Virus record (IMG/VR): IMGVR_UViG_3300009103_000015
Coordinates: 13,877-77,876 of that record
Reading direction: 5' to 3' (one strand)
Length of the DNA: 64,000 bases
Origin: a virus
Shown: in pieces, positions 1-64,000 of the stretch
Numbering within the stretch: the first letter of the stretch is position 1
Layout: each line of letters begins with the position of its first letter
Made by a program: the position numbers and the translations under genes
The notes under the pieces: generated by a model
Told to the model about the DNA's origin: nothing
The model's database searches: none
The model's input: the letters and a program-made list of their open reading frames with translations, nothing else

Positions 1-135
1 GTTAAGTGCCCACAATGTAAAACAATAACAAAAATAATTGGAGATGTAAAAGCAGAAAAGTGGAGTGAACCTTCATTCAGATGTCCTGATTGTCATATAG
101 AAATACCATTATTAATTAGAAAGGGAGCTTTGTAA
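1..135 (+). CDS. Partial small Zn-ribbon protein (5' truncated)
   Basis: Frame 1 reads VKCPQCK...FRCPDCHI, stop TAA 133-135. Confidence 0.6.
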   Translation, partial: VKCPQCKTITKIIGDVKAEKWSEPSFRCPDCHIEIPLLIRKGAL

Positions 136-136
136 T

Positions 137-559
137 ATGTTGCATCCTGAAAAGAAAGAAAAGAAAAAAGAAGTTGATGATAGAAGGGATATGGTAAATA
201 AAATGTTGATAAAGGGAGCAACTCAATTAGAAATATCAAACCAACTAAAAATTTCCATTAGCACAGTTGAACGTGATGTTAAAGTAATAAAAGAAAATGC
301 TAGTAAGTGGTTAGATGATTTAGCAAAGAAAGGTATTGTCCATGAATGGAAACAGGGATTAGAAAAGTTAAGAGAAACTGAAAGAAAACTAAATCAAATA
401 TTGCAAGAAAAGGAATTATCAAGAGATGATACACTTAGAATTTTAAAACAAAGAGATGAAAACATAGCATTACAAACTCAATTCTTAATGGATGGTCCAG
501 CACTTCACGCCATAAAATCTCACATGAATGATATAGGTGAAATTGATGACCACTTATAG
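137..559 (+). CDS. terS: Terminase small subunit (HTH)
   Basis: N-terminal HTH (GATQLEISNQLKISISTVERDV), helical C-terminus, overlaps TerL. Confidence 0.7.
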   Translation: MLHPEKKEKKKEVDDRRDMVNKMLIKGATQLEISNQLKISISTVERDVKVIKENASKWLDDLAKKGIVHEWKQGLEKLRETERKLNQILQEKELSRDDTLRILKQRDENIALQTQFLMDGPALHAIKSHMNDIGEIDDHL

Positions 560-2330
560 AAGTAAGATTCAAACCTTCGTTAAAACAAATACGAATTGGT
601 TAGATGACGAAGAAGAACTTCCAGAATTACCAACTGATATTAAACAATGGATTAACGTAGCAAGACCTTTTGTTGAAGGTCAACAGATGAGAAGAAGTTT
701 TCTAACGATTCCATTTTGGGAAGCAATCTATGAAGATAAGACACAAGACATAATGGTTGTCGCTGGAAGACAGGTTTACAAATCTACATTCGCAACAGAT
801 ATTCTAGCAAATTATACTACCAGTAGAAACAATATTTCAGTTTGTTATGTAAGTTATGATGATGTTAACAGAAACGCTTTCAGTAATCAGAAATTAAGAG
901 TTGGAACGTTTCTAACAAATCCTATTCTACAAAGATTTCCACGTTCTGGAAAGAGTGCTGGAAACGTAGGAGAAGTTCCACTGAAAAATAATTCTACAAT
1001 ATATGTGACAACAGATCATTGGGGTTATAGACACGTAGAAGGAAAGTCACTTCAGGTTTGTATTCTAGACGAAGCACAATATCATGATATACAATTCTTA
1101 CCTAAATTGCAAGAAGCTATGACTGCAACGAAAGGAAGATTATACATTCTAGGAATTGGTGGAGAAGCTGGTTCTCCATACGAAAGATTATGGAATGATA
1201 CTGATCAAAGAGAATGGATTTACGAAGATGAGAATTGGAGAGATAAGTTGAAGTTTGATAAACATGGGTTAGTGATTGGAGATTATATGAAAGATATTTT
1301 GAAAGGTAAATGGAAATCAAATAAACCTCACAATAAACTCTTTCATGGTTATCATATTCCACAATACATAGTTCCAACAATACCTTTGACAATAGATGAT
1401 GCTGTTAAGAAATACAAACTACATCCAAAGTTCTCGATAGAATGGAAGAAGAAACATAATCCAACTTCAATATTCAATTCTCATGTTCTTGGTGGATTCT
1501 TCCACGCTTTGAGAAGACCTGTCACTAGGGAAATGGTAGAAGCTTGCATGGAATCTGATAAAGTATTGTTAACTCCAAGCCAGATAGCTCAAATCAAAGA
1601 CAAACAACAAAACAAAGTTAAGATTGCATTAGGAGTTGACTTTGGTAGCAGTCCTTCAAAAAGTGCAACAGTAATCTGTATTCTAATTCATTGGAGAGAA
1701 ACTGATAGATATCAAATGGCATTTATGGAAAAAAGACCAGCAGAAAATCAGATGGATCAAGCACAATACATAACAAAGTTGTTTGGTAAATGTAAATGTG
1801 ATATAGGATTCGGAGACTTAGGATATGGAGCAATTCAAGTTAAAACAATTCAAGATGGTGGAGCAGATAGAACTTCTGGAGAAATATTTGAGGGAGTGAC
1901 ATCTCAAAGATTTGTAGGTTGTAGAACCGTTGGAGATGAAAGTAAACCTATGATGAGATATGATAAGAAAGTAGATGAACATGGAGAGGTCACAGGTATG
2001 ATTAAACTAGACAAGACAACTATAATCCAAGAGTTCATAGATTTGTTAGAAACTCAAGTTCCAGATAAGAAAGAACCTGAAAATGAAAAGCTAGCAAAAA
2101 TGAAGTTAAGAATACCTAGTAAGAAGGATTGGGAAACAGATTGGTTGATTGATGAATTTTGTGAGATAACTCGTAGAGATCTAGATGAAATGGGAGATGT
2201 CGAGACAGGTGTTGATAAACGCATGAAAGTCAGGAAACTCTTCAACCATCCTAGAGATTCTACAATGTCTGTGATTTATGCAATGAAAGCTCTAGAATTT
2301 ACGAGTGAATGGCATTGGGTTTCAGCATAA
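537..2330 (+). CDS. terL: Terminase large subunit (ATG at 546 is an alternative start)
   Basis: Walker A-like AGRQVYKST, Walker B CILDEAQ, RNase H-fold nuclease motifs LGVDFG / GDLGYG / HPRD. Confidence 0.88.
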   Translation: MKLMTTYRSKIQTFVKTNTNWLDDEEELPELPTDIKQWINVARPFVEGQQMRRSFLTIPFWEAIYEDKTQDIMVVAGRQVYKSTFATDILANYTTSRNNISVCYVSYDDVNRNAFSNQKLRVGTFLTNPILQRFPRSGKSAGNVGEVPLKNNSTIYVTTDHWGYRHVEGKSLQVCILDEAQYHDIQFLPKLQEAMTATKGRLYILGIGGEAGSPYERLWNDTDQREWIYEDENWRDKLKFDKHGLVIGDYMKDILKGKWKSNKPHNKLFHGYHIPQYIVPTIPLTIDDAVKKYKLHPKFSIEWKKKHNPTSIFNSHVLGGFFHALRRPVTREMVEACMESDKVLLTPSQIAQIKDKQQNKVKIALGVDFGSSPSKSATVICILIHWRETDRYQMAFMEKRPAENQMDQAQYITKLFGKCKCDIGFGDLGYGAIQVKTIQDGGADRTSGEIFEGVTSQRFVGCRTVGDESKPMMRYDKKVDEHGEVTGMIKLDKTTIIQEFIDLLETQVPDKKEPENEKLAKMKLRIPSKKDWETDWLIDEFCEITRRDLDEMGDVETGVDKRMKVRKLFNHPRDSTMSVIYAMKALEFTSEWHWVSA

Positions 2331-2370
2331 TAAACAATGGATATTTATTTATCAACTTAATTAATTAATT

Positions 2371-2646
2371 ATGGATGAAATCCTAGAAAATAAGATATGT
2401 CCTAGATGCAACAAGAATGAATTAGAAGAAGATGGCAGAAATGCTGTTTCTAGAAGAGATAACAAAACTCAAATTTGTTCGAGTTGTGGGGAACGAGAAG
2501 CTTTCTGTGATTATTTCAAATACAGTTCGCTTCCAATATCAGAAATAAATGTGGAAAGAAATTTCCATAAGAAAATAGAAAGACCATATTCTAAATATAG
2601 AAGCTGGCATAGAAAAATAGATGAGGGAAGACAATGTCAAGTGTGA
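2371..2646 (+). CDS. Small Zn-finger protein
   Basis: CPRC...NAVSRRDN...ICSSCG. Confidence 0.65.
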   Translation: MDEILENKICPRCNKNELEEDGRNAVSRRDNKTQICSSCGEREAFCDYFKYSSLPISEINVERNFHKKIERPYSKYRSWHRKIDEGRQCQV

Positions 2647-2969
2647 CACTTCCTGAATACAAAGTCTATTCAGATAAAGGATATGGAGTGACAGAAGAAA
2701 GTATTCAATACTTAGAAACTCTGAAAGGGAAACTTGGTTCTATACGAAACATAAACATTGATCAGAACAGAGAAATGTCTATGGAAATTGTATGCGAAGG
2801 TGGATTAGTTCTTCTTTCAGGTTGCAACTGTGGTTATGGTGGAACTGGTCCACATGGTTCAATAAAAGTTCTAAAGATACTTGGTTTCAAAAACCCAAAA
2901 AGATACGAAGAACAAATCTTTGGAGAAGGGTGTGTAAGAATTGAAGTCAGAGAAAATGTCAGATACTAA
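2634..2969 (+). CDS. Hypothetical protein
   Basis: Coupled ORF with GCNCGYGGTGPHG motif. Confidence 0.55.
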   Translation: MSSVTLPEYKVYSDKGYGVTEESIQYLETLKGKLGSIRNINIDQNREMSMEIVCEGGLVLLSGCNCGYGGTGPHGSIKVLKILGFKNPKRYEEQIFGEGCVRIEVRENVRY

Positions 2970-3570
2970 CCCACTTCCAAAAGATTACGAAGTTCATGTG
3001 ATTGGAACTCCTGAAGGAGCAGATAAAGTAATTGCTCTAGATAAAGAAGGAAATCAACTCAATGATATTGAAGATGGAAGTGTAGAAGGTTTCTGTTTCA
3101 TAAAAAAACTTAGAGATGAATCTCCAGAGTATGATAGAAAGTTATGGAATGAATTAATTCGTATTGGTAGAAGAATTGAACCAAGAATTGAAGGCGAAAC
3201 TTTTGGTCAAAACAATCTAAGTAAACCTTTCATCAATGCAATCATGGGAACTCTACAATATTATGGAGCATCTGAAAAACAATTAAACCAAACCTTTCAA
3301 GACTTAGCAATCGCAAGATATAGAATATGGGATTGGCTTGGAATGTGTTATACTGGAGCTCTATGGGCTAAAGGTCAAACTTTCAAATGTATAGAGAACA
3401 TGGTTAAGTTATACATCTGCCAAGAAAATGTTGGTGGTTTCTGCTGGTGGTTGAGAGGTCATGACTTAGACATTGAAGAACCTCACAGATGTGGAGATTG
3501 TATAAACCAATATAGAAATTGGATGAAAGATGTCAAGACTAAAGGTTTAAACCCAAATGACTTTAACTAG
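2941..3570 (+). CDS. Hypothetical protein (ATG 2956 likely)
   Basis: 209-aa ORF, genome-typical codon usage, C-terminal HxCxxC. Confidence 0.6.
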   Translation: MKSEKMSDTNPLPKDYEVHVIGTPEGADKVIALDKEGNQLNDIEDGSVEGFCFIKKLRDESPEYDRKLWNELIRIGRRIEPRIEGETFGQNNLSKPFINAIMGTLQYYGASEKQLNQTFQDLAIARYRIWDWLGMCYTGALWAKGQTFKCIENMVKLYICQENVGGFCWWLRGHDLDIEEPHRCGDCINQYRNWMKDVKTKGLNPNDFN

Positions 3571-3578
3571 ATATAGAA

Positions 3579-4166
3579 ATGGGAACTGATATTTACTTAC
3601 ATTGGGATAACCAATCCACAGACGAAGCAGATAAACAGATAACAGGTTTCAGTATCGGTCATGGAAATGTAGGTTATCTTCGTGCATCAATAGGAATGAC
3701 ACAAGAAAATCAATTTCTTAGAATGATATTCCCTGAAATATATTGGAAGGGAGAGATATCTGAAGCTGATAAATGTGAATACTGTCAAGGTGATGGTTGG
3801 AATGAAACCAGAAAAGAAGAGTGTAGCGAATGTAAAGGAAGTGGTCAGAAAGATGGTGTATCAGGAATTAGATTTCAATTTAATTCTGCTTCTATGATGG
3901 CACTAGCAATATCATCTAGACTATATCTTGCACATGGAATAATGGGAAGTAAAATGCCTGAAGAAGATATTCCTAACAGTAAAATGTTAGAAGCTATACT
4001 ACACGCAGTTGCAGGCAAAGATACAAAAGTTGAAGTTGCTGACATGAATCAACCTGAAGATTTCTTTTCTAAGATAACTTGGTTGAAATCTGTAATAGAT
4101 TTCTTCTATTTAGGATTGGAAAAAGAAGAACAAGGTTTGAATCCGAAGGTGTATATCTCATGGTAG
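3579..4166 (+). CDS. Hypothetical protein with DnaJ-type CxxCxGxG Zn motifs
   Basis: CEYCQGDG and CSECKGSG. Confidence 0.6.
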   Translation: MGTDIYLHWDNQSTDEADKQITGFSIGHGNVGYLRASIGMTQENQFLRMIFPEIYWKGEISEADKCEYCQGDGWNETRKEECSECKGSGQKDGVSGIRFQFNSASMMALAISSRLYLAHGIMGSKMPEEDIPNSKMLEAILHAVAGKDTKVEVADMNQPEDFFSKITWLKSVIDFFYLGLEKEEQGLNPKVYISW

Positions 4167-4737
4167 AACAAATACAAATACAACGTAAGAGTGGTGGTGG
4201 AAAAGATAGAACACTTTCCTACCTCTGCTTTCGTGGTGGTCACATAAAGTGTAAAGGAAGATCATGCACTTGTGATTGCCACACCCAATAATTTTTTTTA
4301 GATAATTTCACACGAATTGAAGAACCAATTCGTGAACCAGAACCAAAGATCATCAATACATATCATTTTTCAAATTCGTGCCTATTAATTAATAAAGATA
4401 TTTATAGAAAGAATACATAAATAGATTGAAGGAAATGTCCGACCAGATATTGACTACACATGAAGCAGAAGTGTGCGAAGTATGCCAAGATCATTGTGAA
4501 ATGAGCTCGATGGGTCAACTTCTAATCTGTAAAGAGTGTGGTTCTGTCAAAGATGCTGAATGAGATAATTCATTCTCAATACTAATATGACACAAAGTCG
4601 TATAGTATTCTAGTGGCAACCATACTTAAATTTGAAGATAAGAAAGATTTTGTAGTCTATTTAGAATACATACTTAAATATGAAAACTTGGATTGATCAC
4701 GAACATTATATAGAAGTAATTTATTTAGAAATTAAGT

Positions 4738-5217
4738 ATGGCAAACGCCAAGACACGCAAACACAAAAGACAGAAGAATAAGCAAGACTATATTAGACAG
4801 TTTGATGATTTAGATTTAGAATTAATCCACACTCTAATAAGATCCTATTCAAAAATACTCAAAATAAATAAACCTGTTTCCTTAGTAGATAAGGAACAAA
4901 TGGCATCATTATTTTATTTTCACATGAATAAAGTTGAAAGAGAAAAGAATGTTAAAGAATTAGACTATATTTTTGGTTCAACATATCCTGATGATAGAGT
5001 AGTTTATTTGAACCCAAGACTTTGTAAGAGAAATTATCAAAGTTTAGTTGATACATTAATACATGAATTATTACACATCAAATATCCTGAAAAAACTGAA
5101 GAACAGATACTTGAATTAGAAAGACAGTATTCTGGAAGGTATGATTATAACATAAAGAATAATGAAATTTTAAAGAAAGAAGGCTTAACTCAAAACTGCA
5201 AGGTGATTAAATTTTGA
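4738..5217 (+). CDS. HExxH zincin-like metalloprotease domain protein
   Basis: TLIHELLHIKYP; TTATATA about 25 nt upstream of the ATG. Confidence 0.6.
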   Translation: MANAKTRKHKRQKNKQDYIRQFDDLDLELIHTLIRSYSKILKINKPVSLVDKEQMASLFYFHMNKVEREKNVKELDYIFGSTYPDDRVVYLNPRLCKRNYQSLVDTLIHELLHIKYPEKTEEQILELERQYSGRYDYNIKNNEILKKEGLTQNCKVIKF

Positions 5218-6056
5218 AATCTGCTAAAGTAAAAAGAACAGTTTTCATAAACGATACTCACGTTGGAAGTAATGTAGGGTTAATGACAGATAGTGCAGAA
5301 CATGAAGGTGGTAGAAGTGTTGGTATGACATATCAACAAGGATTAATGTTAGATCATTGGAAAGAAGTAGCAAAGAAATGGAGAGATCCTGATTGTATAG
5401 TTTTGAATGGAGATTTGATTGATGGTCCAGCAAAAGCAGATAGAGGAAGTTCTGTATGGACAGTTGACATGGATAATCAAGCTCAAGAGTTCAAGAAACT
5501 TTTCAAGATGTGGGGAAAGCCTAAAAAAATCTATGCAGTAATTGGAACTCCATATCACGTAAACATTGATGCAATTAAAATTGAAGAACAAATAGCAAGG
5601 GATATTGGTGCTGAAAGAGAAAACAGTAGATATGCAACTGAAGCTAAACTAATCAATCTTGCTCCTGATTCAACTTTCAAAACTGATAAAGAAAGAATAG
5701 TTCACGTAGCACATCACATGGGTTCAACTAAAGTTTGGATGTATCGTGGAACTGCTCCTAGTAGAGCAATGGCTATGATGATGTTAAACGAATCACATTT
5801 CCTAGAACGTTCAAGAAAGATATTCGGAATTATAAGAGCTCATGTTCATCATTATTGGCAAGAGAAATCTTCTAGTAGATTAATGCAAGTATTACCATGC
5901 TATCAATTACAAACGCCTTTCATGTATAAGATAATGCCTGAATCACCTCCTGATTTGGGAAGTGTTCAATTCAACTTTCATGAAGATGGAACTTGGGAAG
6001 ATGAGTATGCTCCATTGAAAACTAAGATTACTAGAATGAAGGTGAACCAAGCTTGA
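5214..6056 (+). CDS. Calcineurin-like metallophosphoesterase
   Basis: DxH (NDTHVG), GDxxDG (NGDLIDG), GTPYH, HH, AHVH motifs. Confidence 0.78.
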   Translation: MKSAKVKRTVFINDTHVGSNVGLMTDSAEHEGGRSVGMTYQQGLMLDHWKEVAKKWRDPDCIVLNGDLIDGPAKADRGSSVWTVDMDNQAQEFKKLFKMWGKPKKIYAVIGTPYHVNIDAIKIEEQIARDIGAERENSRYATEAKLINLAPDSTFKTDKERIVHVAHHMGSTKVWMYRGTAPSRAMAMMMLNESHFLERSRKIFGIIRAHVHHYWQEKSSSRLMQVLPCYQLQTPFMYKIMPESPPDLGSVQFNFHEDGTWEDEYAPLKTKITRMKVNQA

Positions 6057-6283
6057 ATACTGATGGACCTTCTTTCATTGATCCAGAAACAGGATTATTT
6101 GTTCTAACATTACCAGATTGGGAAGCTCTTGTCACTAAAGTTAGAGAATTAGAAATCAAAGTTCAGACTTTGGAGAAAGGAATTGGTTCCAAGTAGATGT
6201 ATGTGTGAATGTGGTTGTATGTCTCCCTTAGAAGATTCAAATAAATTGTTATGTGAACATTGTAAAAAGAAGGAGTGTCCATT

Positions 6284-6496
6284 ATGGGAATAGGAAGATG
6301 CAAAGGAATTTGTGATTCTCATAGAATACCAAAGACTAAGTATCATACTCATCATTATTGCAGATCATGTGAATGGTGGATTAAACAAGATGATTGTCAT
6401 AGTTCAAGATGTCCTTGCTGTGGAAGTTTAGTTTCAACAAGACCAAGAAATTCAAAGGCAAAAGAAAAATACAGGATGTTAGAAATTGAAGGGTAA
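6284..6496 (+). CDS. Thaumarchaeal-type small Cys-rich protein (paralog 1)
   Basis: CKGIC...YCRSC...CPCCG...RPRNSK; similar to 46380..46592. Confidence 0.65.
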   Translation: MGIGRCKGICDSHRIPKTKYHTHHYCRSCEWWIKQDDCHSSRCPCCGSLVSTRPRNSKAKEKYRMLEIEG

Positions 6497-6791
6497 AACA
6501 GAATACATTTCAGGAAAGGTTTTGACATACGTTCCAAAGGAAGCTATAACAGCTCAATATACTGAAAATCAAATATTAGAAGCAATAGATTATTTTGAAA
6601 AGAAAGATATTCTACCACTTAGACAAAATATACAGAAGAAAACAGGGTTTGGTAAATCATCTTGTAATGAACATCTAAGAAAATTATTAAAGTTAGATAA
6701 GATAACTGTCCAATATGCTAAAGTTCAACTAGAACATACAGTAGCAATAAGTGGAATATACCATTCAAAAGGTTTTAAACCAAAAAAATAA
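6486..6791 (+). CDS. Putative winged-helix DNA-binding protein
   Basis: IQKKTGFGKSSCNEHLRKLLKLDKI followed by a wing-like strand. Confidence 0.55.
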   Translation: MKGKTEYISGKVLTYVPKEAITAQYTENQILEAIDYFEKKDILPLRQNIQKKTGFGKSSCNEHLRKLLKLDKITVQYAKVQLEHTVAISGIYHSKGFKPKK

Positions 6792-6801
6792 TTCTAATAT
6801 C

Positions 6802-7056
6802 ATGTGGAATAGATTCTGGTCATGGTATGATAAACATACAACAGAATCATTATTGATGACAGCAATAATTTTGTTTATGCAAATTCCTCACATGGTCTGG
6901 GCAGGAGATGCTATTTTACAGAGTGGAGTTGTATGGGGAGCAAATCCAATCTTAGATTTCTTTTTGTATGGAATTGATTTGGTTGAAATTATTCCAATGA
7001 TAAATGTTGGAATGTTAATTTATAACAAGTTGAGAAAGAATGGCAAAACTGTGTAA
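6802..7056 (+). CDS. Small integral membrane protein
   Basis: Hydrophobic segments LLMTAIILFMQI and ILDFFLYGIDLVEIIPMINVGMLIY, basic C-tail. Confidence 0.6.
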   Translation: MWNRFWSWYDKHTTESLLMTAIILFMQIPHMVWAGDAILQSGVVWGANPILDFFLYGIDLVEIIPMINVGMLIYNKLRKNGKTV

Positions 7057-7173
7057 GAAATGTAATGAGTGGAAACCATACTCGTATTATTTTGATGATA
7101 GATTTAGAATGTGTGTTGACTGCTATGATTCATTGAAAATTATACTTAAATAAATTACTTCTAAGAACATATT

Positions 7174-7458
7174 ATGCTAGACTTCTTAACAGAGAACGTT
7201 TTAATAGTTCTAATAGGTTTGATAATAACTGCTGGATTTACAGGAATTACAGGTTATTTCAAGAAAAGAACAAATTGTTTGCAGAAAGTAGCAGATGAAG
7301 TAGAAGACTTAAGAAAAAGAGCATATAGAATTGAAAAAGCTTTGGTTATTCTCACAAAAATGCAAGAAGATGTTATAGAAAAAACACACCCTGAATTGAA
7401 ACCTGAATGGGAAGATATAGTAAAAGAATTATTAGATAAAGGAAATGGTCACAGATGA
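7174..7458 (+). CDS. N-terminal TM anchor plus coiled-coil protein (holin/antiholin-like)
   Basis: VLIVLIGLIITAGFTGITGYF then KKR and a heptad region. Confidence 0.55.
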   Translation: MLDFLTENVLIVLIGLIITAGFTGITGYFKKRTNCLQKVADEVEDLRKRAYRIEKALVILTKMQEDVIEKTHPELKPEWEDIVKELLDKGNGHR

Positions 7459-7576
7459 GTAGAGGTTATTGTTGTTTTCAATGTGGTTGTTGCACAGATG
7501 AACCAGAAAAAACCTGTTCATGCAAGTGTCATGGTCATTGAAAACATAAATAGATGTATAATGGAGTAATTTTGAA

Positions 7577-7828
7577 ATGGATCCATTAATTATGGTAGCA
7601 GGAGCATCAGTAATTGGTGCTGGACTGAATACATTGAGAGGATATTTGCACAGCAAAGAACCTTACAGTGCTAAGAAATTAGCTGGTTCTATAATCATTG
7701 CAACATTTGCTTCTTTGGCTTTAAGTCAAAGCATCATTGTTGACGGATTATCTGAATCAGGAATTATTCTTGTAGGTCTAGTCACAGGTTTTACTGCTGA
7801 TTATGCTATAACTAAAGCAAAGAAATAA
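7577..7828 (+). CDS. Holin-like protein, about 3 TM helices
   Basis: 83 aa, three hydrophobic stretches, basic tail TKAKK, upstream of a protease gene. Confidence 0.55.
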   Translation: MDPLIMVAGASVIGAGLNTLRGYLHSKEPYSAKKLAGSIIIATFASLALSQSIIVDGLSESGIILVGLVTGFTADYAITKAKK

Positions 7829-7903
7829 TCGTAGTTTTCTCTGATTTTTTGAAATTCAGTTAGTGAAAACTATAATCTATATTTTTTTATACTCATCATT
7901 AAT

Positions 7904-8782
7904 TTGATATACATGGTAATTCTTTCAAAGAAAGATGGAATCACAGATATACCTTCTTGTGTTATAACAGATACCTATGCAAATGAAGGATTAGTTTACA
8001 ATGAAGGAGTTCAATTTTCAACAGACTTAGAAATAGATGAATGGAAACATAAATGGAATCCTGAAAAAAGAGAGGGAAAAGATTACGGATATGTCACATA
8101 CAAATTATTGAAAGGTAGAGAATCAAAATCATTTCCAAATTCTAGTTTTGAGCATAAAGCATTAACCGTAGCATTGAGAACATGGGGATTGAGAACAAAG
8201 AATATTAGATTCAAAAGAATTTACAATGAAAATGAAGTTGCAGATATTGAAGTAAAATTTGAAACTAGGGAAGAGAATGATTATTTCAGAGATAAACCAA
8301 CTGTTCTAGCATACGCATATTTTCCTAATGGAAAAAAGATTGGTGGAGATATGGTATTCAATGATTCTATTTGGTGGTCAGAAGATGGAGAATCAGTAAA
8401 TGCACATGAATTAGATCCTGATAATTATCCAGCAGATACTAAAACCCAAATAAAGACATACAATCTAGTTCACGTAATGATACACGAAGCTGGTCACGCA
8501 TTAGGCTTGAAACATCAAACCAAATGTAAAGAATGTGTAATGTATCCTTATTATTCTGGAAAGGTTGTTCTTCATGATGATGGAGATAGAATGTTTAGAG
8601 TTCATGGTTCAGAATACCCATTGACCAAAAAAGCCTACGATTATTATGTAAAGAATGGATATACTCCAGAACCAATAGAAATGCCACACGATGTTGATAG
8701 AATACAAAGTTTCTATGGAAAAAGAACCTTAAGTCAAAGAATTATTGATTATTTTAGACGTAGAAATGAAAGGAAGTATTAA
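7904..8782 (+). CDS. Matrixin (peptidase M10) zinc metalloprotease (ATG 7913 likely)
   Basis: HEAGHALGLKH (HExxHxxGxxH), Met-turn VMYP, VLAYAYFP, GGDMVFND, DVDRIQSFYG. Confidence 0.88.
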   Translation: MIYMVILSKKDGITDIPSCVITDTYANEGLVYNEGVQFSTDLEIDEWKHKWNPEKREGKDYGYVTYKLLKGRESKSFPNSSFEHKALTVALRTWGLRTKNIRFKRIYNENEVADIEVKFETREENDYFRDKPTVLAYAYFPNGKKIGGDMVFNDSIWWSEDGESVNAHELDPDNYPADTKTQIKTYNLVHVMIHEAGHALGLKHQTKCKECVMYPYYSGKVVLHDDGDRMFRVHGSEYPLTKKAYDYYVKNGYTPEPIEMPHDVDRIQSFYGKRTLSQRIIDYFRRRNERKY

Positions 8783-8828
8783 TAGGAACAGAATAAACTA
8801 ATTAACCAGACAATTCTTTAGAAGATCA

Positions 8829-9134
8829 TTGCCAAATAGAAATAAGAAGACATTCGGAGAGCATAATGGTAAACATAAATACATCTCCAAGAATTACCAA
8901 CGGAATTGGAATGTAAAAGATGATTCTCTAGAAGTTAAAACTGATGTTGAAATTGAAACTGGAGAGAAGGTTGTAGTAGATACAGAAGTTAAAATAGAAA
9001 AGGCAGATTTACCAAAAGAAGTAAAGAAACAAAGAAGAAAGTTGATTAAGAAACATCATCCAGATAAGAATCCAGACGATCCATCTTCTGCTGAAAAATT
9101 AAAAAAAATATTAAAAGACTATGACGGAAACTGA
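8829..9134 (+). CDS. Protein with C-terminal truncated J-domain
   Basis: VKKQRRKLIKKHHPDKNPDD...AEKLKKI: HPD motif between two helices. Confidence 0.65.
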   Translation: MPNRNKKTFGEHNGKHKYISKNYQRNWNVKDDSLEVKTDVEIETGEKVVVDTEVKIEKADLPKEVKKQRRKLIKKHHPDKNPDDPSSAEKLKKILKDYDGN

Positions 9135-9198
9135 TTAATTAATTAATTTTATTTATATAGAAAAATATACTTATTAAGACAATAATTGTAGAACTACT

Positions 9199-9507
9199 AT
9201 GCCAAGTCGAGGAAGATACTGGAAACAAGGAGGACTAAAAGATAATGTAGTCACTTCAGCAGATATTAAAGATGCTTCAATCGTATCAGCAGACATCAAA
9301 ATTTTTGTATCATCAGAACAAACTGGAAATGGTTCAGCACAAAACATTGCTCATGGATTAGGTTCAACTCCTACCAAAGTAATTGTTGCTTTGACTGAAT
9401 TTGGTGGTTCAACAGCAGTAGATGTAGCAGAGGGAACTCATACATCAACTAATTGTGTTGTCACAGTTTCATCAGGTGTAAAATACAAAGTATGGGCACA
9501 GGTGTAA
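9199..9507 (+). CDS. Small beta-rich virion (decoration/fibre-associated) protein
   Basis: S/T/G/V-rich, IAHGLGSTPTKV motif common in fibre modules. Confidence 0.5.
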   Translation: MPSRGRYWKQGGLKDNVVTSADIKDASIVSADIKIFVSSEQTGNGSAQNIAHGLGSTPTKVIVALTEFGGSTAVDVAEGTHTSTNCVVTVSSGVKYKVWAQV

Positions 9508-9512
9508 GCGAT

Positions 9513-10289
9513 ATGAAAATCATTGACAACTTTGATTCAGTTGAAGAAAGAATTGAGAAATTCAATTCATGGAAAGATAGCTCTCCAAAATACCATTATG
9601 GTAAAAAGAAATTAAATCCAAACGATAACATTGTTATTGCTAAAACAACACAACCAACAGCAGATAATGGATTTATGACCAAAGCAGGAGAAAACAAACC
9701 ATACACACAATATATGTTAACACACAATCTCGTCACATCAGATGGAGATATTTATTATGCTAAGAAAATTACTTTAAAGAAATCAGATGGAACTGCATAC
9801 GGTGATACCGATTTTGCAACTGACGGAATATTCTTCCATCACATCAGTGGAAGTGTAAGTTCATCAACAACTTATGGTGCAATGATATTGGGAAGTGCCA
9901 ACGTCACAACACATCAATCAGATACTTATGGAGTTTCAGGAAACTCTGGAACAACTTTCCAATCTGGAGCTTATGATGCTTCACATGGTTCAATTAATAC
10001 AACTAAAGTCTTAACAGCAAACTATCCTCGTCATAATGACGGAGATGGAGATAACTCTGGTGGTGCAAACGATCAGGTCACATGGGCTTATTCATGGACT
10101 ACTGGCGACTTTGATACAACAGGTGCTACTGATTTGAACGGTGGTGTTATTGTTGACAGAGCAACCAACGCAACTCCAGCAAACTCTGCAAAACTGTTAT
10201 GCCACTTTGAATTTTCAAGTGCCTTCGAGAAGACTGGAAACGATACTTTGAAAGTGTTCGTTAATCATACCTTCGAGGGTGGAGCATAA
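9513..10289 (+). CDS. Putative virion structural protein
   Basis: HNLVT...LLCHFEF...KTGNDTLKVFV, G/S/T/D rich, within the fibre cluster. Confidence 0.5.
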   Translation: MKIIDNFDSVEERIEKFNSWKDSSPKYHYGKKKLNPNDNIVIAKTTQPTADNGFMTKAGENKPYTQYMLTHNLVTSDGDIYYAKKITLKKSDGTAYGDTDFATDGIFFHHISGSVSSSTTYGAMILGSANVTTHQSDTYGVSGNSGTTFQSGAYDASHGSINTTKVLTANYPRHNDGDGDNSGGANDQVTWAYSWTTGDFDTTGATDLNGGVIVDRATNATPANSAKLLCHFEFSSAFEKTGNDTLKVFVNHTFEGGA

Positions 10290-10419
10290 TGAGATTCCAC
10301 GAACTTAAAGAAGCTTATTTCAATAAGAATCCTAATAAGAAATCTGATAAGAGAGAACCAGATTCTAAAGAACATATCGGAGAAAATATTAAAGTAGTTC
10401 TAAAGAGGAGTGATAACTA

Positions 10420-11271
10420 ATGGCACGAAAAGCTATCTATAAACACGCAACTCAAGTAGATGCAACTGCTTATCCTGATGATCCTTCAGCACCAATCGGA
10501 ACAAACGAATGGAATGAAGATCCAGATAGTGCAGGAATGTTAGGTTTCACAGCACAAACCGTAGCATCAGCAACAAGTGTAGCAGTATCAAATTCAGTAT
10601 TATCATTAACAGGTTCAACAGATGTAGCAACTTTCGCAACAGGTGACACAGCAGAGAATGATTTGCTTTGGGTCACAACAACTGGAACTGTCACATTAAA
10701 ACATGGAACAGGAAATATTTATACTAAATCAGGAGCAGATACAGATCTATCAACAACAGAACCATTAATCTTCATAAGAAAAGGTTCTAATTGGTATCAA
10801 TATGGTGGAGCACCTTCTGCAAGTCCATCATTCACTGGAACAATAAGTGGAGCAAACATGACACTATCAGGAAATCTAATTGTAAATGGAGCAACATCAA
10901 CTATCAATTCTACTACAATAACAGTAGATGATAAGAACATAGAATTAGCTTCAACTGCTAGTCCTTCAGATGCTTTGGCAGATGGTGGTGGAATAACAAT
11001 CAAAGGAACAACAGATAAGACTATCATATATACAAACGCAACAGGCGACTTTGATATTTCAGAGAATGTAGATATTGCAAGTGGTAAGAAATTTAAAATT
11101 AACGGAAATGACGTATTCAGTCCAATAGACTTAGACAGAGTAGGTTCAGCACCAGCAGATCCTTCTGCAAACAAATGTCTTGTATATGTAAAATCATTAG
11201 ATGCAAATAATGATGGAATATTTATTAAGATCAAGAAAGCAGGTCAATATAACGAGGTTCAGGTGGCTTAA
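10420..11271 (+). CDS. Fibre-like virion protein
   Basis: GNLIVNGATSTINSTTITVDDKNIEL...DGGGITIKG repeat type seen in marine phage fibres. Confidence 0.6.
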   Translation: MARKAIYKHATQVDATAYPDDPSAPIGTNEWNEDPDSAGMLGFTAQTVASATSVAVSNSVLSLTGSTDVATFATGDTAENDLLWVTTTGTVTLKHGTGNIYTKSGADTDLSTTEPLIFIRKGSNWYQYGGAPSASPSFTGTISGANMTLSGNLIVNGATSTINSTTITVDDKNIELASTASPSDALADGGGITIKGTTDKTIIYTNATGDFDISENVDIASGKKFKINGNDVFSPIDLDRVGSAPADPSANKCLVYVKSLDANNDGIFIKIKKAGQYNEVQVA

Positions 11272-11273
11272 AC

Positions 11274-14249
11274 ATGGCAATTAAATATCTAGCAGGCAAT
11301 AGAATAACAGGTTTATCAACAGATACAAAACCAACTAACGTTCCAACAGATTCAGAATTTACTGAAACAGATACTAAGAAACAATTTATCTGGAGTGGTT
11401 CAGCTTGGGTTGCTTCAGGAACAGGTGGAACAGTAGAAGGTTCAGAAATTACAGTAGCAACAATTCCATTAAACAGATTAGCAAACGGAACAGCAAACAA
11501 GACCATCGGTTATGATTCAAATGGAGCTATCGCAGAATTAGCTTCTAGTTCAGGTGTAGAAGCATCAAGTGCAGTAATGACTTATGATACAGTCGGTAAA
11601 TATGGAACTTACAAACCAATCTTGGGAGCAAATACAGATTATAGAACAAGACATGGTAAAGCAACATACTGGTCTGACTTTTCAGATTCAACAATGACTT
11701 CTGGTTGGCAACATAATGGAGATGGTGCTTATGTATCAGGTGGAAAACTTCATGCACAAGCAGATGATTCAACATCAACTTATGATTTATACACATTATT
11801 AGGAGATGCAAAAGTAGATGTAAGAAATTGGTGTCTTAGATTTACATTCCAGCCAAAACTTTCATCAAGAACACAAGGTTATTGTGGATTTGGTTTATCA
11901 TCAAAAGATAATTCAAAAGAATTAGATCAGTCACAAAACTGGGTAGGATTTATTTATCAAGCTGACACTGGTGCAGGTGGTTGGTCTTGGGGAAGTTGTT
12001 ATGGTTCACAGAATCCAGTTTCACACGCAAGAGATGATAGTATGGGTGGTTCAATTAACTATTCACAAACAAATAATGCATGGGCACACAAAACAAGAGT
12101 TTACATTGAAATTATCAGAGAAGGAAACAGATTCATTTTCAGAAGATATTCAGATAATGACTTTAGAGAATGTGTAGATGAATATGAACAAAACTCCGAT
12201 GCAAAGAACTATTTCACAGATCCAGATGAATCTGAAGATGGAAATGCAACAACTCAAAACGACCAAAGATTAAGATATTTGAAAGCATCAGGTCAAGGTG
12301 GAACAACATCAGGACAAGGAATGATGGATGCAGTTATTGACTATGTTCAATTCTGGAATGGTTCATGTGGATTATCATCAGCACCTTATTACTTAACAAG
12401 AAGAGCATGGGAAAGAGATGTCACTGGAACAAAACCAGCAGGTGAAAACATTGGTGGTAGAGAACATACTCATGGAACAATCTTTAGAAACTTCCCTGTC
12501 ACAGGAACTGAAAACGTAGCTTCTGACCACAAATGTATTGGTAATGAAGCATCAACATATTGGGATGCAGTAGGAGTAAAGATAGATTCTCAAGAACATC
12601 CTATTGTAATCAATAGATGGAATGGAGAAAGAGATAATGAACAGGTTTGGGTTAGACATAATGGTTATCCACTTAGAAGTGTAAAATTCTGGTTATGGAA
12701 AGAAGGAAGTCCAACTGGAAGACTTAGATTAGTTGTCTATGGACAATCATCAAACTCACACTTTAGATGTCGTTCAAAGAACTGGATAGATGCATCAACA
12801 TTATCATCAACAGCAGGTAAAGCAAATGCTACTGCATGTGAATTTTTCATTGACGGTTATTTACCAAGACATGACGACCACTTTGTTGTAGAATTGGAAG
12901 CACCAACTAAGACAGATGATGCAGATGGTTATACTATTCCAGCACCACACTATCGTGGACAATCACACGCATCAACAGCTAGAGTTCATATCTGTTGTAG
13001 AAATGATGCTAACAATGATACAGAAGATAATTGGTCAGGACAATATATGAGATTAGGTTATTGTTATAATAGACAAAGCACTGGTTCTAGTGGAACAGGT
13101 GTTCCAAATATGTCAAGAACAGGAACTACTAACACAAGCCACTATTGGTATGATGTTGGTGGAATTACAAGTGATGATTCTTGGACACCATACGTTGAAT
13201 GGAAATGGGGAGCAGATGCTTACATATCTCCACCAGAAGCAAACACACACATTGACTGTTTCGTAGGAGAAGATCAATGGAAGTATGAACAATATAATCA
13301 AGGTAGAAGTAATTATGATGATTGGCAAAGTGAATTATCAAGTAGTGACCCATTGACAATGTCATGGTCAACAACTCAACACAGTAATGGTTGGGAAACT
13401 GGAAACAGCACAAACCACGCATATTTCTGGGATAACGATTCAGATTCATTGACATCAAACACAGAAACTTACAATTCTAGAAGAATGAACATGGAAAATA
13501 TGGAATTTGACCAATATCGTGAATGTGACTTTAGTAGTGCAAAACACAGAACTATCATCATGAGAGTTTATTACAGATATGGTTCAATTATGTTCTTTGG
13601 AAGAGGAAACAATTCTAACTCATGGGAACCAAATGATAAAGGTGAGAAAGAAGCATTAGGAACAGGTAATCCATACATCAGAGATAGATACAATGAATGG
13701 AAAGAACTATGTTATGATGAGAACTATTATGGTTCATGGGATCACAGAGTAATTGTAATAAGTGGTTATTGGAGATACCTAAGAATGTATTTCCGTTCAA
13801 GATCAAACGACCAACAGATGAATACACAATTCTACTGGTATGCAAACTATCCAAGAAAGATTGTATCACATATTGATATCACTCCATTAAAGAAAGACTA
13901 TACACATAACGCATCATCAGCAAATGCATCAACTGATATCATGACTGCAACACAGTTAGAGATACAGAAACAAGATATTGATGAAACAACTACTAACGAA
14001 TATCCATTATACACAACTGTAAGAACAATTAACGTATCAGCATTAACAGATGGACAATCTAACTATATCAGAGTTCCAGTAGCAGATACAACTTGTTATC
14101 GTATCAGAGTAAAAGATTCAGGAAACAAAGTATTAGCATTATCACAAGTTAGGGTAAAGTATCATGACAGTAATGATATCTCATTCAATCATGGACATCA
14201 ACCTATGACAGCAACAGATGCAAGTTTGCAGTTGTCTGGAGAAGCATAG
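11274..14249 (+). CDS. Large putative receptor-binding/fibre protein
   Basis: N-terminal GLSTDTKPT...ETDT...WSGSAW anchor module, then W/Y/S/G-rich beta domains. Confidence 0.55.
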   Translation: MAIKYLAGNRITGLSTDTKPTNVPTDSEFTETDTKKQFIWSGSAWVASGTGGTVEGSEITVATIPLNRLANGTANKTIGYDSNGAIAELASSSGVEASSAVMTYDTVGKYGTYKPILGANTDYRTRHGKATYWSDFSDSTMTSGWQHNGDGAYVSGGKLHAQADDSTSTYDLYTLLGDAKVDVRNWCLRFTFQPKLSSRTQGYCGFGLSSKDNSKELDQSQNWVGFIYQADTGAGGWSWGSCYGSQNPVSHARDDSMGGSINYSQTNNAWAHKTRVYIEIIREGNRFIFRRYSDNDFRECVDEYEQNSDAKNYFTDPDESEDGNATTQNDQRLRYLKASGQGGTTSGQGMMDAVIDYVQFWNGSCGLSSAPYYLTRRAWERDVTGTKPAGENIGGREHTHGTIFRNFPVTGTENVASDHKCIGNEASTYWDAVGVKIDSQEHPIVINRWNGERDNEQVWVRHNGYPLRSVKFWLWKEGSPTGRLRLVVYGQSSNSHFRCRSKNWIDASTLSSTAGKANATACEFFIDGYLPRHDDHFVVELEAPTKTDDADGYTIPAPHYRGQSHASTARVHICCRNDANNDTEDNWSGQYMRLGYCYNRQSTGSSGTGVPNMSRTGTTNTSHYWYDVGGITSDDSWTPYVEWKWGADAYISPPEANTHIDCFVGEDQWKYEQYNQGRSNYDDWQSELSSSDPLTMSWSTTQHSNGWETGNSTNHAYFWDNDSDSLTSNTETYNSRRMNMENMEFDQYRECDFSSAKHRTIIMRVYYRYGSIMFFGRGNNSNSWEPNDKGEKEALGTGNPYIRDRYNEWKELCYDENYYGSWDHRVIVISGYWRYLRMYFRSRSNDQQMNTQFYWYANYPRKIVSHIDITPLKKDYTHNASSANASTDIMTATQLEIQKQDIDETTTNEYPLYTTVRTINVSALTDGQSNYIRVPVADTTCYRIRVKDSGNKVLALSQVRVKYHDSNDISFNHGHQPMTATDASLQLSGEA

Positions 14250-14272
14250 ATAGTTTTTATGGGTAGTCCTCA

Positions 14273-17200
14273 TTGGCTATCCTCAAGGTATTCCAGAATA
14301 GTATATTTGATTCTGACTTATTTCAAGCTCAAACAATAGGTAAGACATTCCAATCTAACATATTTGATAGTGATATCTTTCAACAAATACCTACCTTAAC
14401 AAGTATAGATAATGTATTTCAAACTGATATCTTTCAGAAAGTTTATGGTGGAAAATTATTATTCCAAAAACAATATACAATATCAACGAGTTCTGAAATA
14501 GCTAAAGTATTTCAATCTAGTATATTTGATTCTGATTTATTCCAAACAACTTCATTCACTCCAACGATATATCCTAAGAAAGTATTCCAGAATAACATAT
14601 TCCAGAATGTATTATTCCAAACAAAACAATTAGCTAATGCTGGAAAGTATATCTTCCAAAGTGGATTATTCCAAGCAGATGTATTTGATGTTCCAAACCT
14701 TATCAAGATTTCAATAAGTGAAATGATGAGTATCATTGAAGTTCAACCTGAAAAGGTCATGGGATTTGTAAACACATTCAATGATTCTGCAATAGAAATT
14801 CTAATGACTATATACAAAGTCATGGGTAAAACCAAGACTGCTGGTCTTGATGCTGTATCAACTACTGAACTTCAATATCATACAAGAGCTCGGAAGAATC
14901 ACATCCAAGAAGTTTTAGATTTATCAGAGTTTATTAGTTTTAGTAAGAAGACAGATAATACAAGTGTAGAAAAGGTATTTCAGTCTAACATATTTCAATC
15001 ATCAGTATTCCAAAAGAAGTATAAGAGAATTAGAGAATCAGCAGATAAAGTATTCAGTTCAATATATCAAAGTGATGTATTCCAAACATTAGGTTTCAAG
15101 TTATTAGATATTCCAAATGTATTCACATCAATATTTCAGAAAGATATATTCCAAGTTGCTCACACAGTATCAAACCCAGCACCATTCCAAACAAACATCT
15201 TCCAATCTAACATATTCCATATCACAGTAAAGATAAAACACGCAATCAATGAGAGTGTTGCAATTTCTGAATCAGTTTCATTCGCTAAAGGTAAACCACA
15301 AACAATTTCAGATAATGTAGGAATTAGTGAACAGAATAATTATATTGAAAACGCATTAGGACAGGCAAAGTCTGAAACAAGAAATGAATCACTATCAATC
15401 ACTGAATCAATTTCATTCGTAAAGAAGAAAGTAAAAACAGTTAGTGAAGATGTTTCAGTAGTAGAAGTATTAGATGCAGAAGCAAAGAGAGATCCAAATG
15501 TAGTTGCTAAATTATTCCAAACCAATATCTTTGATCAGGACATATTTCAAAAGAGATTCCTACTCAAACGACTACAAATATCCAAAGTATTTCAGCTTAA
15601 CATATTTGATACTGATATTTTCCAACAGGTTTTCAATCCTGATGTTATCACTAAGATATTCCAGACAAATGTATTCTCAACTAAATTATTCCAGCAAGAA
15701 ACAAAGCATAGTGCATTAGGAATTATTCAATCAATATTCCAAGTAGGACTATTCCAATCTGATACTTTCCAAACTATTGTTCCAATTCCAAAGATACCAG
15801 CACTTGATAGTGTAGGTATAACTGAAACAATTTCTACAAGAAGAATAAGAAAGAATCCAAAGAGTGTTTCAGAAAACATTTCAATCTCTGAAGGTTTGGT
15901 TAGCAGAAAGGGAGATGTTAAAACAATCTCTGAATCTATTGGAGTATCAGATTCATTATCATCACAATCAGGTTTCGTTAGAACCACAACAGAAAATGTT
16001 TCTATTTCAGAATCAATATCATTCAAGAAACATAAACAAATTGATGAAACAATTAATGTTTCTGAATCTGTAATAAGACCAAGAGGAATAGTTAGAACAA
16101 TTTCTGATGGATTAGGTATCACTGAATCAATAGTAAGACCAAGACCAATAACTAGAATAATTAATGAAACAATATCAATCACTGAATCATTAGTTAAACC
16201 TTGGTTCAAGAGAATAGATGAAGCAGTTGGAATTACTGAATCTGTTCAAAGAGTGAGAAAATTAATCAGGACTTTCAACGAGAATATTTCAATCACAGAA
16301 ACAGGTAAACCTGAATTTTATAGATTATCAGAAAAATTCTTTGAGAAAGTTTTCCAAACAAACGTATTCCAACAAGATGTATTCCAAAAGAAGTATGATG
16401 CTAATGCAATTAAGAAAGCAATATTCCAATCATTCTTCCAAAGTGATATATTCCAACAGGCATATCAACCATTAGCAAGAACAAAGAAAACAGTATTCCA
16501 AACTGACATATTCGATTCTAAATTATTCCAATTTGAGTATAATGTTGAAAAACCACTTGCAAGATTATTCCAAAGAAGTGTATTCCAAAATAATATATTC
16601 CAAGCAAGAAAATTATTCAAACCATCTACAAGTGTTAAGAAATTATTCCAAACGAATGTATTCCAAACAGATTATAGAAAGAGAGTATTCCAACAGGCAT
16701 TTGATACTGCTGTAATTAAGATTAGAAACGTATTCAGTGGAATATATCAATACCCATTATTCCAAGCACCTGAACCAATAAGAAAACCAATAGAAGAGAT
16801 AGAAGGAATATCAGAATCATTAGTTGTAATTGGTGGAAAACCACAGAGTATTCCTGAAACAATTAATGTTGTTGAATCAACTTCAAGGTCCAGAACATTA
16901 GTTAGAAGTATTTCAGATTCAGTTGGAGTATCAGATACAATTCCATATTACAAACAAAGAACATGGAAGATTCCTCAATCAGATACCATTGGTGTCACAG
17001 AAGAAATTACTACAAAGAAAAGACAGGTCACATACTTTGTCAATAAAATATTCCAAACTGATATCTTCGACCAAGACATATTCCAAAAGAAATGGGATCA
17101 ACATAAACTCATTACAAAAGTGTTCCAATCTAATATCTTTGATACTGACATATTCAGTCAAGGTTTCAATAAGTTCATCATTCCATCTATATTCCAAACG

Positions 17201-20200
17201 AATGTATTTGGTGGAAAGTTCTGGCAGAAACAATATGATACTAGAAAACTTGGTAAGTATATCTTCACAACAGTATTCCAAAGTGATGTATTCCAAGCAC
17301 CATTCAAGAAAAAGAAATCAGTTGTTGATACAATAGGAATATCTGAATCATCTTCAAAGGTTAAAGGATTTGTTAAGAAGGTAGATGAATCTCTAGGAAT
17401 TACAGAAACATTATCTAAGATTGTTAGAAAGACAATTACTAAATCAATATCAGAAACAGTTGGAATATCTGAAATAAAGAAGTTCGCTAAATCATTACAG
17501 GTCACAGTCACAGAGAATGTAGAAATCATAGATCTAACCAGAAAGAAACTAGAGAGAGTAATCTTTACAATTCCACGTATCTTCCAAACGAATATTTTCG
17601 ATCAAGATGTATTCCAAAAACTTTGGGATCCAACTGCTACTGCAATATCTAAAATATTCCAAAGTAATGTATTTGATACAGATGTTTTCCAACAAGCATT
17701 TAGCACTAACATTAAACCAAAGATATTCGACCAAGATATATTCCAAGTCAATGTATTCCAAACTAAATCACATGACATACTAAAGAAATCTAAATCAATA
17801 TTCACAGGTGGAATATTCCAAGTTAATGTATTCCAAACTCCACAGAAACTAACAAAATCCGTATATGATAATGTAGGAATTGTAGAATCTGCAATAAAGA
17901 AAGTCATTCCACAAATTAGTAAATCTATTTCAGAATCAGTAGGAGTTGTAGAATCATCATCTAAATCAGTAGGAAAGACAAAGACAGTTCCATTAGATAA
18001 TGTAGGAATTACAGAAACAACAGGTTATGCAAAACTCTTAAAGAAATCTATATCGGACAGCGTATCAATATTAGATCTAACAAGAAAGAAATTAGAACAG
18101 GTCATATTCACTATTCCAAGAATATTCCAAACCAATATATTCCAACAACCTACAAGCAGTTATCCAAAATACATATTCCAAAAGTTGTGGGATCCATCAT
18201 CTACATCTATTGCTAAAGTATTTCAATCAGATGTATTCGATAACGATCTATTCCAACAGGCAAGTGACACGAATATCAAACCTAAAGTGTTCACAAGTAT
18301 ATTCCAGCACAACATATTCCAAACCAAACAACAAGATTTGGCAAAGAAATCAAAGGTTGTATTCCAAGTTAAAGTATTCCACAGTAATGTATTCCAAAGT
18401 GCAATACAGGTTAAGAAAACAATCTATGATACTATTGGAGTTGTTGAATCAACAGTAAGAAAGATAATTCCACAGATAAGTAAATCGATATCAGAGAATC
18501 TTGGAATCGTTGAAAGTATCAGTAAGAGTATTGGTAAGACAAAGACCGTTCCAACTGATAGTGTAGGAATTACTGAATCAACTGGATTCGCTAAACTATT
18601 GAAGAAATCTGTAAGTGATACAGTTGGAATTATTGATCTAACTAGATACAACAAAGAACAAACAATATTCACAATTCCGAGAGTGTTCCAAACTAACATA
18701 TTTGATAATGACGTGTTCCAACAACTATGGGATCCATCAAGCACTTCGATTAGTAAAGTATTCCAGTCTAACATATTTGATACCGACGTATTCCAGCAAG
18801 GATTCTTCACTAATATCAAGTCAAAGGTATTCCAAAACATATTCCAACACAATGTCTTCCAAACAAAGATATTTGATATTAAGAAGAAAGCAACAAAGAT
18901 ATTCCAAGTCAAAGTATTCGACTTCAAAGTATTCCAATCTCCAATCGGAATATTCAAGGCAATATACGATACAGTTAATGTCGCAGAATCTACTGTTAAG
19001 AAGATTATTCCTCAAATCAGTAAATCAATTAATGAGAATGTAGGAATATCTGAATCAGAGAATAAATCAATAGGAATTACTAAGACTGCTCCAACTGATT
19101 CTGTATCAATATCTGAAACAACACAGTTTGCTAAGAAATTAACAAAGACTATTACTGAATCTGCAATCACAATCTATGATTTCACAAAACATTTCAAGAA
19201 ACAAACCATCTTCACGATACCAAAGGTTTTCCAATCAAATGTATTCGATACAGACGTATTCCAAACTCTATACAATCCACTTGCAACTGCATTTAGTAAA
19301 GTATTCCAATCCAATGTGTTTGACCAAGATGTATTCCAGAAGGCATACGATAGTGTCATAAGACCAGCAGTATTCACTTCGGTATTCCAGTCTAAAGTAT
19401 TCCAGAAGGCAGTTGATACGAGAAAGATTAGAACAAAACCATTCCAGTATAAAGTATTCCAATACAATGTATTCCAAGCACCTCAACTACTCAAGGAATC
19501 AATCTATGAAACTGTTAATGTTAACGAATCAATCGCAACAAGAAAAGAGAATGTAGTAAGAGCTCAAAAGACAGATACAGTTGGAATAACAGAATCCGTC
19601 AGCACAGTAAAAGGAATTGCAAAAGATACAACAGAAAGTGTTGGAATAGTTGAAACTGTTTACAAATCAATCGGTGTAGTAAAATCTGTCACTGAACCTG
19701 TAAGTGTTGTAGAAGTCTTAACCAAATTCGATTGGAGAAAGATTACATTTATCTATAAAGTGTTCCAAGACTTCTTCCAAGAAAATGTATTCCAACAACA
19801 GTATAACATATTCCCATTCAGTGGAAGAAGAACTGCAAAGATAAAGAAACTATTCCAATCCAACGTCTTTGACAATGATGTATTCCAATCTAAAGTATTC
19901 GATCTAGATATAATTCCAAGAGTATTCAATCAATGGGTATTCCAACAACCTAGTGATGAATATCCATATCCTGTATTCCAGAGATTATACAAACTATCAG
20001 AACATGAGGAAACAAGGACAAAGATATTCCAACAGAACATATTCCAGTCCAATCTATTCTCTGTAAGACTACCATTACACATAGAGTATAAACAAGAATA
20101 TGGAACTGATCCACCAATCGCAATCAATGAATCTATAAGTATTGTTCTCGGTAAGAACCAAAGAATCAATGAGAATATTGGAATCAGTGAATCAATATCA

Positions 20201-23200
20201 TTCAATACTGCACAGAACCAAACCATATCTGAATCAGTTGGTATTACAGAAAACTTCAGTAGATCTAGAAGTCTTGTAAGAATATTCACAGAAGAATTAC
20301 CAATCTTAATGTTCAGAGATGGTTGGCTAACTCCAAGAAACCTAGTAAGAACGATAGATGAAACTGTTGGAATCACAGAAACAAAGACCTTCCTACAAGG
20401 AATGATTAAGACTATTTCAGAATCCGTATCGGTAGATGAATTTAGACAGAGATTAAGAAAGCCAATAGTTAGATCAATAGCTGAAGCAATTAGTATCGCT
20501 GAAAGTGTTGTAAGAGTTAGACCTGTAATACGTTCAATCTTTGAAGATGTATTCATAGATGGATTCTCATACGAGGGAATTGGAAAGGCAGTTAGAGATA
20601 GAACAAGAATCGTAAGTGAAACTGTTTCAGTAGATGAGTTTAGACAAAGACTTAGAAAGTTATTGGTTAGAACTGTATCTGATAATGTATCTATTGCAGA
20701 TGTTCCAAACAAGGCAAGAGGTATAGCAAGAACCCTATCTGATTCATTAGGAATAACAGATCTATCTGTAAGAACAAGAAACAGAATAAAATCTATTTCA
20801 GATTCAGTTTCAATTACAGAATCAATCGTAAGAGTATTCACACTTGCTAGAAGTATCAATGAAACTGTTAACGTGGAAATGTTCAGAGATAGAGCTAGAG
20901 TAATTGCTAGATCAATTTCAGAATCTATTGGAATTATAGAATCAACTGTTTATGCTAGAATACTTAACAGAATTTTATCTGAATCTGTATCTGTTGAAGA
21001 AGCATTATCCAAAGCAAGAACATTATCAAGAATCATATCTGATAGTGTAGGATTAACAGAACTACCAAAGACAGCTAGAACAATTTCAAGAGCAGTAGCA
21101 GATTCAATAGGATTAACAGAATCAATATCTAAGGCAAGAACTCTAGCAAGATCAATATCTGATTCAGTAGATATTTCAGAATTTAGAGGAAAGGCAAGAG
21201 ATCTCATAAGAGTATTCGTAAACGAAACAGTTGGAATTGTAGAATCAACATCTAGAGTAAGATCACTAGCAAGAAGTGTAGTAGAAAACATTGGAATAAC
21301 AGATGTCATTTCAAAGGCAAGAACATTAGTTAGATCTGTATCTGATTCTATTGGAATAACTGAATCATTAGTTAAAGCAAGATCTATCGCAAGAGGTATT
21401 GTAGAATCTACTGGAATTGTAGAATCCATTGGTAGAGCAAGAGGTGTAGCTAGAACAATAACTGATTCATTAGAAATGTATGAGTTTGGTTGGTTAGGAT
21501 TAAGATTACCATTAAGAGTATTAGGAAGATCTAGAATTGTTAACGAATCATTAGCAATATCTGAATCTCCAACATCTGTAAGAGGTAGATTAAAGAGAAT
21601 AGCAGAAAGCATTGGAATCACAGAAGCCAAATCAAAGGCATTAGGTTTCGTAAGAACATTAACAGAATCTGCAATTTCAATAACTGAAACTTTGAATAGA
21701 GTTAGAGCAGTATCTAGACCAATTTCAGAATCAGTAGGAATTACAGATGCTAGAGATATACAAAGAGCATTATCTAGAATACTTTCAGAGAATGTTGCTG
21801 TATCAGAATCATTAGTTAAAGTAAGAACAATGATAAGAGTTCTATCTGAATCTGTTGCTATATCTGAAGTTCCAACGAAGGTCAGAATAATACTTAGAAT
21901 GATATCTGAATCCATTGGAATAACTGAAACAATATCTAGAGCAAGAGGACTTTACAAGATAATTAACGAATCTGTTGGAATCACTATGTTTAGAAATAGT
22001 GGTAGATTAATCGCTAGAATTATTTCAGATTCAATAGGAATTACTGAAGCAAAGAACATATTTAGAAATAGATTCAGAGCAATACAAGAATCAGTATCAT
22101 TAACTGAAGCAATCGTAAGAATAAGAAGCCTAAGTAGAATAATCTCTGATAATGTAGCAGTCGCAGAAGTTTCAGAGAAGATTAGAATAATACTTAGATC
22201 TATTTCTGAATCAATCTCAATAGCAGAAACAGTAGCAAGATCTAGAACCTTATCTAGAATGTTATCAGAAAGTGTTTCAGTCACACAGTTTAGAAATAGT
22301 GCTAGAATAATTGCTAGAGTAATAACAGAATCAATTTCAATATCTGAAACAGCAATAAGAGTTAGAGGAATTGCTAGAATATTACAAGAATCTGTTGGCT
22401 TAGTAGAATCAATAGATATTCAGAGAGCATTATCAAGAATAAGAGCAGAAACTATTGCTATCACAGAATCAACTTCTAAGTTTAGACTTAGATTACGATC
22501 TATTGTTGAATCAGTAGGTATAACCGAAGTTCCAGTTAGAGTTAGAGGATTATCTAGAATCATATCTGAATCTGTCGGAATTACAATGTTCAGAAACTCT
22601 GCAAGATTAATTGCTAGAATAATATCTGAATCAATTTCAGTAGCAGAATCTATCACAACATTAAGAGGAAGATTAAGAGCAATAATAGAATCCATTGGAA
22701 TTACAGATGTTCCAACTAGAGCAAAGACTATCGCTAGAATAATACTAGAAACTGTTGCAGTAGAAGACTTTAGAGGTAGAGCTAGAGAATTAATCAGGGT
22801 TATTGTCAACGAATCAGTTGCTATCACAGAAGCAATACACAAACAATTCTTCATCGCAAGAGCTATTTCAGAAGGAATTGCAATAGCAGAATCTATTGTT
22901 AGATCTAGAGGACTATCTAGAATTATATCTGAATCAACTTCAATATCTGAATCATTAGTAAGACTAAGAACATTATCTAGAGCAATAGCTGAAGTTGTTA
23001 ACACAACAGAATTTAGAGGTAGAGCAAGAGAACTATTAGCAAGAGTAATTTCTGAATCAATAGCAATTACAGAATCATCAATCAAAGTAAGAGGTAGATT
23101 GAAACGTATTGCAGAATCAGTAGCAATAACTCCTGAAACAACTTCTAGAGCAATAGGATTTGTAAGAACTGTTCCATTAGATGTAATAGGAATAACTGAA

Positions 23201-24253
23201 TCATTCAGTAAGGTTAGAGGAAGAATACACGCAGTATCTGAATCTGTTTCAATCACTCAATTCCAAGAAAGATTAAGAAAGATACTAGCAAGAATCATAA
23301 CAGAATCAATCTCTATATCTGAAGTAGAACAACGTGTAAGAAATATCAGTAGAATTGATACTGCTTCAATCTCAATCTCTGAAACCAATGAGAGATTAAG
23401 AAAAGTATTAGCTAGAATCATAACTGAAACTATTGGTATCACAGAAACATTAGATAGACTTTCAAACAAACGTAGAGTTGTATCTGAATCAATTTGGGTT
23501 TATGAGTTTAGAGGAAGAGCAAGAGAGTTAATCAGAGCAATAATAAATGAAACACTATCCATATCTGATTCTGCAATTAATGTAAGAGGTAGAATAAAAT
23601 CAATAGCAGATACTGTCACAATAACAGAACTGATTTCCAAATCAATCATTCTGATAAAGATGATTTCGGATTCAGTAGGAATAACAGAATCTACAAACAT
23701 AAGAAAATTGATTTCTGTAAAGATTGCAGAAGTAGTTTCAATCACAGAATCAGTGATACGAATAAGACCTGTAATAAGAGTAATCACAGAATCAATAGGA
23801 ATCACAGAATCAGTATTATCATTCCTCATTCGTGATATAATCAAAGTCATATCAGAATCAGTTTCAATCGCAGAAGAATCTGTTGTTTCAAGATGGATTG
23901 GATTAGTATCTACAATATCTAGAGTTAGATTAGAAAGTGTAAGCATAAGCAGAATATTAACCGAGAAAGATTCAGTATCAAGAATAGTAAGAATCACAGA
24001 AGTTGTATCAAAGATATTCACAATCGCAGAATTAGAAACAATATCAAGAATAATAACCTCAAAACTATTCACTTCCAGAATAGTAAGTGTGAAAGAGTTC
24101 AAATCTTACAGAAGAATATTTGAGTTCTTATCTAGAATATACTCACAGAAAGAAACATCTTCAGAAATAAAATCTAGTGAAATACAAGAATCAGTCGTGA
24201 GAAATGTTAAAAGTGCTGTATCTAGAATAAGAAATATCTTTAAATTTGAATAG
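14273..24253 (+). CDS. Giant 3326-aa repetitive virion protein (FQ-pentapeptide and ISESxGITE repeats)
   Basis: Continuous 9.98-kb ORF (TTG start) made of two repeat types; no Cys seen; within the structural cluster. Confidence 0.8.
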   Translation: MAILKVFQNSIFDSDLFQAQTIGKTFQSNIFDSDIFQQIPTLTSIDNVFQTDIFQKVYGGKLLFQKQYTISTSSEIAKVFQSSIFDSDLFQTTSFTPTIYPKKVFQNNIFQNVLFQTKQLANAGKYIFQSGLFQADVFDVPNLIKISISEMMSIIEVQPEKVMGFVNTFNDSAIEILMTIYKVMGKTKTAGLDAVSTTELQYHTRARKNHIQEVLDLSEFISFSKKTDNTSVEKVFQSNIFQSSVFQKKYKRIRESADKVFSSIYQSDVFQTLGFKLLDIPNVFTSIFQKDIFQVAHTVSNPAPFQTNIFQSNIFHITVKIKHAINESVAISESVSFAKGKPQTISDNVGISEQNNYIENALGQAKSETRNESLSITESISFVKKKVKTVSEDVSVVEVLDAEAKRDPNVVAKLFQTNIFDQDIFQKRFLLKRLQISKVFQLNIFDTDIFQQVFNPDVITKIFQTNVFSTKLFQQETKHSALGIIQSIFQVGLFQSDTFQTIVPIPKIPALDSVGITETISTRRIRKNPKSVSENISISEGLVSRKGDVKTISESIGVSDSLSSQSGFVRTTTENVSISESISFKKHKQIDETINVSESVIRPRGIVRTISDGLGITESIVRPRPITRIINETISITESLVKPWFKRIDEAVGITESVQRVRKLIRTFNENISITETGKPEFYRLSEKFFEKVFQTNVFQQDVFQKKYDANAIKKAIFQSFFQSDIFQQAYQPLARTKKTVFQTDIFDSKLFQFEYNVEKPLARLFQRSVFQNNIFQARKLFKPSTSVKKLFQTNVFQTDYRKRVFQQAFDTAVIKIRNVFSGIYQYPLFQAPEPIRKPIEEIEGISESLVVIGGKPQSIPETINVVESTSRSRTLVRSISDSVGVSDTIPYYKQRTWKIPQSDTIGVTEEITTKKRQVTYFVNKIFQTDIFDQDIFQKKWDQHKLITKVFQSNIFDTDIFSQGFNKFIIPSIFQTNVFGGKFWQKQYDTRKLGKYIFTTVFQSDVFQAPFKKKKSVVDTIGISESSSKVKGFVKKVDESLGITETLSKIVRKTITKSISETVGISEIKKFAKSLQVTVTENVEIIDLTRKKLERVIFTIPRIFQTNIFDQDVFQKLWDPTATAISKIFQSNVFDTDVFQQAFSTNIKPKIFDQDIFQVNVFQTKSHDILKKSKSIFTGGIFQVNVFQTPQKLTKSVYDNVGIVESAIKKVIPQISKSISESVGVVESSSKSVGKTKTVPLDNVGITETTGYAKLLKKSISDSVSILDLTRKKLEQVIFTIPRIFQTNIFQQPTSSYPKYIFQKLWDPSSTSIAKVFQSDVFDNDLFQQASDTNIKPKVFTSIFQHNIFQTKQQDLAKKSKVVFQVKVFHSNVFQSAIQVKKTIYDTIGVVESTVRKIIPQISKSISENLGIVESISKSIGKTKTVPTDSVGITESTGFAKLLKKSVSDTVGIIDLTRYNKEQTIFTIPRVFQTNIFDNDVFQQLWDPSSTSISKVFQSNIFDTDVFQQGFFTNIKSKVFQNIFQHNVFQTKIFDIKKKATKIFQVKVFDFKVFQSPIGIFKAIYDTVNVAESTVKKIIPQISKSINENVGISESENKSIGITKTAPTDSVSISETTQFAKKLTKTITESAITIYDFTKHFKKQTIFTIPKVFQSNVFDTDVFQTLYNPLATAFSKVFQSNVFDQDVFQKAYDSVIRPAVFTSVFQSKVFQKAVDTRKIRTKPFQYKVFQYNVFQAPQLLKESIYETVNVNESIATRKENVVRAQKTDTVGITESVSTVKGIAKDTTESVGIVETVYKSIGVVKSVTEPVSVVEVLTKFDWRKITFIYKVFQDFFQENVFQQQYNIFPFSGRRTAKIKKLFQSNVFDNDVFQSKVFDLDIIPRVFNQWVFQQPSDEYPYPVFQRLYKLSEHEETRTKIFQQNIFQSNLFSVRLPLHIEYKQEYGTDPPIAINESISIVLGKNQRINENIGISESISFNTAQNQTISESVGITENFSRSRSLVRIFTEELPILMFRDGWLTPRNLVRTIDETVGITETKTFLQGMIKTISESVSVDEFRQRLRKPIVRSIAEAISIAESVVRVRPVIRSIFEDVFIDGFSYEGIGKAVRDRTRIVSETVSVDEFRQRLRKLLVRTVSDNVSIADVPNKARGIARTLSDSLGITDLSVRTRNRIKSISDSVSITESIVRVFTLARSINETVNVEMFRDRARVIARSISESIGIIESTVYARILNRILSESVSVEEALSKARTLSRIISDSVGLTELPKTARTISRAVADSIGLTESISKARTLARSISDSVDISEFRGKARDLIRVFVNETVGIVESTSRVRSLARSVVENIGITDVISKARTLVRSVSDSIGITESLVKARSIARGIVESTGIVESIGRARGVARTITDSLEMYEFGWLGLRLPLRVLGRSRIVNESLAISESPTSVRGRLKRIAESIGITEAKSKALGFVRTLTESAISITETLNRVRAVSRPISESVGITDARDIQRALSRILSENVAVSESLVKVRTMIRVLSESVAISEVPTKVRIILRMISESIGITETISRARGLYKIINESVGITMFRNSGRLIARIISDSIGITEAKNIFRNRFRAIQESVSLTEAIVRIRSLSRIISDNVAVAEVSEKIRIILRSISESISIAETVARSRTLSRMLSESVSVTQFRNSARIIARVITESISISETAIRVRGIARILQESVGLVESIDIQRALSRIRAETIAITESTSKFRLRLRSIVESVGITEVPVRVRGLSRIISESVGITMFRNSARLIARIISESISVAESITTLRGRLRAIIESIGITDVPTRAKTIARIILETVAVEDFRGRARELIRVIVNESVAITEAIHKQFFIARAISEGIAIAESIVRSRGLSRIISESTSISESLVRLRTLSRAIAEVVNTTEFRGRARELLARVISESIAITESSIKVRGRLKRIAESVAITPETTSRAIGFVRTVPLDVIGITESFSKVRGRIHAVSESVSITQFQERLRKILARIITESISISEVEQRVRNISRIDTASISISETNERLRKVLARIITETIGITETLDRLSNKRRVVSESIWVYEFRGRARELIRAIINETLSISDSAINVRGRIKSIADTVTITELISKSIILIKMISDSVGITESTNIRKLISVKIAEVVSITESVIRIRPVIRVITESIGITESVLSFLIRDIIKVISESVSIAEESVVSRWIGLVSTISRVRLESVSISRILTEKDSVSRIVRITEVVSKIFTIAELETISRIITSKLFTSRIVSVKEFKSYRRIFEFLSRIYSQKETSSEIKSSEIQESVVRNVKSAVSRIRNIFKFE
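17527..19740 (+). repeat. About four tandem ~543-561-bp (~181-187 aa) super-repeats within the giant ORF
   Basis: D(L/F)T...IFTIPxxFQ unit recurs at ~17531, ~18074, ~18635 and ~19177. Confidence 0.8.
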
Positions 24254-24268
24254 ATTAATGAATAGAGT

Positions 24269-24619
24269 ATGGCAACTTATGAAGATGCAGTTATCAGAAT
24301 CGGAAATAAAGGAACTGTAATAGATGTGAAAATGTATTCAGTATCTGCCGATGGAAATACTCAAACTGCATTAGATCTATCTGCTGGAAATTCATATCAG
24401 ATTGAGTTCAAAAGAAAAGATTCTACAACTCAAGTTGTCACAGCAACCGTAAAGAATGGAAGTGGAACAGATGGTATTCTCACATATACTGACACAGGTG
24501 GAGCTGTCTTTGCTCACACTAGTGCAAAAAGAGGTAGATGGGAAGTAAGAGGAATCATTAATTATGCTTCAGGCAACGTTTTTAAAGGAAGCTGGGAAGG
24601 TTTTACTGTTGGCGAATAG
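24269..24619 (+). CDS. BppU-N-like Ig-fold virion protein
   Basis: IEFKRKDST...ATV...GILTY...GRWEVRGIINY pattern. Confidence 0.5.
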   Translation: MATYEDAVIRIGNKGTVIDVKMYSVSADGNTQTALDLSAGNSYQIEFKRKDSTTQVVTATVKNGSGTDGILTYTDTGGAVFAHTSAKRGRWEVRGIINYASGNVFKGSWEGFTVGE

Positions 24620-25289
24620 AGAACCAGATGTTGAAATTCGAGGTGGTAAAGTTGTTAAAAGAAAATATGAATCAAAAGAAGATTTTGATAATAGAGATAA
24701 TGAAGAAAAAGTTGTAAGTGGAATTAATCCAAAATATATTCAAGGTAATAGAAAATACAGTCAAGAAGAACAAACAAAGAAAGCTTTAGCTGACTTGAAA
24801 TCAATAGGAACTGAAAGAATAAAAAAAATTACCTGTATGTGTTGTGAGAAAACATTTGGAGATCATTCTCATAAAGACTTGTTAAGATGTGTTCAATTAT
24901 TACAAAATACTAATTGTGCATGGGGTTATGAATTAGCTGAATACAAAGCAATAGAAAAAATGCAAATAGAAGAACTAAGATCAAAACAAACTTCTGAAAT
25001 GCAAGAAGATAAAGGAGATATGGAAAATCCTGAATGGAAAGATGTAGATATGTCACAGGAAGGAGAGAAAGAAATGCTTGATAAAATAAAAGGGGATATG
25101 GATTCTCATGAATCAAATATAGAGAAAATTGACATGGATGAATTAGATGAGAAAGGTTCAACAATGTTTGAAACTAAAGATGAAGATGGAAATAATGTAG
25201 TAGTAGAAGCTATCGATCCAGAATCAGATTTAGGTAAGAAAATACTTAAAGAAGAGAGAGAGAAGAAGAAACATGGCAAATCTAACTGA
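24609..25289 (+). CDS. Acidic hypothetical protein with CxxC-H-C motif
   Basis: CMCCEKTFGDH...RC; D/E-rich C-terminus; TTG start assumed. Confidence 0.55.
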   Translation: MANREPDVEIRGGKVVKRKYESKEDFDNRDNEEKVVSGINPKYIQGNRKYSQEEQTKKALADLKSIGTERIKKITCMCCEKTFGDHSHKDLLRCVQLLQNTNCAWGYELAEYKAIEKMQIEELRSKQTSEMQEDKGDMENPEWKDVDMSQEGEKEMLDKIKGDMDSHESNIEKIDMDELDEKGSTMFETKDEDGNNVVVEAIDPESDLGKKILKEEREKKKHGKSN

Positions 25290-25383
25290 AACAGCAGGTG
25301 GTAAGTGTGATAGATGTAATCATCATCAGAAGTATCATAAGACACAACAATGTTCATTCGAGAACTGTTCTTGTGGCAAATAA
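25273..25383 (+). CDS. 36-aa Zn-binding microprotein (not in ORF track)
   Basis: MANLTETAGGKCDRCNHHQKYHKTQQCSFENCSCGK; same CxxCxH..H..C..CxC layout as 27433..27669. Confidence 0.55.
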   Translation: MANLTETAGGKCDRCNHHQKYHKTQQCSFENCSCGK

Positions 25384-25424
25384 AAGATTTTTAAGACATG
25401 ATTAATCACTAATTTTGTGAGATT

Positions 25425-27461
25425 ATGGGTATTGTAAAAGCATTTGAAACTGCATTTCAAACTTTCAATAATTATCTAAGTAATATTACAAGAAAGAGAA
25501 ACGCATCAATAGTCGGTCCGTCAAAACAGATTACAGGTGAATATCCACAGGTAGATTTTTCAAAGTTATATGATTATTATCATCATTGGGATCAGGTCAA
25601 AAAAGCAATAGATACAATGCATCAGAAATTTATGGGTGCTGGAATTAGAATTGAAATTGATGATGATTATTTACAAGAGTTTGTAGAGAAATGGATGGAA
25701 GTAGTAAACTTCCAAAAGAAGATGTCAGATTTCTTCTTGAATGTTATCGTCACAGGTAATGGAGTTCTAGAATTACAATACACAGATGAAAACAAACTTG
25801 GAAATATTGAAGTTATTCCAATGCAAACTATATGGAGAGTTTTCAGAGATGAATTTGGAAATGAAATCAAAATCGTTCAGAATATAGACGGTGTTTTCAA
25901 AGAATTAGATCCAGCAAACTATCTTCATTGGACAATCAATAATCCAGATAGACAGGCATTTGGAAAATCAGAATTTTTCACATTGGCAAGTCCAAGAACT
26001 GTTTCTGCAAAATTAGATCCAATCACTGGAGAAGCAGTAAATGATGAACGTTCACTAATGGCTTTGTTAGATGCTCAAGCAGAACTTCAAAACGCAGAAG
26101 TTGAAATTAAAAAGTTAATGGCAAAACCTAGAATATTTGCTTCATTCCCAGCAATGCCACAAGATCAATTAAACAAATTACAAAAAGAATTACAAGATCC
26201 AAATACATCACAAACCATTTGGGCATTTGATAGAGAAGCAAAAATGGTAGAAGCAAACGTATCTCCACAAGGAAAGTATAATGATTATGCACAGAACGTA
26301 GATGATCATATTGATATTGGAACTGGATTTGCTAGTAAAGTAATTAGAAGTCCACAGGGATTCAGTTATTCTTCAAGTCAAACTCCATTCGATGTCATGG
26401 ATCAAAGAATGAATGATATGCAATCTGATGCTAGAGAAATGATTCGTGATGATATACTAAGACCATTATTCAACTCTTGGGGATTCGAGGACTTTGATGA
26501 TTATGATATTACAATTTCATTCATGCCAAGTGTAAGAAGACTTGCTATGGAAGATATTAGAAATTTACCTTTAGATGCTGTATCTCCAGAAGAGAAAAGA
26601 GAACTTCTAAAGAACTTACATATTCCACTTAATGATGATTTGTGGGAAGAGTTTAATGCTAAGCAACAAGCAACAGGTTCGTTGACAGGCATTCAAGATT
26701 CAGGTCAAGGACAAGGACAGAAAGTTCCATTGACAAGTCCAAAGTCTGCAATATCTCCTATCGCTGGAAACCCAAGAACTCAAAGTGATGGTTCAACTAA
26801 CTTAGATAAACCAGAACAAGCAGATGCTCCAACTCCAAGTAGAACTGATGATAGACCTGTTCCAACAATCAAAAAGAAAACAGAATCATTTGATAATCAT
26901 ATACTAAGTAATCCAAAAGAATTTGAAGCTTATATTAAGAAAACAATCAGTGAGAGTATTAAGAAATCTATGGAAGATATTTCAACTCCTAGAAATAATT
27001 CATCTTGGAGAGGAGATGAAAAACCAAAACCAGATCAGGAGAAAAAGAAATATGAATTGAGTCCTAAGATAAACACTAGTGATCTATATGTTTCAGGTGG
27101 TCTTAATGATGAAGATGGAAAACCATCATTAACAGATCCTACAATAGAACAACATCTAAAAGATCAGTTAGGAAAACCAGATTCAATAATTCCAAAAGAA
27201 GAGAAAGAGAAGAAGGGTATAGATGGAAAAACAATAGCATACAGAGGTAAGAACGCACCAAATCCAAACGACAATTATGACATAACTGGTCCTATTGATC
27301 CAAAGAGAGAAAAGACTGCTCCAGCTAATCCAGTTGGACAAGTTCCACAGAGTATGATAAAGAGAATTGAGAAAGAAATCCTAGACGGTGATCCAGAAAA
27401 GATTGACAAGTTGAGATCTCTATTGGAGACCGATGTTGGAGAAGAAGAAGAAAGAAGATAA
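25425..27461 (+). CDS. Portal protein with long low-complexity C-terminal extension
   Basis: YHHWDQVKKAID..GAG, VIVTGNGVLE, AFGKS motifs; precedes protease/MCP; last ~260 aa are P/K/D/E-rich. Confidence 0.82.
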   Translation: MGIVKAFETAFQTFNNYLSNITRKRNASIVGPSKQITGEYPQVDFSKLYDYYHHWDQVKKAIDTMHQKFMGAGIRIEIDDDYLQEFVEKWMEVVNFQKKMSDFFLNVIVTGNGVLELQYTDENKLGNIEVIPMQTIWRVFRDEFGNEIKIVQNIDGVFKELDPANYLHWTINNPDRQAFGKSEFFTLASPRTVSAKLDPITGEAVNDERSLMALLDAQAELQNAEVEIKKLMAKPRIFASFPAMPQDQLNKLQKELQDPNTSQTIWAFDREAKMVEANVSPQGKYNDYAQNVDDHIDIGTGFASKVIRSPQGFSYSSSQTPFDVMDQRMNDMQSDAREMIRDDILRPLFNSWGFEDFDDYDITISFMPSVRRLAMEDIRNLPLDAVSPEEKRELLKNLHIPLNDDLWEEFNAKQQATGSLTGIQDSGQGQGQKVPLTSPKSAISPIAGNPRTQSDGSTNLDKPEQADAPTPSRTDDRPVPTIKKKTESFDNHILSNPKEFEAYIKKTISESIKKSMEDISTPRNNSSWRGDEKPKPDQEKKKYELSPKINTSDLYVSGGLNDEDGKPSLTDPTIEQHLKDQLGKPDSIIPKEEKEKKGIDGKTIAYRGKNAPNPNDNYDITGPIDPKREKTAPANPVGQVPQSMIKRIEKEILDGDPEKIDKLRSLLETDVGEEEERR

Positions 27462-27669
27462 ATGGTGGAAAAGACCTCCTAGAAGTTCTAGAATCTGCTT
27501 AAGATGTGAGCATAAATACTCATCACATATTGATGTTAGATGTTTGAAAATCGTAAGTAGAAAGCCTAGAGTTGAATGTGAATGTAGAGGTTTTATTGCT
27601 AATGAATACGAATTAGAATTAGCGAACAAGAGAGAAAAAAATGCTTTAAAAGGAGAAATCAATAAATAA
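27433..27669 (+). CDS. Small Zn-finger protein
   Basis: CLRCEHKYSSH...C...CECRGF. Confidence 0.6.
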   Translation: MLEKKKKEDKWWKRPPRSSRICLRCEHKYSSHIDVRCLKIVSRKPRVECECRGFIANEYELELANKREKNALKGEINK

Positions 27670-27677
27670 TCATAGTC

Positions 27678-30428
27678 ATGACTTTGAAAAAACGTGTCAC
27701 AGAATACTTTGATGATGAAGACCTGAAAAGTATTAACTCTAAAGAAGTGAATCCAGATGAGAAAGAATGTGAGAGTTGTGGTTTCAAAACAGCAGATAAT
27801 GAAGAATTTGAAGACCATTTACAATCTCATAAGGATATTTCAGATGAGTTTTGGAATAACAATTATAATAATTTTGTAAATTATCAACTAGCAAATCTTA
27901 AGAAGAAAACAGGAACTGAAAGTGTTGATCTTCTCATGGGAAAGATTTCAGCACAAGAAGGTAAGAAAATCAAAGGAACTCTAGCTTATGCTGGTGTTTC
28001 ATTAAACAACAGATTATATCTTCCAGAACAATTAGCAAAAGGCGATGGTCAAACATTACCACTTATAGTAAATCATGCTTCAACTTCAGGTGCTGAAGGA
28101 GAACTTCATAGACTTCCAGATACATTTAGAGAAGGATTAGTAAATGGAAAAGAAATGAAAGTAGGAACTGTTAAACTTAATTGGGATCCAGAAGCATTAA
28201 CATTGTATTATTCAGGAGAAGTAGATGATGAGTTTTTCCAAAAAGAAATTGGAGAAGCTGATATGGCAGTATCTCTAGGAATGTATTATGATGCAAACTC
28301 GCCTCAAGTTTGTGATAAAGAATGTTATACAGTCATAAAAGGTGGAGAATTTTCTGAAGTTTCATTGGTCTATCATGCAGGTTTTCCAATAGCAACTATT
28401 GAAGCAAATGAAGCTGTTCTAAGAAAGAAAGGTATGGAAGCATTAAAGTTTTCAAGAACTGAAGATCCATTACCTTGTTCAAAGAAATCTGAAGAAGCAC
28501 TCGGTCCTCACAGTCCAGAATATGATCAGGTCATCAATGATCCTAATGAAAATCCAACAACTTCAGGTAGAGGAGTAGGAAATATTCAACCTGAAACTAG
28601 AGTAGCTCAAAGAAGAATGGATGAAAATGAAATTGGAGTCACATCATCTAATGATTTGGAAAAATCAAAAGAAGAAGTTTCTGGTCCACCAACTTCTACA
28701 ACACCAACAGTTATTCGTGAAAAAAATACATATAAAGAGAGTTTAAATAGTAAGAACAAGATTATGTCTGACGAAATTGACAAAAACGAAATATCAGCCG
28801 AACCAAAAGCTGAAAACACAGAAACCGAAGAAGAAGAAATAAAATCTAAAGATGCAGAATCACAAGCATCTGGAACTTTTTCTGATGGTGGCGGTGCTCA
28901 ATGCGAAGACCAAGGTAAAATTTGGGATGCAGAGACCGAGAAATGTGTTGATGTAAACGGTTCAGTTCAAAAGGAAGTCCCTTCTGGCGTTAAGACTAAC
29001 GTTTCAGATGGTGGCAAGTCAGGAGAAAACAGAAGAGTTAGACCAACATCTTATCGTAGAAGTTCTGTTCCAAACGCAGATATTGCTTCAGAAAAACGAA
29101 GAGTAAAAGAATATTACAAGAAATTGGATAGACTTGAAGCTCTACGTGGTATGAAAGTATCAGAAGCAAGAATCAAAGCAAAAGAACAATACTTGAAAGA
29201 AAAACGATTAGATAGTTTAATTCGTGGTGCTAAAGAAAGTGCAAGACCAAAAGCTATTGTAAGTCGCAAGACAGCAAAAGCTGGTGAAGCATTTGGCAAA
29301 GTAAAAGCTGACGAGAAAGAAGTCACTGGTCCAGCAAGATGGTATCAAGCCATCAAGAACGAAGAGAACGTTCCAAATTCATTTATCTGGCACGTTAACA
29401 AACAAGGAATCTTCGAGAACAGTGATCAACGTTTCATCAAATCTTACGATGCTAACGAAAACACCCAATATGCTCCTTTGACATCAGACCAAAAGAAAGC
29501 TTCCGAAGCAGTGACTGGTCCAGCAGGTAATGATTTCATGAGAATCATGTCCGAGCAGGTTCTAGTATTGCCAAACGGAAAAGTAGTCACACCAATTCGT
29601 CAATTCTGTGAAACCAAAGTGTTGCCAACAGGCACAAAAGAAGCATTCTTCTATGACTTTGGTGCAGTAGGATTCAGCGACATCACTGAAGATGGTTCAA
29701 CAGTTGTTGGAGAATCTGCAGTTGTTGTTAGATCTGCTGGTGGTCCAGCAGGTGCTAGAGGAACAAAACTCATTCTAGGTTATACTCAAATTGAGGAAAG
29801 CCCAATCGATTTGATTGCAAGTGCAAACAGATCATTCGCATTAGAATCAGTAAACGATGAATCAAAAGAAGTTGTAAACGTATCATACAACACAGATTCA
29901 GGTTCCGCAGGCGATGCTACAAACAGAAAAGCAGTTGGTGGTGGTTCAAAAGCAAACAGATGGGTATCTCACAGTGGTTCACAAATCACAGCAGATGCAT
30001 CTGGTCTTGGAAACTTAACTTTCGCTGGATTAGTTTCAGCAAAAGGAGTTATCGAAGATGAAGGTCTTGATCCTAGCAACTTAGTCACATACACAACAGG
30101 AAAAGCAATTCGTGATCTTGTATTTGATCCAGATCTCGATAGTTTCATATCCTTTAGTCGTCCAGCAATCATTACAGAAGCAACTGTCGAAAGAATCGCA
30201 GGAACTAATGTAGTAAGATCTTCTGCTTTAGCAAGTGGATCACAATCTGGATCTAGCAGATCCGTAATGTTTGTTCCAAACATTGCATTCGGCTTGATTT
30301 CAGGAAGAGATCTAACTATGGAAGCACAAAGAAGAAATGAGCTCCAATCAATTTTCTTGACTGGAACACAGAGGATTGCAGGATTCACAAAGAACGTGGA
30401 AGCAACCTGTCGTATATCTCACTTATAG
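27678..30428 (+). CDS. C2H2 finger + prohead protease + scaffold + HK97-fold major capsid protein fusion
   Basis: CESC...HLQSH finger; protease motifs SLNNRLY, LIVNH, AVSLG, SEVSLV; charged scaffold; ~306-aa capsid-like C-terminus from ~29508 (ERIAGTNVVRS, GRDLTMEAQR, TQRIAG). Confidence 0.85.
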   Translation: MTLKKRVTEYFDDEDLKSINSKEVNPDEKECESCGFKTADNEEFEDHLQSHKDISDEFWNNNYNNFVNYQLANLKKKTGTESVDLLMGKISAQEGKKIKGTLAYAGVSLNNRLYLPEQLAKGDGQTLPLIVNHASTSGAEGELHRLPDTFREGLVNGKEMKVGTVKLNWDPEALTLYYSGEVDDEFFQKEIGEADMAVSLGMYYDANSPQVCDKECYTVIKGGEFSEVSLVYHAGFPIATIEANEAVLRKKGMEALKFSRTEDPLPCSKKSEEALGPHSPEYDQVINDPNENPTTSGRGVGNIQPETRVAQRRMDENEIGVTSSNDLEKSKEEVSGPPTSTTPTVIREKNTYKESLNSKNKIMSDEIDKNEISAEPKAENTETEEEEIKSKDAESQASGTFSDGGGAQCEDQGKIWDAETEKCVDVNGSVQKEVPSGVKTNVSDGGKSGENRRVRPTSYRRSSVPNADIASEKRRVKEYYKKLDRLEALRGMKVSEARIKAKEQYLKEKRLDSLIRGAKESARPKAIVSRKTAKAGEAFGKVKADEKEVTGPARWYQAIKNEENVPNSFIWHVNKQGIFENSDQRFIKSYDANENTQYAPLTSDQKKASEAVTGPAGNDFMRIMSEQVLVLPNGKVVTPIRQFCETKVLPTGTKEAFFYDFGAVGFSDITEDGSTVVGESAVVVRSAGGPAGARGTKLILGYTQIEESPIDLIASANRSFALESVNDESKEVVNVSYNTDSGSAGDATNRKAVGGGSKANRWVSHSGSQITADASGLGNLTFAGLVSAKGVIEDEGLDPSNLVTYTTGKAIRDLVFDPDLDSFISFSRPAIITEATVERIAGTNVVRSSALASGSQSGSSRSVMFVPNIAFGLISGRDLTMEAQRRNELQSIFLTGTQRIAGFTKNVEATCRISHL
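28719..28766 (+). promoter_or_regulatory. Candidate internal promoter and in-frame start (ATG 28764) for scaffold-MCP
   Basis: GAAAAAAA-TACA-TATAAA ending 27 nt before in-frame ATG (MSDEIDK); codon usage shifts after it. Confidence 0.55.
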
Positions 30429-30440
30429 GCTTAGAAAACT

Positions 30441-30470
30441 CATGGATAAAACCATGTTTCCCTTTTTTTA
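30441..30470 (+). terminator. Hairpin plus oligo-T terminator after MCP
   Basis: CATGG-ATAAAA-CCATG followed by TTTCCCTTTTTTT. Confidence 0.6.
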
Positions 30471-30502
30471 TATTTTTAAACAAGCAAGAGTGATAGTATA
30501 AT

Positions 30503-31147
30503 ATGTCACACTATGCAAGTTTATCAATGGTAAAAGAAAAACTTAGAATACCAGCTTCTGATTCTTCAATAGATGATGAACTTAATATTTACATAGATGA
30601 AGTAGATGCTTACATAGATCGTATATTATTAGAAAGATTCGGAAAAACAGATGAATATGGTTATTCTATATCACTTCCATTAACTAGTTCAACAAGACCA
30701 GCTTTAACTTTTAGTTTGAAAGTGGTAGCATCAGATCTTGTAGAAGGTAAATTCAGATTGAAAACAACAGAAGAAAACGCATTATGGATGGAAGCAAATC
30801 AACAACTAGAGAAATATATCTTAGAAACTTTTGGATGGAATGAAGGTCATGGATTTAGAAGAGATCCAACAATTACAATAAGTCCTACGAATGGTAGTGC
30901 TGGTTCTACAATAACTATGACTGGAAAAGACTTCAAACCAAGAGGTGAAATATCAATTAAAATTGTAGATAAGAATGGAAATGGAGTAGCACAAACAACA
31001 TCTCCAGCAGTAGTTCTAACAGATGATAATGGAGATTTTAGTGGTGTCACATTTGCAACTGCCACAACAGATGCAGTTGGTTCTTATGAGATAGTAGCAC
31101 ATGATAAAGTTAATCATGTCATAAGAAATTTTACGGTGACTTCATAA
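30503..31147 (+). CDS. Head-tail adaptor (gp6/gp15-like) with C-terminal Ig-like domain
   Basis: YASLSMVKEKLRI...DDELNIYIDEVDAYID directly after MCP; Ig-like TITISPT...ITMTGKDF...GSYEIVA. Confidence 0.7.
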   Translation: MSHYASLSMVKEKLRIPASDSSIDDELNIYIDEVDAYIDRILLERFGKTDEYGYSISLPLTSSTRPALTFSLKVVASDLVEGKFRLKTTEENALWMEANQQLEKYILETFGWNEGHGFRRDPTITISPTNGSAGSTITMTGKDFKPRGEISIKIVDKNGNGVAQTTSPAVVLTDDNGDFSGVTFATATTDAVGSYEIVAHDKVNHVIRNFTVTS

Positions 31148-31365
31148 TGAATAAGTTTTGGATAGTTCCAGCAATTATCATAGTTGGTTTAATTTCATTT
31201 GTTTTTGTTTCAGATTATACTCCTAACATGAATAATTCTTTTGAATCTACATTAGGAAATCAACCTATTAGTGAATCAGAATATCCTAGTTGGGTAGATG
31301 AAGGATGCCACCCAGCAATATCTATCAACGGAACATTCTATCAGGTGTGTAATCATGGCAAGTAA
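31147..31365 (+). CDS. Small membrane-anchored protein
   Basis: FWIVPAIIIVGLISFVFVS N-terminal TM. Confidence 0.55.
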   Translation: MNKFWIVPAIIIVGLISFVFVSDYTPNMNNSFESTLGNQPISESEYPSWVDEGCHPAISINGTFYQVCNHGK

Positions 31366-32119
31366 AACTGCGAGTGATATTAAGACAACCTTAGAATCAC
31401 AAACATACCCATATCCATTAAGAATCTATACAACTAGACAAAAATTTCCAATCTATCCATACGTTGAAATCATAAAAGAACCACAAGGTTCAGATGAAAG
31501 TATAACTGATATAACAAAAAATGATGGATTTAAAATAACACTTTTCGTTAGATACATAAGAGATTTTGATACAGAAGAAGCAAATCAAACTACAATAGAA
31601 AACACAATACTTTCAGCTTTAGAAGGACAAGATTTCGGAACTGCAAAACTGTATTCAGAAACAAAAACATGGTCAAGACAACCAATGCAAAAACCATTCG
31701 GAAGTCAATCTGTAATAACAATTAGAATTGTAGATAGAGCATCAAAATCTGGAAGTGGTGTTTTAGGTTCTGAAATGACTATGATGATAGGTAGAGGTTC
31801 AACCAATACTGTAATCACTTTACTTTCTATCAAAGAAGATATTGGTCCACAGATTGCATCGCATTATGATGATGAAAGAAAAAGATATCCTGACCCTGAT
31901 AATTTCAATGAAGGAACATTTACTATGGAATATGAAAATACAAGTTCATTAGAAACTGAAATAGATGGATATAGAGATTCAGGAAATAGTATTGCTTGTA
32001 GATTTGTAAAAAAGAATGTAAATAAAGACTTCAATGCTGTATTTGGAGCAACATCTAGAACAGGTCAATATGATAAAGTGGAACGTGCTGTGACTACGAT
32101 ATACCTTGTTCCTTCATAA
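31355..32119 (+). CDS. Putative tail terminator / tail-tube-like protein
   Basis: Position after adaptor; YPYVEI...FKITLFVR; C-terminal GTFTMEY...CRF beta domain. Confidence 0.5.
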   Translation: MASKTASDIKTTLESQTYPYPLRIYTTRQKFPIYPYVEIIKEPQGSDESITDITKNDGFKITLFVRYIRDFDTEEANQTTIENTILSALEGQDFGTAKLYSETKTWSRQPMQKPFGSQSVITIRIVDRASKSGSGVLGSEMTMMIGRGSTNTVITLLSIKEDIGPQIASHYDDERKRYPDPDNFNEGTFTMEYENTSSLETEIDGYRDSGNSIACRFVKKNVNKDFNAVFGATSRTGQYDKVERAVTTIYLVPS

Positions 32120-32157
32120 AAATATATTTTTAAAGCAAGAACAATGATTACTAGTGT

Positions 32158-32709
32158 ATGACTGATTATAATTGGAATAGTCCATCGCTAAGAACTAGAA
32201 AGTATAAAGGATATATTCAATTTTCAAATCCAGAAACACCAGCAGATTTCTATCGTTTGAAAGAAAGACAGTCATTAAACATAACATTCACATTTAATCT
32301 AACATCACATTATGATGATGCAGGTCTAAAATTTATGGATCCAAATGGTCATAACCATACATTTTCAACAACAATAAAACTAACATCAGATATGATAGAT
32401 GATGCTTCAAGCGATTGGGATTCATCTGCTACCAGTCCTAAAACAGCAGAAGGAACTTCATTATCATATTGGATTGAAAGATTACAAAGATATGAACCTG
32501 TTCTAATGACATTCGTGACAACATCAGAAGCTTTGATTGGTCCTAACCACTCAACCATTGGTGGAGATAATGAATCTGAAAAAATGATTAAGATTAAATT
32601 CAAAGGTCAACCATCAGGTTTCACTATTGATATGGGAACAGATGCAACTCAAAGTGTTCAGATTCAAGGAACTATCACAGACATAGTTCATATAAAACGA
32701 ACTGCTTAG
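32158..32709 (+). CDS. Putative tail tube-like protein
   Basis: SLNITF...TFSTTIK...IKFKGQPSGFTID...VQIQGTI tube-fold-like strand pattern. Confidence 0.5.
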   Translation: MTDYNWNSPSLRTRKYKGYIQFSNPETPADFYRLKERQSLNITFTFNLTSHYDDAGLKFMDPNGHNHTFSTTIKLTSDMIDDASSDWDSSATSPKTAEGTSLSYWIERLQRYEPVLMTFVTTSEALIGPNHSTIGGDNESEKMIKIKFKGQPSGFTIDMGTDATQSVQIQGTITDIVHIKRTA

Positions 32710-32719
32710 GAGATTAATT

Positions 32720-32905
32720 TTGTCGCAAGATGTATCTCTCAACGAGATTGATTATGGTAATATCATAAGATGGTTTGAATTAGCATTTGCAAAAACCAAC
32801 AAACAAAGTGCTTCTGATAGAAATACATTTACTAAGTTGAGTGCTATGGCTTTAGGTTTTGCAGATGAAAAGATGAGAGATAAAACTGATGGAGATGAAA
32901 TTTAA
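32720..32905 (+). CDS. Small hypothetical protein in tail module
   Basis: 61-aa coupled ORF. Confidence 0.45.
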   Translation: MSQDVSLNEIDYGNIIRWFELAFAKTNKQSASDRNTFTKLSAMALGFADEKMRDKTDGDEI

Positions 32906-33555
32906 TGGCAAACATAATGGGACAGACTTTAGATGCTACTGTTGATGATATAGAAGAGATGTTAGATTTTTTAGAAACAAGAGAAGTAGCAGTTGAGAAA
33001 TTTGGTTTTGAATGGGAAGATTTTATTCACAAGAAAACAACTGAAATAATCAATGAAGAAATAGTAGAAACAATAAAATGGAAAATGAAAATGTGGAAAT
33101 ACTCTCCAAAGATAATAGAAGCAACATATTTAGATAAAGTAATTGTTAGAGGTAGAGGAGTTTCAGCTTACATAAAATCAGATTATATTTCAAAATCAGG
33201 TTTTCCAGTATCGGTTGCTAGAGAATACGGAACAAAGAAACATTGGATTGAACCAAAAAGCACAGGTCAAACTTTCAAAATGGTTTGGAATACAAGCACT
33301 AAAGCTGGTTCTCCTTTAGCGAAAGCAAGAAGACATGGATATACATCATCTGCAAAAATGGTAAGAATACCACAACCAAAACCTGTATCATTACATTGGA
33401 AGAAGGGTGGAAAGAGTTTCTTTTCAAAAGGTCATTATGTATCTGGTATTAGAGCATTAAAATTAATCAATGGAACAATAAAAGAAAAAAGAAGAATAGT
33501 CAAAGAAAGACTAAAAGCTGAAACTAAGGCGTGGATAGATGATCTTCTATCCTAA
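32905..33555 (+). CDS. HK97 gp10-like tail completion protein
   Basis: AREYGTKKHWIEPK...LHWKKGG motif. Confidence 0.55.
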   Translation: MANIMGQTLDATVDDIEEMLDFLETREVAVEKFGFEWEDFIHKKTTEIINEEIVETIKWKMKMWKYSPKIIEATYLDKVIVRGRGVSAYIKSDYISKSGFPVSVAREYGTKKHWIEPKSTGQTFKMVWNTSTKAGSPLAKARRHGYTSSAKMVRIPQPKPVSLHWKKGGKSFFSKGHYVSGIRALKLINGTIKEKRRIVKERLKAETKAWIDDLLS

Positions 33556-33588
33556 AAGATTTTTAACAATGGTATGGTGTAAATAAAC

Positions 33589-34437
33589 ATGGCTGATGAT
33601 GATATTATAGAAGAGGAAATCAATCTAGATAATGTAGTAAATGAAAGAACCTACAAGAAAGCTATGGATGTAATTCATGGTGTCAAAAAAGAAACCAAAG
33701 CATTAAAGAAAGCAACTAAGGAATTAAAAGAAGTCACGAAATCACAAAATCTAACTGGAAGTGGAAGTATGGATTTTGGTGCTTTTGGAGATCCAGATCA
33801 AGCAACATTACCAAAAGGAAAAACAGAACAACCAATAGGTTTAGCTGAAGGATTAACAGGTGGTGGAGCTCGTGATATTTCTAGAGGAAACAAATGGAAA
33901 CAAATGGTAGAAGATATAGAAAGATTGAAAGCTGAAAGAGAATTAGCTGAACAAGAAAGACAAGCAAATACTTACAGATCAATAGAAAATCAAACAGAAA
34001 ATGAATTACAAGGTATGCAATTAAGATCAATACAAGCTCAAATGGCAGGCATTAGAGCTCAAGCTCAAGCTGGATTGGGTATGGCAGGGAAAGGACTTGG
34101 AATAATAAAGAATCCATTAGGTTCAATGCAAAATATGTTAATGGGTGTAGCTGGAAAATTCTTTCCTGTAATGATGGCAATAACAGTAGCAACAACAGTA
34201 TATAGTATGGTTGTCGCACAATTTGGTGATGGTGGATTATTTGATGTTAGAAAATTAGTGACAGATCAGGTGAAAGAATATTTTGATTTAGAGTTCGTTA
34301 ACCAAGTTAATAGAGGAGAAGTTTTCTTTGGATTTGGTGCAGAAGCAGTCTCACAAGGAATTGGAACTAGTGGTAGCAATACGAGAGATAAGAGTTATGC
34401 TCATCTCACAGATAGACCACAGTTTCAGGGATTATAA
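33589..34437 (+). CDS. Short helical protein at the tape-measure position
   Basis: Coiled coils plus A/G/M-rich hydrophobic segment, directly before Dit/Tal-like genes. Confidence 0.45.
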   Translation: MADDDIIEEEINLDNVVNERTYKKAMDVIHGVKKETKALKKATKELKEVTKSQNLTGSGSMDFGAFGDPDQATLPKGKTEQPIGLAEGLTGGGARDISRGNKWKQMVEDIERLKAERELAEQERQANTYRSIENQTENELQGMQLRSIQAQMAGIRAQAQAGLGMAGKGLGIIKNPLGSMQNMLMGVAGKFFPVMMAITVATTVYSMVVAQFGDGGLFDVRKLVTDQVKEYFDLEFVNQVNRGEVFFGFGAEAVSQGIGTSGSNTRDKSYAHLTDRPQFQGL

Positions 34438-34439
34438 TC

Positions 34440-34988
34440 ATGGCAAACGCAGTTTTATTTTGGAGAAGCGATAGCACTTTGACAACAAGTGTTGCTAGTC
34501 TAATATCAGCAGATTCTTCAAAAAGCATAGCTAATCAACAATGTTTAGAATATGATGCTCCAGATAATATATTGGAAGCAGTTCAAGAAACTTATGGAAA
34601 TAGAATTAATGAACAGGTTTCAGTAAATTCAGAAGGTAATAGACAGATATTCATTCGTGATGATGGACTTGCAACAAGATCAATAACAATACAGGGAATA
34701 ATAAGAAAAGAATCAACAGATATTACAAAGTTAAAACATTTCAGAATATTACAACAGACTACAACAAACTTAGTTCATGGTAGATTTGGAATTAGAATAG
34801 GAAATGCAACTCATTATCAAATAGATCCAAGAAAAGATAATTACGATGGTTCAGGTGCTATTGGTAGAGGACTTATGATTAAAGACATGACAATAGGATA
34901 TTCAGGTCAAGAGAAAACAAGATACGCTTTTAGAATAACTCTTGCTTTTGGTGGAAGACACATAGCAGATGAATCAGGTAATATCTAA
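34440..34988 (+). CDS. Putative distal tail / hub protein
   Basis: RSITIQGII...MIKDMTIGY...AFRITL pattern, position. Confidence 0.45.
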   Translation: MANAVLFWRSDSTLTTSVASLISADSSKSIANQQCLEYDAPDNILEAVQETYGNRINEQVSVNSEGNRQIFIRDDGLATRSITIQGIIRKESTDITKLKHFRILQQTTTNLVHGRFGIRIGNATHYQIDPRKDNYDGSGAIGRGLMIKDMTIGYSGQEKTRYAFRITLAFGGRHIADESGNI

Positions 34989-37897
34989 TGGCTAGAGATA
35001 ACTATACAAAAGTTGTAAAACTGATTAACAAGTATTCAGGTAATCCAATAACTGGTCCTTCAATCGGTGCTGTTTCAAATGGAGATTTGACAAATTGGTT
35101 AATCTCAATGGAGTTAGTAAACTCTAGTGTTGATAGAACTGATACTTGCACGTTAACACTTAGAACAGATCCACAAGGAACTTTTATCAGAAATGGTCCA
35201 ATTCTAATTGATGAACTTGCAAAATACAAATATCTAATTCAAGCACAGATAAGTCAAGGTTCAAAAGATGGAAAGTTATTTCGTTTTGAAATAAGTGATG
35301 CGACATTAAGAGAAGATCAAGCAAATGGAGAGGTTTTAGTCATAACAGGTCGTGGTTTAGAATACATCTTCAAAGAAACTTTAGATTCAGAACAATTATT
35401 TTTCAAAACTCCAAAACAAGCATTCATACAAAGAATAAGAAATTACATGGACACTCCTAGTTTTGGAAGTGTAGAGGGTGTTAATCAAACAATAACTGCC
35501 ACATATACAGATTCTAATATTGATCTTCCAGATCAACATGACATAAAACAAGGTTGGGTTTCAAGCAGTCCTAGAACCGTCATGGATCAAATGAATAAGA
35601 TAATCAAAACATTATCAGAAGCTGGTGTTTCTGGTGGTGTTATGACTGATTATTTTTGGGACACGAATCCAAATTCAACTTGGGCTAACACTTTTGATAT
35701 ATTTGCAAAAAAATATGGACATCATAATTCAGCAGATGGTCTTGTCACAATATCTCCAATAGATATTGGTGGTGGAGAACAGAAAGATAAAGTTTGGAGA
35801 ACTGATAATCAGAGATTCAAGAATCTTGTTATAGTAAAAGGAGCAAGAGGTCAGGGAACATTACCAATGAATCATTGTAGATTTAGAAGTGAATTTGAAC
35901 ACGCAAGAAGAAGACCTGATTGGGTTCAATCAGGAACTTATACAGCAAACGAAAGTTATGTTAAATTTGAAGTAAGTGGTCAAGATAAATTTTACAAGTG
36001 TATTCAATCTAGTAGTGCATCAAATCCTAAACAACCAAATCTATTCAGTAGTTATTGGCAAGAAGATGTGACTACAACTGCTGATGATTTGAACCCTTGG
36101 TTGAAGGATAGAAAAGATCAGATTAGAAGTCTAGCAAATCCAAGTCCTGATAAATCATTGTTTGAAAGTTCAAGTGGAGCAGGTGATGGTTATGTTGGTT
36201 TTGCTCCAGATTGGAATATAGTAAGAGGAAATTATGATAGAAACTTTAACAATGAATTTCAACACTTGAGTATAAAGTGGGTGACAAGAATTTCAAACAC
36301 TCCTCCAACTGGAAAAGAATTGTTTCATGGTCAAAGAATTTTAGTTGGAACATCTCCTTCAGGAGATTTTTCAGGAAATGCAAACAAGATTGCACAGTAT
36401 GATAGATATCCAGATCCAAATGCACTTACAGTTGGATTAACAGGTCAAGGAACTCCTGTTTGGAGATTCAGTAATGCTCCACAGAATAATGATGTAGTTG
36501 TAAATCTTGATACAGGAGAACTTCTAAAATGGAATACAGCAAACAGTAATTGGGGAACTGGTTCAAACACTTCTACTGCAAGAAATGTTAACACAGACTT
36601 AGCAAATAAAAAAGCATTCAGTATTCAAGATCATGGAACATCAGGTTATGGTAGTGCAGATGGAACTGCTCCATTACATTTAGTAAAAGATATTCAAACA
36701 GTTGAAGGAGCAACAAAGGGAGTTAATAGTGCATCACAATGGACTTTTGATTGGAGAATATTAAATGGTAGAGGTGAAAACAAAAACAGTAGAGGAGCAT
36801 GGTGGTATATGATGTTTCCATATCCAAGAGTTGCAGATTCTAGTGCAACAAATTCAGATGTGGGAAGTGTTTATGGTGGAACTAATGTAGTAAAGAGTTG
36901 GTTGAATAGAAATAATTTAGATTATAATTCTAAGGGACAGAAAGGTTGGAATCATGGAACAGATAGTGAAGATCTAGGAGTTATAACAGGTGTTAGTTTC
37001 AAAATAAAATTAGAAGTATTGTATGATAAACTACAAAATGGAACTCTTTCATTAACTCCTAGTGGATTTCATAATACAAAACATACAATTTGGTTTATGG
37101 ATATGTTTGATAGAATAATGTTTGCAAAATTTGAATTACGAAGAAATGGTGGTTGGCAATTTGTTAGAATACCATTAGGTCAAGGAATGAAAAGACACTT
37201 CAACAGATTAGATGAGCAATCTTTATTCATGGGATATGATTTGGTTGGAGATGATTGGTATCTTCCAGAAAGAGAATATACTGGAATTGCTTTTGATTGG
37301 AGATTCATAAAAGCTGTTGGAATACAATGGGATCATTCTTATGCTAAATCAGAATTTGGTCAATACACAGGTTGGCAATTAGCATTAGCAAAAGATGCAA
37401 TGACTTCTGGAACTGGAGCAACAACATCTTGGTGGCTAAGACCATTTCTTGGAATTGTAGGAACTGCTGTCACAGTTGCACAAACACAAGATGAATCACT
37501 TTATGATATTGACAAAGTTAGATACACAATAGATGAGTTCAAGTTTGAAAAAGATTTGTATGTTTCATCATTAGAAGGAACAACTCCAGAATCAGGAGCA
37601 AGAACGTCAGCAGTAGAAGAATCAGCTCAAGCATACGATTATCTTACTGCAAAAAGAATAGCTCAAGGAAGAAGAGAGAGATTGAAATTCTTTCCACAAG
37701 ATTATACTGTCACCTGTTTTGGAGATGTAAGAGTTAGAGTTGGAGATAAAGTTAGAATAAAGGGAACAAAAGTTCCATCAACAACAACAGATGGTGGTGT
37801 TCCATATTTTGATATTGGTGTTCAAGAAGTAAAACATATTTTAGATGCAAACTCTTACAGAATGGTTATAACTGGAACAAGGAAATTCGTGATCTAA
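34988..37897 (+). CDS. Tal/baseplate-hub-like tail tip protein with inserted CBM-like and DUF2793-like modules
   Basis: DTCTLTL..LVITGRG N-terminus; GDVRVRVGDKVRI..VQEVKHI C-terminus; DWVQSGTY..FYKCIQ..SYWQ; PSGDFSGNANKIAQY. Confidence 0.6.
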   Translation: MARDNYTKVVKLINKYSGNPITGPSIGAVSNGDLTNWLISMELVNSSVDRTDTCTLTLRTDPQGTFIRNGPILIDELAKYKYLIQAQISQGSKDGKLFRFEISDATLREDQANGEVLVITGRGLEYIFKETLDSEQLFFKTPKQAFIQRIRNYMDTPSFGSVEGVNQTITATYTDSNIDLPDQHDIKQGWVSSSPRTVMDQMNKIIKTLSEAGVSGGVMTDYFWDTNPNSTWANTFDIFAKKYGHHNSADGLVTISPIDIGGGEQKDKVWRTDNQRFKNLVIVKGARGQGTLPMNHCRFRSEFEHARRRPDWVQSGTYTANESYVKFEVSGQDKFYKCIQSSSASNPKQPNLFSSYWQEDVTTTADDLNPWLKDRKDQIRSLANPSPDKSLFESSSGAGDGYVGFAPDWNIVRGNYDRNFNNEFQHLSIKWVTRISNTPPTGKELFHGQRILVGTSPSGDFSGNANKIAQYDRYPDPNALTVGLTGQGTPVWRFSNAPQNNDVVVNLDTGELLKWNTANSNWGTGSNTSTARNVNTDLANKKAFSIQDHGTSGYGSADGTAPLHLVKDIQTVEGATKGVNSASQWTFDWRILNGRGENKNSRGAWWYMMFPYPRVADSSATNSDVGSVYGGTNVVKSWLNRNNLDYNSKGQKGWNHGTDSEDLGVITGVSFKIKLEVLYDKLQNGTLSLTPSGFHNTKHTIWFMDMFDRIMFAKFELRRNGGWQFVRIPLGQGMKRHFNRLDEQSLFMGYDLVGDDWYLPEREYTGIAFDWRFIKAVGIQWDHSYAKSEFGQYTGWQLALAKDAMTSGTGATTSWWLRPFLGIVGTAVTVAQTQDESLYDIDKVRYTIDEFKFEKDLYVSSLEGTTPESGARTSAVEESAQAYDYLTAKRIAQGRRERLKFFPQDYTVTCFGDVRVRVGDKVRIKGTKVPSTTTDGGVPYFDIGVQEVKHILDANSYRMVITGTRKFVI

Positions 37898-39439
37898 ATG
37901 GCATGGGATGAAATTGGTGAAAACATATACGATAAGATTTACAATCTTGAAAAACAGGTTGAGAATCTAAAAGAAGAACAATACACAACTTTCTATAATT
38001 CAGTAGAAGGTATAGGAGTTGATAGTTCTGCAACAGATAGTGGTGATGCTGGTGTTGGATTTGCAAATACATTGACAGGTGCAGTATCATTAACTAGAGA
38101 AGTTCAAGTAAGATCAAATAATGAAACCTTTAATGGTAGCACTATATATGATTCAATATTTGCTTTCAATCCATACATAATTGTAAAAGCAAAAGGAGAT
38201 GAATCTACATCTAACATAATTGAAATTAAATGGATTAGACAAGCACAACATGATGGTCAAATCTTAATTTTAGAACCATTCTACAAAGCTGGTGGAGATT
38301 CAAATACAACATCATATACTTTAAGATTGAAAACTGCTGGAAACATAAACATATCATCAGATACAGATGTTGCAAAAGATGAGAAAATATTTCTTCAATG
38401 GTCAGAAAACTATCCTATTGCAAATTCTAGTTCAGGTTCATGGACAGTAATTTCTCAAACTTCAGGTTCTAGTGGTGGTGGAAGTGGAATGCAAAATCCA
38501 GCAACAGCACAGTTAGACATGGCTGATAAATCCATTAAAGGTGCATGGGATTCACAATCAAGCACAGTTGGAATTGAATCTCATTTAGATATGAATACAT
38601 ACAATATCAAAGATGTAGATCAACTTTTGTTTGCAACATCAGCTAGTTCAAGCGATGTATTACCTAACAGTTCGTATGGTATTGAAGCTGATGGTGGAAC
38701 TTCTCCAACAGGAATAAGATATAATGTTCCATCAAGTAAATCACATAAATTTTATGTTAATGGTTCTTTGAAAGCAACTATTGATTCTAATGGTATAACT
38801 GCTGATTCTTTAGGTAGTAGTCCAAGTTCATCAAAATATCTTAGAGGAGATATGACATGGCAAACAATTAGTAGTGGTGGTTCTGATAACTTAGGAAATC
38901 ATACTGCTACACAAACTTTGGATATGGGTGGATATTATATTTCAAATGCTGGTCAAATAGAATTTGGAACAAGCTCAACTCAAGGTGGAGAAATTTCTAA
39001 TTCAAGTTCTGGTTTAATTTATGATACACATTCTTCTAGTGATGAACATTATTTCCAAACAAACGGAACAACAAGAATGACAGTTGAAACAGATTATATT
39101 AGAATGTATGAACCAATCAGTTTTCAATATGGTGGAACACAAATTGCATATACAAATACAGATTCAGGTGGTTTAGATTTCAAGATTACTTCAACTAGTG
39201 ATACATTTGATTATAAAATTGGATCATCAGGTGGTATGACATTATATAATGATGGAACAAGATTTAGAATAGAAGATGACAGAATTAAAATTTACAAGGT
39301 AATAGACATAAGAAATGGAACATACACTTCACCAAGTTCATATATCAGTTCTAATTATTGGCAAGGAATGTTATATCCTACTGGTTGGGTTAAAATTATG
39401 GTTGATGGTGGTTCATACAAATTCCCTGTATGGTCATAG
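37898..39439 (+). CDS. Tail fibre/spike protein
   Basis: N-terminal coil, DNLGNHTATQTLDM, YLRGDMTW, HKFYVNG repeats, GWVKIMVDG..YKFPVW C-terminus. Confidence 0.7.
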   Translation: MAWDEIGENIYDKIYNLEKQVENLKEEQYTTFYNSVEGIGVDSSATDSGDAGVGFANTLTGAVSLTREVQVRSNNETFNGSTIYDSIFAFNPYIIVKAKGDESTSNIIEIKWIRQAQHDGQILILEPFYKAGGDSNTTSYTLRLKTAGNINISSDTDVAKDEKIFLQWSENYPIANSSSGSWTVISQTSGSSGGGSGMQNPATAQLDMADKSIKGAWDSQSSTVGIESHLDMNTYNIKDVDQLLFATSASSSDVLPNSSYGIEADGGTSPTGIRYNVPSSKSHKFYVNGSLKATIDSNGITADSLGSSPSSSKYLRGDMTWQTISSGGSDNLGNHTATQTLDMGGYYISNAGQIEFGTSSTQGGEISNSSSGLIYDTHSSSDEHYFQTNGTTRMTVETDYIRMYEPISFQYGGTQIAYTNTDSGGLDFKITSTSDTFDYKIGSSGGMTLYNDGTRFRIEDDRIKIYKVIDIRNGTYTSPSSYISSNYWQGMLYPTGWVKIMVDGGSYKFPVWS

Positions 39440-39644
39440 GTTTATTAGAAAGATGTGATGTTGTTAGATATGTCTGAAGAAGTAAATGATCCAGCTCCAC
39501 AAAACCCAAATTTTCCTAGAGATGATGTAGTTGAAGATGAAGAACCAGAAGATGACGAATATGTAGAAATAGAAGAACCTGTTAAAACAGATGAAACATA
39601 ATAATATCAGGAAAGTATAATAGGAAAAACATACTAAGTGAAAT

Positions 39645-39854
39645 ATGTCAGCAGAACAACAAAATCAGGGAACTAATGTTAACACCATTTTGAAAGATAT
39701 TGCATATTTACGACAAAAAGCAGATCAATTAGAATTGAATCTTGTCGAGTTATTGGTAAAAGAGAATCAAATGATACAACAACAACACCAGATGGCTATG
39801 ATAAAACTACAAGAAATAGAAAAGAAACAAGAAAAATCAAGCAGAAAACAATAA
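39645..39854 (+). CDS. Small coiled-coil protein
   Basis: Q/L/E-rich heptads. Confidence 0.5.
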   Translation: MSAEQQNQGTNVNTILKDIAYLRQKADQLELNLVELLVKENQMIQQQHQMAMIKLQEIEKKQEKSSRKQ

Positions 39855-39896
39855 CAACGCTATACGTTTATTAATTAATTAATTCATTAATAGTTA

Positions 39897-40070
39897 ATGT
39901 CTCAACCAGTGTTAATAGGTGATTCCTATCACAGAGTTCTGAAGATGATGGCAAGTATGCCGAATGAAGAAAGAACAATGGGTGGGATCATTGAAGATCA
40001 ACTCAAGCAACTTGGATTTTTCAAGAAAAAGTTGAATGAAGTTGAGAAACAAATGAGGAAAAAGAAATGA
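39897..40070 (+). CDS. Ribbon-helix-helix regulator, 57 aa (not in ORF track)
   Basis: MSQPVLIGDSYHRVLKMMASMPNEERTMGGIIEDQL: strand-helix-helix pattern; ATGA overlap with next gene. Confidence 0.65.
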   Translation: MSQPVLIGDSYHRVLKMMASMPNEERTMGGIIEDQLKQLGFFKKKLNEVEKQMRKKK

Positions 40071-40468
40071 GTGAAACAGAAAAAAACTACGATCCAGCAA
40101 AAAAAGCTAAGTTTTCTGAATTGAAGACGGAATGGGCAAAACTAAAGAAAGAAAGTAGTGCTAGTGATTCTGAACGTGCAACAGCAAAACAAAGAATCAA
40201 TGCAATACAAAGGGAACTTGATTTAGAAGTCACCGATTTCAATGCTCCAAAGAAAACGAATAATGCTTCAAATTCATCAGGATCTCCACAGAGATCTAAC
40301 GAAGCAAGATTCACAGAAGTAAAAGCTTTCCATGATACAGCAGGGAAATTAGCCAATGATATATTGGATAGTTTCTATGCAAACAATGGATTGACACCTG
40401 AACCAAAAGAAAGACTAATCGCTTGGGAAGGACTTTTGAAAAGCTTTGCAATCGTGTGGAGTAGATGA
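40067..40468 (+). CDS. Hypothetical helical protein
   Basis: 133-aa coupled ORF between RHH and RadA. Confidence 0.6.
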   Translation: MSETEKNYDPAKKAKFSELKTEWAKLKKESSASDSERATAKQRINAIQRELDLEVTDFNAPKKTNNASNSSGSPQRSNEARFTEVKAFHDTAGKLANDILDSFYANNGLTPEPKERLIAWEGLLKSFAIVWSR

Positions 40469-40505
40469 ACCACACTATCCTTCCCTTTTTTATGGAGATG
40501 TTAAA

Positions 40506-41798
40506 ATGGTAAAAGAAACAAAAAAGAAAGAAACAAAAAAGAAAGCAACGGTTAAATCAAAGAAAGAAGATAAAGAACCAATGACGGAAAATACAGAAGT
40601 AGAAACAACTGAAACCGAACTCACTGAAACTGAAGTAGAATCAGAAGATGAGGTTAAGAAAAAACTACTTAGAGAAATGCTGACAACGAAAGAAACAAAA
40701 GATCCTGAAGAAGTTGACGAAATTAAAAAACAGGAACTTGAAATCGAAGAATTTGACATAGCAAAACTAGATGGAGTTGGAACTGTTCGTAAGAATAGAT
40801 TGAACGAAGCTGGTATTCATACTGCTATGGATATTGTCACTGCTGGTCCAATGCCTTTGGCAGAACTAACTGGAATGGAAGTTGCTATGACAGAAAAGAT
40901 GGTTAGAAAAGCAAGAGAATTTTTAGAAGCGAGTGGTGCTATTAGAAATTCATTCATGAAGGCAAGTGAACTCAAAGAATACAGAGACACAAAAATAAAT
41001 TCTAAAAGATTGAAAACAGGTTCATCAGCACTTGACAATTTGTTAGGTGGTGGAATAGAACCACAAGCTGTCACAGAGTTCTATGGAGTTTATGGTTGTG
41101 GAAAAACACAGATTTGTCATAGTCTTGCTGTAAGATGTCAATTACCTGAAGATCAAGGTGGTTTGAATGGAGAAGTTGTATGGATAGATACAGAAAACAC
41201 GTTTAGACCAGAACGTATCGCAGACATTGTTTGTGAGAACGAATTGATACCTATCAAAAAACGCAAGAAAGGTGAAAAAGCTATTCCAGAAAATCAAATG
41301 GATTTAGTAAAGTTTTTGGACAGAATAACTGTCGCAAGAGCTTCTAGTGCATCTCATCAGGAATTAGTTTTAGAACAGATGGCACAACAACTCAAACTGG
41401 AATCTGAAGATAAGAAAGATGGAGATCCAAGAATTGTTCTTGTGATTGTTGATTCATTAACAACTCACTTTAGATCAGAATATCTAGGTCGTGGACAACT
41501 TGCTCCAAGACAAGCAGAGTTAGGAAAGTTTCTACATAAAGTATCACGAATAGCAGAAGTGTATAACATTGCTGTTGTTGTGACAAATCAAGTATTATCT
41601 AATCCAGATCCCTTTGGAAATCCAATTCGACCTGTCGGTGGAAACATCGTAGCTCATACTTCAACGTATAGAATTTGGTTAAGAAAAGGAACTAAAGGTA
41701 AAAGAGTAGCAAAGATGGATGATAGTCCAATGCACGCCCAAAACGAAGCAGTCTTTGAATCAGATGTTCGTGGAGTTGTGGATTCAGATGGAACTTGA
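40506..41798 (+). CDS. radA: Archaeal-type RadA recombinase with charged N-terminal extension
   Basis: HhH LDGVG, GGGIEPQAVTEFYGVYGCGKTQ, IDTENTFRPERI, IVDSLTTHFRSEYLGRG, VTNQV, GGNIVAHTSTYRI; GGAG upstream of ATG 40506. Confidence 0.95.
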   Translation: MVKETKKKETKKKATVKSKKEDKEPMTENTEVETTETELTETEVESEDEVKKKLLREMLTTKETKDPEEVDEIKKQELEIEEFDIAKLDGVGTVRKNRLNEAGIHTAMDIVTAGPMPLAELTGMEVAMTEKMVRKAREFLEASGAIRNSFMKASELKEYRDTKINSKRLKTGSSALDNLLGGGIEPQAVTEFYGVYGCGKTQICHSLAVRCQLPEDQGGLNGEVVWIDTENTFRPERIADIVCENELIPIKKRKKGEKAIPENQMDLVKFLDRITVARASSASHQELVLEQMAQQLKLESEDKKDGDPRIVLVIVDSLTTHFRSEYLGRGQLAPRQAELGKFLHKVSRIAEVYNIAVVVTNQVLSNPDPFGNPIRPVGGNIVAHTSTYRIWLRKGTKGKRVAKMDDSPMHAQNEAVFESDVRGVVDSDGT

Positions 41799-41799
41799 T

Positions 41800-41817
41800 A
41801 TTCCTTTCCTTTTTTCT
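41800..41817 (+). terminator. Pyrimidine/oligo-T terminator (similar tracts at ~40479-40491 and ~42711-42727)
   Basis: TTCCTTTCCTTTTTTCT right after the radA stop. Confidence 0.5.
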
Positions 41818-42004
41818 AATGGAGTAATGAAATGGTAGAAACAAATTGCAAAATATGTGAAAGAGAAATTTCAAAACATGATCCTTTAGCTTTGAGAGTT
41901 TGTTTATTGAAAGCTATAAGGGAAATTGAAAGATTACAGTTATCTCGTAAGAAGGTTAGAAAACCAACGAATAACAAAAAACAATAGGAGGTGAAACAAA
42001 AAAA

Positions 42005-42709
42005 ATGAGAGTGAAAAACATAGCACTGTTAAGTATGGTTGCATTGTTAAGTGCAATCACATTGACGGTCACAGCAAACGCAGAGCAGTATGAAATTACT
42101 GGAAGTGATATGCCTTTGATGTTAGAAGTAAAACAATCTGACAAACTACATTTCACAGGTGATCCATCAGGTGTAAAAGGCTTTGAAGCAATAGATAGAA
42201 ATCATCATTGGTTTAATTGTCAATCTGGTTGGGGTGCAGATGAATACGCAGTTTGTGTAATTGACTTTAGTGATTTCGATCTAGGATATCACGAATGGGT
42301 TGATAGAACAACAAAGATCACAGGTAAATTCTATGTGATGGAAGGTGAAACAGCAGAAGTAAAATCTAACACTTCACATCAAGAAGTATCAGCACAAGCA
42401 AAGAACTTCAAAACACAGATAGAAGCAAAAATCAGTGAGAGGATTACTCCCTTAGAAAAAGAAATTGCTGAATTGAAATTACATTTAGCAAATTCTAATG
42501 AGAGAGAAATACTTTATCAGAATCAAATTTCTACACTGAAATCGGAGTTAACAACTGCTAACAATATTGCAGAGGAAAACATAGGTAAGATAGAGGAATT
42601 GAATACTGCAAACGCAACAATAGAACAATACAAGAAAGATGCTGAAAACTGGAAAGCTGTTGCATTAGAACAGTTGAAAGTTATGGCAGAGATTCTAGGA
42701 TTGTTCTAA
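42005..42709 (+). CDS. Secreted protein: signal peptide, beta domain, coiled coil
   Basis: MRVKNIALLSMVALLSAITLTVTANA signal with AxA site; GGAGGTGA SD; heptad C-terminus. Confidence 0.7.
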   Translation: MRVKNIALLSMVALLSAITLTVTANAEQYEITGSDMPLMLEVKQSDKLHFTGDPSGVKGFEAIDRNHHWFNCQSGWGADEYAVCVIDFSDFDLGYHEWVDRTTKITGKFYVMEGETAEVKSNTSHQEVSAQAKNFKTQIEAKISERITPLEKEIAELKLHLANSNEREILYQNQISTLKSELTTANNIAEENIGKIEELNTANATIEQYKKDAENWKAVALEQLKVMAEILGLF

Positions 42710-42856
42710 TCCCTCTTTCTTTTTTTTATGAAATGTCTGAAAAACAAAAATGCCCTCATTGTGCGTATGAACTTCTTGGAGAACAAAAATTGTTTTCAAC
42801 TTGCCCTTATTGTATGAATCCAATCAGATTAACAGATTATGACAAAGAGGTAAATA

Positions 42857-43282
42857 ATGATAATGAAAAATAAAACTATGGACAACGAGATTGTTATAGA
42901 GAAGGGAATGAGAGTAGAACTTCCACCACAATTCGTAAAGTTCTGGAATCTAAAAGAAGGAGATAACGTAATTGTTTACAAAGGAAAAGAAACAGTTATG
43001 CTACTTCCACCTATCAAAACAAATAGGAAAAGACAGAAAAGAGGAAACGTTTCATTACAAGAACAACTTCTTGCAATGATAAACAATGCTGACAAACCAA
43101 TAGAAATGGAACAGCTAATGATTCCAGATAGAGCAAGATCTACAATTCGTGGAAGACTTTCTGAACTTCACAAACAAGGTAAAGTAATCAAGACGTTCAA
43201 TAAAAGAACTGGATTAATTTACTACAAAAAAGTTGAGGAAAAAAACTGGAACGAACCTATGGGAGTGAAAGTAAGTGAGTGA
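42857..43282 (+). CDS. AbrB/SpoVT-like plus winged-helix regulator
   Basis: RVELPPQFVKFWNLKEGDNVIV; ARSTIRGRLSELHKQGKV...GLIYY. Confidence 0.7.
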   Translation: MIMKNKTMDNEIVIEKGMRVELPPQFVKFWNLKEGDNVIVYKGKETVMLLPPIKTNRKRQKRGNVSLQEQLLAMINNADKPIEMEQLMIPDRARSTIRGRLSELHKQGKVIKTFNKRTGLIYYKKVEEKNWNEPMGVKVSE

Positions 43283-44252
43283 TTCCTCAACTCTCGATTC
43301 TTTTTTTACAGAAGAAGAACAGAAAGAACAAAAGAAACAAGAGAAATTAAAAAGTATTGAAAAACAAATAGATTATCATAAGTCATTAGAAGAAGTATCT
43401 GATGTTCTCGATAATGATAAAAATCCTCATTCTAAAATTATAGAAGAAAGAAAAGAAGCCTTTAAGGAATTAAAGAAAACAGATGAACAGAAAAAACTAC
43501 CTGAAGAAAGATTGCATTATGATGAAGATACTAAAGAATGGAAAGAGATTATTCCAGTAGAAGAACAACCTAGTGAAACCAATCTCTTTGTAAATAATAA
43601 TGGAACTCATATAGCAAAACAAGAACTATTGAATTTGAAATGGGGATCAACTCATGTCTATAAAGTTGGAAGTAATTATTATGGATGGGGAGATATGATT
43701 CATAATGATGAAGATAACATAAAACATAATCTAATTAGAATGAGAGAACTTGCAATTAAGAATAAATTTAGTGGATTATACAAAGCATACGATTCAGATA
43801 TGGGAGAACATGAACCAACAATATCAAATGATCTTAAAAAATTATTGAATGATCCACTTAGACAATTCAAAAATAAAGAAGATAAAAGATTGTTTTCAAT
43901 AATATTAGAAGCAAACAAAGTGTATGAAGAACAGGTTTATCAGATATTTGAAGATCATGTAGAATTATGTGATGAGAATATATTACAAAGTATAGAAAAA
44001 TGTGAAGAATCTTTTCCAAAAGATGATGATCAAGAAGATGAAAAACTATACGAAGATCAAGGTTGTGTAGTAATTGAAAGAGAAGAAGGTGAAAGAGTGA
44101 CAGATTCAACTTCAGTAGATGAAAACGGAAATGAGAGTAAAGTAGTAGAAGTAGATGTTGTAGATTACAAAGATGGTAAATTATTAGATAGAGTTATCGC
44201 TAAAAAACAACCAAAGATTCAAGACTTCGATGCAGATTACTTTAATGAATGA
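43275..44252 (+). CDS. Acidic hypothetical protein
   Basis: 325-aa E/D/K-rich ORF. Confidence 0.6.
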   Translation: MSDSSTLDSFFTEEEQKEQKKQEKLKSIEKQIDYHKSLEEVSDVLDNDKNPHSKIIEERKEAFKELKKTDEQKKLPEERLHYDEDTKEWKEIIPVEEQPSETNLFVNNNGTHIAKQELLNLKWGSTHVYKVGSNYYGWGDMIHNDEDNIKHNLIRMRELAIKNKFSGLYKAYDSDMGEHEPTISNDLKKLLNDPLRQFKNKEDKRLFSIILEANKVYEEQVYQIFEDHVELCDENILQSIEKCEESFPKDDDQEDEKLYEDQGCVVIEREEGERVTDSTSVDENGNESKVVEVDVVDYKDGKLLDRVIAKKQPKIQDFDADYFNE

Positions 44253-44668
44253 TGGCAGGGAAGAAATCTTGGATGCACAGAAATTGTGATGCTAATCAAT
44301 TTAGACCTGAACAATATTATTGCTACAAATTACTGTTTGAACTAATGCCACCTAATTTTGAAATAACAATGGAATATCCAGTAAAAGATCTGAAAGATGT
44401 AGATGGAATACTTAGTAAAAATGCTCTATTAGATATCGCTGTAATTTCTAAAGAACATAAAGTTGCATTTCGTCTTAATGGAGAAGTTCATGAAAAGAAA
44501 AGACAGGCAATAAAAGATCAAGATCAAAGAATAATCTTGGAAGGTAATGGTTGGAAAGTTTATGATTTGAATAAATATGATATTCCTGAATTGTGGGATA
44601 GGAAAGCATATACTAAAGAACAGGCAAAAGATGCTCTATTAAGAGAGATAAGAAATGCCAAAGTGTAA
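44249..44668 (+). CDS. Vsr/DUF559-like endonuclease
   Basis: EYPV...LDIAV...VAFRLNGEVH...KDQDQR..LEGNGWKVY. Confidence 0.65.
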   Translation: MMAGKKSWMHRNCDANQFRPEQYYCYKLLFELMPPNFEITMEYPVKDLKDVDGILSKNALLDIAVISKEHKVAFRLNGEVHEKKRQAIKDQDQRIILEGNGWKVYDLNKYDIPELWDRKAYTKEQAKDALLREIRNAKV

Positions 44669-45026
44669 AAAATGTGAAGATGGTAGAGATTACAAATGGG
44701 ACACAGTCTATGGAGAATCAACAGGCAAATGGAGATTGTGGGATTCTGATAGAGAATTACCACATAAATGTTCAGGTAAGAAAAAACCCAAGTTTAAGAT
44801 TAAAACTGAAACATTATGGAAGAAAGACTGGAAGCCTGAAATGGATTTACCTTCTGTGAGACTTTGTGGAATCTGTAATGATGGAACAAAATGTATCGTT
44901 AATGAAGATTGTGAGAGTTGTAAGCCAAGAAAACTATCATGCAAAGAATGGTGTCCTGTATGCAAGAAACATCCAAACATTATTCTCGTCACTTCTGATG
45001 AAAATTCTCGTCTAAAAAATGATTGA
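44655..45026 (+). CDS. Cys-rich Zn-binding protein
   Basis: CKKC...PHKC, CGIC, CESC, CPVC. Confidence 0.6.
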   Translation: MPKCKKCEDGRDYKWDTVYGESTGKWRLWDSDRELPHKCSGKKKPKFKIKTETLWKKDWKPEMDLPSVRLCGICNDGTKCIVNEDCESCKPRKLSCKEWCPVCKKHPNIILVTSDENSRLKND

Positions 45027-45186
45027 TTTTTTCTTGATTTTTTACTCATGAGATTCTTTACTTTATTTATTTTTAGACTGGTAATAAAAAAAATTTTTAA
45101 AATAAAATTATTATTATACAAAGGTTAAGATGCTACGAAGGTAATTTTAATAACTTGGTTAAAGTAAAAAGTAAAAAGTAAAAAAA

Positions 45187-45441
45187 ATGGTTGGCAGACG
45201 TAATGAAATCAGAATGATGCAAAGAATGATAAATCTCATAAAAGAGAAGAAGGTCATACATAATTATGATTTAAGAGAAAAGTTGAATATCTCAAAAAGT
45301 CAATATAATTCAATAAAGCCTGACTTAGAACATCAATTCGATTGGCAGGTGAAGTATGATAAACAATCTAAATGCTGGAGATATGTTGGTGTTGAATCAA
45401 CTTCAGAGATAGAGGAGAAGAAAAAAGGAAATGCATTGTAA
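45187..45441 (+). CDS. Putative winged-helix protein
   Basis: LREKLNISKSQYNSIK...VKYD...WRY. Confidence 0.55.
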   Translation: MVGRRNEIRMMQRMINLIKEKKVIHNYDLREKLNISKSQYNSIKPDLEHQFDWQVKYDKQSKCWRYVGVESTSEIEEKKKGNAL

Positions 45442-45761
45442 GTATAAAGGGTGTAAGATAACTACAAGAAATGGTCATCGACATATTAATTGGGAGAAGT
45501 GGCAGTTGTGTAAAGAACACGCATGGAAATTACACAAGAAAGAATTACCTAAGACATTCATTTCAGGAAGACTTGCAGAACCTAAAAAAATGCAATTCAA
45601 AAAGAAGGAGAATAAGAAATGACATATTGTTCAAATGTGGAACATTATATGTGTCCTGATTGTTTTTGTGTTTATACAAAAAAAGAACTTAGTATTGAAG
45701 AATTAGATCACTTACCTGATTTCAAATGTTGTTGTAAATGCCATGATGGAGATAATGAAGA

Positions 45762-46295
45762 ATGATTACTACTGAAGATATTCAACACGTTATAATAACT
45801 AAAGAGATGTTAGATTATGCTAAAAGTTTAGAGAGAGCAATGCAAATGAACAGAACAAAAGCTTCAGAAGTTGACACTCTCACAGGTTTAATGGGAGAAC
45901 TAGTATTTGCTGAATATTGGTATGGAAACTTTAAGATGGGAAATACGCATGATAACTTAGTAGATAATTTTGGTCAACCAGACTTTGAAGGAAGGTTTGA
46001 AGTAAAAGCATCTTGCTTTCCATTTAGTATGAAACTTAATTTACTCATTAGAGAAGATTATGCAAAGAAAAGAACTCCACCTTTCTATATTCAGATTCTA
46101 TTTGATACAGACAAAAAGGAAATAACAACAGATACATCTGCTTTAATCGTGGGCTACAAAGATGGGGAATTAGCACATAAAGGAGAACTAAAAGAGATGA
46201 GAGGTGTAGAAGGTTTCAAATGCTATCATACAGAGTTTTCAGATCTAGATCCAATAGAGGATTTAGCATGGGTTTTGAAAGGAGGTAATGAATAA
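45762..46295 (+). CDS. PD-(D/E)XK restriction-endonuclease-like protein
   Basis: GLMGELVF...PDF...FEVKAS. Confidence 0.55.
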   Translation: MITTEDIQHVIITKEMLDYAKSLERAMQMNRTKASEVDTLTGLMGELVFAEYWYGNFKMGNTHDNLVDNFGQPDFEGRFEVKASCFPFSMKLNLLIREDYAKKRTPPFYIQILFDTDKKEITTDTSALIVGYKDGELAHKGELKEMRGVEGFKCYHTEFSDLDPIEDLAWVLKGGNE

Positions 46296-46379
46296 TGGGT
46301 CAATGTCAATGTGGTCAATATGTCATGTATTCAAAGATGTGTAGAAGATGTTATAAAAAACAAAGAAAGGAGAAAGATA

Positions 46380-46592
46380 ATGCCTTGCAAAAGTAAATGT
46401 GATAAGTGGAAAGCAAAAAAACCACTTCCACCTTTGACAAGATATTCTGAAGGTCAAAAATATTGTAATACCTGTATGATATTTATTATGTGGAATGGAT
46501 TATACTGTCCATGTTGTAATTACAGACTTAGAGAAAGTCCAAGAAATAGTAAAGTGAAAAGAGCACATAAGGAGTTAATGAATAATGTCTAG
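46380..46592 (+). CDS. Thaumarchaeal-type small Cys-rich protein (paralog 2)
   Basis: CKSKC..KAKKP...RYSEGQKYCNTCMIFIMWNGLYCPCCNYRLRESPRN. Confidence 0.7.
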   Translation: MPCKSKCDKWKAKKPLPPLTRYSEGQKYCNTCMIFIMWNGLYCPCCNYRLRESPRNSKVKRAHKELMNNV

Positions 46593-47262
46593 GCAATTAA
46601 GATTGTTTGATGAAGATCATCAAGATCAGGTAGATGTTGTAAAGAGTATGTGGGATAACAAATATCCATGTCCATGTTGTGATGTAGGAAAATTACATTT
46701 CAGTAAGACTGGACCACAGATAGACAATGATAAAGATTCATTCTTCTATGGTCAACTAGTTGTTAGATTATTCATAAGTTGTGAGAACTGCCATACGAGT
46801 TTTATAAGACATTATAGTAAAGGAGAGTATGATGGAAAGTTCGATTGATAGACCAGATTGGAAAAAAGAATGCTGTGGTGTAAAGTGGAATCTTAATCAT
46901 GTCATAAGATGTCTTCATTGTGGCAACACTTTGAGAGAACAAAGAAAGTTTCCAAAAAAGGTTGTTAATAAAGATCTCGAAGATACTAAAGATACTGTAA
47001 ATACTAAAGGCACAATAGAATGAGCTGGTTTCCTAGCGATTGGATAGCCAAAGAGAATCTCAAAAAACAGAAGAAAGAAGCAAAGCCTAAGAAAGCAAAT
47101 TTTGAAGTTAAGCATAGAACCTCTACTGAACTAAATAGCGATAAGATGAGATGGAAATACCATTGTCCAAATTTATGTCAGCAGAAACCTAATGGATCAA
47201 AAGGCAAAAAAACTTTTGATGGAAAAATTTGTAAAGCTTGCAAATATGAAAAAAAGTCCTAA
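46585..47262 (+). other. Three small Cys-rich ORFs (46585..46848, 46829..47023, 47020..47262)
   Basis: Overlapping start/stop codons, CxxC pairs. Confidence 0.55.
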
Positions 47263-47439
47263 GTTTTATTTACTTAATTTTTACCATTTTTTCTTAAGTA
47301 ATAGTTTGACAATTTAGGAATTTATTAATTTACTAATTACTTAATTTATTACTTAAGAAATTAAGTATTACTTAATCGGTTGAATTTACGGAGGGATTTA
47401 CGGAGTGGTCTTATATCTTACGACCACGTAGTAGTTTTT
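47263..47439. promoter_or_regulatory. AT-rich repeat region plus promoter (possible origin or early switch)
   Basis: TTACTTAA x4 plus reverse copies, 14-bp inverted repeat, 8-1-8 palindrome, ATTTACGGAG x2, TTATAT flanked by GTGGTC/GACCAC. Confidence 0.65.
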
Positions 47440-48033
47440 ATGGCTAAGAAAATTACCATCCAGAATGCTTCCACGAAAACTTCAAGAAAACACGCCAAGA
47501 AAAGTGTTTTCGGTGGGAGAACAATCGGTGATATTCTACTAGAAGCACAGCACAAAAAATCTAATGTCGTTGTCGCTTTTGATAAGCCAACTGAAAGTAT
47601 CTCTGATACTCAAAGTTGTAATGTCAAACTCGTAGTAGAAAATAAATCATCTTCCAAAGTATTTTTTGAAAAGGCACAACAAGAAAAGCAGAAAGAAAAA
47701 CTTAGACAAAAAGAATTGACTAAGTTTGCTAACGAACTGAAAAGAAAATCAATTCAGTTCCAAGCAATGAAAAGAAAACTTGCTAAGAAGAAATCACAAG
47801 AAGCAAGAAAACTTTTACAAGAAACTTGTGAGAACGAAGCACGAAACCTAACCGTTCTATTTATTGCAACAAAGAACGTCGTATCAAGTGTTTCAAAAGT
47901 TGACAATCCATTTGATGTTGTTCAACTAAGTGAAGTCGATGGTTTGATAGAAAACCAAAAAGAAAAGAAAGACGTTAAGAAAGTAGATAACTGTTTTACA
48001 GAAGTTGAACTTCTTAACGCTGGAGTTATCTAA
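47440..48033 (+). CDS. Basic coiled-coil protein
   Basis: ATG 47440 lies 23 nt after TTATAT; K/Q/E-rich. Confidence 0.65.
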   Translation: MAKKITIQNASTKTSRKHAKKSVFGGRTIGDILLEAQHKKSNVVVAFDKPTESISDTQSCNVKLVVENKSSSKVFFEKAQQEKQKEKLRQKELTKFANELKRKSIQFQAMKRKLAKKKSQEARKLLQETCENEARNLTVLFIATKNVVSSVSKVDNPFDVVQLSEVDGLIENQKEKKDVKKVDNCFTEVELLNAGVI

Positions 48034-48771
48034 ATGTCAGCTTCAGTTGTTTGTAATATGTGCAACAAGAAAACTAGTTGCAGAAATTACATGGAGATGG
48101 CAGTCCTTTGTGAGAAATGTATTAAGACAATCGAAAAGAGGGCTTCCAATAAAACAGCAAAAGAAAACTTAGAGAAGTCAAAGAAACTTTCTAAGTCAAA
48201 TAAATCTTCTGAAAGAAAAGAAGGTAAGAAGTTGAAACAGAAAACTGAAAGAAAGGTAAAGAAAGAAGTCGCAAGAACTTCTAAGAAGTTATCAGATAAA
48301 GCACACAGCACAATATATGTTGTTGGAACTAAGGCTTCAGTAAATAAGAAAACAGATCGTGGTCTTAAAAGAAGCACTAGAGTTGCTGACAGAGTTAATG
48401 GTGTTAGCAAAAAGATAACAAGAGTTCAAGAAAGAATAGAGAAAGCAAAACTTCGTATCAAAGCCTACGAAGAAAAGATTGCTAAACTACAACAGAAGGG
48501 TCAGGCTTATTCAGATAAGTTGAATAACTCTGGTAAGACACCTATCGTTATCGCTGGTCTAAATATGCGAAACATAGAAAAACTTTCTAAACAGAAAGTC
48601 ACTCACTTCGGAGTTGATGGTGATGGAACTCAATTAGTCAAAGTAGATGGAAAATGGTATCAATCAACTTTAACTAATGTTGGAGAAACCATGAAACTAT
48701 TAGAACGAGGTGGAAAGATAACTGAAAAGAAAGCAAGACGATCTAACTTGAGAAAGATCGTAGAGGAATAA
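48034..48771 (+). CDS. Very basic protein with N-terminal CxxC...CxxC finger
   Basis: CNMC...CEKC, long K/R-rich helix. Confidence 0.65.
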   Translation: MSASVVCNMCNKKTSCRNYMEMAVLCEKCIKTIEKRASNKTAKENLEKSKKLSKSNKSSERKEGKKLKQKTERKVKKEVARTSKKLSDKAHSTIYVVGTKASVNKKTDRGLKRSTRVADRVNGVSKKITRVQERIEKAKLRIKAYEEKIAKLQQKGQAYSDKLNNSGKTPIVIAGLNMRNIEKLSKQKVTHFGVDGDGTQLVKVDGKWYQSTLTNVGETMKLLERGGKITEKKARRSNLRKIVEE

Positions 48772-48783
48772 ACAATTAGAAAT

Positions 48784-50091
48784 ATGAAAGCAAAAACAAA
48801 AACAAAACAATCCACTCAATCAGGTGGAAGTAGTGGAGAAGTAATGCCTGAAAAGAAAGTGACAATAGTAAAAGAAGCCGAAAATAAAAAAGAAGTGATG
48901 GGCGATTATTTGAAAACCATCGCTGATACTATCTTCGGTGGTAAAGAACTTGATGGAAATGTAAAACGTTCTTGTCAAGCAATTTACCAACAAGAGTTGA
49001 AGAACGGTAGAAGAAAGAATCCTGTCGTTAGTAAAGATGGAAAGATATTAGATCCTTCCAAATTCAAAAGACTAGTGACACGATATACTAAGTTATTGAA
49101 TACTGTTGACAAGACAGATCACCCAGCAGAAGTTTCAGTAGGTTCTTCTAATGGAAGTTCTTCTAATGGAAGTTTAATGTCAGTTCAAGTTCCAGTTGAT
49201 CATACTAAGTATATTGAATTAAACATTCCACACTACGTTGAAGTTCATAGTGAGTTTAAAGTATTTGATGCTCACATGAAAAGTGGTATTCCACTTTTAA
49301 TTCAAGGACCGAAAGGTATTGGTAAGACACTTGGCTTAGCAAAATACGCTGAAAAGAAAAGATGTCCTATCATAGAATATGATTGCTCTGAAGGAACTAA
49401 GAAGTATGATCTTCAAGGAACTAAGACTGGAGTTGCTGGTGGAGTGACTCCATTCGAGTTAGGATTCATTCCAAGAATCATAGAATGTGCTAATCAATTT
49501 GGTATGGCTATTCTTGTTCTCGAAGAACTTAACGCATTAACTCCAGCGATGCAAAAACTTCTAAACCCATTACTCGATTGGAGAAAAGGAATGTATATTC
49601 CAGAGATTGGAAAACGTTTCAAACTTAATGATGGAGTTAAACTTGGTATATTTGCAACAACCAATCCAGCATCTTATCAGGCTTCCAATGATCTTAACGA
49701 AGATCTTCAATCAAGATTCAGTATTTGGAAATGGAATTATCCTAACGTAAGACAAGAAAGAAAAGCAATTCAATGGCGTGGAGTTGATACTAGTATTCAG
49801 AAAGGTATCATGCTACTTGCAAAGAACACCAGAGACTTCGTAGAACAACAGAAGTTATCATACGCATTATCAACTAGAGATATTCAGAAGTTCATTGATG
49901 CCTATGTTTCTTACGAAGAAGATTCCGTAGAAATACTTAGGTTATGTTTAGACATGAATGTTATTTCCTTCTACGACGAAGTCGGTGAGATATCAACAGT
50001 GAAAAGTAGAATTGAATCTGCATTTGGTTCTAACATCTTTACTGCTAAAGGCGACGAAGCATTGGAAAATGCTTCAGATGAGGAATTATAG
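48784..50091 (+). CDS. MoxR-clade AAA+ ATPase (CbbQ/NorQ/CobS-like)
   Basis: Walker A GPKGIGKT, Walker B ILVLEELN, ATTNP sensor 1, LQSRF Arg finger, LSTR sensor 2. Confidence 0.88.
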   Translation: MKAKTKTKQSTQSGGSSGEVMPEKKVTIVKEAENKKEVMGDYLKTIADTIFGGKELDGNVKRSCQAIYQQELKNGRRKNPVVSKDGKILDPSKFKRLVTRYTKLLNTVDKTDHPAEVSVGSSNGSSSNGSLMSVQVPVDHTKYIELNIPHYVEVHSEFKVFDAHMKSGIPLLIQGPKGIGKTLGLAKYAEKKRCPIIEYDCSEGTKKYDLQGTKTGVAGGVTPFELGFIPRIIECANQFGMAILVLEELNALTPAMQKLLNPLLDWRKGMYIPEIGKRFKLNDGVKLGIFATTNPASYQASNDLNEDLQSRFSIWKWNYPNVRQERKAIQWRGVDTSIQKGIMLLAKNTRDFVEQQKLSYALSTRDIQKFIDAYVSYEEDSVEILRLCLDMNVISFYDEVGEISTVKSRIESAFGSNIFTAKGDEALENASDEEL

Positions 50092-50093
50092 AA

Positions 50094-52070
50094 ATGTCAT
50101 ACTTCACTGATTCAAACAACAACTTCAATTCAGGACTATCCTTTGAAAGTTCTGAAAAGGACAAGATAATTTCTAACACAGTTAAACTGATAGAGAAGTT
50201 CACTGGAAAGACTACGACACATTTCATAGATGATCAAATACCAATGGGAGAATTTAGAATCTTTAACAGAACTGAATGGATTGGTAATAGAGAAGAAGAT
50301 ATAATACAGATAGGAGTTAGTTCTTACAATACTAAAACTTCTATTGAAAGAGCTATGGCAGAAGTATTCTATGGAAGTGATTACCAATATGCAAAGCAAT
50401 GGGCACATGAAGAATCACATAAAATATCCAATCCTGATTGGAGAAAACAATCTTACGAAATAAATTTAGAAGGCTACGAAACTCTAAACCAAATAAGATG
50501 TCAAGATGCAATAGGTAAACAGTATGTTGGAACAGGAGAAAGAATAACTAAGGAAGATATTGAAAGACAATCACAATTTCCAGTAGATGAAATTCTTAAT
50601 CCAGTTCAAGCTTTGAAAGCAAGACAGATGGGAGTTGACCTAAGTTCAAGTGAGAGGTTTGACAATGAAACAATGGATTACTATATCAATAAAGCAAAAG
50701 GACTTAGCAAGTTAGGACTTTCAAAACTTAGTAAATCATTCTACAATAAAGTTATAGCACCTTGGCTACTTGGTAATCTTCAAAAGATTGAACCAGAACA
50801 ACCAGAACCTGAAACACAAGATGGCGACGGTGATAATGATTCAGATGATACTGATCAAGATAGTCAAAGTGAAAGTAGTGCAGATAGTGATGATGGAGAA
50901 GAAAGTGATTCAGATGATTACGATAATTCAACTTCAGGTAGTGGAGATCAAGATTCTGATGAAGAATCAGAAATGGAATCAGAAGCTGGTCTTGGAGATG
51001 ACGGTAATGATATAGATGAAGGCGATAGTATGTCACAAGAAGGTTGGGATGCTAAAGAAGAACTTGATTCTATTGATCAAACTATAAGTGATCAAACAAA
51101 GAACTCTACTCTATCAGATGATTGGGATAAAGGTGACAACAGTATTTCTTCATCTCAAACTAATGGAACAGAGGATTGGAATAACTTAGAAGATGAAGTC
51201 AGCGATGAAGATCAAGAAGATGGACAAGAAGAATTTAATAAAGTTGAAGAAGCATTATACGACACTAGTTATTCAGATGATACAAATGCAATAAACGTTC
51301 AAGAAGAATTAAAACACTGTCATGTCAACAAAGGCTATAATCCAAATGGTAATGAAGTTCCAGTAAATCGTATGCTTGTTAAACAACTAAGTAAAACATT
51401 TGAAAAGATACTTCAATCATCAGGAGAAGATAACGCACCAGAAGGAAGCGAGTTAGATATCAACGCCTTCATTGATTCTAGAATAGATGGAAGACCTGAA
51501 GTATTTATTCAAGAAGAAAACACAAATGAATTTCAAGCTATAATAGGTGTTGATCTTTCAAGTTCAATGGATGGAAACAAAATTCAAACTTGTTTAGATA
51601 TCTGTGCTAACTTATTGGAATCAATCAAATCAATTCCAAAAGTAAAAGTAAAGATAATTGGTTGGACAGGTAATGATTCCAGTTGTAGAATAATAGAAGC
51701 CACAAACAGAAAAGAGTTGTATGGATTTCAAGCATCATCATTAACTCCAATGGCTAAAGGAATGATATACTGTAAAAATCAATTAGATAGAATGCAAGGA
51801 ACTCGTAAAGTGATGTTCTTCTTAACAGACGGTTATCCAAACGACAATACAGATATTCCTAAAGTGAAACAATGTGTAAATGAAATGAGAATGAATAGAT
51901 ACAGTGTGTTAGGTATTGGTATCGGAATGAATAAAGCAGATTGTGATTCAGATGGAATGTTCCCTGATATGTTTGGTAAAGGATTCATTGCTTGTCCAAC
52001 GGTTGCAGACGTTGAGAGAGTATTAAGACAGGACTTCGTAAAAGAAGTATCAAAGTTTTTGAGGTGTTAA
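50094..52070 (+). CDS. vWA-domain partner protein (CobT/NorD-like) with acidic linker
   Basis: MIDAS DLSSSM...TPM...LTDGYP; long D/E/S tract. Confidence 0.85.
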   Translation: MSYFTDSNNNFNSGLSFESSEKDKIISNTVKLIEKFTGKTTTHFIDDQIPMGEFRIFNRTEWIGNREEDIIQIGVSSYNTKTSIERAMAEVFYGSDYQYAKQWAHEESHKISNPDWRKQSYEINLEGYETLNQIRCQDAIGKQYVGTGERITKEDIERQSQFPVDEILNPVQALKARQMGVDLSSSERFDNETMDYYINKAKGLSKLGLSKLSKSFYNKVIAPWLLGNLQKIEPEQPEPETQDGDGDNDSDDTDQDSQSESSADSDDGEESDSDDYDNSTSGSGDQDSDEESEMESEAGLGDDGNDIDEGDSMSQEGWDAKEELDSIDQTISDQTKNSTLSDDWDKGDNSISSSQTNGTEDWNNLEDEVSDEDQEDGQEEFNKVEEALYDTSYSDDTNAINVQEELKHCHVNKGYNPNGNEVPVNRMLVKQLSKTFEKILQSSGEDNAPEGSELDINAFIDSRIDGRPEVFIQEENTNEFQAIIGVDLSSSMDGNKIQTCLDICANLLESIKSIPKVKVKIIGWTGNDSSCRIIEATNRKELYGFQASSLTPMAKGMIYCKNQLDRMQGTRKVMFFLTDGYPNDNTDIPKVKQCVNEMRMNRYSVLGIGIGMNKADCDSDGMFPDMFGKGFIACPTVADVERVLRQDFVKEVSKFLRC

Positions 52071-52268
52071 GAAATTGAAACTATCACAGAAAGAATGGAA
52101 GAACTACTATCCTATGATTAATGCAATGGTAAGAGGAAAAATAAATTCTCCATTGATAATAGTCACTGAAAACTTAAAGGATATTCCAGATAAAATAATA
52201 AACCATTCTATATTGATTGATAACACTCAAGAAGAACAAGAAACATTTCCATTGGAGAATGAACCACA

Positions 52269-52538
52269 ATGACAGAAGATAATTCAAACCAAGAAAGATT
52301 AGAAGCCTTGAAGAAGATACTAAGTAAAGACAAAGACTATGACTTCTCACTTTCAGGTAGAAGAATTAGATTAATCTATACAGATGATAGATATACAGAA
52401 CTGAAACCACATGACGAAGGAACAATAGAATTGATTCATAGACATGAAGGTTCTGAAGATCAGATGTGGGTTAAGTGGGATAACGGTTCTAGTCTAATGA
52501 TGCTTGTTGGAAAAGATAGATACGAGGTGTTAGAATAA
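52269..52538 (+). CDS. DUF4314-like protein
   Basis: GRRIRLIYTDDRY...GTI...VKWDNGSSL. Confidence 0.7.
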   Translation: MTEDNSNQERLEALKKILSKDKDYDFSLSGRRIRLIYTDDRYTELKPHDEGTIELIHRHEGSEDQMWVKWDNGSSLMMLVGKDRYEVLE

Positions 52539-55500
52539 TGGTCACAGGATATGAAAGAGAGTTTTATGATAACGTGTCAAGACTTAGACAAGAAACACAA
52601 ATGCAAAGAATTGAAATACAGAAAATGAATGTTAAATTACAAGAACTAATATTCATAATGAAACAACTTGTTGATGGAAAACTTAGTAAAACAACAGTTG
52701 ATACAATTATGGGGGATATGAAAAATGGATAAGTGGGATAGACAAGAAAAGGAAAATACCAATAGGAAAAGAAGAATGAAAAGAATTGCTTCCAAGAAAA
52801 TGAAAGAGATCAATCATATGCTTAGAAGAGATACTACTTTAACAGAAATGAATAAAGATGGTAGTCCAAAAATAACATGGAGTGAGATGAAAGAATATTA
52901 CTTGCTACATCAATCAGATCAAATGTCAACTTTAGAGTTCTTTAAGATACTGGAAAAATATTTCTACGAATTAAATGAACCTTCAGGAGATGATTTACTT
53001 TGAAAAAAGAAGTAAGATGTTTCCATTGTGGCGATAACGCTTTTGTTGAAAACAAAGGAATCATTTACGTTAGAGCTAAAGTGAATGACAAATGGGAAAA
53101 CGTTCCATGTTGTTTTCCATGTTGGCAAATGAAGTATCGTGGTGTCAAGAAAGAAGATGTTAAACCTACTCCAAGTGGTATGCCTTTCGATCCAGTGAAA
53201 CTATTGGAAATGCTTCAGAAAACACCAGACGATAAAAAGTTTGAAATGTTAATGAAGAATCTACCAAAGAATATAGTTGATCTTAGAATGATTGCAAATA
53301 TGATATACAAAATGACGAAACGTTTGAATGGAATAAACCCTGAATATGTTTGTCCAGAATTTACTAAGTTGAATGACTTGGCTAACGACGATGGAACAAA
53401 ACCATTTGATGATAAAGATCAAAGAAAACATAGGAGAGCAGTTATGTCTCATCCATTTTCATGCGACCATCAACATTGTAAAGGATTAACTCAATTCTTA
53501 ATTGCAACTGGAATGGATAAGATAGTTCATCCAGATTATGGAAGTATGAATGAAGCGATATCAAAAGAAGAAGAAGAAAGTGTAGAGGGATTAAAGTAAT
53601 GGAATGTTTAGAAGAAGGATGCACATTTCACTTTATTGAAAACCAGAACGGTTTAATTCAATATACTTTACACAGAATACTAAAGCATCCTAATACAGAT
53701 GTTTGGACTGATCGTAGGACAAGAGAGTTCAACGAAACATTGGTAGCAGTCCTAGAGAAAACAAAACAAAATGAAAATGAAACAAAAAACAAAAACTAAA
53801 GTGAAACGAAAGTCGCCTGAAATTTTAATTGGCAAAGACAATCGTTTACAACCTAACGCAAACGTGTTAGCAAATGCCAGAGCAGAAATTGAAACTCTGT
53901 TATCTGAAATAAAGTATCTTCAAGAATACGGAATTAATCCAATGGAACACTTTGACGGATTTGGAATGGACTTCCATAGACATCTAAGATTTACTAGATT
54001 AAGTCTTGATGTGTTAAAAGACCATGTCCACGATGTTGTTAAAGGAAACATGGAACTTGAAGCTCAAGAAGAGGAGAATCAGAAATGAATTTCCTTTCTA
54101 AACTCTTTGGAAGAAAAGAGAAACCAAAGCAGAAAAAACTTAGTAAGAAATCTAAACCAAAGAAACCTACTAAGAAAGAATACATCAAATGGAATTGGAG
54201 CAAACCAAAAAGAAGATTGGTCAAAACAATGCACGATAAAGGAATTGGTTTTCCTGAAATCTTTGCAGAGTTAGTTAGACTTTATCCTAACGAAGAGTTT
54301 GCTAAAGTTCCTTATGGTAAAAGTGTCAGTTCAATGTTAAGACATATTTGCCTACAAAGAATTGATGGTTCTGATTATAAAACTTCAGAAGCAGAAAGAA
54401 AAAGCAAACGCATTAACTTGGAAGAAGATTCAACGCCAGAAGAAATAGAGAAATGGAAACATAAAGTCCAACGACAACATAAACATACTCCACCTAGCAA
54501 ACATGACATGGATAAAATATGCCCTGCTTGTTTTGGAGAAGAAAGTAGATTGATTGTTGGAAGAACACTTTATCAAGCATGGCAAGAATACTTAGTTATT
54601 CAGAAAAGAAAATCTACTCATTTCCTTAGATGGAAAAATGCTGGTGGAATGAAAGATGAAGTTCAAGCTTTGAAAAGTAGATTTAATCAAAAGGGAGAAT
54701 ACATTCCAAGAAACGAAAGAAAGAATCAAGAAACTGAAGTAAAGCCTAAAAGCAATACGGAAGTAAAAGAAGTAAAAATAGAGTATGATGAATCATCTCA
54801 TACTTGGACAGAGGATAAAAATTAGAATGAAACAAGAAACAAAAAAACTATACGGAATAGCAGATGCTCATGGAATTGAGAGTTTTATCACAGCAGAAGA
54901 ATTGCAAGATAAACCATTTCCATATATACTACGAGCAGATCTAAACCGTCAACGTCACGCAGTTTTTTACGAAGTAGAGTTATTACTTCCAGACGTAGAA
55001 GTTGTAAAACAATTACTCAAGAAAGGAAAGTATCAAGAATCCTTACAGTTCATAAAAAAGAACTTAAAGAAATTGAGTTTTCCAAAAGCACAGAGTTCCA
55101 ACTATGGAAAATCATGGAAGTTGATTCCAAACCCTGACTTAGACCCTTGGGGAAACAACTACGAGGGGGAAAAGTAAATTGGGTTATTCAGATGACATGA
55201 AAGAAAAGCCTGTTGAACAACAATTAGGTTTTCGTAAGTCAATGAGAATACTCAATGAAGAGAAAGTTCAAAAATACTTAGACGAAGTGTTTGAGTTTGA
55301 ACCTCATGTGAAAACCATTGAACTACTGAAGCCTGACGAACATGGGTATAGAGTTGTAATACATGGAACAAAGATTGGACATATCATTGGAAAGCGTGGT
55401 TGGATATTGAAACTTCTAACAGATACTGTCAACTGTAAGTTTTCTATATCTGTTCGCTTTACATTAAAGGAGATGGAACAATAATGAAAGTGAATGGAAA

Positions 55501-58450
55501 GTATGTTTATCAAGGTTCAGTTATTGGTAAAGTGACAAACTTGAATCCAGAAGAATGGTTTGGTAAAGTTGAACTTTCAAATATGCCTGAATTTGCAGAG
55601 TATGGATATTTAGATCCAGATGCAAAAGTTATAGCAGAAGATGGAAAAGTGTATGAAGCACCAAAGAAACCACAATTCCCACATGGAGATGCATAATAAA
55701 TTGTCATCTAAAATATCTAAAGAAGGTGGAAAGACTTTCTTTGATGGTAAAGAATTATTGCATTGTGAAATATGTGATAGAAACTATACAGGAGAACATT
55801 CAGCTTCTGCTTGTTCTATGTATGTCAAAATCAGTAGAGATATCAAAGAAGAACATGAGAATGATAAAACACTACAATTCATTCCAAGATCTGATGGTCA
55901 TGGAATAAATAGGTATGATGAGTTGAATCAATCACTTAAGAAACAAATAAGTGAAGATGAGATTAGATCTCTATTCAATTTGAGAAAAACTATCAATACT
56001 CTAGATGGAGATATTCATTCATTACTAAAGAATGGATTAAGCCTAGAAGATCTAGATAACATTGTCACAGACTTTACTGTAATCAACAGATGGGTTGAAG
56101 ACTTTGTAAGATGGAGAGATTCATTGGAGATGCAAAATGACTAATAACAACACAATGCAGTTCAAACTTGCTTGGAATCTAACAGGTGAAAAAGATACTG
56201 CTGTTTACTTTGACACTCCAGTGATACCTTTTGGTAGAATAGAAGCATTAGGACAGAAGATTAGAATTGTCGCAGATAAGATAACTGCTGGTTGGGAAAA
56301 GCATTGGCAAGAAACCTATCAAGGATTGAAAGATGATCCAGAATACAAAAATTGGGATACGACAATTCCACGAGCTCTTGTTGTAATACTTCATGTCAAC
56401 GATGATGAGTTGATAAGAACACAAGATAATACTTTACCTAATCAGTTCCCACAATGCTTCCATGAATTATGCTATCGTTTAGCAGAAGGACTTGAAGCTA
56501 TGAAGTATGAACTATCTCCAGAAGAAAGAGATGTAGTTGAAAACGGTGGAATATTAGAAAGGGAGAATGGTGTCACAATGATGTCAACTGAAACAGGAGA
56601 TAAGATAAGTAGTGAGGTAGATGGAAATGAATGAAGAAACAAAAACAGATAAGAAAACTATTGTTCAAACAGGACATAGAGTTTCTATATACTTAGCAAA
56701 CAATACAACTTCGTTTGGTAAAGATATGTCAATAGAATTACATTCTGAAAATGAAGATACAAAAACTTTACTAGGTTATGCAGAAGCATTCATTGAAAAA
56801 CATAGGAGAGATAACAATGGATGAAGATGAAAGACATGAAGACTATCCTACAACAGAAGAAGAGTGGGAAGCTCTTGAGAAAGAGAAAGAACTAGAAGCA
56901 CAGAAATGGAATGATTACTGTCGTAAAGTAGCAAAAGAAATACGATGGTTGAAGGAGAAGAAACAATTATGACAAAAGAAGTAATAAGAAAAGTAGATAA
57001 GGGAAGTATTCAAGGCGAATACATTCTCAAAAACACAGATCCTGACAAGAAGAAAATTATTTTTTCTAGCGTGGTATGGTATGATCCAGAATCCGATAGA
57101 TATACCTTCAAGTCAGAATCAGATATGAACGGAAACTTAGTTTCTGGAGATATTGTATCTCACAAACTGATACAAGATTTACTAAGTATTAGCAAGTGGC
57201 GTATGCAACATCTAGAAGAACAACATCACAAAGAAGCAGAAAACAATTTCGCAACAGATCTAAACGAGGAGAAAGATGAAAAACAAAACTGAAGATATTC
57301 TTGTGGAAGATAAGATAACTTGCGAGTATGTGGAAGATGGAAAAGTATGTGGAGAGAACATAGAAAATGAACACTATCAATATAGAAGCATGGGATTCTG
57401 TCAGAAACATTACAATCAAAATGCAGATGATCTTTGGGAAGAATTTCTAATGACAAGGGAAGCGTGTAGATAATGAGTTTATCACAAGATGACTATTCAA
57501 AAAGCAGAATTGTCAAACAGGAAAACTTTGGTCAATACTTTATTTCAACTGTAAGATTGCCTGAAGCATACAGATTTGAATTGGAAGGTAGAAAGTCATG
57601 GACATTAGGAAAGTATGAAACAATGATTTCTCTAAATGGAGAGTGGCTTGATTACCAAGAAAGATGCGATACTTTACAACAAGCAAAGATACAACATCAA
57701 GAAGCATTGTTATGGGTGATGTTAAAATGACAGAAGAAGATCATACCTGTCCAATATGCGAAGGAAGTATTGATAGAGAACATTATCTATTCGTAGTAGA
57801 AACTATGATGGATCCAAAGAAGATTCAAGCCTATATGAATAAGGAATGGACTTTTGAAATATGGAAAGAATCAAAGAAGGAGAGTTTGACTTGAATATTC
57901 CAACTGAAAATGCTTTACTTGACACTTTGAATTGTGGTGGAGATGGAATACGATATCTAAAAAGTATGTGGGAAGATATGATTGAAGCATTATGGGATGG
58001 TTCAATTCCAACTCCATCTTTTCGTTGGGGAAAACCAATAGATATGTTTGAAGAGTTTTACGAGAAAAGAATAAGCAAGAGTGACTTTGAATATTTCATC
58101 AATACAGAGTTTAATCTATCAGAACAATACTTCTGGAGTAATATAGTCAGAGGAAACGTAGATGATAGGCATAAACCTTTGTTTGATTGGTGTCTTCGAA
58201 GATACGATAGAGATGCAGAAGATTCAGCGAGAGACAAATATGAAATGGAGCATGATCTATAATGAAAGACGAAATTAAAGACGAGATGTCAGAAAAACTG
58301 TTTGGAAGAAAGTTTACTGAAAGCAGAAGTAGTAATGTCTGTGTTTCATGTGGAGAACAATTAACTCCATTCAGAGATTCTACATCTAGAAGAGAGTGGG
58401 AAATATCAGGTATGTGTCAACGGTGTCAAGATAAGGTGTTTGGGAGGTGA
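52538..58450 (+). other. Array of about 20 small coupled hypothetical ORFs (probable early/host-interaction genes)
   Basis: Overlapping or abutting ORFs of 60-250 aa, frequent GGAG/GAGG upstream. Confidence 0.6.
55179..55484 (+). CDS. Stand-alone type II KH domain resembling the N-terminal domain of ribosomal protein uS3
   Basis: VQKYL...IEL...RVVIHGTKIGHIIGKRGWILKLLT...FTLKE; IGKRG = GxxG loop. Confidence 0.65.
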   Translation: MGYSDDMKEKPVEQQLGFRKSMRILNEEKVQKYLDEVFEFEPHVKTIELLKPDEHGYRVVIHGTKIGHIIGKRGWILKLLTDTVNCKFSISVRFTLKEMEQ

Positions 58451-58569
58451 AACTATGAAAGAATGTGATAACTGTGCAGAAGAAGTAGAGTGTGTAGATG
58501 AGAACAACATCTGTTCACAATGTTCTTCAGCGTTCCAAGAGTTTGAAAACTTTGACGAGGAGTTAAAAA

Positions 58570-59145
58570 ATGACCGAGATTAAAGTATGGATTCTTGCAG
58601 GTGTTAGTGGGTGTGGTAAATCCACATTCACTAATGTTTTGAAAAGCGAATTGAATGGAAAACTTAACGTATGTTCAACTGATTCTTACATTGATGATTA
58701 TTGTAAAGAAAACAATGTTGATTATCAGGAAGCATACAAACAGATACAGGAAAAAAATCTATTCAGAAATGCAACTGCTAAATATTATTCTGATATAGAA
58801 GACAGTATCAAAAGTGAAACTGATTTCGTGGTAGATAGAACTAATCTAACCAGTGGTGCTAGAAAACATCTCATAGAAAATCTAAGAAATACAGCTAAAG
58901 TATTAGGACACGAACTTAGTATTAGAATTGTGTTCTTTGATATTCCGAAAGAAGAGTTGTTAAGGCGAAATGGTTTGAGGTCAGAATTGATAGGAAAGTT
59001 TATTCCACCAGAAGTTTTACTAACACAAATGAAAACACTTGAAAATGTAAAACATGATGAAGGTCATAACATCTTAAAGAAAATGGATGAGTATGAAGAT
59101 CCAATGATAGTGACAAGAACTTGTAAGGAGTGGTTATTAGAATGA
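58570..59145 (+). CDS. P-loop kinase (AAA_33/polynucleotide-kinase-like)
   Basis: GVSGCGKST, CSTD, VVDRTNL..R, RNxxR lid, IPPEVL. Confidence 0.78.
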   Translation: MTEIKVWILAGVSGCGKSTFTNVLKSELNGKLNVCSTDSYIDDYCKENNVDYQEAYKQIQEKNLFRNATAKYYSDIEDSIKSETDFVVDRTNLTSGARKHLIENLRNTAKVLGHELSIRIVFFDIPKEELLRRNGLRSELIGKFIPPEVLLTQMKTLENVKHDEGHNILKKMDEYEDPMIVTRTCKEWLLE

Positions 59146-59263
59146 TTGTTGAATGTAATTTATGTGGTTGGGAAACTGAAGATGATAATATCTATGGAAA
59201 ACAAAGACATGAAGAATGGCATGATGGAAGTCAAGCTAAGAAACACGCATCTCAAAATAAAAT

Positions 59264-60055
59264 ATGGGGGAAAGTAAAATGGGCGAAGAAGACGTTCCAA
59301 CAATGAATCCTTATGATTCTTCTGATAGATATGATGATTATAATGATGGAGATCAATGGACACAAGAGGAATTAGATGAAATGAGAGATATAGAAAAGAT
59401 GCATAAGAGTGGAGATGTCTATAAGACATACGAAAATGTTTGTCCAGAAAACAACACTCAAAATTATACTAAGGGTGAAAAGACTGGATGGAAACTAGGT
59501 AGCGAGAATCAACCTCATTTCAAATGTGATTGTGGTAATATGAGTTATGAAGAACCATGTCATATTAGTGGAGAAGTCAATGGAGTGTATAGAAATCCAT
59601 GCACACAGTATGAAAATCATCAACACTTTGATCGTTCATTACATAGTGATGCCTTTTGGCTAATCAACGAATACATTACTAAGTTTTCAACCAACAAAAC
59701 TGTAAGTGAGAAAGAGATTGATCTAGTAAGAACTATTCAGAGAAGAAATTGGACTTTATCTTCTAATGAAGTTCTAGCTATCTGTGCTTTGATCAAAGGA
59801 AGAAAATTCACAAAGACCGAAAAGGAAGTTTTGAAGAAAGGTGATATGCCTAAAGTTATGGATATGGAAATCAACTTAGATGATTGGTTCTTAGATGATA
59901 TTCAAAAATTCACAAAGAGAGCAGTAAAGAGCTGTTTGACTTTAGAAGAAGAATCATTTCTAGGAACTAATAAGATGGACAAACTTATACTAGATATCTG
60001 CAATAAAGTATTCCAAGAATTATACAGAGAGGTTAAACTGAAACAAAATGATTGA
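59264..60055 (+). CDS. Hypothetical protein
   Basis: 263-aa ORF with CDC..CH..C..H cluster. Confidence 0.55.
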   Translation: MGESKMGEEDVPTMNPYDSSDRYDDYNDGDQWTQEELDEMRDIEKMHKSGDVYKTYENVCPENNTQNYTKGEKTGWKLGSENQPHFKCDCGNMSYEEPCHISGEVNGVYRNPCTQYENHQHFDRSLHSDAFWLINEYITKFSTNKTVSEKEIDLVRTIQRRNWTLSSNEVLAICALIKGRKFTKTEKEVLKKGDMPKVMDMEINLDDWFLDDIQKFTKRAVKSCLTLEEESFLGTNKMDKLILDICNKVFQELYREVKLKQND

Positions 60056-60435
60056 CAGGTTTATTAGGAAAGAGGTCAAATAAGTATATGGCTAAACTAC
60101 CAAGATCTGGAGCAAGACGTGAAGTGGCAGATCATGTGATGAAAGGTCTAACAAAAGAAGGACATGATAATTTGAGAGCAATTCAACCACAGGTTCTTGT
60201 TTCATTAGATGATGATACTTTCTATTGGAGTGTTAAAATAATATCATTGCATGAAGATACTTCTGGAGTTGGAATACAAAGAAAGTATGAAGAAGGTTTT
60301 GAAATTGTTGAAGATTCAAAAGGTAAGTTTTCTACAAAATTGAGAGTTATGAAACCAACGAATAGTCTAAAAAAATTAACTGTAAAAAAAAGTTCAAAGA
60401 AATTACCTTTAAAGGCACATGGAAGAAAAGGATAA
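60052..60435 (+). CDS. Basic hypothetical protein
   Basis: 127-aa coupled ORF, TTG start. Confidence 0.5.
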   Translation: MTGLLGKRSNKYMAKLPRSGARREVADHVMKGLTKEGHDNLRAIQPQVLVSLDDDTFYWSVKIISLHEDTSGVGIQRKYEEGFEIVEDSKGKFSTKLRVMKPTNSLKKLTVKKSSKKLPLKAHGRKG

Positions 60436-60582
60436 GGCAATTATTGCAAAAGCATTAGCTCTAACAATGCCAATTTCAAAGTATGAAAATGAATCAGAAT
60501 GGTATGAAGATTTTAAGAAGATATATAGAAAAATACGAAAGAGTGAATAGGGTTTATTTAGTGATTAATTATAATATTGATA

Positions 60583-61347
60583 ATGGCTTATAAGAAAAAA
60601 ACTTCAGTAGCAGATCAGAAAATAGAAAGCGATATTTATTTCAGATACCGAAAGGCACAGAATCGTATTCTAGAAACTGAAAGATTAGGAACACTTCATG
60701 TAAGTGATCTAAATTCTCCATGTGTGAGAAAAGTGTATTATTCTAAGACATCTCCGAAAAGAGAGATGGACACAGAAAGTGCAAAGGCATTAGTATTTGG
60801 TCAGATGTTGCATAAAGAATTAATTCTAGAACCAGAAGGAAACGAAGTCACTCTGGCATGGGATTATGTAAAAGATGAACCTGTCGATGCTGTAAAACTT
60901 AGTAAGAAATTAGATCCTAACGATCCAAAATGGTATGATATTATAATTGGAACGATAGATGATTTGATTACTGTTGGAGATGATGTTGTGATTACAGATA
61001 AGAAAACGACAGGCAGTATTGATTACTTTAAGAAATATGGTAATGCTAGTGAATCTCATGTTTCTCAAATCAATAAATATGCAGTTCTTTTGAAGAAATG
61101 TAAGGGAATAGAAGCAACGAAAGGTTGTGTTGTCTATATTTCATCTACTATGACAAAAGATCAATATGATAAACCTACAATAATTCCATTTGATTTAGCA
61201 GATAGAGAAGAAACTGAAAAGGAAATGATTGATCAGGCTAAGAAGATTAAAGAAGCTATGGTTAATGAAATCAAGCCTGAAAGGACTAAATGTTTCTTAT
61301 GTGACGGTATGTGTCCTCATGCCACGTTTTGTTTTGATGATGATTAA
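60583..61347 (+). CDS. Solo Cas4-like PD-(D/E)XK exonuclease
   Basis: HVSDL..CVRK, GQMLH, GTIDD, DKKT, QINKY, C-terminal CFLC...CPH..FC. Confidence 0.8.
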   Translation: MAYKKKTSVADQKIESDIYFRYRKAQNRILETERLGTLHVSDLNSPCVRKVYYSKTSPKREMDTESAKALVFGQMLHKELILEPEGNEVTLAWDYVKDEPVDAVKLSKKLDPNDPKWYDIIIGTIDDLITVGDDVVITDKKTTGSIDYFKKYGNASESHVSQINKYAVLLKKCKGIEATKGCVVYISSTMTKDQYDKPTIIPFDLADREETEKEMIDQAKKIKEAMVNEIKPERTKCFLCDGMCPHATFCFDDD

Positions 61348-62515
61348 TGAAGCGATACGAAGTCTCTTGCAAAGAACATGGAGAAGTAATATCCACAGAT
61401 GATAGAGATGAAGTAGATAATATTATACAGAAAGATCATAAAAAGTGTCGTATCACAATGATTGAAACCAAAAGAGGTTTCAGACCTAAGAAATCTATTC
61501 TAGATCTTAGTAAGAATTATGGAGTTGGTGGAAATGCCTAATACAAGAAATGGAAATAAAGTAGTAAGAATATGTAGAAGTTGTGGTAAAGGATTGTCAA
61601 AATTTGAACCTGAATGTAGTTTTATTGAAAGAAATGAAGGAGTGTTAGATTCATGGTTTTAGATAATAATGAGATTAGAGAAATACATGAGAAGGAACAT
61701 ACATTTCTAACGGTTATAAAATCTGGAAAAGGAACATTCACATACTGTAAAGAATGTCTGGAGATTCAATATGGCTAAGACTTTGAGAGATTGGGAAATG
61801 GAACAGATGTTTGGTAAAGAGAAGAAAGAAAGTGGCACAAAGAAAGAAGAGAAGATACCAGATGTGGTTTGTAGAACCTGTTGCAGTAAAGCGACAAAGA
61901 AATTAGATCTTAAGATAGATAAAAGATTAGGATTTGAAGCAGAAGTTCTTCCAGTTTATTTATGTGAAGAATGTAATAATGAGATTATGAAAGATTGTGA
62001 AATTAGAGCAGAAAGGGATCGTAGAAAGAATGGCAACTAAATCACAAGTAAGAAAGAAATTATTAGAACTTTATAGAGAACGAGATATACAAATTAACAC
62101 CAAAGAACATAACGAAACTAGAGAAACTGAAGTCCAAGCACAGATTGATATACTGGTTTGGGTATTAAGTAATAAGAAAGGTGAATTACAAATATGAAGA
62201 TGTATGAAGATGAAGTCGTATGGAAGAAACATTATGAAGATTGGGTAAGAATACTACCAACTGTCACTAATGATTATAGAAAGAAATTGTTCGAGAGGTT
62301 GATAAAAGAGTATGAAGAAATGTCCAAGATGCAATAATGATTATGACGGTTATTGGCAAGAATGCGATAAATGTATAGAGAGTGTTTATCCTGAAAAGTG
62401 AAAAGAGTTCAAATCAATGTAAGATTGATTTTATAGCATCACAGATTAGAGAGAATAGAATAACCTATGAAATATTATTAAGGGAATTAAAGAAAGAATT
62501 AAAGGAGTTCCAGAA

Positions 62516-62926
62516 ATGAAATTAGCAATCGTAGGAATAAACGGTAGAAATCTAGATAAGATAGATAAACTGAAAGCCATGAAGGTAATTAGCACAATTT
62601 ACAACGATAAGGTAAAAGAGAACAAAGATCCAATTTTACTAAGTTTTAACAATCCTAGAGGTGGAATCTCTGCTCTAGTTGACGTATTCTCATTAGAGTT
62701 CAAAGCAGAAAATAAGCAGTATGATTTAGGAGAATCTATGAAAGAATGGAAAGAAGCACAGAAGAAGATAGCAGAAGATTGTGATCAATTATACTGTCTA
62801 ACAACAGCAGTAAAAGACAAACCATGTTATCATTGTTTAACATTGGATCATGAGAGAAATGGTGGGTGTTATGCTAAGAAAGAAGCACAAAGATTAGGTA
62901 AGAAAGTAAAGTTGATAATACTATGA
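62516..62926 (+). CDS. SLOG/DprA-like (YspA-related) protein
   Basis: KLAIVG..R, PRGGI, IAEDCDQL, GGCY...AQRLGKKV. Confidence 0.5.
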   Translation: MKLAIVGINGRNLDKIDKLKAMKVISTIYNDKVKENKDPILLSFNNPRGGISALVDVFSLEFKAENKQYDLGESMKEWKEAQKKIAEDCDQLYCLTTAVKDKPCYHCLTLDHERNGGCYAKKEAQRLGKKVKLIIL

Positions 62927-63120
62927 GCTGGTTTAGTAATGAACCTAGAAACCCACCTAGAAAGAAGATTAACTGTGTCACGTGTGGTAAATCATTCAAT
63001 ACTCCAATAAAGAGTGACGGAACTATACGAATAATACATTGTGAACAGTGTAGAAAGAGAATAAGCAAGGGTCTAGGCTAAATTATACTTTAATACAATC
63101 ACATACAGATACTCATTAGA

Positions 63121-63258
63121 GTGTCAGAGATTACTAACGGTGTTAATGGGAAATCTAGCTCATTAAACAAATTTTATTGCTACTATCTACCTTACAAGTA
63201 GATAGTATGCTTATTTTTTTTGAAGGTTAACCCTCAAAACCATGCTCAACTATTGAGC
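63121..63258 (+). ncRNA. Candidate structured small RNA / hairpin cluster
   Basis: Stems 63143-50/63159-66, 63181-90/63198-207, T-tract 63214-21, stem 63244-49/63253-58. Confidence 0.35.
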
Positions 63259-63296
63259 TTTAATATATTTATAAACTAAAAACACTCAAGAACTCT

Positions 63297-64000
63297 ATGG
63301 ATAAAGCCAAAGAGGATTACGAAAGAATAATTGCAAAATTTGATTCAGAGGTTTCTAGAGCATTAGAAAGCCCACATGATGATTTTGATGAGAATGGCGA
63401 TGATGATTCAGAAGATATAGAAAAGAATTTCAAACCAGCACAACCTGAACCAGAACATTCTGCAACAGTAGATATGCAAGGTCCAGTCGCTAGAGATTCA
63501 TACAAACAAGATGAAATTGTAGATAAGAATCCAATGTATTCTTACGATGGTAAAAAAAGAGAAGGAGTTTATGATGCTAACAAAGATAGAAAAGGAAGCA
63601 ATGAAACAGTTTACAGATCAAGATCAGGATTAATTAACGGAACTGAAACCTATGAAACAGTAGATGTAGATTTCAGTGAAACAGATTCAGCAGTAGAATT
63701 TACTTGTAATTGTGGTGTTCGTGTCACAGAAGCAAATCTACCAAAACACATGGAAGAAGCACATGGTAGTAAATTAACAGAAGCAAGATACAAGACTTAC
63801 AAAACTCAAAACAATATTGGAATTAACGAATCAGATGCTAACGTAAATGATATTGGCTTAGGTAAGAAAACCAGAGCTGGAGAATCATTAGCAAAAGAAG
63901 ATATTCATTTTGGAATAAGCGATTACACTTCAGGTGGTAGTCCATCAGAACAACAAGATGCATTCAATAGTGCATTTGGTGTAAGCACTCCAGAAGAAGA
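63297..64000 (+). CDS. Acidic protein with C2H2-like finger, 3' truncated; possible internal head protein
   Basis: Open from ATG 63297 to the window end (MDKAKEDYER...CNCG...HMEEAH); TTTATAAA 21 nt upstream. Confidence 0.7.
   Translation, partial: MDKAKEDYERIIAKFDSEVSRALESPHDDFDENGDDDSEDIEKNFKPAQPEPEHSATVDMQGPVARDSYKQDEIVDKNPMYSYDGKKREGVYDANKDRKGSNETVYRSRSGLINGTETYETVDVDFSETDSAVEFTCNCGVRVTEANLPKHMEEAHGSKLTEARYKTYKTQNNIGINESDANVNDIGLGKKTRAGESLAKEDIHFGISDYTSGGSPSEQQDAFNSAFGVSTPEE

Follow-up and report, generated by a model that had tools for sequence, protein, structure and literature searches.

The question raised by this locus is why a viral proteome should contain no two adjacent alanines and no proline followed by glycine. 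The window analysed is a stretch of 64 kb, corresponding to positions 13877-77876 of a complete genome of 77,876 bp with direct terminal repeats, which belongs to a tailed archaeal virus. A sequence-only reading of the window had found neither Ala-Ala nor Pro-Gly, had expected tens of each, and attributed the loss to selection at the DNA level, by avoidance of restriction sites. The absence is borne out by counting. In the 81 open reading frames (ORFs) of the window (19,858 aa) there are no Ala-Ala pairs where 48.3 are expected and no Pro-Gly pairs where 37.7 are expected, in agreement with the tens foreseen; along with Trp-Pro (0 against 8.6) they rank lowest among the 400 dipeptides. Over the 101 ORFs of the whole genome the corresponding values are 0/54.8, 0/45.5 and 0/10.9, and the Poisson probability of zero is approximately 1e-24 for Ala-Ala and 1e-20 for Pro-Gly. 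Trp-Pro occurs in host proteins at about 0.55 of expectation, which corrects its viral expectation to about 6. The remaining dipeptides of the types A-x, x-A, P-x and x-G are found at 0.29-1.54 of expectation.

Any pair of codons for Ala-Ala spells GCNGC, any pair for Pro-Gly spells CCNGG and any pair for Trp-Pro spells GGCC, and therefore a genome without these words can encode none of the three dipeptides. In the whole 77,876-bp genome GCNGC is found 0 times (about 35 expected) and CCNGG 0 times (about 46 expected). In the window there are likewise no copies of GCNGC, CCNGG, GCGC, GGCC, CCGG or CGCG, and the two most depleted of the 256 patterns of the form XYNZW are CCNGG (0/36.7) and GCNGC (0/28.4). 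Three types of null were used, namely dinucleotide models, maximal-order Markov models and synonymous-codon shuffles that preserve the proteins; the expectation ranges over 37-49 for CCNGG and 28-38 for GCNGC. The count of both words and of all 400 dipeptides against Markov and codon-shuffled expectation, which had been suggested as a check, thus returned zeros far below expectation.

The depletion extends to about twenty words, since besides GCNGC, CCNGG and GGCC some 18 further palindromes are at or near zero. Absent altogether are GCNGC, CCNGG, GGCC, GTAC, GTWAC, CCGG, GCGC, CGCG, GAATTC and CAATTG, and nearly absent are CTSAG, GASTC, CTRYAG, GTMKAC, ACATGT, CATATG, CCATGG and CAGCTG. Many palindromes stand at absolute zero against expectations of 35-160: GTAC against 134-159, GTWAC against about 100, GAATTC against 40 and CAATTG against 30-41. 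GATC, AGCT and CTAG are tolerated, and GGNCC is also present. The earlier reading had overlooked Trp-Pro, which follows from GGCC, and the roughly 18 further words.

Nearly all of the purged words are classic palindromes known as recognition sites of Type II enzymes. GCNGC is the site of Fnu4HI, GCWGC of TseI and ApeKI, CCNGG of ScrFI and LlaMI, and CCWGG of EcoRII and MvaI; HaeIII recognises GGCC, RsaI GTAC, HpaII CCGG, HhaI GCGC, EcoRI GAATTC, MfeI CAATTG, SfcI CTRYAG and AccI GTMKAC. We know of no prototype enzyme for GTWAC or CTSAG. In this genome alone, loss of GCNGC is indistinguishable from avoidance of GCWGC plus CCGC/GCGG, and loss of CCNGG from avoidance of CCWGG plus CCGG. There are also asymmetries on the coding strand (CCCC 0 against GGGG 33, and GGACC 2 against GGTCC 16), which cannot be restriction effects.

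It could be argued that base composition or mutation bias accounts for these zeros, by way of a GC content of 33%, CpG depletion or deamination of methylated C. GC-rich 4-mers are indeed generally scarce, and no more than 1-5 copies of GCSGC and CCSGG would be expected in this genome. Against this, all of the nulls expect between tens and more than 150 copies of GTAC, GTWAC, GAATTC, CAATTG, CCWGG and GCWGC, so that the short palindromes lie far below compositional expectation; GGNCC, GATC and CTAG are present; and relatives of equal GC and hosts of similar GC keep the words. Contradicted in this way by both the nulls and the relatives, composition is a very improbable cause.

The synonymous-codon shuffles give further information, because they hold the proteins constant. 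Out of frame, GCNGC is observed 0 times where 5.3 are expected, and CCNGG 0 times where 12.3 are expected; GTAC is found 0 times against 156 and CTRYAG once against 73.5. Since the words are missing in every frame and on both strands, the result is independent of how the genes are called.

The virus can be placed by its terminase, which is the marker used to find its relatives:

537..2330, + strand, large terminase subunit (TerL), matching phrog_675 with E 8.7e-28.

By its TerL the virus joins a large clade made up of Nitrosopumilaceae-type tailed viruses together with integrated elements. Among the proteins 50-58% identical to TerL are some named from Nitrosarchaeum MAGs, as well as NKOR_00575 of Ca. 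Nitrosopumilus koreensis AR1. TerL matches occur in 11 of 401 genomes of the host order (that of G001), and none was found in the 36 genomes of the order of G002. The closest protein homologues (P0002-P0004) are 74-81% identical. There is a weak match to the SPP1 portal, and this portal protein used as a single query retrieved no relatives from GenBank phages or IMG/VR, although the TerL alignment did retrieve relatives. The terminase, the portal and the relatives found in, or integrated into, Nitrososphaerota identify it as a head-tailed archaeal virus (Caudoviricetes) of that phylum. It carries no integrase and no methylase of PF00145, PF01555 or PF02086, in keeping with the site avoidance that is the rule in non-temperate viruses (PMC6286503), and it is very probably a virulent-type virus of ammonia-oxidising archaea (AOA) with Nitrosopumilaceae-like hosts. 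It also encodes a ParB_N protein and a Tet/JBP dioxygenase; to judge from these genes, modification of the viral DNA may also be in play.

The relatives, 41 related IMG/VR viral contigs, constitute a natural experiment. The word sets are modular, each lineage lacking its own set. In 15 loci free of GCNGC, Ala-Ala is found 0 times (131.6 expected), compared with 165/159.9 in 14 tolerant loci; in 9 loci free of CCNGG, Pro-Gly is found 0 times (76.8 expected), compared with 137/168 in 19 tolerant loci. The two dipeptides vanish independently of each other, and each only in loci without the corresponding DNA word: L082, L103, L104 and L110 lack Ala-Ala and keep Pro-Gly, and L092 lacks Pro-Gly and keeps Ala-Ala. 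The TerL tree requires at least 7 switches of the GCNGC state and 6 of the CCWGG state. In L103, L104, L089 and L090, GCSGC is missing (7-14 expected under an order-1 model) despite abundant CCGC and GCGG, which implies a genuine GCNGC target within the clade. Of the CCNGG spellings, L089 and L090 avoid CCWGG alone, so that their remaining Pro-Gly can only be spelt CCS-GGN; they retain Pro-Gly (9/9.3 in L089), with CCSGG at 20-22 copies. In the integrated TerL loci L118-L121 the words are not depleted. An assembly artefact was rejected as an explanation, in that L076, from another dataset, shows the same pattern and other relatives differ.

These observations also bear on the possibility of selection at the protein level, directed at Ala-Ala and Pro-Gly as such. 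The words are missing from the other frames and from the non-coding strand too, and in the relatives the dipeptides are lost independently of each other and always together with the DNA word, while those that avoid only CCWGG retain Pro-Gly by means of CCS codons. Protein-level selection is thus contradicted, and can hardly be credited.

The loss of the DNA words reaches into conserved protein motifs, three of which are as follows:

40764..40781, + strand, RadA helix-hairpin-helix motif K-L-D-G-V-G, in a protein matching Rad51 of Pfam with E 1.1e-72.
49660..49677, + strand, motif T-N-P-A-S-Y of a MoxR/CbbQ-type AAA+ protein with an AAA_5 match.
8321..8332 (counted from alignment numbering), + strand, motif F-P-N-G of a matrixin-like protease, from alignment to 1cxv_A and 1qic_A.

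In RadA, Pro-Gly occupies the position of the viral D-G in 37 of 55 cellular proteins (PG to DG). The AAA+ protein has NPA in place of the N-P-G of CbbQ, NorQ and midasin, and the protease has PNG in place of PPG: MMP-13 and MMP-3 have P-P-G or A-P-G there, directly before the conserved GGD/GD motif. Of the examples offered by the sequence-only reading, the matrixin and AAA+ motifs do therefore replace Pro-Gly. The Walker-A motif is uninformative, as CbbQ, NorQ and midasin have GPxG there, family-wide, and not PG. The alignment of homologues that it suggested yields only 14 Ala-Ala and 5 Pro-Gly orthologous positions relative to the relatives, which is too few for a spectrum; the replacements are varied (VA, AV, AG and AS for AA; SG, PA and PD for PG).

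Host DNA behaves differently. In host chromosomes the counts of GCNGC, CCNGG and GTAC reach or exceed expectation (58 GCNGC against 24 expected in one 20-kb stretch), and host proteins contain Ala-Ala (249/223) and Pro-Gly (134/151). The same absence in host genes, which would have told against restriction-site avoidance, is thus not seen; the depletion is a viral trait, shared neither by host DNA nor by the integrated relatives. Together with the absence in all frames and the pattern in the relatives, this supports the proposal of selection at the DNA level. That host DNA keeps the words implies that it is protected by methylation.

C5 methylases are found in 54 of 301 genomes of the host order. 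The nucleases adjoining them include RE_LlaMI (205 bits), EcoRII-C, RE_Eco47II, an EcoO109I-like enzyme and HNH, and the types represented are LlaMI (CCNGG), EcoRII (CCWGG) and Eco47II (GGNCC). They are rare, the LlaMI type occurring in 2 of 301 and the EcoRII type in 4-5 of 301 genomes. Methylase pairs with RE_LlaMI lie at about 12.7-14.5 kb of G227:C15 and about 98.6-100.5 kb of G266:C4, and a pair with EcoRII-C lies on G254:C59. Specificities predicted by REBASE for Thaumarchaeota include GCWGC, CCWGG, GGCC and GTAC (PMC11033074), all four of which are purged in the virus; AGCT and GATC methylation is also among these predictions (PMC11033074), and both words are tolerated. The host support for GGCC, GTAC and GCWGC consists of these predicted methylases only, and that for GCNGC only of the predicted GCWGC methylase (PMC11033074). 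The earlier proposal that the hosts carry defences against both GCNGC and CCNGG is thus supported for CCNGG, for which RE_LlaMI lies beside C5 methylases, as EcoRII-C does for CCWGG. For GCNGC or GCWGC no nuclease was found in the host-order genomes, because no family model exists.

The host genes leave room for a non-classical defence, in which the selection is imposed by solitary or unfamiliar nucleases with sequence specificity, or by enzymes that depend on modification and act where a viral or host enzyme modifies the DNA. GTWAC, CTSAG and some other purged words were matched to no host enzyme, several genes adjoining the host C5 methylases, among them neighbours in L153, L154, L160, L168 and L176, belong to no family and match neither a Pfam nor an NCBIfam name, and the virus carries the Tet/JBP dioxygenase. 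However, the purged words are almost without exception classic Type II palindromes, Type II nuclease families that match them adjoin methylases in the host order, and the words kept in host DNA imply methylation; we consider this explanation improbable. Less probable still is that the virus or a helper element shreds host DNA with such nucleases and spares its own word-free genome. The abundance of GCNGC in host DNA would suit this, as would the many viral ORFs (most of them) with no assigned function. Yet about twenty words would require about twenty nucleases, the word sets differ among relatives with related genomes, and among 30 scanned viral ORFs (of roughly 100) there was no nuclease of a Type II family.

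The genome has therefore very probably been purged, by selection, of many Type II recognition words met across the host population. We infer that the selection comes from restriction cleavage, and the assignment of enzymes to words is inferred likewise. Many Type II enzymes distributed across the hosts would select against their words in the viral genome, and most words would be removed through synonymous codon choice. For Ala-Ala, Pro-Gly and Trp-Pro there is no synonymous escape from GCNGC, CCNGG and GGCC, as the codon pairs always spell the word, and so lineages in which these words were lethal would have exchanged one of the two residues wherever such a pair stood, conserved motifs included.

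The mechanism is already known, and the virus is a clean and extreme archaeal example. Non-temperate dsDNA phages, and viruses of archaea, have been described as avoiding short palindromes (Rusinov et al. 2018, PMC6286503). Like the viruses surveyed there, ours has a virus-specific deficit of Type II palindromes, which is stronger in non-temperate elements, and the sites have been removed mostly by synonymous choice (PMC6286503, PMC8410138). Unlike them, it has lost about twenty words completely over 78 kb, with effects that extend to its protein sequences. Amino acids and codons are not mentioned in the survey (PMC6286503), and a review at the codon level states that a nonsynonymous contribution 'cannot be excluded' (PMC8410138). 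Staphylococcus phage K (Kayvirus) and Rosenblumvirus phages lack GATC (Sau3AI) and GGNCC (Sau96I) (PMC6346686). In the first 50 kb of phage K we find GATC 0/125, GGNCC 0/33, GCNGC 0/17 and GGCC 0/29, accompanied by Gly-Pro 0/16, Ala-Ala 0/20.5 and Trp-Pro 0/3, with CCNGG and Pro-Gly normal. The logic by which word loss carries dipeptide loss is identical to that in the archaeal virus, although the host is a bacterium and GGNCC rather than CCNGG is purged; this consequence is not stated in PMC6346686. In the open literature searched, no paper on dipeptide loss through site avoidance was found, which is not proof of novelty. The archaeal case adds the independent gain and loss across 41 relatives, the contrast between CCWGG-only and CCNGG avoidance, the host-order restriction-modification (R-M) cassettes and the host DNA controls.

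The finding means that restriction by the host can set limits to the sequence of viral proteins, beyond silent codon choice: 3 of 400 dipeptides are forbidden, and conserved RadA, AAA+ and matrixin motifs are rewritten. Where only CCWGG is targeted the relatives have recoded, and where all spellings of CCNGG are closed Pro-Gly is gone. Those who apply dipeptide or k-mer statistics, or profile searches, to such viruses should expect these gaps. Viruses of AOA are almost all uncultured, and the purged word sets provide a free readout of host defences that may help to link them to hosts. It is conceivable, though we put it forward tentatively and think it somewhat less probable than its converse, that strain-variable Type II R-M is the dominant force on the evolution of AOA virus genomes and proteomes, with the zeroed words forming a barcode of the R-M repertoire of the host population. 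If so, uncultured viruses would be assignable to host strains, enzymes of new specificity, for GTWAC and CTSAG among others, would be predictable, and the banned dipeptides in conserved motifs would measure the cost in protein sequence that is paid to escape restriction.

GCNGC and CCNGG are both absent from the window and from the whole genome, against 28.4 and 36.7 copies expected in the window, and are the two most depleted among all XYNZW patterns. Every Ala-Ala codon pair spells GCNGC and every Pro-Gly pair CCNGG, and a sequence-only reading had suggested that the proteome lacks both dipeptides. The counts bear this out: over 101 ORFs, Ala-Ala is found 0 times (54.8 expected) and Pro-Gly 0 times (45.5 expected). 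That reading overlooked a third forced loss, Trp-Pro (0 against 10.9), since TGG-CCN always includes GGCC, which is itself absent where a dinucleotide model predicts 34 copies and a maximal-order Markov model 12.6. These are the lowest three among all 400 dipeptides; other dipeptides with Ala anywhere, Pro first or Gly last each reach 0.29–1.54 of expectation. Trp-Pro is also low in host proteins (12 observed, 21.4 expected), so that the corrected viral expectation is about 6. Out-of-frame sites are missing as well: a synonymous-codon shuffle with the proteins held fixed predicts 5.3 GCNGC and 12.3 CCNGG, and none is observed.

The record is one contig of 77,876 bp (the window being its bases 13877–77876). 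Its first 100 bases are found again at position 77757, close to the end, which makes a terminal direct repeat some 120 bp long; IMG/VR classes the record under direct terminal repeats, with a CheckV completeness estimate of 100%. The + strand carries nearly all ORFs, which include the following.

Large terminase (TerL), match to phrog_675
Portal, SPP1-type, weak match
RadA/Rad51 recombinase, E 1.1e-72
MoxR-type AAA_5 ATPase
VWA protein
Genome 8671-10320, upstream of the window: ParB_N protein, then a Tet/JBP 2OG-Fe dioxygenase (41.7 bits, cut-off 34.9)

The last pair may be a DNA base-modification pathway beside site avoidance. No tyrosine integrase was found in the virus, nor any DNA methylase of PF00145, PF01555 or PF02086. 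Proteins that their sources assign to Nitrosarchaeum MAGs are among the TerL homologues at 50–58% identity, as is NKOR_00575 of Ca. Nitrosopumilus koreensis AR1, whose element has been described (PMC6563490). In the GTDB order holding a 'Nitrososphaerales' MAG, 11 of 401 genomes have a TerL match. By these similarities the virus is a member of a large clade of tailed viruses whose hosts are ammonia-oxidising archaea. In the cellular collection, the viral RadA finds its best match (48% identity) on a contig of 11.8 kb that was binned as Flavobacteriaceae (CAZQBE010000041.1) but probably derives from an archaeon or a virus and was mis-binned.

Many other words are purged. By the logic of the genetic code these are avoidable synonymously, and Ala-Ala, Pro-Gly and Trp-Pro are the only forced losses.

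Other purged words, observed and expected copies
GTAC: 0, expected 134-159
GTWAC (GTAAC + GTTAC; W is A or T): 0, expected 63 + 47
CTCAG / CTGAG: 0 / 1, expected 34 / 27
GACTC / GAGTC: 1 / 2, expected 21 / 22
GAATTC: 0, expected 40
CAATTG: 0, expected 30
CTRYAG: 1, expected 73.5 (synonymous-codon shuffle)
GTMKAC: 0, expected 28

Counts are zero or nearly so for ACATGT, CATATG, CCATGG, CAGCTG, CCGG, GCGC and CGCG too, and GATC, CTAG, AGCT, TGCA and CATG are tolerated at roughly their expectation. GTSAC (S is C or G) is present in 62 and 30 copies despite 0 GTWAC against about 100, and CTWAG in 82 and 77 copies despite 0 and 1 for CTSAG. Neither GTWAC nor CTSAG is known to be the site of a Type II prototype, and these gaps may point to ammonia-oxidising archaea having enzymes of undescribed specificity. 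The purges look graded rather than all-or-none. In the window, TCGA shows partial depletion (51 copies, with 162 expected by codon shuffle or 96–111 by Markov models), and CCNNGG (5 against 37), GGNNCC (10 against 37) and GCNNGC (9 against 28) are low. Over the whole genome, the + strand has no CCCC (6.5 expected by codon shuffle) and 33 GGGG, and 2 GGACC (14.9 expected) against 16 of the reverse complement GGTCC (8.9 expected), so that Gly-Pro is spelt GGT-CCN; being strand-asymmetric, these gaps are not effects of palindrome restriction.

The relatives show that the DNA word is the cause of the dipeptide loss. Among 41 IMG/VR loci retrieved by TerL alignment, the set of absent words differs by lineage, with at least 7 changes of state for GCNGC and 6 for CCWGG on the TerL tree.

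Pooled dipeptides, observed/expected (the loci include near-duplicates, so counts are not independent)
Ala-Ala: word-free 0/131.6 (15 loci); tolerant 165/159.9 (14 loci)
Pro-Gly: word-free 0/76.8 (9 loci); tolerant 137/168 (19 loci)
Trp-Pro: word-free 0/33.8 (19 loci); tolerant 21/35.9 (15 loci)

Ala-Ala and Pro-Gly are lost independently of each other: L082, L103, L104 and L110 lack only the former, and L092 only the latter. L082 lacks GCNGC, GTAC, GCGC and CGCG and is rich in CCNGG and GGCC. The closest relative, L076 (93% TerL identity; 86.5% DNA identity over 13.5 kb), shares nearly all the zeros but has 11 copies of GTAC (38 expected). Six of these GTAC sites can be aligned to the virus: at four the difference is a synonymous-type change (GTA to GTT, TAC to TAT), and of the remaining two, one falls at an indel and the other outside called genes, so the GTAC purge looks recent. 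AGCT falls to 0–1 against up to 59 expected in another clade, made up of L077, L083, L091, L093–L097, L105, L107 and L108. Since it is an m4C motif reported to be nearly fully methylated in marine Thaumarchaeota, its purging suggests that in some hosts AGCT may belong to a restriction system rather than an orphan methylase.

The exact targets are harder to define, because GCSGC and CCSGG are expected only 1–5 times in this genome, and DNA alone cannot tell GCNGC from GCWGC or CCNGG from CCWGG. The proteome separates them in part. The Ala-Ala spellings that escape GCWGC (GCC-GCN, GCG-GCN) contain CCGC or GCGG, both of which are close to zero here (1 copy each, with 10 and 21 expected), and the Pro-Gly spelling that escapes CCWGG (CCS-GGN) contains CCGG, at zero; every spelling of both dipeptides is thus closed, by one or several enzymes. 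In four relatives of 44% GC (L103, L104, L089, L090) GCSGC is absent against 7–14 expected (order-1 model) while CCGC and GCGG are abundant, so the clade does have a true GCNGC target. L089 and L090 lack only CCWGG, keeping 20–22 copies of CCSGG, and their Pro-Gly counts are 9 (9.3 expected, thus at expectation) and 3 (5.8 expected).

Hosts are not depleted. In 20 windows of 20 kb from two host-order genomes with an integrated TerL (280 kb of G210, 120 kb of G429), GCNGC, CCNGG and GTAC reach or exceed their expected counts, around the TerL too. Away from it, proteins give Ala-Ala 249/223 and Pro-Gly 134/151 in G210 (200 kb), and 103/79 and 66/60 in G429 (80 kb). C5 cytosine methylases occur in 54 of 301 sampled host-order genomes (at most 9 matches per genome), and directly beside them are found:

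RE_LlaMI (205 bits, MvaI_BcnI matching as well)
EcoRII-C
RE_Eco47II, twice
EcoO109I/TdeIII-like nuclease
HNH nuclease
HhH-GPD DNA glycosylases (loci L151, L165, L174)

The glycosylases probably have a Vsr-like role, repairing T:G mismatches from 5mC deamination. Across the order, 2 of the 301 genomes have RE_LlaMI and 4–5 have EcoRII-C. REBASE predictions of thaumarchaeal m5C methylases cover GCWGC, CCWGG, GGCC, GTAC and GGWCC, and AGCT (m4C) and GATC (m6A) methylation is widely conserved (both sets from a table in the review PMC11033074; see also 10.1101/2021.05.08.442635). Four of these five m5C words are purged in the virus, and AGCT and GATC tolerated. The host lineage would thus appear to carry putative defences matching purged words. 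The proposal that these target both GCNGC and CCNGG is supported for the latter by the CCNGG/CCWGG-type RE_LlaMI and EcoRII-C; no GCNGC-cutting nuclease was identified among the methylase neighbours, there being no family model for one and some unnamed neighbours having no assignable family.

The cost in protein sequence can be read in individual genes. Against 55 cellular RadA, which average 2.45 Ala-Ala and 0.89 Pro-Gly, the viral protein has neither: the helix-hairpin-helix Pro-Gly, kept in 37 of 55, reads Asp-Gly, and three Ala-Ala columns (18–30 of 55) read MT, KA and FL. Two replacements proposed from sequence alone also stand, the N-P-G of CbbQ, NorQ and midasin being N-P-A in the viral AAA+ protein (NPASY), and the P-P-G or A-P-G of MMPs being P-N-G in the matrixin (FPNG). 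For the Walker-A motif, the cases cited were uninformative.

Restriction-site avoidance is textbook knowledge (PMC6286503, PMC8410138), and a nonsynonymous contribution is said in review only to be one that 'cannot be excluded' (PMC8410138); in the literature searched, no description of its amino-acid consequence was found. The corollary is general, and holds also in Staphylococcus phage K, whose first 50 kb have no GGNCC, GCNGC or GGCC and consequently no Gly-Pro, Ala-Ala or Trp-Pro; CCNGG and Pro-Gly are normal there. The virus is therefore a very clean case of a known effect, to which it adds the archaeal host, the modular relatives and the host-side cassettes.

What the first reader, a model, noticed from the sequence alone, without database searches (positions are those of the whole stretch)
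6802..8782. Candidate archaeal lysis cassette: holin-like proteins plus a matrixin as S-layer 'endolysin'
Seen: three small membrane proteins (6802, 7174, 7577; the last has ~3 TMs and a basic tail) directly precede an intact M10 metalloprotease with no signal peptide, just before the virion genes. No glycan hydrolase is evident in the window. Established: ammonia-oxidising archaea have a protein S-layer and no peptidoglycan; holin-endolysin adjacency is the bacterial phage norm; egress of tailed viruses from S-layer-only archaea is poorly understood. Inference: a holin releases a protease that cuts the S-layer.
Basis: inference. Interest (0 to 1): 0.78.

Follow-up and report, generated by a model that had tools for sequence, protein, structure and literature searches.

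The report
Membrane-coupled matrixin of archaeal tailed viruses
A marine archaeal tailed virus encodes an intact, signal-less matrix-metalloprotease-type enzyme directly behind small membrane-protein genes, a pairing kept across many related viruses, which makes it a testable candidate for how such viruses cut through a protein-only cell envelope.

Summary
Window 6802-8782 holds three real small membrane-protein genes: A (2 TM), B (1 TM plus a charged coil) and C (3 TM, basic tail). An intact matrixin follows (true start 7913, 289 aa, no signal peptide). The genome is a complete 77.9-kb archaeal-type tailed virus with no peptidoglycan hydrolase found by Pfam.

For it:
- In 49 of 63 related viral loci a small TM gene sits directly upstream of the matrixin, against 17% background.
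- These TM genes belong to at least three unrelated families.
- Five homologues are fusions of unrelated multi-TM domains to the matrixin.
- An N-terminal Cys (cysteine-switch-like) and a basic C-terminal helix are nearly invariant.

Against it:
- 78 of the 80 best C-family loci place C, and often B, between the portal and prohead-protease genes, not beside the matrixin.
- No TM protein belongs to a known holin family.
- The fused forms are predicted to hold the enzyme on the cytoplasmic side.
- Timing, export and substrate are untested.

My reading is a latent, membrane-coupled protease module, most likely used for envelope (S-layer) breakdown at egress (about 0.4).

The scan noted this same stretch once more in an overlapping window of the same genome, not on other DNA.

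The parts
6802..7056 (+). ORF A, 84 aa, two TM-like segments
   Evidence: Homologues lie 3.4-4.5 kb upstream of the matrixin in L034-L061 and directly in L001.
7041..7154 (+). Tiny Cys-rich ORF (37 aa, CxxC..CxxC). Coding status unverified.
   Evidence: Read from the sequence.
7174..7458 (+). ORF B, 94 aa: N-terminal TM then a charged coiled region. The positive-inside rule gives N-out, C-in.
   Evidence: Homologues lie in the head module of the sister lineage and next to 3-TM genes in L028 and L069.
7455..7541 (+). Tiny Cys-rich ORF (28 aa). It sits where a 64-72 aa Zn-ribbon gene lies between B and C in relatives.
7577..7828 (+). ORF C, 83 aa, three TM segments, basic loop 1 and basic C-terminal tail (holin-like shape)
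   Evidence: 182 relatives in IMG/VR. The Atlas gives holin_3 families as a lead only, 0.80-0.82.
7829..7912 (+). Intergenic stretch with T-runs after C and an A/T-rich TATA-like box about 20-28 nt before ATG 7913. A possible own promoter and leaderless mRNA; inference only.
   Evidence: Sequence read.
7913..8782 (+). Matrixin, 289 aa, no signal peptide. About 43 aa low-confidence pro-like N-terminus, catalytic domain with a lineage-specific insert, basic C-terminal helix.
7958..7960 (+). Codon of the nearly invariant Cys16 (P-S-C-V-I-T-D), candidate cysteine switch
   Evidence: Present in 91 of 98 homologues with the N-terminal motif. Invariant also in TM-fused forms. Its position in the fold could not be modelled.
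8483..8515 (+). Zinc-binding motif HEAGHALGLKH
   Evidence: Motif present in 107 of 109 homologues.
8735..8779 (+). Conserved basic amphipathic C-terminal helix (RIIDYFRRR..)
   Evidence: AF2 helix 278-291. Net charge +4 or more in the last 22 residues in 100 of 109 homologues.
8829..9134 (+). Neighbouring J-domain (DnaJ) protein
   Evidence: PF00226, E 1.2e-7. Kept in L001 only.
10420..11271 (+). First gene with virion or tail-fibre-like hits. Relatives of it lie about 1 kb downstream of the matrixin in most lineages.
   Evidence: phrog_6002, E 1.3e-19. Synteny.

Best explanation
The stretch is a membrane-coupled latent protease module of a tailed virus of marine archaea, probably ammonia-oxidising Nitrososphaeria.

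**Shown.**
- The matrixin is made in the cytoplasm without any export signal.
- It keeps all catalytic residues.
- It carries a nearly invariant N-terminal cysteine in a short pro-like segment and a conserved basic amphipathic C-terminal helix.
- Across related viruses its gene follows a small membrane-protein gene of changing family.
- In some relatives it is fused to a multi-TM domain.

**Inferred mechanism.**
- The enzyme is kept inactive (cysteine-switch-like) and held at or near the inner face of the membrane. Either the partner protein or the enzyme's own basic helix does this.
- Late in infection the small membrane protein permeabilises or reorganises the membrane, in a holin-like way.
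- The enzyme is activated, in the fused forms by cleavage after the pro-segment, and cuts the proteinaceous envelope (the S-layer or its anchor). The cell then opens.

In this window C is the most holin-like partner: 3 TM, N-out/C-in, basic tail, directly upstream. B and A are accessory or unrelated membrane proteins.
For: - The matrixin is intact and signal-less.
- The whole genome and two complete relatives are archaeal-type and show no murein hydrolase in Pfam.
- A small TM ORF lies directly upstream on the same strand in 49 of 63 loci, against 17% for other small plus-strand ORFs.
- These partners fall into three families with no detectable relation, plus singletons. They swap along the matrixin tree while the adjacency persists.
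- Family I occurs almost only in this position: 22 of 27 loci, two of the other five being cut short.
- Five homologues fuse three unrelated TM domains to the matrixin and keep the Cys and the basic tail.
- The Cys is present in 91 of 98 homologues and the basic tail in 100 of 109.
- In most lineages the module lies next to tail-fibre-like late genes.
- C has the shape of a class I holin, and the nearest named Atlas clusters are Phage_holin_3 families, a lead only.
- Only 8 of 100 ORFs in the genome are TM-like, and three of them are here.
- A review states that no S-layer-degrading enzyme of an archaeal virus is known and that egress of tailed archaeal viruses is uncharacterised (PMC10791045).
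Against: - Of the 80 best C-family loci, 78 place C between the portal and prohead-protease genes and only 2 place it before the matrixin. B travels with C in many of these loci. C and B are therefore a separate mobile block.
- No TM partner matches a holin family in Pfam, PHROGs or NCBIfam.
- In 4 of 5 fused forms the positive-inside rule puts the matrixin on the cytoplasmic side. That fits a target at the inner membrane face as well as it fits pre-positioning.
- In the sister lineage the matrixin heads a divergent block that continues with Zn-ribbon and nuclease-like genes, which may be early genes.
- In L030, L044 and L046 a tail-fibre-like gene, not a TM gene, directly precedes it.
- The genome also encodes a second metzincin with a true signal peptide, which could be the envelope-active enzyme instead.
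- The N-terminal 43 residues are modelled at pLDDT under 50, so the cysteine switch is untested.
Confidence: 0.4

Rival explanations
1. Membrane-face protease with an intracellular or membrane target. The matrixin works tethered at the cytoplasmic side of the membrane. It cleaves host or viral membrane-associated proteins, for host takeover, superinfection exclusion, receptor removal or processing of a viral membrane protein. It does not act outside the cell on the S-layer.
For: - Fused forms are predicted to be N-in/C-in, with the matrixin in the cytoplasm, in 4 of 5 cases.
- No export signal in 109 homologues.
- In the sister lineage the gene heads a block with early-looking genes.
- The conserved basic amphipathic helix could bind the inner leaflet.
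Against: - A conserved Cys in a pro-like segment suggests latency inside the reducing cytoplasm, which is odd for an enzyme meant to act there.
- Matrixins are typically extracellular enzymes (established knowledge).
- In most lineages the gene is next to tail-fibre genes.
Confidence: 0.25
2. Virion-associated entry enzyme. The matrixin is packaged on the tail and locally digests the S-layer during infection. The neighbouring TM genes are unrelated.
For: - The gene lies just upstream of tail-fibre-like genes in most lineages, and directly after one, with overlapping stop and start, in L030, L044 and L046.
- The review notes that no S-layer-degrading virion enzyme is known yet, so the niche is open.
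Against: - No fusion to tail or fibre domains was found. The word-index search for longer forms found none. The longer forms from the exhaustive search that I examined were TM-domain fusions or carried N-terminal extensions with no match to tail or fibre genes.
- The recurrent TM partner and the TM fusions are not expected for a tail enzyme.
- The protein is small, apparently monomeric, and has no recognisable virion-attachment domain.
Confidence: 0.15
3. Loose association only. The matrixin is an auxiliary enzyme, for example one that scavenges peptides or degrades debris and receptors after lysis. The neighbouring membrane genes act independently, and the real lysis system is something else, possibly the secreted metzincin or unknown genes.
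For: - C and B are unlinked from the matrixin in the sister lineage.
- Each gene in the window seems to have its own A/T-rich upstream box, and a T-run follows C, so no operon is shown.
- A second, signal-peptide metzincin exists.
Against: - The adjacency holds in 49 of 63 loci with three unrelated TM families, together with three independent TM fusions. This is hard to get without functional coupling.
- Family I is found almost only in front of the matrixin.
Confidence: 0.15

Closest known systems
Lambda-type holin-endolysin cassette (S105/R; Pfam Phage_holin_3 families)
   Same: - A small 3-TM protein with the predicted N-out/C-in topology and a basic tail lies directly upstream of a signal-less envelope-degrading-type enzyme.
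- The TM partner family varies between relatives while the adjacency is kept, as with holins.
   Different: - The enzyme is a zinc protease, and the hosts have no murein.
- There is no sequence membership in any holin family.
- In the sister lineage C sits in the head module.
- Fused relatives tether the enzyme, probably on the cytoplasmic side, which the lambda scheme does not include.
Pseudomurein endoisopeptidases PeiP/PeiW of methanogen viruses (the only established archaeal-virus lysis enzymes; PMC10791045, PMC12596118)
   Same: A peptidase encoded by an archaeal tailed virus, made without an export signal, proposed to need an unidentified membrane-hole former.
   Different: Pei enzymes are cysteine peptidases that cut pseudomurein cross-links. 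This one is a metzincin, in viruses whose likely hosts have only a protein S-layer.
Matrix metalloproteinase zymogens (MMP-1, -3, -13) and bacterial karilysin
   Same: Catalytic fold, HExxHxxGxxH, Met-turn, domain boundaries, and a Cys in a pro-segment ahead of the catalytic domain.
   Different: - No signal peptide.
- The pro-segment is only about 40 aa and the Cys context is P-x-C-[VI], not PRCGxPD.
- The His ligands of the structural zinc are replaced (LAYAY and GDMVF in place of LAHAF and GDAHF).
- There is an extra basic C-terminal helix.
- The genomic context is viral.
Membrane-type MMPs (MT-MMPs)
   Same: A matrixin tethered to a membrane, as in the fused relatives P0130, P0132, P0134, P0136 and P0139.
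   Different: MT-MMPs use a C-terminal TM helix or GPI anchor and face outwards. Here the anchor is an N-terminal 2-4-TM domain, and the predicted orientation is cytoplasmic in 4 of 5 cases.
Virus-associated pyramids (PVAP) of Sulfolobus viruses
   Same: A virus-encoded way through an S-layer-only archaeal envelope.
   Different: PVAP is a single self-assembling membrane protein that pushes the S-layer apart mechanically. No protease is involved, and there is no homology.

Membership tests
Matrixin (MEROPS M10A, Pfam PF00413) | Profile match above the curated threshold | tested here: met
   83.6 bits against a cut-off of 24, E 1.8e-23. PDB profile E 2.6e-22 to the MMP-1 catalytic domain, in two stretches from its start to its end.
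Matrixin (MEROPS M10A, Pfam PF00413) | HExxHxxGxxH zinc site with catalytic Glu, and a Met-turn | tested here: met
   HEAGHALGLKH and VMYPYY in the window protein. The motif is present in 107 of 109 homologues and the Met-turn pattern in 101 of 109.
Matrixin (MEROPS M10A, Pfam PF00413) | MMP catalytic-domain fold | tested here: met
   AF2 pLDDT 81. Foldseek E 1e-11, TM 0.75-0.85 normalised to the target, for MMP-13, MMP-1 and MMP-3.
Matrixin (MEROPS M10A, Pfam PF00413) | Structural (second) zinc bound by three His and one Asp, typical of MMPs | tested here: not met
   In the alignment to MMP-1 the ligand positions read LAYAY and GD[MI]VF instead of LAHAF and GDAHF. This is a typical rather than a defining feature, so membership stands, as a variant.
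Matrixin (MEROPS M10A, Pfam PF00413) | Cysteine-switch propeptide (PRCGxPD) that keeps the zymogen latent | tested here: inconclusive
   A Cys is conserved in 91 of 98 homologues, about 22-27 residues before the conserved EW..KW motif at the start of the catalytic domain, and is invariant in the fused forms. The motif differs, and the N-terminus is modelled at pLDDT under 50.
Matrixin (MEROPS M10A, Pfam PF00413) | Secretory signal peptide (usual for MMPs) | tested here: not met
   No 19-residue window reaches hydropathy 1.6 in any of 109 homologues.
Holin (functional class; e.g. Phage_holin_3 families) | Small size, at least one TM segment, charged hydrophilic C-terminus | tested here: met
   - C: 83 aa, 3 TM, tail TKAKK.
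- Family II: 56-61 aa, two hydrophobic segments, tail KHKN.
- Family I: 52-83 aa, 1 TM.

Holin (functional class; e.g. Phage_holin_3 families) | Gene adjacent to the lytic enzyme gene | tested here: inconclusive
   Met for some small TM gene in 49 of 63 loci, and for C in four lineages. Not met for C in 78 of the 80 best C-family loci.
Holin (functional class; e.g. Phage_holin_3 families) | Sequence membership in a described holin family | tested here: not met
   No hit in Pfam, PHROGs or NCBIfam. PF16083 at E 0.093 in 1 of 13 C homologues only. Atlas similarity 0.80-0.82 is a lead only.
Holin (functional class; e.g. Phage_holin_3 families) | Timed, lethal hole formation in the membrane | not testable with these tools
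   Needs expression or complementation assays.
Endolysin-equivalent (functional class) | Degrades the host wall polymer, here the S-layer protein | not testable with these tools
   Needs a biochemical assay on Nitrosopumilus S-layer.
Endolysin-equivalent (functional class) | Late expression and no role in the virion | tested here: inconclusive
   The position next to tail-fibre genes suggests late expression in most lineages. The layout of the sister lineage suggests otherwise. The RNA contigs gave no information on this stretch.

The most novel reading that the evidence does not exclude
This matrixin clade is the first S-layer 'endolysin' of tailed archaeal viruses. It would be a cytoplasmic, cysteine-switch-latent zinc protease, held at the membrane by a small partner protein or by a fused TM domain. 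It would be released through a holin-like lesion to dissolve the protein envelope of ammonia-oxidising archaea. That would give a general protease-based lysis system for S-layer-only archaea.
Probability: 0.33. Interest if true: 0.85.

Novelty: new variant of a known kind. Interest (0 to 1): 0.7.

Why it matters
How tailed viruses leave archaea that have only a protein S-layer is an open question. The 2024 review of archaeal virus entry and egress states that no S-layer-degrading enzyme has been identified in any archaeal virus. It also states that the players in tailed-virus egress are uncharacterised (PMC10791045). I found no description of this matrixin clade in the papers I could search.

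The module gives a concrete and widespread candidate:
- over 100 homologue clusters at 90% identity;
- 82 clusters at 50% identity with E of 1e-30 or better;
- presence in several complete archaeal-type virus genomes.

Clear, cheap experiments follow from it. The likely hosts, marine ammonia oxidisers, are major players in the nitrogen cycle, so their lysis mechanism affects models of nutrient release. Even if the egress reading fails, a viral matrixin that is recurrently paired or fused with membrane domains is a new arrangement for this protease family.

Tried and rejected
The genomic context of metagenome homologues, including the fused forms, could not be fetched.
- **tblastn of the matrixin against 50,697 phage records:** no match.
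- **Single-sequence scan of IMG/VR:** nothing. The alignment-based scan worked.
- **Genome-contig scan:** only weak cyanobacterial metzincins, so no provirus-based host link.
- **PHROGs:** no family for A, B, C or the matrixin.
- **hhalign between the three TM families:** no relation. HMMs of A, B, C and families I and II against the TM domains of the fused forms: nothing significant.
- **Word-index search for longer forms:** none. The exhaustive profile search then found the TM fusions.
- **Complex prediction, matrixin with C:** no verdict, score 0.00. This is not evidence either way.
- **Metatranscriptome contigs (X16, X20):** they cover 8887-10230 and 11152-11293 but nothing in 6800-8782. 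A hole proves nothing, and DNA carry-over is possible.
- **AF2 on the cysteine switch:** it could not place the N-terminal 43 residues, so the switch geometry is untested.
- **AF2 of the 150-aa HExxH family behind family II:** pLDDT 53, too poor for a fold search. Pfam, PDB and hhalign gave no family.
- **One tree script** returned no answer and was redone with FastTree.
- **Matrixin as capsid-maturation protease: considered and rejected.** The capsid precursor matches a protease/MCP fusion, and relatives have an XkdF/S78-type prohead protease.
- **SAR or signal-anchor type export: considered and rejected.** No hydrophobic N-terminus in any homologue.
Full report
**What is in the sequence**

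The ORF list shows four consecutive plus-strand genes at the stated places. Hydropathy gives these results:
- A (84 aa from ATG 6802) has two TM-like segments.
- B (7174-7458) has one N-terminal TM segment, followed by a charged region.
- C (7577-7828) has three TM segments: two above threshold plus a Gly/Ala-rich first one that scores as TM in homologues. It ends in TKAKK.

All three have protein-level homologues in other viral contigs, so they are genes. In the whole genome only 8 of 100 ORFs of 60 aa or more have a TM-like segment, and A, B and C are three of them.

Two tiny Cys-rich ORFs (7041-7154, 7455-7541) lie in the gaps.

The fourth gene is a matrixin. The evidence:
- PF00413 at 83.6 bits, E 1.8e-23.
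- A profile of the family aligns with the MMP-1 catalytic domain in two stretches, from its first strand to its closing Q..YG motif, E 2.6e-22.
- The AF2 model has pLDDT 81, and its best Foldseek matches are MMP-13, MMP-1 and MMP-3 catalytic domains.

The invariant Met of the family aligns with ATG 7913, so the protein has 289 residues.

The stretch between C and the matrixin has T-runs and an A/T-rich box about 20-28 nt before ATG 7913. This would fit an own archaeal promoter with a leaderless mRNA, but that is inference.

**What kind of virus**

The window is bases 13877-77876 of a complete 77,876-bp IMG/VR record with direct terminal repeats. Its markers are:
- a portal;
- a terminase-like protein;
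- RadA (PF08423, E 1e-72);
- a 916-aa capsid precursor whose only match among 50,697 phage records is the protease/major-capsid fusion of the Nitrososphaera provirus Pro-Nvie1 (34% identity, E 2e-41).

Such a fusion has been described for thaumarchaeal proviruses (PMC6563490).

No peptidoglycan or glycan hydrolase family appears in a Pfam scan of the ORFs of 60 aa or more (first 25 of 35 families listed). The 3326-aa ORF was scanned separately and matched no family.

Two other complete genomes that carry the matrixin (45.8 kb and 34 kb, both with terminal repeats) encode MCM helicases. One also encodes RadA. Neither shows a murein hydrolase among the families listed: all 15 for the 34-kb genome, the first 25 of 36 for the 45.8-kb genome.

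An archaeal host is therefore well supported. Nitrososphaeria is likely but not shown.

**The matrixin clade**

The family size, from two searches:
- 112 homologue clusters at 90% identity;
- 82 clusters at 50% identity with E of 1e-30 or better in the exhaustive search.

Among 109 full-length homologues:
- 107 keep HExxHxxGxxH;
- 101 keep the Met-turn pattern;
- none has a hydrophobic segment;
- 100 end in a basic tail, which AF2 models as a helix.

Of the 98 homologues with the N-terminal W motif, 91 have a Cys about 22-27 residues before it. The usual context is P-x-C-[VI].

The His ligands of the structural zinc of MMPs are replaced.

In a natural variant genome, 22 of 29 listed differences inside the gene fall on third codon positions, as expected for a gene under selection.

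The earlier scan note on a minimal cysteine switch (e1-6023043) agrees with this. I could test conservation of the Cys but not its geometry, because residues 1-43 are modelled at pLDDT under 50.

**Linkage, seen from the matrixin**

I called ORFs in 80 IMG/VR loci around matrixin homologues. In the 63 loci of the clade with an upstream ORF, the gene directly upstream on the same strand was a small TM protein in 49. The background for other small plus-strand ORFs is 17%.

These partners form three families with no detectable relation, plus singletons:
- C-like, 3 TM, 13 sequences;
- family I, 1 TM and a C-terminal Cys pair, 18 loci;
- family II, two hydrophobic segments and a basic end, 18 loci.

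On a tree of the matrixins the partner family changes several times while the adjacency stays.

Exceptions are few:
- L030, L044 and L046, where a tail-fibre-like gene directly precedes the matrixin;
- L042;
- a few members of the family I clade.

**Linkage, seen from the partners**

- **Family I** is found almost only in front of the matrixin: 22 of 27 loci, with two of the other five cut short.
- **Family II** precedes the matrixin in 24 of 58 loci. In at least 28 of the other 34 it precedes, at the same roughly 30-nt spacing, a 150-aa protein family with an invariant HExxH. I could not classify that family.
- **C behaves differently.** Of the 80 best C-family loci, 78 have C between the portal and the prohead protease, 50-100 nt before the protease. 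A Zn-ribbon gene and often B lie upstream of it. Only two loci have C before the matrixin.

In that abundant sister lineage the matrixin lies 4-5 kb away on the other strand, behind a family I gene. It heads a block that continues with Zn-ribbon and nuclease-like genes.

C directly precedes the matrixin in four lineages: window/L001, L062, L032-L061 and L038. On the matrixin tree these fall in two separate places.

So the block B, Cys-rich ORF, C is a unit of its own that is sometimes parked next to the matrixin.

**Fusions**

The exhaustive search found longer proteins in which the whole matrixin profile matches the C-terminal part. Five of them (P0130, P0132, P0134, P0136, P0139) carry N-terminal domains with two to five TM segments, depending on the hydropathy threshold. 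These domains belong to three unrelated groups, none related to A, B, C or families I and II.

The fusions keep the invariant Cys, the zinc motif and the basic tail. The Cys-bearing segment lies between the lysine-rich linker and the catalytic domain.

By the positive-inside rule, four of the five place the matrixin on the cytoplasmic side. P0134 is encoded on a 1.89-Mb contig, so it belongs to a cellular genome or a provirus in one.

These Rosetta-stone fusions are the strongest sign that the enzyme works with a membrane domain.

**A second metzincin**

Lineages with C before the matrixin also encode a 272-310-aa metzincin with a typical signal peptide or signal anchor, divergently and directly upstream of C.

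The genome of the window has a homologue at G000:11915-12802 on the minus strand, about 1.1 kb before the window. It has a clear signal peptide and HEYAHALGVGH.

These viruses therefore invest in extracytoplasmic proteolysis. This supports an envelope target in general, but it also offers a competing candidate for the envelope-active enzyme.

**Reading**

*Shown:*
- an intact, signal-less matrixin;
- its recurrent pairing or fusion with membrane domains;
- conserved Cys and basic helix;
- archaeal-type viruses without murein hydrolases detectable by Pfam.

*Inferred:*
- latency through the Cys;
- membrane pre-positioning;
- release through, or with, the small membrane protein;
- the S-layer as substrate;
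- late timing.

I put the egress model at about 0.4. The rivals are:
- a membrane-face intracellular role, about 0.25;
- a virion entry enzyme, about 0.15;
- loose association, about 0.15.

The claim that the three ORFs A, B and C are the holins of this protease holds only weakly, and best for C.

**Novelty**

Searches of the paper library found no description of a matrixin in archaeal viruses.
- A survey of prokaryotic viral lytic proteins lists only Pei and PVAP for archaea, plus structure-based holin candidates (PMC12596118).
- A study of Poseidoniales viruses proposes holins next to an amidase, not a protease (PMC11706807).
- The 2024 review says that no S-layer-degrading enzyme of an archaeal virus is known (PMC10791045).
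- A comparative study reports genes annotated as matrixin and adamalysin in two sponge-associated Nitrosopumilus genomes (PMC6697440). I could not check whether those are proviral.

**Limits**

- The TM predictions are from a hydropathy window of my own, not a trained predictor.
- ORF calling in the loci was mechanical.
- Loci are phylogenetically related, so 49 of 63 is not 49 independent events. The independent units are the three partner families, a few singletons and three fusion types.

Noticed in passing
L084:11915-12802 (minus strand; G000 coordinates, about 1.1 kb before the window start): A second metzincin (295 aa, HEYAHALGVGH) with a classical signal peptide. Homologues lie divergently next to C and the matrixin in L032-L040 and L058-L062, and downstream of the matrixin in L042 and L068.
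   Followed up: partly
window 7041-7154 and 7455-7541: Two tiny Cys-rich ORFs (37 and 28 aa) between A and B and between B and C. A 64-72 aa Zn-ribbon gene occupies the B-C gap in the sister lineage.
   Followed up: partly
L094-L172 (e.g. L116:3001-3252): The 3-TM protein C sits 50-100 nt upstream of the prohead protease, between the portal and protease genes, in 78 of 80 loci. A membrane protein conserved inside a head-morphogenesis module is unexplained.
   Followed up: partly
L183:1700-2152 and 27 further loci (alignment A9): A 150-aa protein family with an invariant HExxH and a further invariant His, encoded about 30 nt behind family II small TM genes in the place where the matrixin sits in other viruses. 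No Pfam or PDB match, and the AF2 model is poor.
   Followed up: partly
proteins P0130, P0132, P0134, P0136, P0139: Natural fusions of three unrelated multi-TM domains to the viral-type matrixin. P0134 lies on a 1.89-Mb contig, so a cellular genome or a provirus carries one.
   Followed up: partly
window 8829-9134: A 101-aa protein with a J-domain (DnaJ, HPD motif) directly after the matrixin. It is kept only in the closest relative, L001.
   Followed up: no
window 4738-6056: A SprT-like HExxH protein (weak, below the Pfam threshold) followed by a calcineurin-like metallophosphatase. Both are conserved in L001 and L028.
   Followed up: no
window 48784-52070: An AAA_5 ATPase followed by a VWA-domain protein, a CobS/CobT-like or MoxR-like pair.
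   Followed up: no
window 8887-10230 and 11152-11293: Short contigs from two metatranscriptomic runs of the source study match the J-domain gene and the genes before the tail-fibre-like gene at 99-100% identity. DNA carry-over cannot be excluded.
   Followed up: partly

What the first reader, a model, noticed from the sequence alone, without database searches (positions are those of the whole stretch)
14273..24253. 3326-aa protein built from two alternating repeat grammars
Seen: type A blocks are triplets of 5-residue units (e.g. KVFQSNIFDTDVFQ), putting Phe and Gln in register. Type B blocks are ~19-residue units (ISESIGITESxxRxRxLxR) with alternating hydrophobics and an acidic then basic half. 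A and B alternate until ~20100; after that only B continues and its basic residues switch from mostly Lys to mostly Arg. It takes ~16% of the window. Inference: a long beta-solenoid or beta-spiral filament with periodic knobs, possibly a new fibre fold.
Basis: partly seen in the sequence, partly recalled or inferred. Interest (0 to 1): 0.72.

Follow-up and report, generated by a model that had tools for sequence, protein, structure and literature searches.

The report
Giant repeat-only fibre of archaeal virus
A 78-kb marine virus of ammonia-oxidising archaea spends an eighth of its genome on one 3,326-residue protein built only of short repeats; it sits in a swappable tail-fibre gene cassette and varies eight-fold in length between related viruses, so it is most likely a very long host-contact fibre of an undescribed type whose fold is still unknown.

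Summary
ORF 14273..24253 is real and 3,326 aa long. It has ten blocks of Phe-pentad triplets alternating with blocks of a repeat whose period is 20 residues, not 19. From residue ~1940 only the 20-mer continues, and its basic residues switch from Lys to Arg. A third grammar of about 10 residues closes the C-terminus. It is not an assembly artefact: DNA copies are only 60-80% alike, and colinear contigs occur in three other studies.

Context points to a virion fibre.
- The gene ends a conserved cassette: an unknown 190-278-aa protein, a tail-fibre-like protein, 1-3 probable receptor binders, then this gene and a ~115-aa protein.
- The cassette is shared by virus lineages with unrelated terminases.
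- Orthologues range from 391 to 3,326 aa within a group whose terminases are 70-81% identical.
- A head-gene relative has the same design with 'SGFTx' pentads instead of 'xVFQx'.
- The 20-mer has a small residue at every second position. It also occurs in archaeal cell-surface proteins and other uncultured viruses.

There is no Pfam or PDB match, and both AlphaFold monomer runs failed. So "beta-solenoid" is unproven, and a GP4/A1002-type "rope" carrying bead proteins is a live alternative. A tape measure is unlikely.

The scan noted this same stretch from another window, and 20-residue-repeat giants in ammonia-oxidiser genomes.

The parts
14273..24253 (+). Whole gene: 3326-aa repeat-only protein (P0001), TTG start, pI 9.8, net charge +115
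   Evidence: The start agrees with a near-identical metagenome fragment, P0029, that begins MAILKVFQ.
14273..14716 (+). N-terminal A block (residues 1-148). The first Phe-pentad triplet starts at residue ~5. This is the one part conserved in all FQ-type orthologues.
   Evidence: N-terminal 140 aa: own vs L003 z = 50; own vs L013, L007 and L002 z = 7-10.
14717..14950 (+). Residues 149-226: insert without pentads, a degenerate B-like stretch. It is conserved in close relatives P0021 and P0022.
14951..20089 (+). Alternating A blocks (Phe-pentad triplets [KND][VIL]F[QD][ST]) and Lys-rich B blocks (3-8 units of 20 aa). Residues ~900-1939 form six 172-187-aa super-repeats.
20090..23899 (+). B-only run, residues 1940-3209: about 60 Arg-rich 20-residue units with a small residue at every second position. 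'F-R' variant units recur about every 100 aa in parts of the run.
23900..24253 (+). C-terminal tail, residues 3210-3326. Third grammar: ~10-residue units with [K/R]-[I/L]-[F/Y] motifs. Unrelated in sequence to the tail of the otherwise colinear orthologue L003.
24269..24619 (+). 116-aa ORF directly downstream. It is the positional partner of the ~117-aa BppU_N-like protein that follows every orthologue. It is 40% identical to the L015 copy and only 21-23% identical to the others.
11274..14249 (+). 991-aa protein (P0018) with the conserved 'M-x-I-x-Y-L-A-G-N-R-I-x-G' N-terminus. Cassettes hold 1-3 paralogues. It is the probable receptor-binding protein.
   Evidence: 72% identity to the L003 copy
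10420..11271 (+). 283-aa tail-fibre-like protein (P0019, 'MARKAIYKHATQVD...'), second gene of the cassette
   Evidence: phrog_6002, virion structural protein, 1.3e-19; the L013 homologue hits tail-fibre PHROGs at 6e-49..
9453..10289 (+). 278-aa protein of unknown fold, first gene of the conserved cassette
   Evidence: No PDB, Pfam or PHROG match.

Best explanation
The gene encodes a virion fibre protein of the host-recognition module of a tailed virus of marine ammonia-oxidising archaea. The whole chain is shaft or thread; there is no globular head.

The 20-residue B units adopt an extended, beta-type conformation. One face is made of small residues, and Gly sits at positions 8 and 18. These units give the fibre its length, and the length is tuned by gain and loss of units (391 to 3,326 aa in relatives).

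The triplets of Phe-pentads (A units) lie at the N-terminal, probably distal, end. In the giant versions they also recur every ~180 residues. They are aromatic contact sites, either for the host surface or for partner proteins of the cassette.

The C-terminal tail and the small protein encoded just downstream change together with the virus backbone, so they are probably the end fixed to the virion.

Shown: the repeat architecture, the cassette context, its transfer between lineages, the length variation and the beta-type periodicity. Inferred: presence in virions, oligomeric state, polarity of attachment and contact function.
For: 1. Cassette context. The order is [W_9453-like][tail-fibre-like P0019][LAGNRI proteins][this gene][~115-aa protein] in 11 IMG/VR loci. 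P0019 relatives hit tail-fibre PHROGs at 6e-49.
2. Transfer between lineages. Loci L002-L010 share TerL at 70-81% identity, while the window's own TerL has no BLAST similarity to theirs. Yet the giant is colinear with L003 at 42% identity over 2,937 aa. Exchange between unrelated backbones is typical of host-recognition genes.
3. Length variation. Orthologues are 391, 437, 523, 1149, 1563, 1601, 2774, 3022 and 3326 aa within that group.
4. Conserved design. The positional orthologue in a head-gene relative (portal 48% and capsid 63% identical) is 3,842 aa. It has the same design but uses [ST]GFT[ILFV] pentads, again in runs of three.
5. The B run is an extracellular stalk elsewhere. It occurs in proteins with signal peptides or membrane anchors (N-terminal in P0003 and P0007-P0011, C-terminal in P0006), and beside LamG, beta-propeller, PKD, FG-GAP and PGF-pre-PGF domains. 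Named sources are Nitrososphaera, Methanosarcinales and Odinarchaeota. One of 61 relatives carries the podophage GP4 fibre-tail adaptor domain at 4e-14.
6. Beta character. Small/large alternation is family-wide. In the coupling analysis i,i+2 couplings exceed i,i+3 and i,i+4.
7. Polarity. The N-terminal 140 aa of own vs L003 give z = 50, but the C-terminal 110 aa give z = -1.1. The L003 tail resembles those of L013 and L007 (z ~8). The downstream small protein follows the same split.
8. Host. The RadA at 40446..41798 has Nitrosopumilaceae and Cenarchaeum as its best named cellular hits, at 45-51% identity.
Against: - There is no direct evidence that the protein is in virions.
- Both AlphaFold2 monomer models failed, so neither fold nor oligomeric state is known.
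- No receptor-binding or knob domain is present.
- Net charge is not conserved (+115 here, -123 in the L015 orthologue), so a simple electrostatic adhesion mechanism does not hold for the family.
- In this genome no tape measure protein was identified elsewhere.
- The link between the window's own 116-aa ORF and the BppU_N-like proteins is weak. hhalign gives E = 0.0055 at 6.6% probability, and there is no Pfam hit.
Confidence: 0.58

Rival explanations
1. Beads-on-a-rope scaffold. This is a sub-type of the fibre reading with a different mechanism. The chain has no fold of its own. It runs as an extended thread, and its repeat strands complete the beta-sandwiches of small partner proteins. Candidate partners are the downstream ~115-aa Ig-like protein, the W_9453-like protein, or the N-termini of the LAGNRI proteins. 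The arrangement would resemble the rope protein of podophage GP4, the N-terminal rope of A1002 gp39 or the Bas63 collar. It would be anchored by its C-terminal end.
For: - AF2 finds no monomer fold, and there is no globular domain anywhere.
- The period-2 strand-like pattern runs without a phase break for hundreds of residues.
- A conserved small protein is encoded directly behind the gene, often with start and stop overlapping. Five of 10 copies, all among the relatives, hit BppU_N, an Ig-like sandwich, best E = 9.8e-9; the window's own copy and that of L015 do not.
- The backbone-specific C-terminal end matches the C-terminal anchoring of known ropes (PMC13730344, PMC12609058).
- One B-run relative carries the GP4 Gp77 adaptor domain.
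- Earlier scan notes on ammonia-oxidiser genomes propose the same idea. These are leads only.
Against: - The genome has no Pfam Gp77 or Collar hit.
- No partner resembles the GP4, A1002 or Bas63 bead proteins by sequence.
- B-run profiles do not hit any rope chain in the PDB.
- A fully decorated 3,326-aa rope would need on the order of a hundred or more beads per chain. That is hard to reconcile with a small gene translationally coupled to the giant one.
- Many B runs sit in single polypeptides behind globular heads, where a self-standing stalk is the simpler reading.
Confidence: 0.22
2. Tail tape measure protein. The chain would fill the tail tube and set tail length.
For: - It is very long and repetitive, with regularly spaced aromatic residues, and its length varies among relatives. 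All of these are known of tape measures.
- No other tape measure was recognised in this genome.
Against: - The periodicity is beta-type and the composition is rich in Ile, Val, Ser and Thr, not alpha-helical.
- The gene lies at the end of the fibre cluster, behind the receptor-binder genes.
- Relative L013 has a separate tape-measure-like ORF upstream of its tail-tip genes, though the hit is weak (phrog_9959, E = 9e-4).
- The gene moves between backbones together with the fibre genes.
- A seven-fold length range within a group whose TerL is 70-81% identical would mean tails of roughly 65 to 450 nm.
- The same repeat occurs in membrane-anchored cell-surface proteins.
Confidence: 0.04
3. Not a virion part. 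It would be an intracellular or released low-complexity protein, for example a cohesive matrix or an aggregation or exclusion factor. Alternatively it would be an internal capsid or ejection protein packed with the DNA.
For: - AF2 gives no confident structure.
- The protein is basic (pI 9.8), with an Arg-rich distal two fifths.
- In this genome the gene lies just upstream of the portal gene.
- The virus also encodes other unusual, probably packaged, proteins (earlier scan note, not tested here).
Against: - The regular hydrophobic and small-residue pattern is conserved and under clear selection. It is not that of a disordered protein.
- The orthologue in the closest head-gene relative is strongly acidic, with net charge -123.
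- In most relatives the gene is not next to the portal gene but ends the fibre cluster.
- Only 1 match to the proposed K-[ASG]-x-E protease motif was found, against ~3 expected.
Confidence: 0.1

Closest known systems
Chain-like 'beads-on-a-rope' fibres of phages GP4 (rope protein + Fiber-1 gp80 + adaptor gp77), A1002 (nozzle-rope gp39 + gp40/gp41) and Bas63 (collar rope domain + whisker gp5)
   Same: - A long thread-like polypeptide without a globular fold of its own lies in a fibre module.
- The anchoring end is probably C-terminal.
- A small beta-sandwich protein is encoded beside it.
- One B-run relative carries the Gp77 adaptor domain.
   Different: - There is no sequence similarity to any rope, bead or adaptor chain in the PDB or Pfam.
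- This protein is 5-10 times longer than known ropes.
- It has a strict 20-residue repeat and Phe-pentad triplets, neither of which is described for ropes.
- No binding of beads has been shown.
Trimeric beta-structured virus fibres (adenovirus and reovirus triple beta-spiral, T4 gp5/gp12 triple beta-helix, T4 long tail fibre gp34-gp37)
   Same: - A repetitive shaft with short units and conserved Gly.
- Alternating residue pattern.
- Length changes by unit number.
- Encoded at the end of the tail gene cluster, with a small gene behind it.
   Different: - No C-terminal knob or receptor-binding tip.
- Unit length is 20 with a small residue at every second position, unlike the 15-residue spiral or 8-residue helix motifs.
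- No sequence match.
- The trimeric state is untested.
Pentapeptide-repeat proteins (Pfam PF00805 family, right-handed quadrilateral beta-helix)
   Same: The period is five residues with an invariant aromatic or aliphatic centre. [ST][ND][IVL]F[QD] loosely recalls A(D/N)LXX.
   Different: - Runs are only three pentads long and are separated by ~10 other residues.
- No Pfam pentapeptide hit at E <= 1.
- AF2 gives no beta-helix.
NCBIfam NF033849 'serine-rich protein' (ser_rich_anae_1)
   Same: This was the only library model that touched the B run (91 bits, E = 3e-26).
   Different: The score is far below the family cut-off of 650 bits. Only repeat-like composition is shared, and the family has no known function.
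Tail tape measure proteins
   Same: They are long and repetitive, and their length is variable.
   Different: See the membership test. Periodicity, gene position and mobility with the fibre genes all disagree.

Membership tests
Tail tape measure protein | Predominantly alpha-helical chain | tested here: not met
   The period-2 small/large alternation has lag-2 autocorrelation +0.47, with shuffles at 0.00 +/- 0.03. Couplings at i,i+2 exceed those at i,i+3 and i,i+4. Composition is 30% Ile+Val+Thr and 12% Ser. The low-confidence AF2 helices are not counted.
Tail tape measure protein | Encoded between tail chaperone genes and distal-tail/hub genes; one per tail module | tested here: not met
   In 11 loci the gene follows the fibre and receptor-binder genes and ends the module. 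L013 has a separate, weak tape-measure-like ORF upstream.
Tail tape measure protein | Length proportional to tail length | not testable with these tools
   No virion images exist for this virus group.
GP4/A1002/Bas63-type fibre rope | Extended chain without its own fold that threads bead dimers by beta-augmentation | tested here: inconclusive
   AF2 monomer pLDDT was 33-41 and a strand-like pattern is present.
GP4/A1002/Bas63-type fibre rope | Bead protein of the gp80/whisker type and a Gp77-type or collar adaptor in the same genome | tested here: not met
   No PF23148 or PF07484 match in the complete genome. No PDB match for the neighbouring small proteins. A small protein of another family (BppU_N-like in relatives) is present instead.
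Pentapeptide repeat (PF00805) | Long uninterrupted tandem pentads matching A(D/N)LXX; match to the Pfam model | tested here: not met
   Runs have exactly 3 pentads in 28 of 33 cases. No Pfam hit.
Trimeric beta-helix / beta-spiral fibre | Homotrimer with intertwined repeat shaft | not testable with these tools
   Only monomer prediction was available. The failure of the monomer models is compatible with an obligate oligomer but does not show one.
Trimeric beta-helix / beta-spiral fibre | Sequence or profile match to a solved fibre shaft | tested here: not met
   PDB profile searches with the A, B and wider B-family alignments gave no fibre hit at E <= 1-10.
NCBIfam NF033849 serine-rich protein | Score above the curated cut-off (650 bits) | tested here: not met
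   91 bits.
BppU_N (PF10651), for the downstream small protein | Match to the Pfam model | tested here: inconclusive
   Five of 10 family members match, best E = 9.8e-9. The copies shown score 17-22 bits against a cut-off of 23.1. The window's own 116-aa ORF does not match, and it links to the others only at hhalign E = 0.0055.

The most novel reading that the evidence does not exclude
The protein is a new kind of virus appendage: an obligately extended, repeat-only thread that could reach from about 100 nm to about 1 micrometre. Its 20-residue '(small-X)10' unit would be a general, so far unnamed archaeal extracellular building block shared between ammonia-oxidiser cell surfaces and their viruses. 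The Phe-pentad triplets would be regularly spaced docking sites that load many copies of the cassette's receptor-binding proteins. The result would be a multivalent 'bottle-brush' that raises the capture radius for rare hosts in the deep ocean.
Probability: 0.15. Interest if true: 0.85.

Novelty: new variant of a known kind. Interest (0 to 1): 0.62.

Why it matters
No tailed virus of ammonia-oxidising archaea has been cultured or imaged, and how such viruses find and hold their hosts is unknown.

This gene, with its cassette, is the clearest candidate for their host-contact apparatus, for three reasons:
- it is exchanged between unrelated virus lineages;
- it is tuned in length over an eight-fold range;
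- it costs up to an eighth of the genome.

The 20-residue unit, with a small residue at every second position, recurs in more than a hundred uncharacterised archaeal surface and viral proteins. It has no Pfam family and no solved structure. One structure would therefore annotate a large set of 'hypothetical' giants.

The independent use of 'xVFQx' and 'SGFTx' pentads, both in runs of exactly three, marks a small structural or binding motif that can be tested directly.

Tried and rejected
Library and database searches on the giant
- Pfam and PHROGs: nothing usable.
- NCBIfam: only NF033849, far below its cut-off.
- GenBank phages, by megablast and tblastn: no match. The portal also gave no match.
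- The B-type relative P0025 hit only a doubtful, opposite-strand stretch of Mycobacterium phage Aminay.
- PDB sequence and profile searches with the A/B alignments, the wider B family, the cassette proteins and the small protein gave no meaningful hit. Designed helical repeats at E = 0.01-0.07 were disregarded.

Structure
- AlphaFold2 on a 322-aa B run (9-row alignment) gave pLDDT 40.7. On an A-B-A-B segment (16 rows) it gave pLDDT 33.4. Neither model was good enough for fold searches, so none were run.
- Overlapping repeat windows as pseudo-homologues failed, because MAFFT aligned them by self-identity.
- ESM Atlas could not read new sequence. For the homologue P0044 it listed only unnamed, all-viral clusters.

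Searches for relatives
- The portal and P0010 found nothing in viral contigs. Alignment A4 was too diverse to seed a scan.
- Neither the FQ family nor P0010 was found in the 185,579 species genomes.

Ideas tested and dropped
- Hairpin registers i+j = 26 and 42, which I proposed from charge complementarity, got no coupling support.
- The strong i,i+20 coupling is a per-protein 'dialect' effect, because unit identity does not fall with unit distance. It is therefore not evidence for solenoid stacking.
- Cationic binding to the anionic Nitrosopumilus S-layer (PMC11153153) was dropped as a family mechanism, because the L015 orthologue has net charge -123.
- The capsid-protease motif K-[ASG]-x-E is not enriched: 1 observed against ~3 expected.

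Other
- No RNA holder was listed among the sequencing runs.
Full report
**1. The observation**

The window is bases 13877-77876 of a complete 77,876-bp virus record with direct terminal repeats. All genes lie on the + strand. ORF 14273..24253 is open for 3,326 codons from a TTG. A near-identical metagenome fragment, P0029, begins MAILKVFQ and supports that start.

- Type A.
  - FQ occurs 97 times, spaced mostly 5, 10 or 15 residues apart.
  - F-x4-F-x4-F occurs 42 times against 2.0 in shuffles.
  - The pentad consensus is [K/N/D]-[V/I/L]-F-[Q/D]-[S/T].
  - Runs are exactly three pentads long in 28 of 33 cases.
- Type B.
  - The period is 20, not ~19 (identity autocorrelation 0.27, z = 22.6).
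  - The consensus is R-I-I-S-E-S-V-G-I-T-E-S-x-x-R-A-R-G-L-A.
- Layout.
  - Ten A blocks alternate with B blocks up to residue ~1939, which is nt 20089.
  - Residues 1940-3209 are B only.
- Lys-to-Arg switch.
  - K/R changes from 67/29 in early B to 38/156 in late B.

I add four points.

- A 180-187-aa A+B super-repeat spans residues ~900-1950.
- Residues 149-226 are a degenerate insert.
- The last ~117 residues carry a third grammar of about 10 residues, with [K/R]-[I/L]-[F/Y] motifs.
- Every second residue through the B run is small (G/A/S/T/N). Autocorrelation is -0.42 at lag 1 and +0.47 at lag 2, and the pattern persists to lag 24. Shuffles give 0.00 +/- 0.03.

**2. Not an artefact**

- DNA repeat copies are only 60-80% identical, so nothing could have collapsed or expanded in assembly.
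- Logan contigs of another sample of the same study tile the gene at 100% identity. Contigs from other studies tile it colinearly at ~95% and ~93%, with mostly substitutions and in-frame indels.
- An independent IMG/VR contig, L003, encodes a 3,022-aa orthologue. It is colinear with residues 1-2937 at 42% identity.

**3. What surrounds it**

Upstream genes:

- 9453..10289 encodes a 278-aa protein of unknown fold.
- 10420..11271 encodes P0019, which is tail-fibre-like. It hits phrog_6002 at 1.3e-19. Its L013 homologue hits tail-fibre PHROGs at 6e-49.
- 11274..14249 encodes P0018, 991 aa, with the N-terminal motif MAIKYLAGNRITG.

Eleven IMG/VR loci found with the A-block patterns hold the same ordered cassette. 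They carry one to three paralogues with the LAGNRI-type N-terminus, then the FQ/B gene.

These loci share a terminase at 70-81% identity. The window's terminase has no BLAST similarity to it, and most other genes differ too. The cassette has therefore moved between virus lineages, as host-recognition modules do.

Within the tight terminase group the FQ/B orthologue measures 391, 437, 523, 1149, 1563, 1601, 2774 and 3022 aa. The shortest forms have one N-terminal A block, about 15-20 B units and a basic tail.

The host is very probably a marine ammonia-oxidising archaeon. The viral RadA has Nitrosopumilaceae, Cenarchaeum and Nitrososphaerales as its only named cellular hits, at 45-51% identity. 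The closest protein fragments come from TARA mesopelagic samples.

**4. A second version of the same design**

P0010 (3,836 aa) was found by the first homology search. It lies on two metagenome contigs of 33% G+C.

- It is followed by a 113-aa homologue of the window's ORF 24269..24619 (40% identity).
- Next come a portal that is 48% identical and a capsid protein that is 63% identical to those of the window.
- It is preceded by a 2,484-aa tail-fibre-like protein.

So it is the positional orthologue in a head-gene relative. Its A units are [S/T]-G-F-T-[I/L/F/V], again in runs of exactly three (32 of 40 runs). They alternate with B-like units, and a long B-only run and a ~10-residue C-terminal grammar follow. 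What is conserved is 'three Phe, five residues apart', not the residues around them.

**5. A conserved small partner and the polarity of the protein**

Every FQ/B gene is followed at once by a 111-121-aa ORF. In L002, L006, L008 and L009 the start and stop overlap. The eight copies in the terminase group are 42-68% identical to each other, far more than the giants are.

Five of the ten copies hit Pfam BppU_N, the Ig-like baseplate adaptor domain of lactococcal phages, with best E = 9.8e-9. The three relative copies shown individually score 17-22 bits against a cut-off of 23.1.

The window's own 116-aa ORF and its L015 homologue do not hit BppU_N. They link to the others only weakly: 21-23% identity, colinear, hhalign E = 0.0055. 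For this window the link is therefore positional.

The polarity argument rests on three comparisons.

- The window's giant and L003's are strongly alike at the N-terminus (z = 50) and colinear to residue 2937.
- Their C-terminal 110 residues are unrelated (z = -1.1).
- L003's tail resembles those of the other members of its terminase group, at z ~8.

The C-terminal end and the small protein thus follow the virus backbone, while the N-terminal FQ part crosses backbones. I infer that the C-terminus is the virion-proximal end.

**6. The B unit elsewhere**

A full scan of 1.84 billion representatives gave 194 hits at E <= 1e-3.

- The close hits are FQ-type fragments.
- Most other hits share only B blocks ('x-T-D-x-x-G-I-T-D-x-x-x-x-x-R-x-x-x-R').

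Partner domains are extracellular types: LamG (11 of 61), DUF2341, DUF4082, NosD, beta-propellers, P_proprotein, PKD, FG-GAP and PGF-pre-PGF. One relative has the podophage GP4 fibre-tail adaptor domain Gp77 at 4e-14.

Named sources are Nitrososphaera, Methanosarcinales and Odinarchaeota. Several long homologues start with a signal peptide or membrane anchor (P0003, P0007-P0009, P0011), or end in one (P0006). The FQ family has none.

The small/large alternation holds in 7 of 9 homologues tested. No FQ-type gene was found in 185,579 species genomes or in GenBank phages.

**7. Fold**

- Nothing in Pfam, PHROGs or the PDB matches. NCBIfam NF033849 scores 91 bits against a cut-off of 650.
- AlphaFold2 monomer runs gave pLDDT 40.7 for the B run and 33.4 for A-B-A-B. 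This speaks mildly against a simple monomeric solenoid. It fits either an obligate oligomer or a chain that folds only on partners.
- I ran a mean-field coupling analysis on 2,198 gap-free unit pairs from 262 proteins.
  - Local couplings are strongest at i,i+2, not i,i+3 or i,i+4, which is beta-like.
  - There is a modest antidiagonal around Gly18 (pairs 17-19, 15-21 and 14-22).
  - The hairpin registers I had proposed from charge pairing get no support.
  - The strong i,i+20 signal is a per-protein dialect effect, because unit identity does not fall with distance. It is therefore no evidence for stacking.

The fold remains open.

**8. Mechanism and rivals**

Best reading (0.58): a virion fibre of the host-recognition cassette. 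It is all shaft, its length is tuned by unit number, it is probably fixed by its C-terminal end, and its Phe-pentad triplets act as contact or docking sites.

Rope variant (0.22): solved phage structures suggest a concrete alternative. In GP4, A1002 and Bas63 an extended 'rope' polypeptide, anchored at its C-terminal side, threads small bead dimers by beta-augmentation (PMC13730344; PMC12609058). The failed monomer models, the unbroken strand pattern, the adjacent small sandwich protein and the Gp77-carrying relative all fit this. Against it:

- the genome has no Gp77 or Collar match;
- there is no sequence link to known ropes or beads;
- full decoration of 3,326 residues would need implausibly many beads.

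Tape measure (0.04): contradicted by periodicity, by gene position, by mobility with the fibre genes, by a weak separate tape-measure-like ORF in L013 and by the cell-surface relatives.

Non-virion or internal protein (0.10): not excluded, but the conserved ordered pattern and the acidic orthologue argue against a disordered or DNA-binding role.

**9. Novelty**

The kind of object, a repetitive virus fibre, is known. This family, the 20-residue (small-X)10 unit and the three-pentad Phe motif are not described in any library searched. I call it a new variant of a known kind.

The scan had noted this same stretch from another window (e1-6023036). In ammonia-oxidiser genomes it had also noted 20-residue-repeat giants read as beads-on-a-rope fibres (e1-5316079, e1-5719798). 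I used those notes as leads to the literature and tested them only in part.

**Limits**

- The Atlas could not read new sequence.

Noticed in passing
window 14273-24253: The 3,326-aa protein has 149 Ala, 80 Pro and 116 Gly but no Ala-Ala and no Pro-Gly dipeptide. This fits the genome-wide GCNGC/CCNGG avoidance noted by other first-stage readers.
   Followed up: partly
window 14001-24000: GC skew flips inside the gene, at the border between the A/B-alternating part and the B-only part. It runs from about -0.05 to -0.09 before 20000 and from +0.11 to +0.15 after. The likely cause is codon content: TTC/CAA in the first part against AGA/GAA in the second.
   Followed up: no
window 19930-24102, minus strand: Long antisense ORFs of 309, 321, 278 and 200 aa lie inside the B-only run. 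They are probably a by-product of the repeat codons lacking reverse-complement stops, not genes.
   Followed up: no
window 24269-24619; L002-L013 directly behind each orthologue: A conserved ~115-aa protein always follows the giant gene, often with overlapping stop and start. Five of the ten copies, all among the relatives, hit Pfam BppU_N; the window's own copy does not.
   Followed up: yes
L004:6718-15783 (IMGVR_UViG_3300002242_000345): The orthologue is split over four reading frames (388 + 1073 + 417 + 1190 aa). This could be sequencing error or a decaying gene.
   Followed up: no
L015:2507-21508 (JABAOH010004501.1): Two giant genes lie in tandem: a 2,484-aa tail-fibre-like repeat protein and the 3,842-aa GFT/B protein. 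Together they take ~19 kb just upstream of the portal gene.
   Followed up: partly
window 11274-11320; L006, L007, L010, L013 cassettes: One to three neighbouring genes per cassette share a short N-terminal motif (M-x-I-x-Y-L-A-G-N-R-I-x-G) ahead of unrelated bodies. This looks like a common docking peptide on exchangeable receptor binders.
   Followed up: no
window 34988-37897: The 969-aa protein of the tail region is not tape-measure-like in composition, and no tape measure was recognised anywhere in the window. The tail type of this virus is unknown.
   Followed up: partly
B units, positions 5-11 (family-wide): The motif D/E-[ST]-h-G-h-[TS]-D/E around the conserved Gly8 resembles ion-binding turns of extracellular repeat proteins. 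A possible Ca2+ site, from my own reading of the profile.
   Followed up: no
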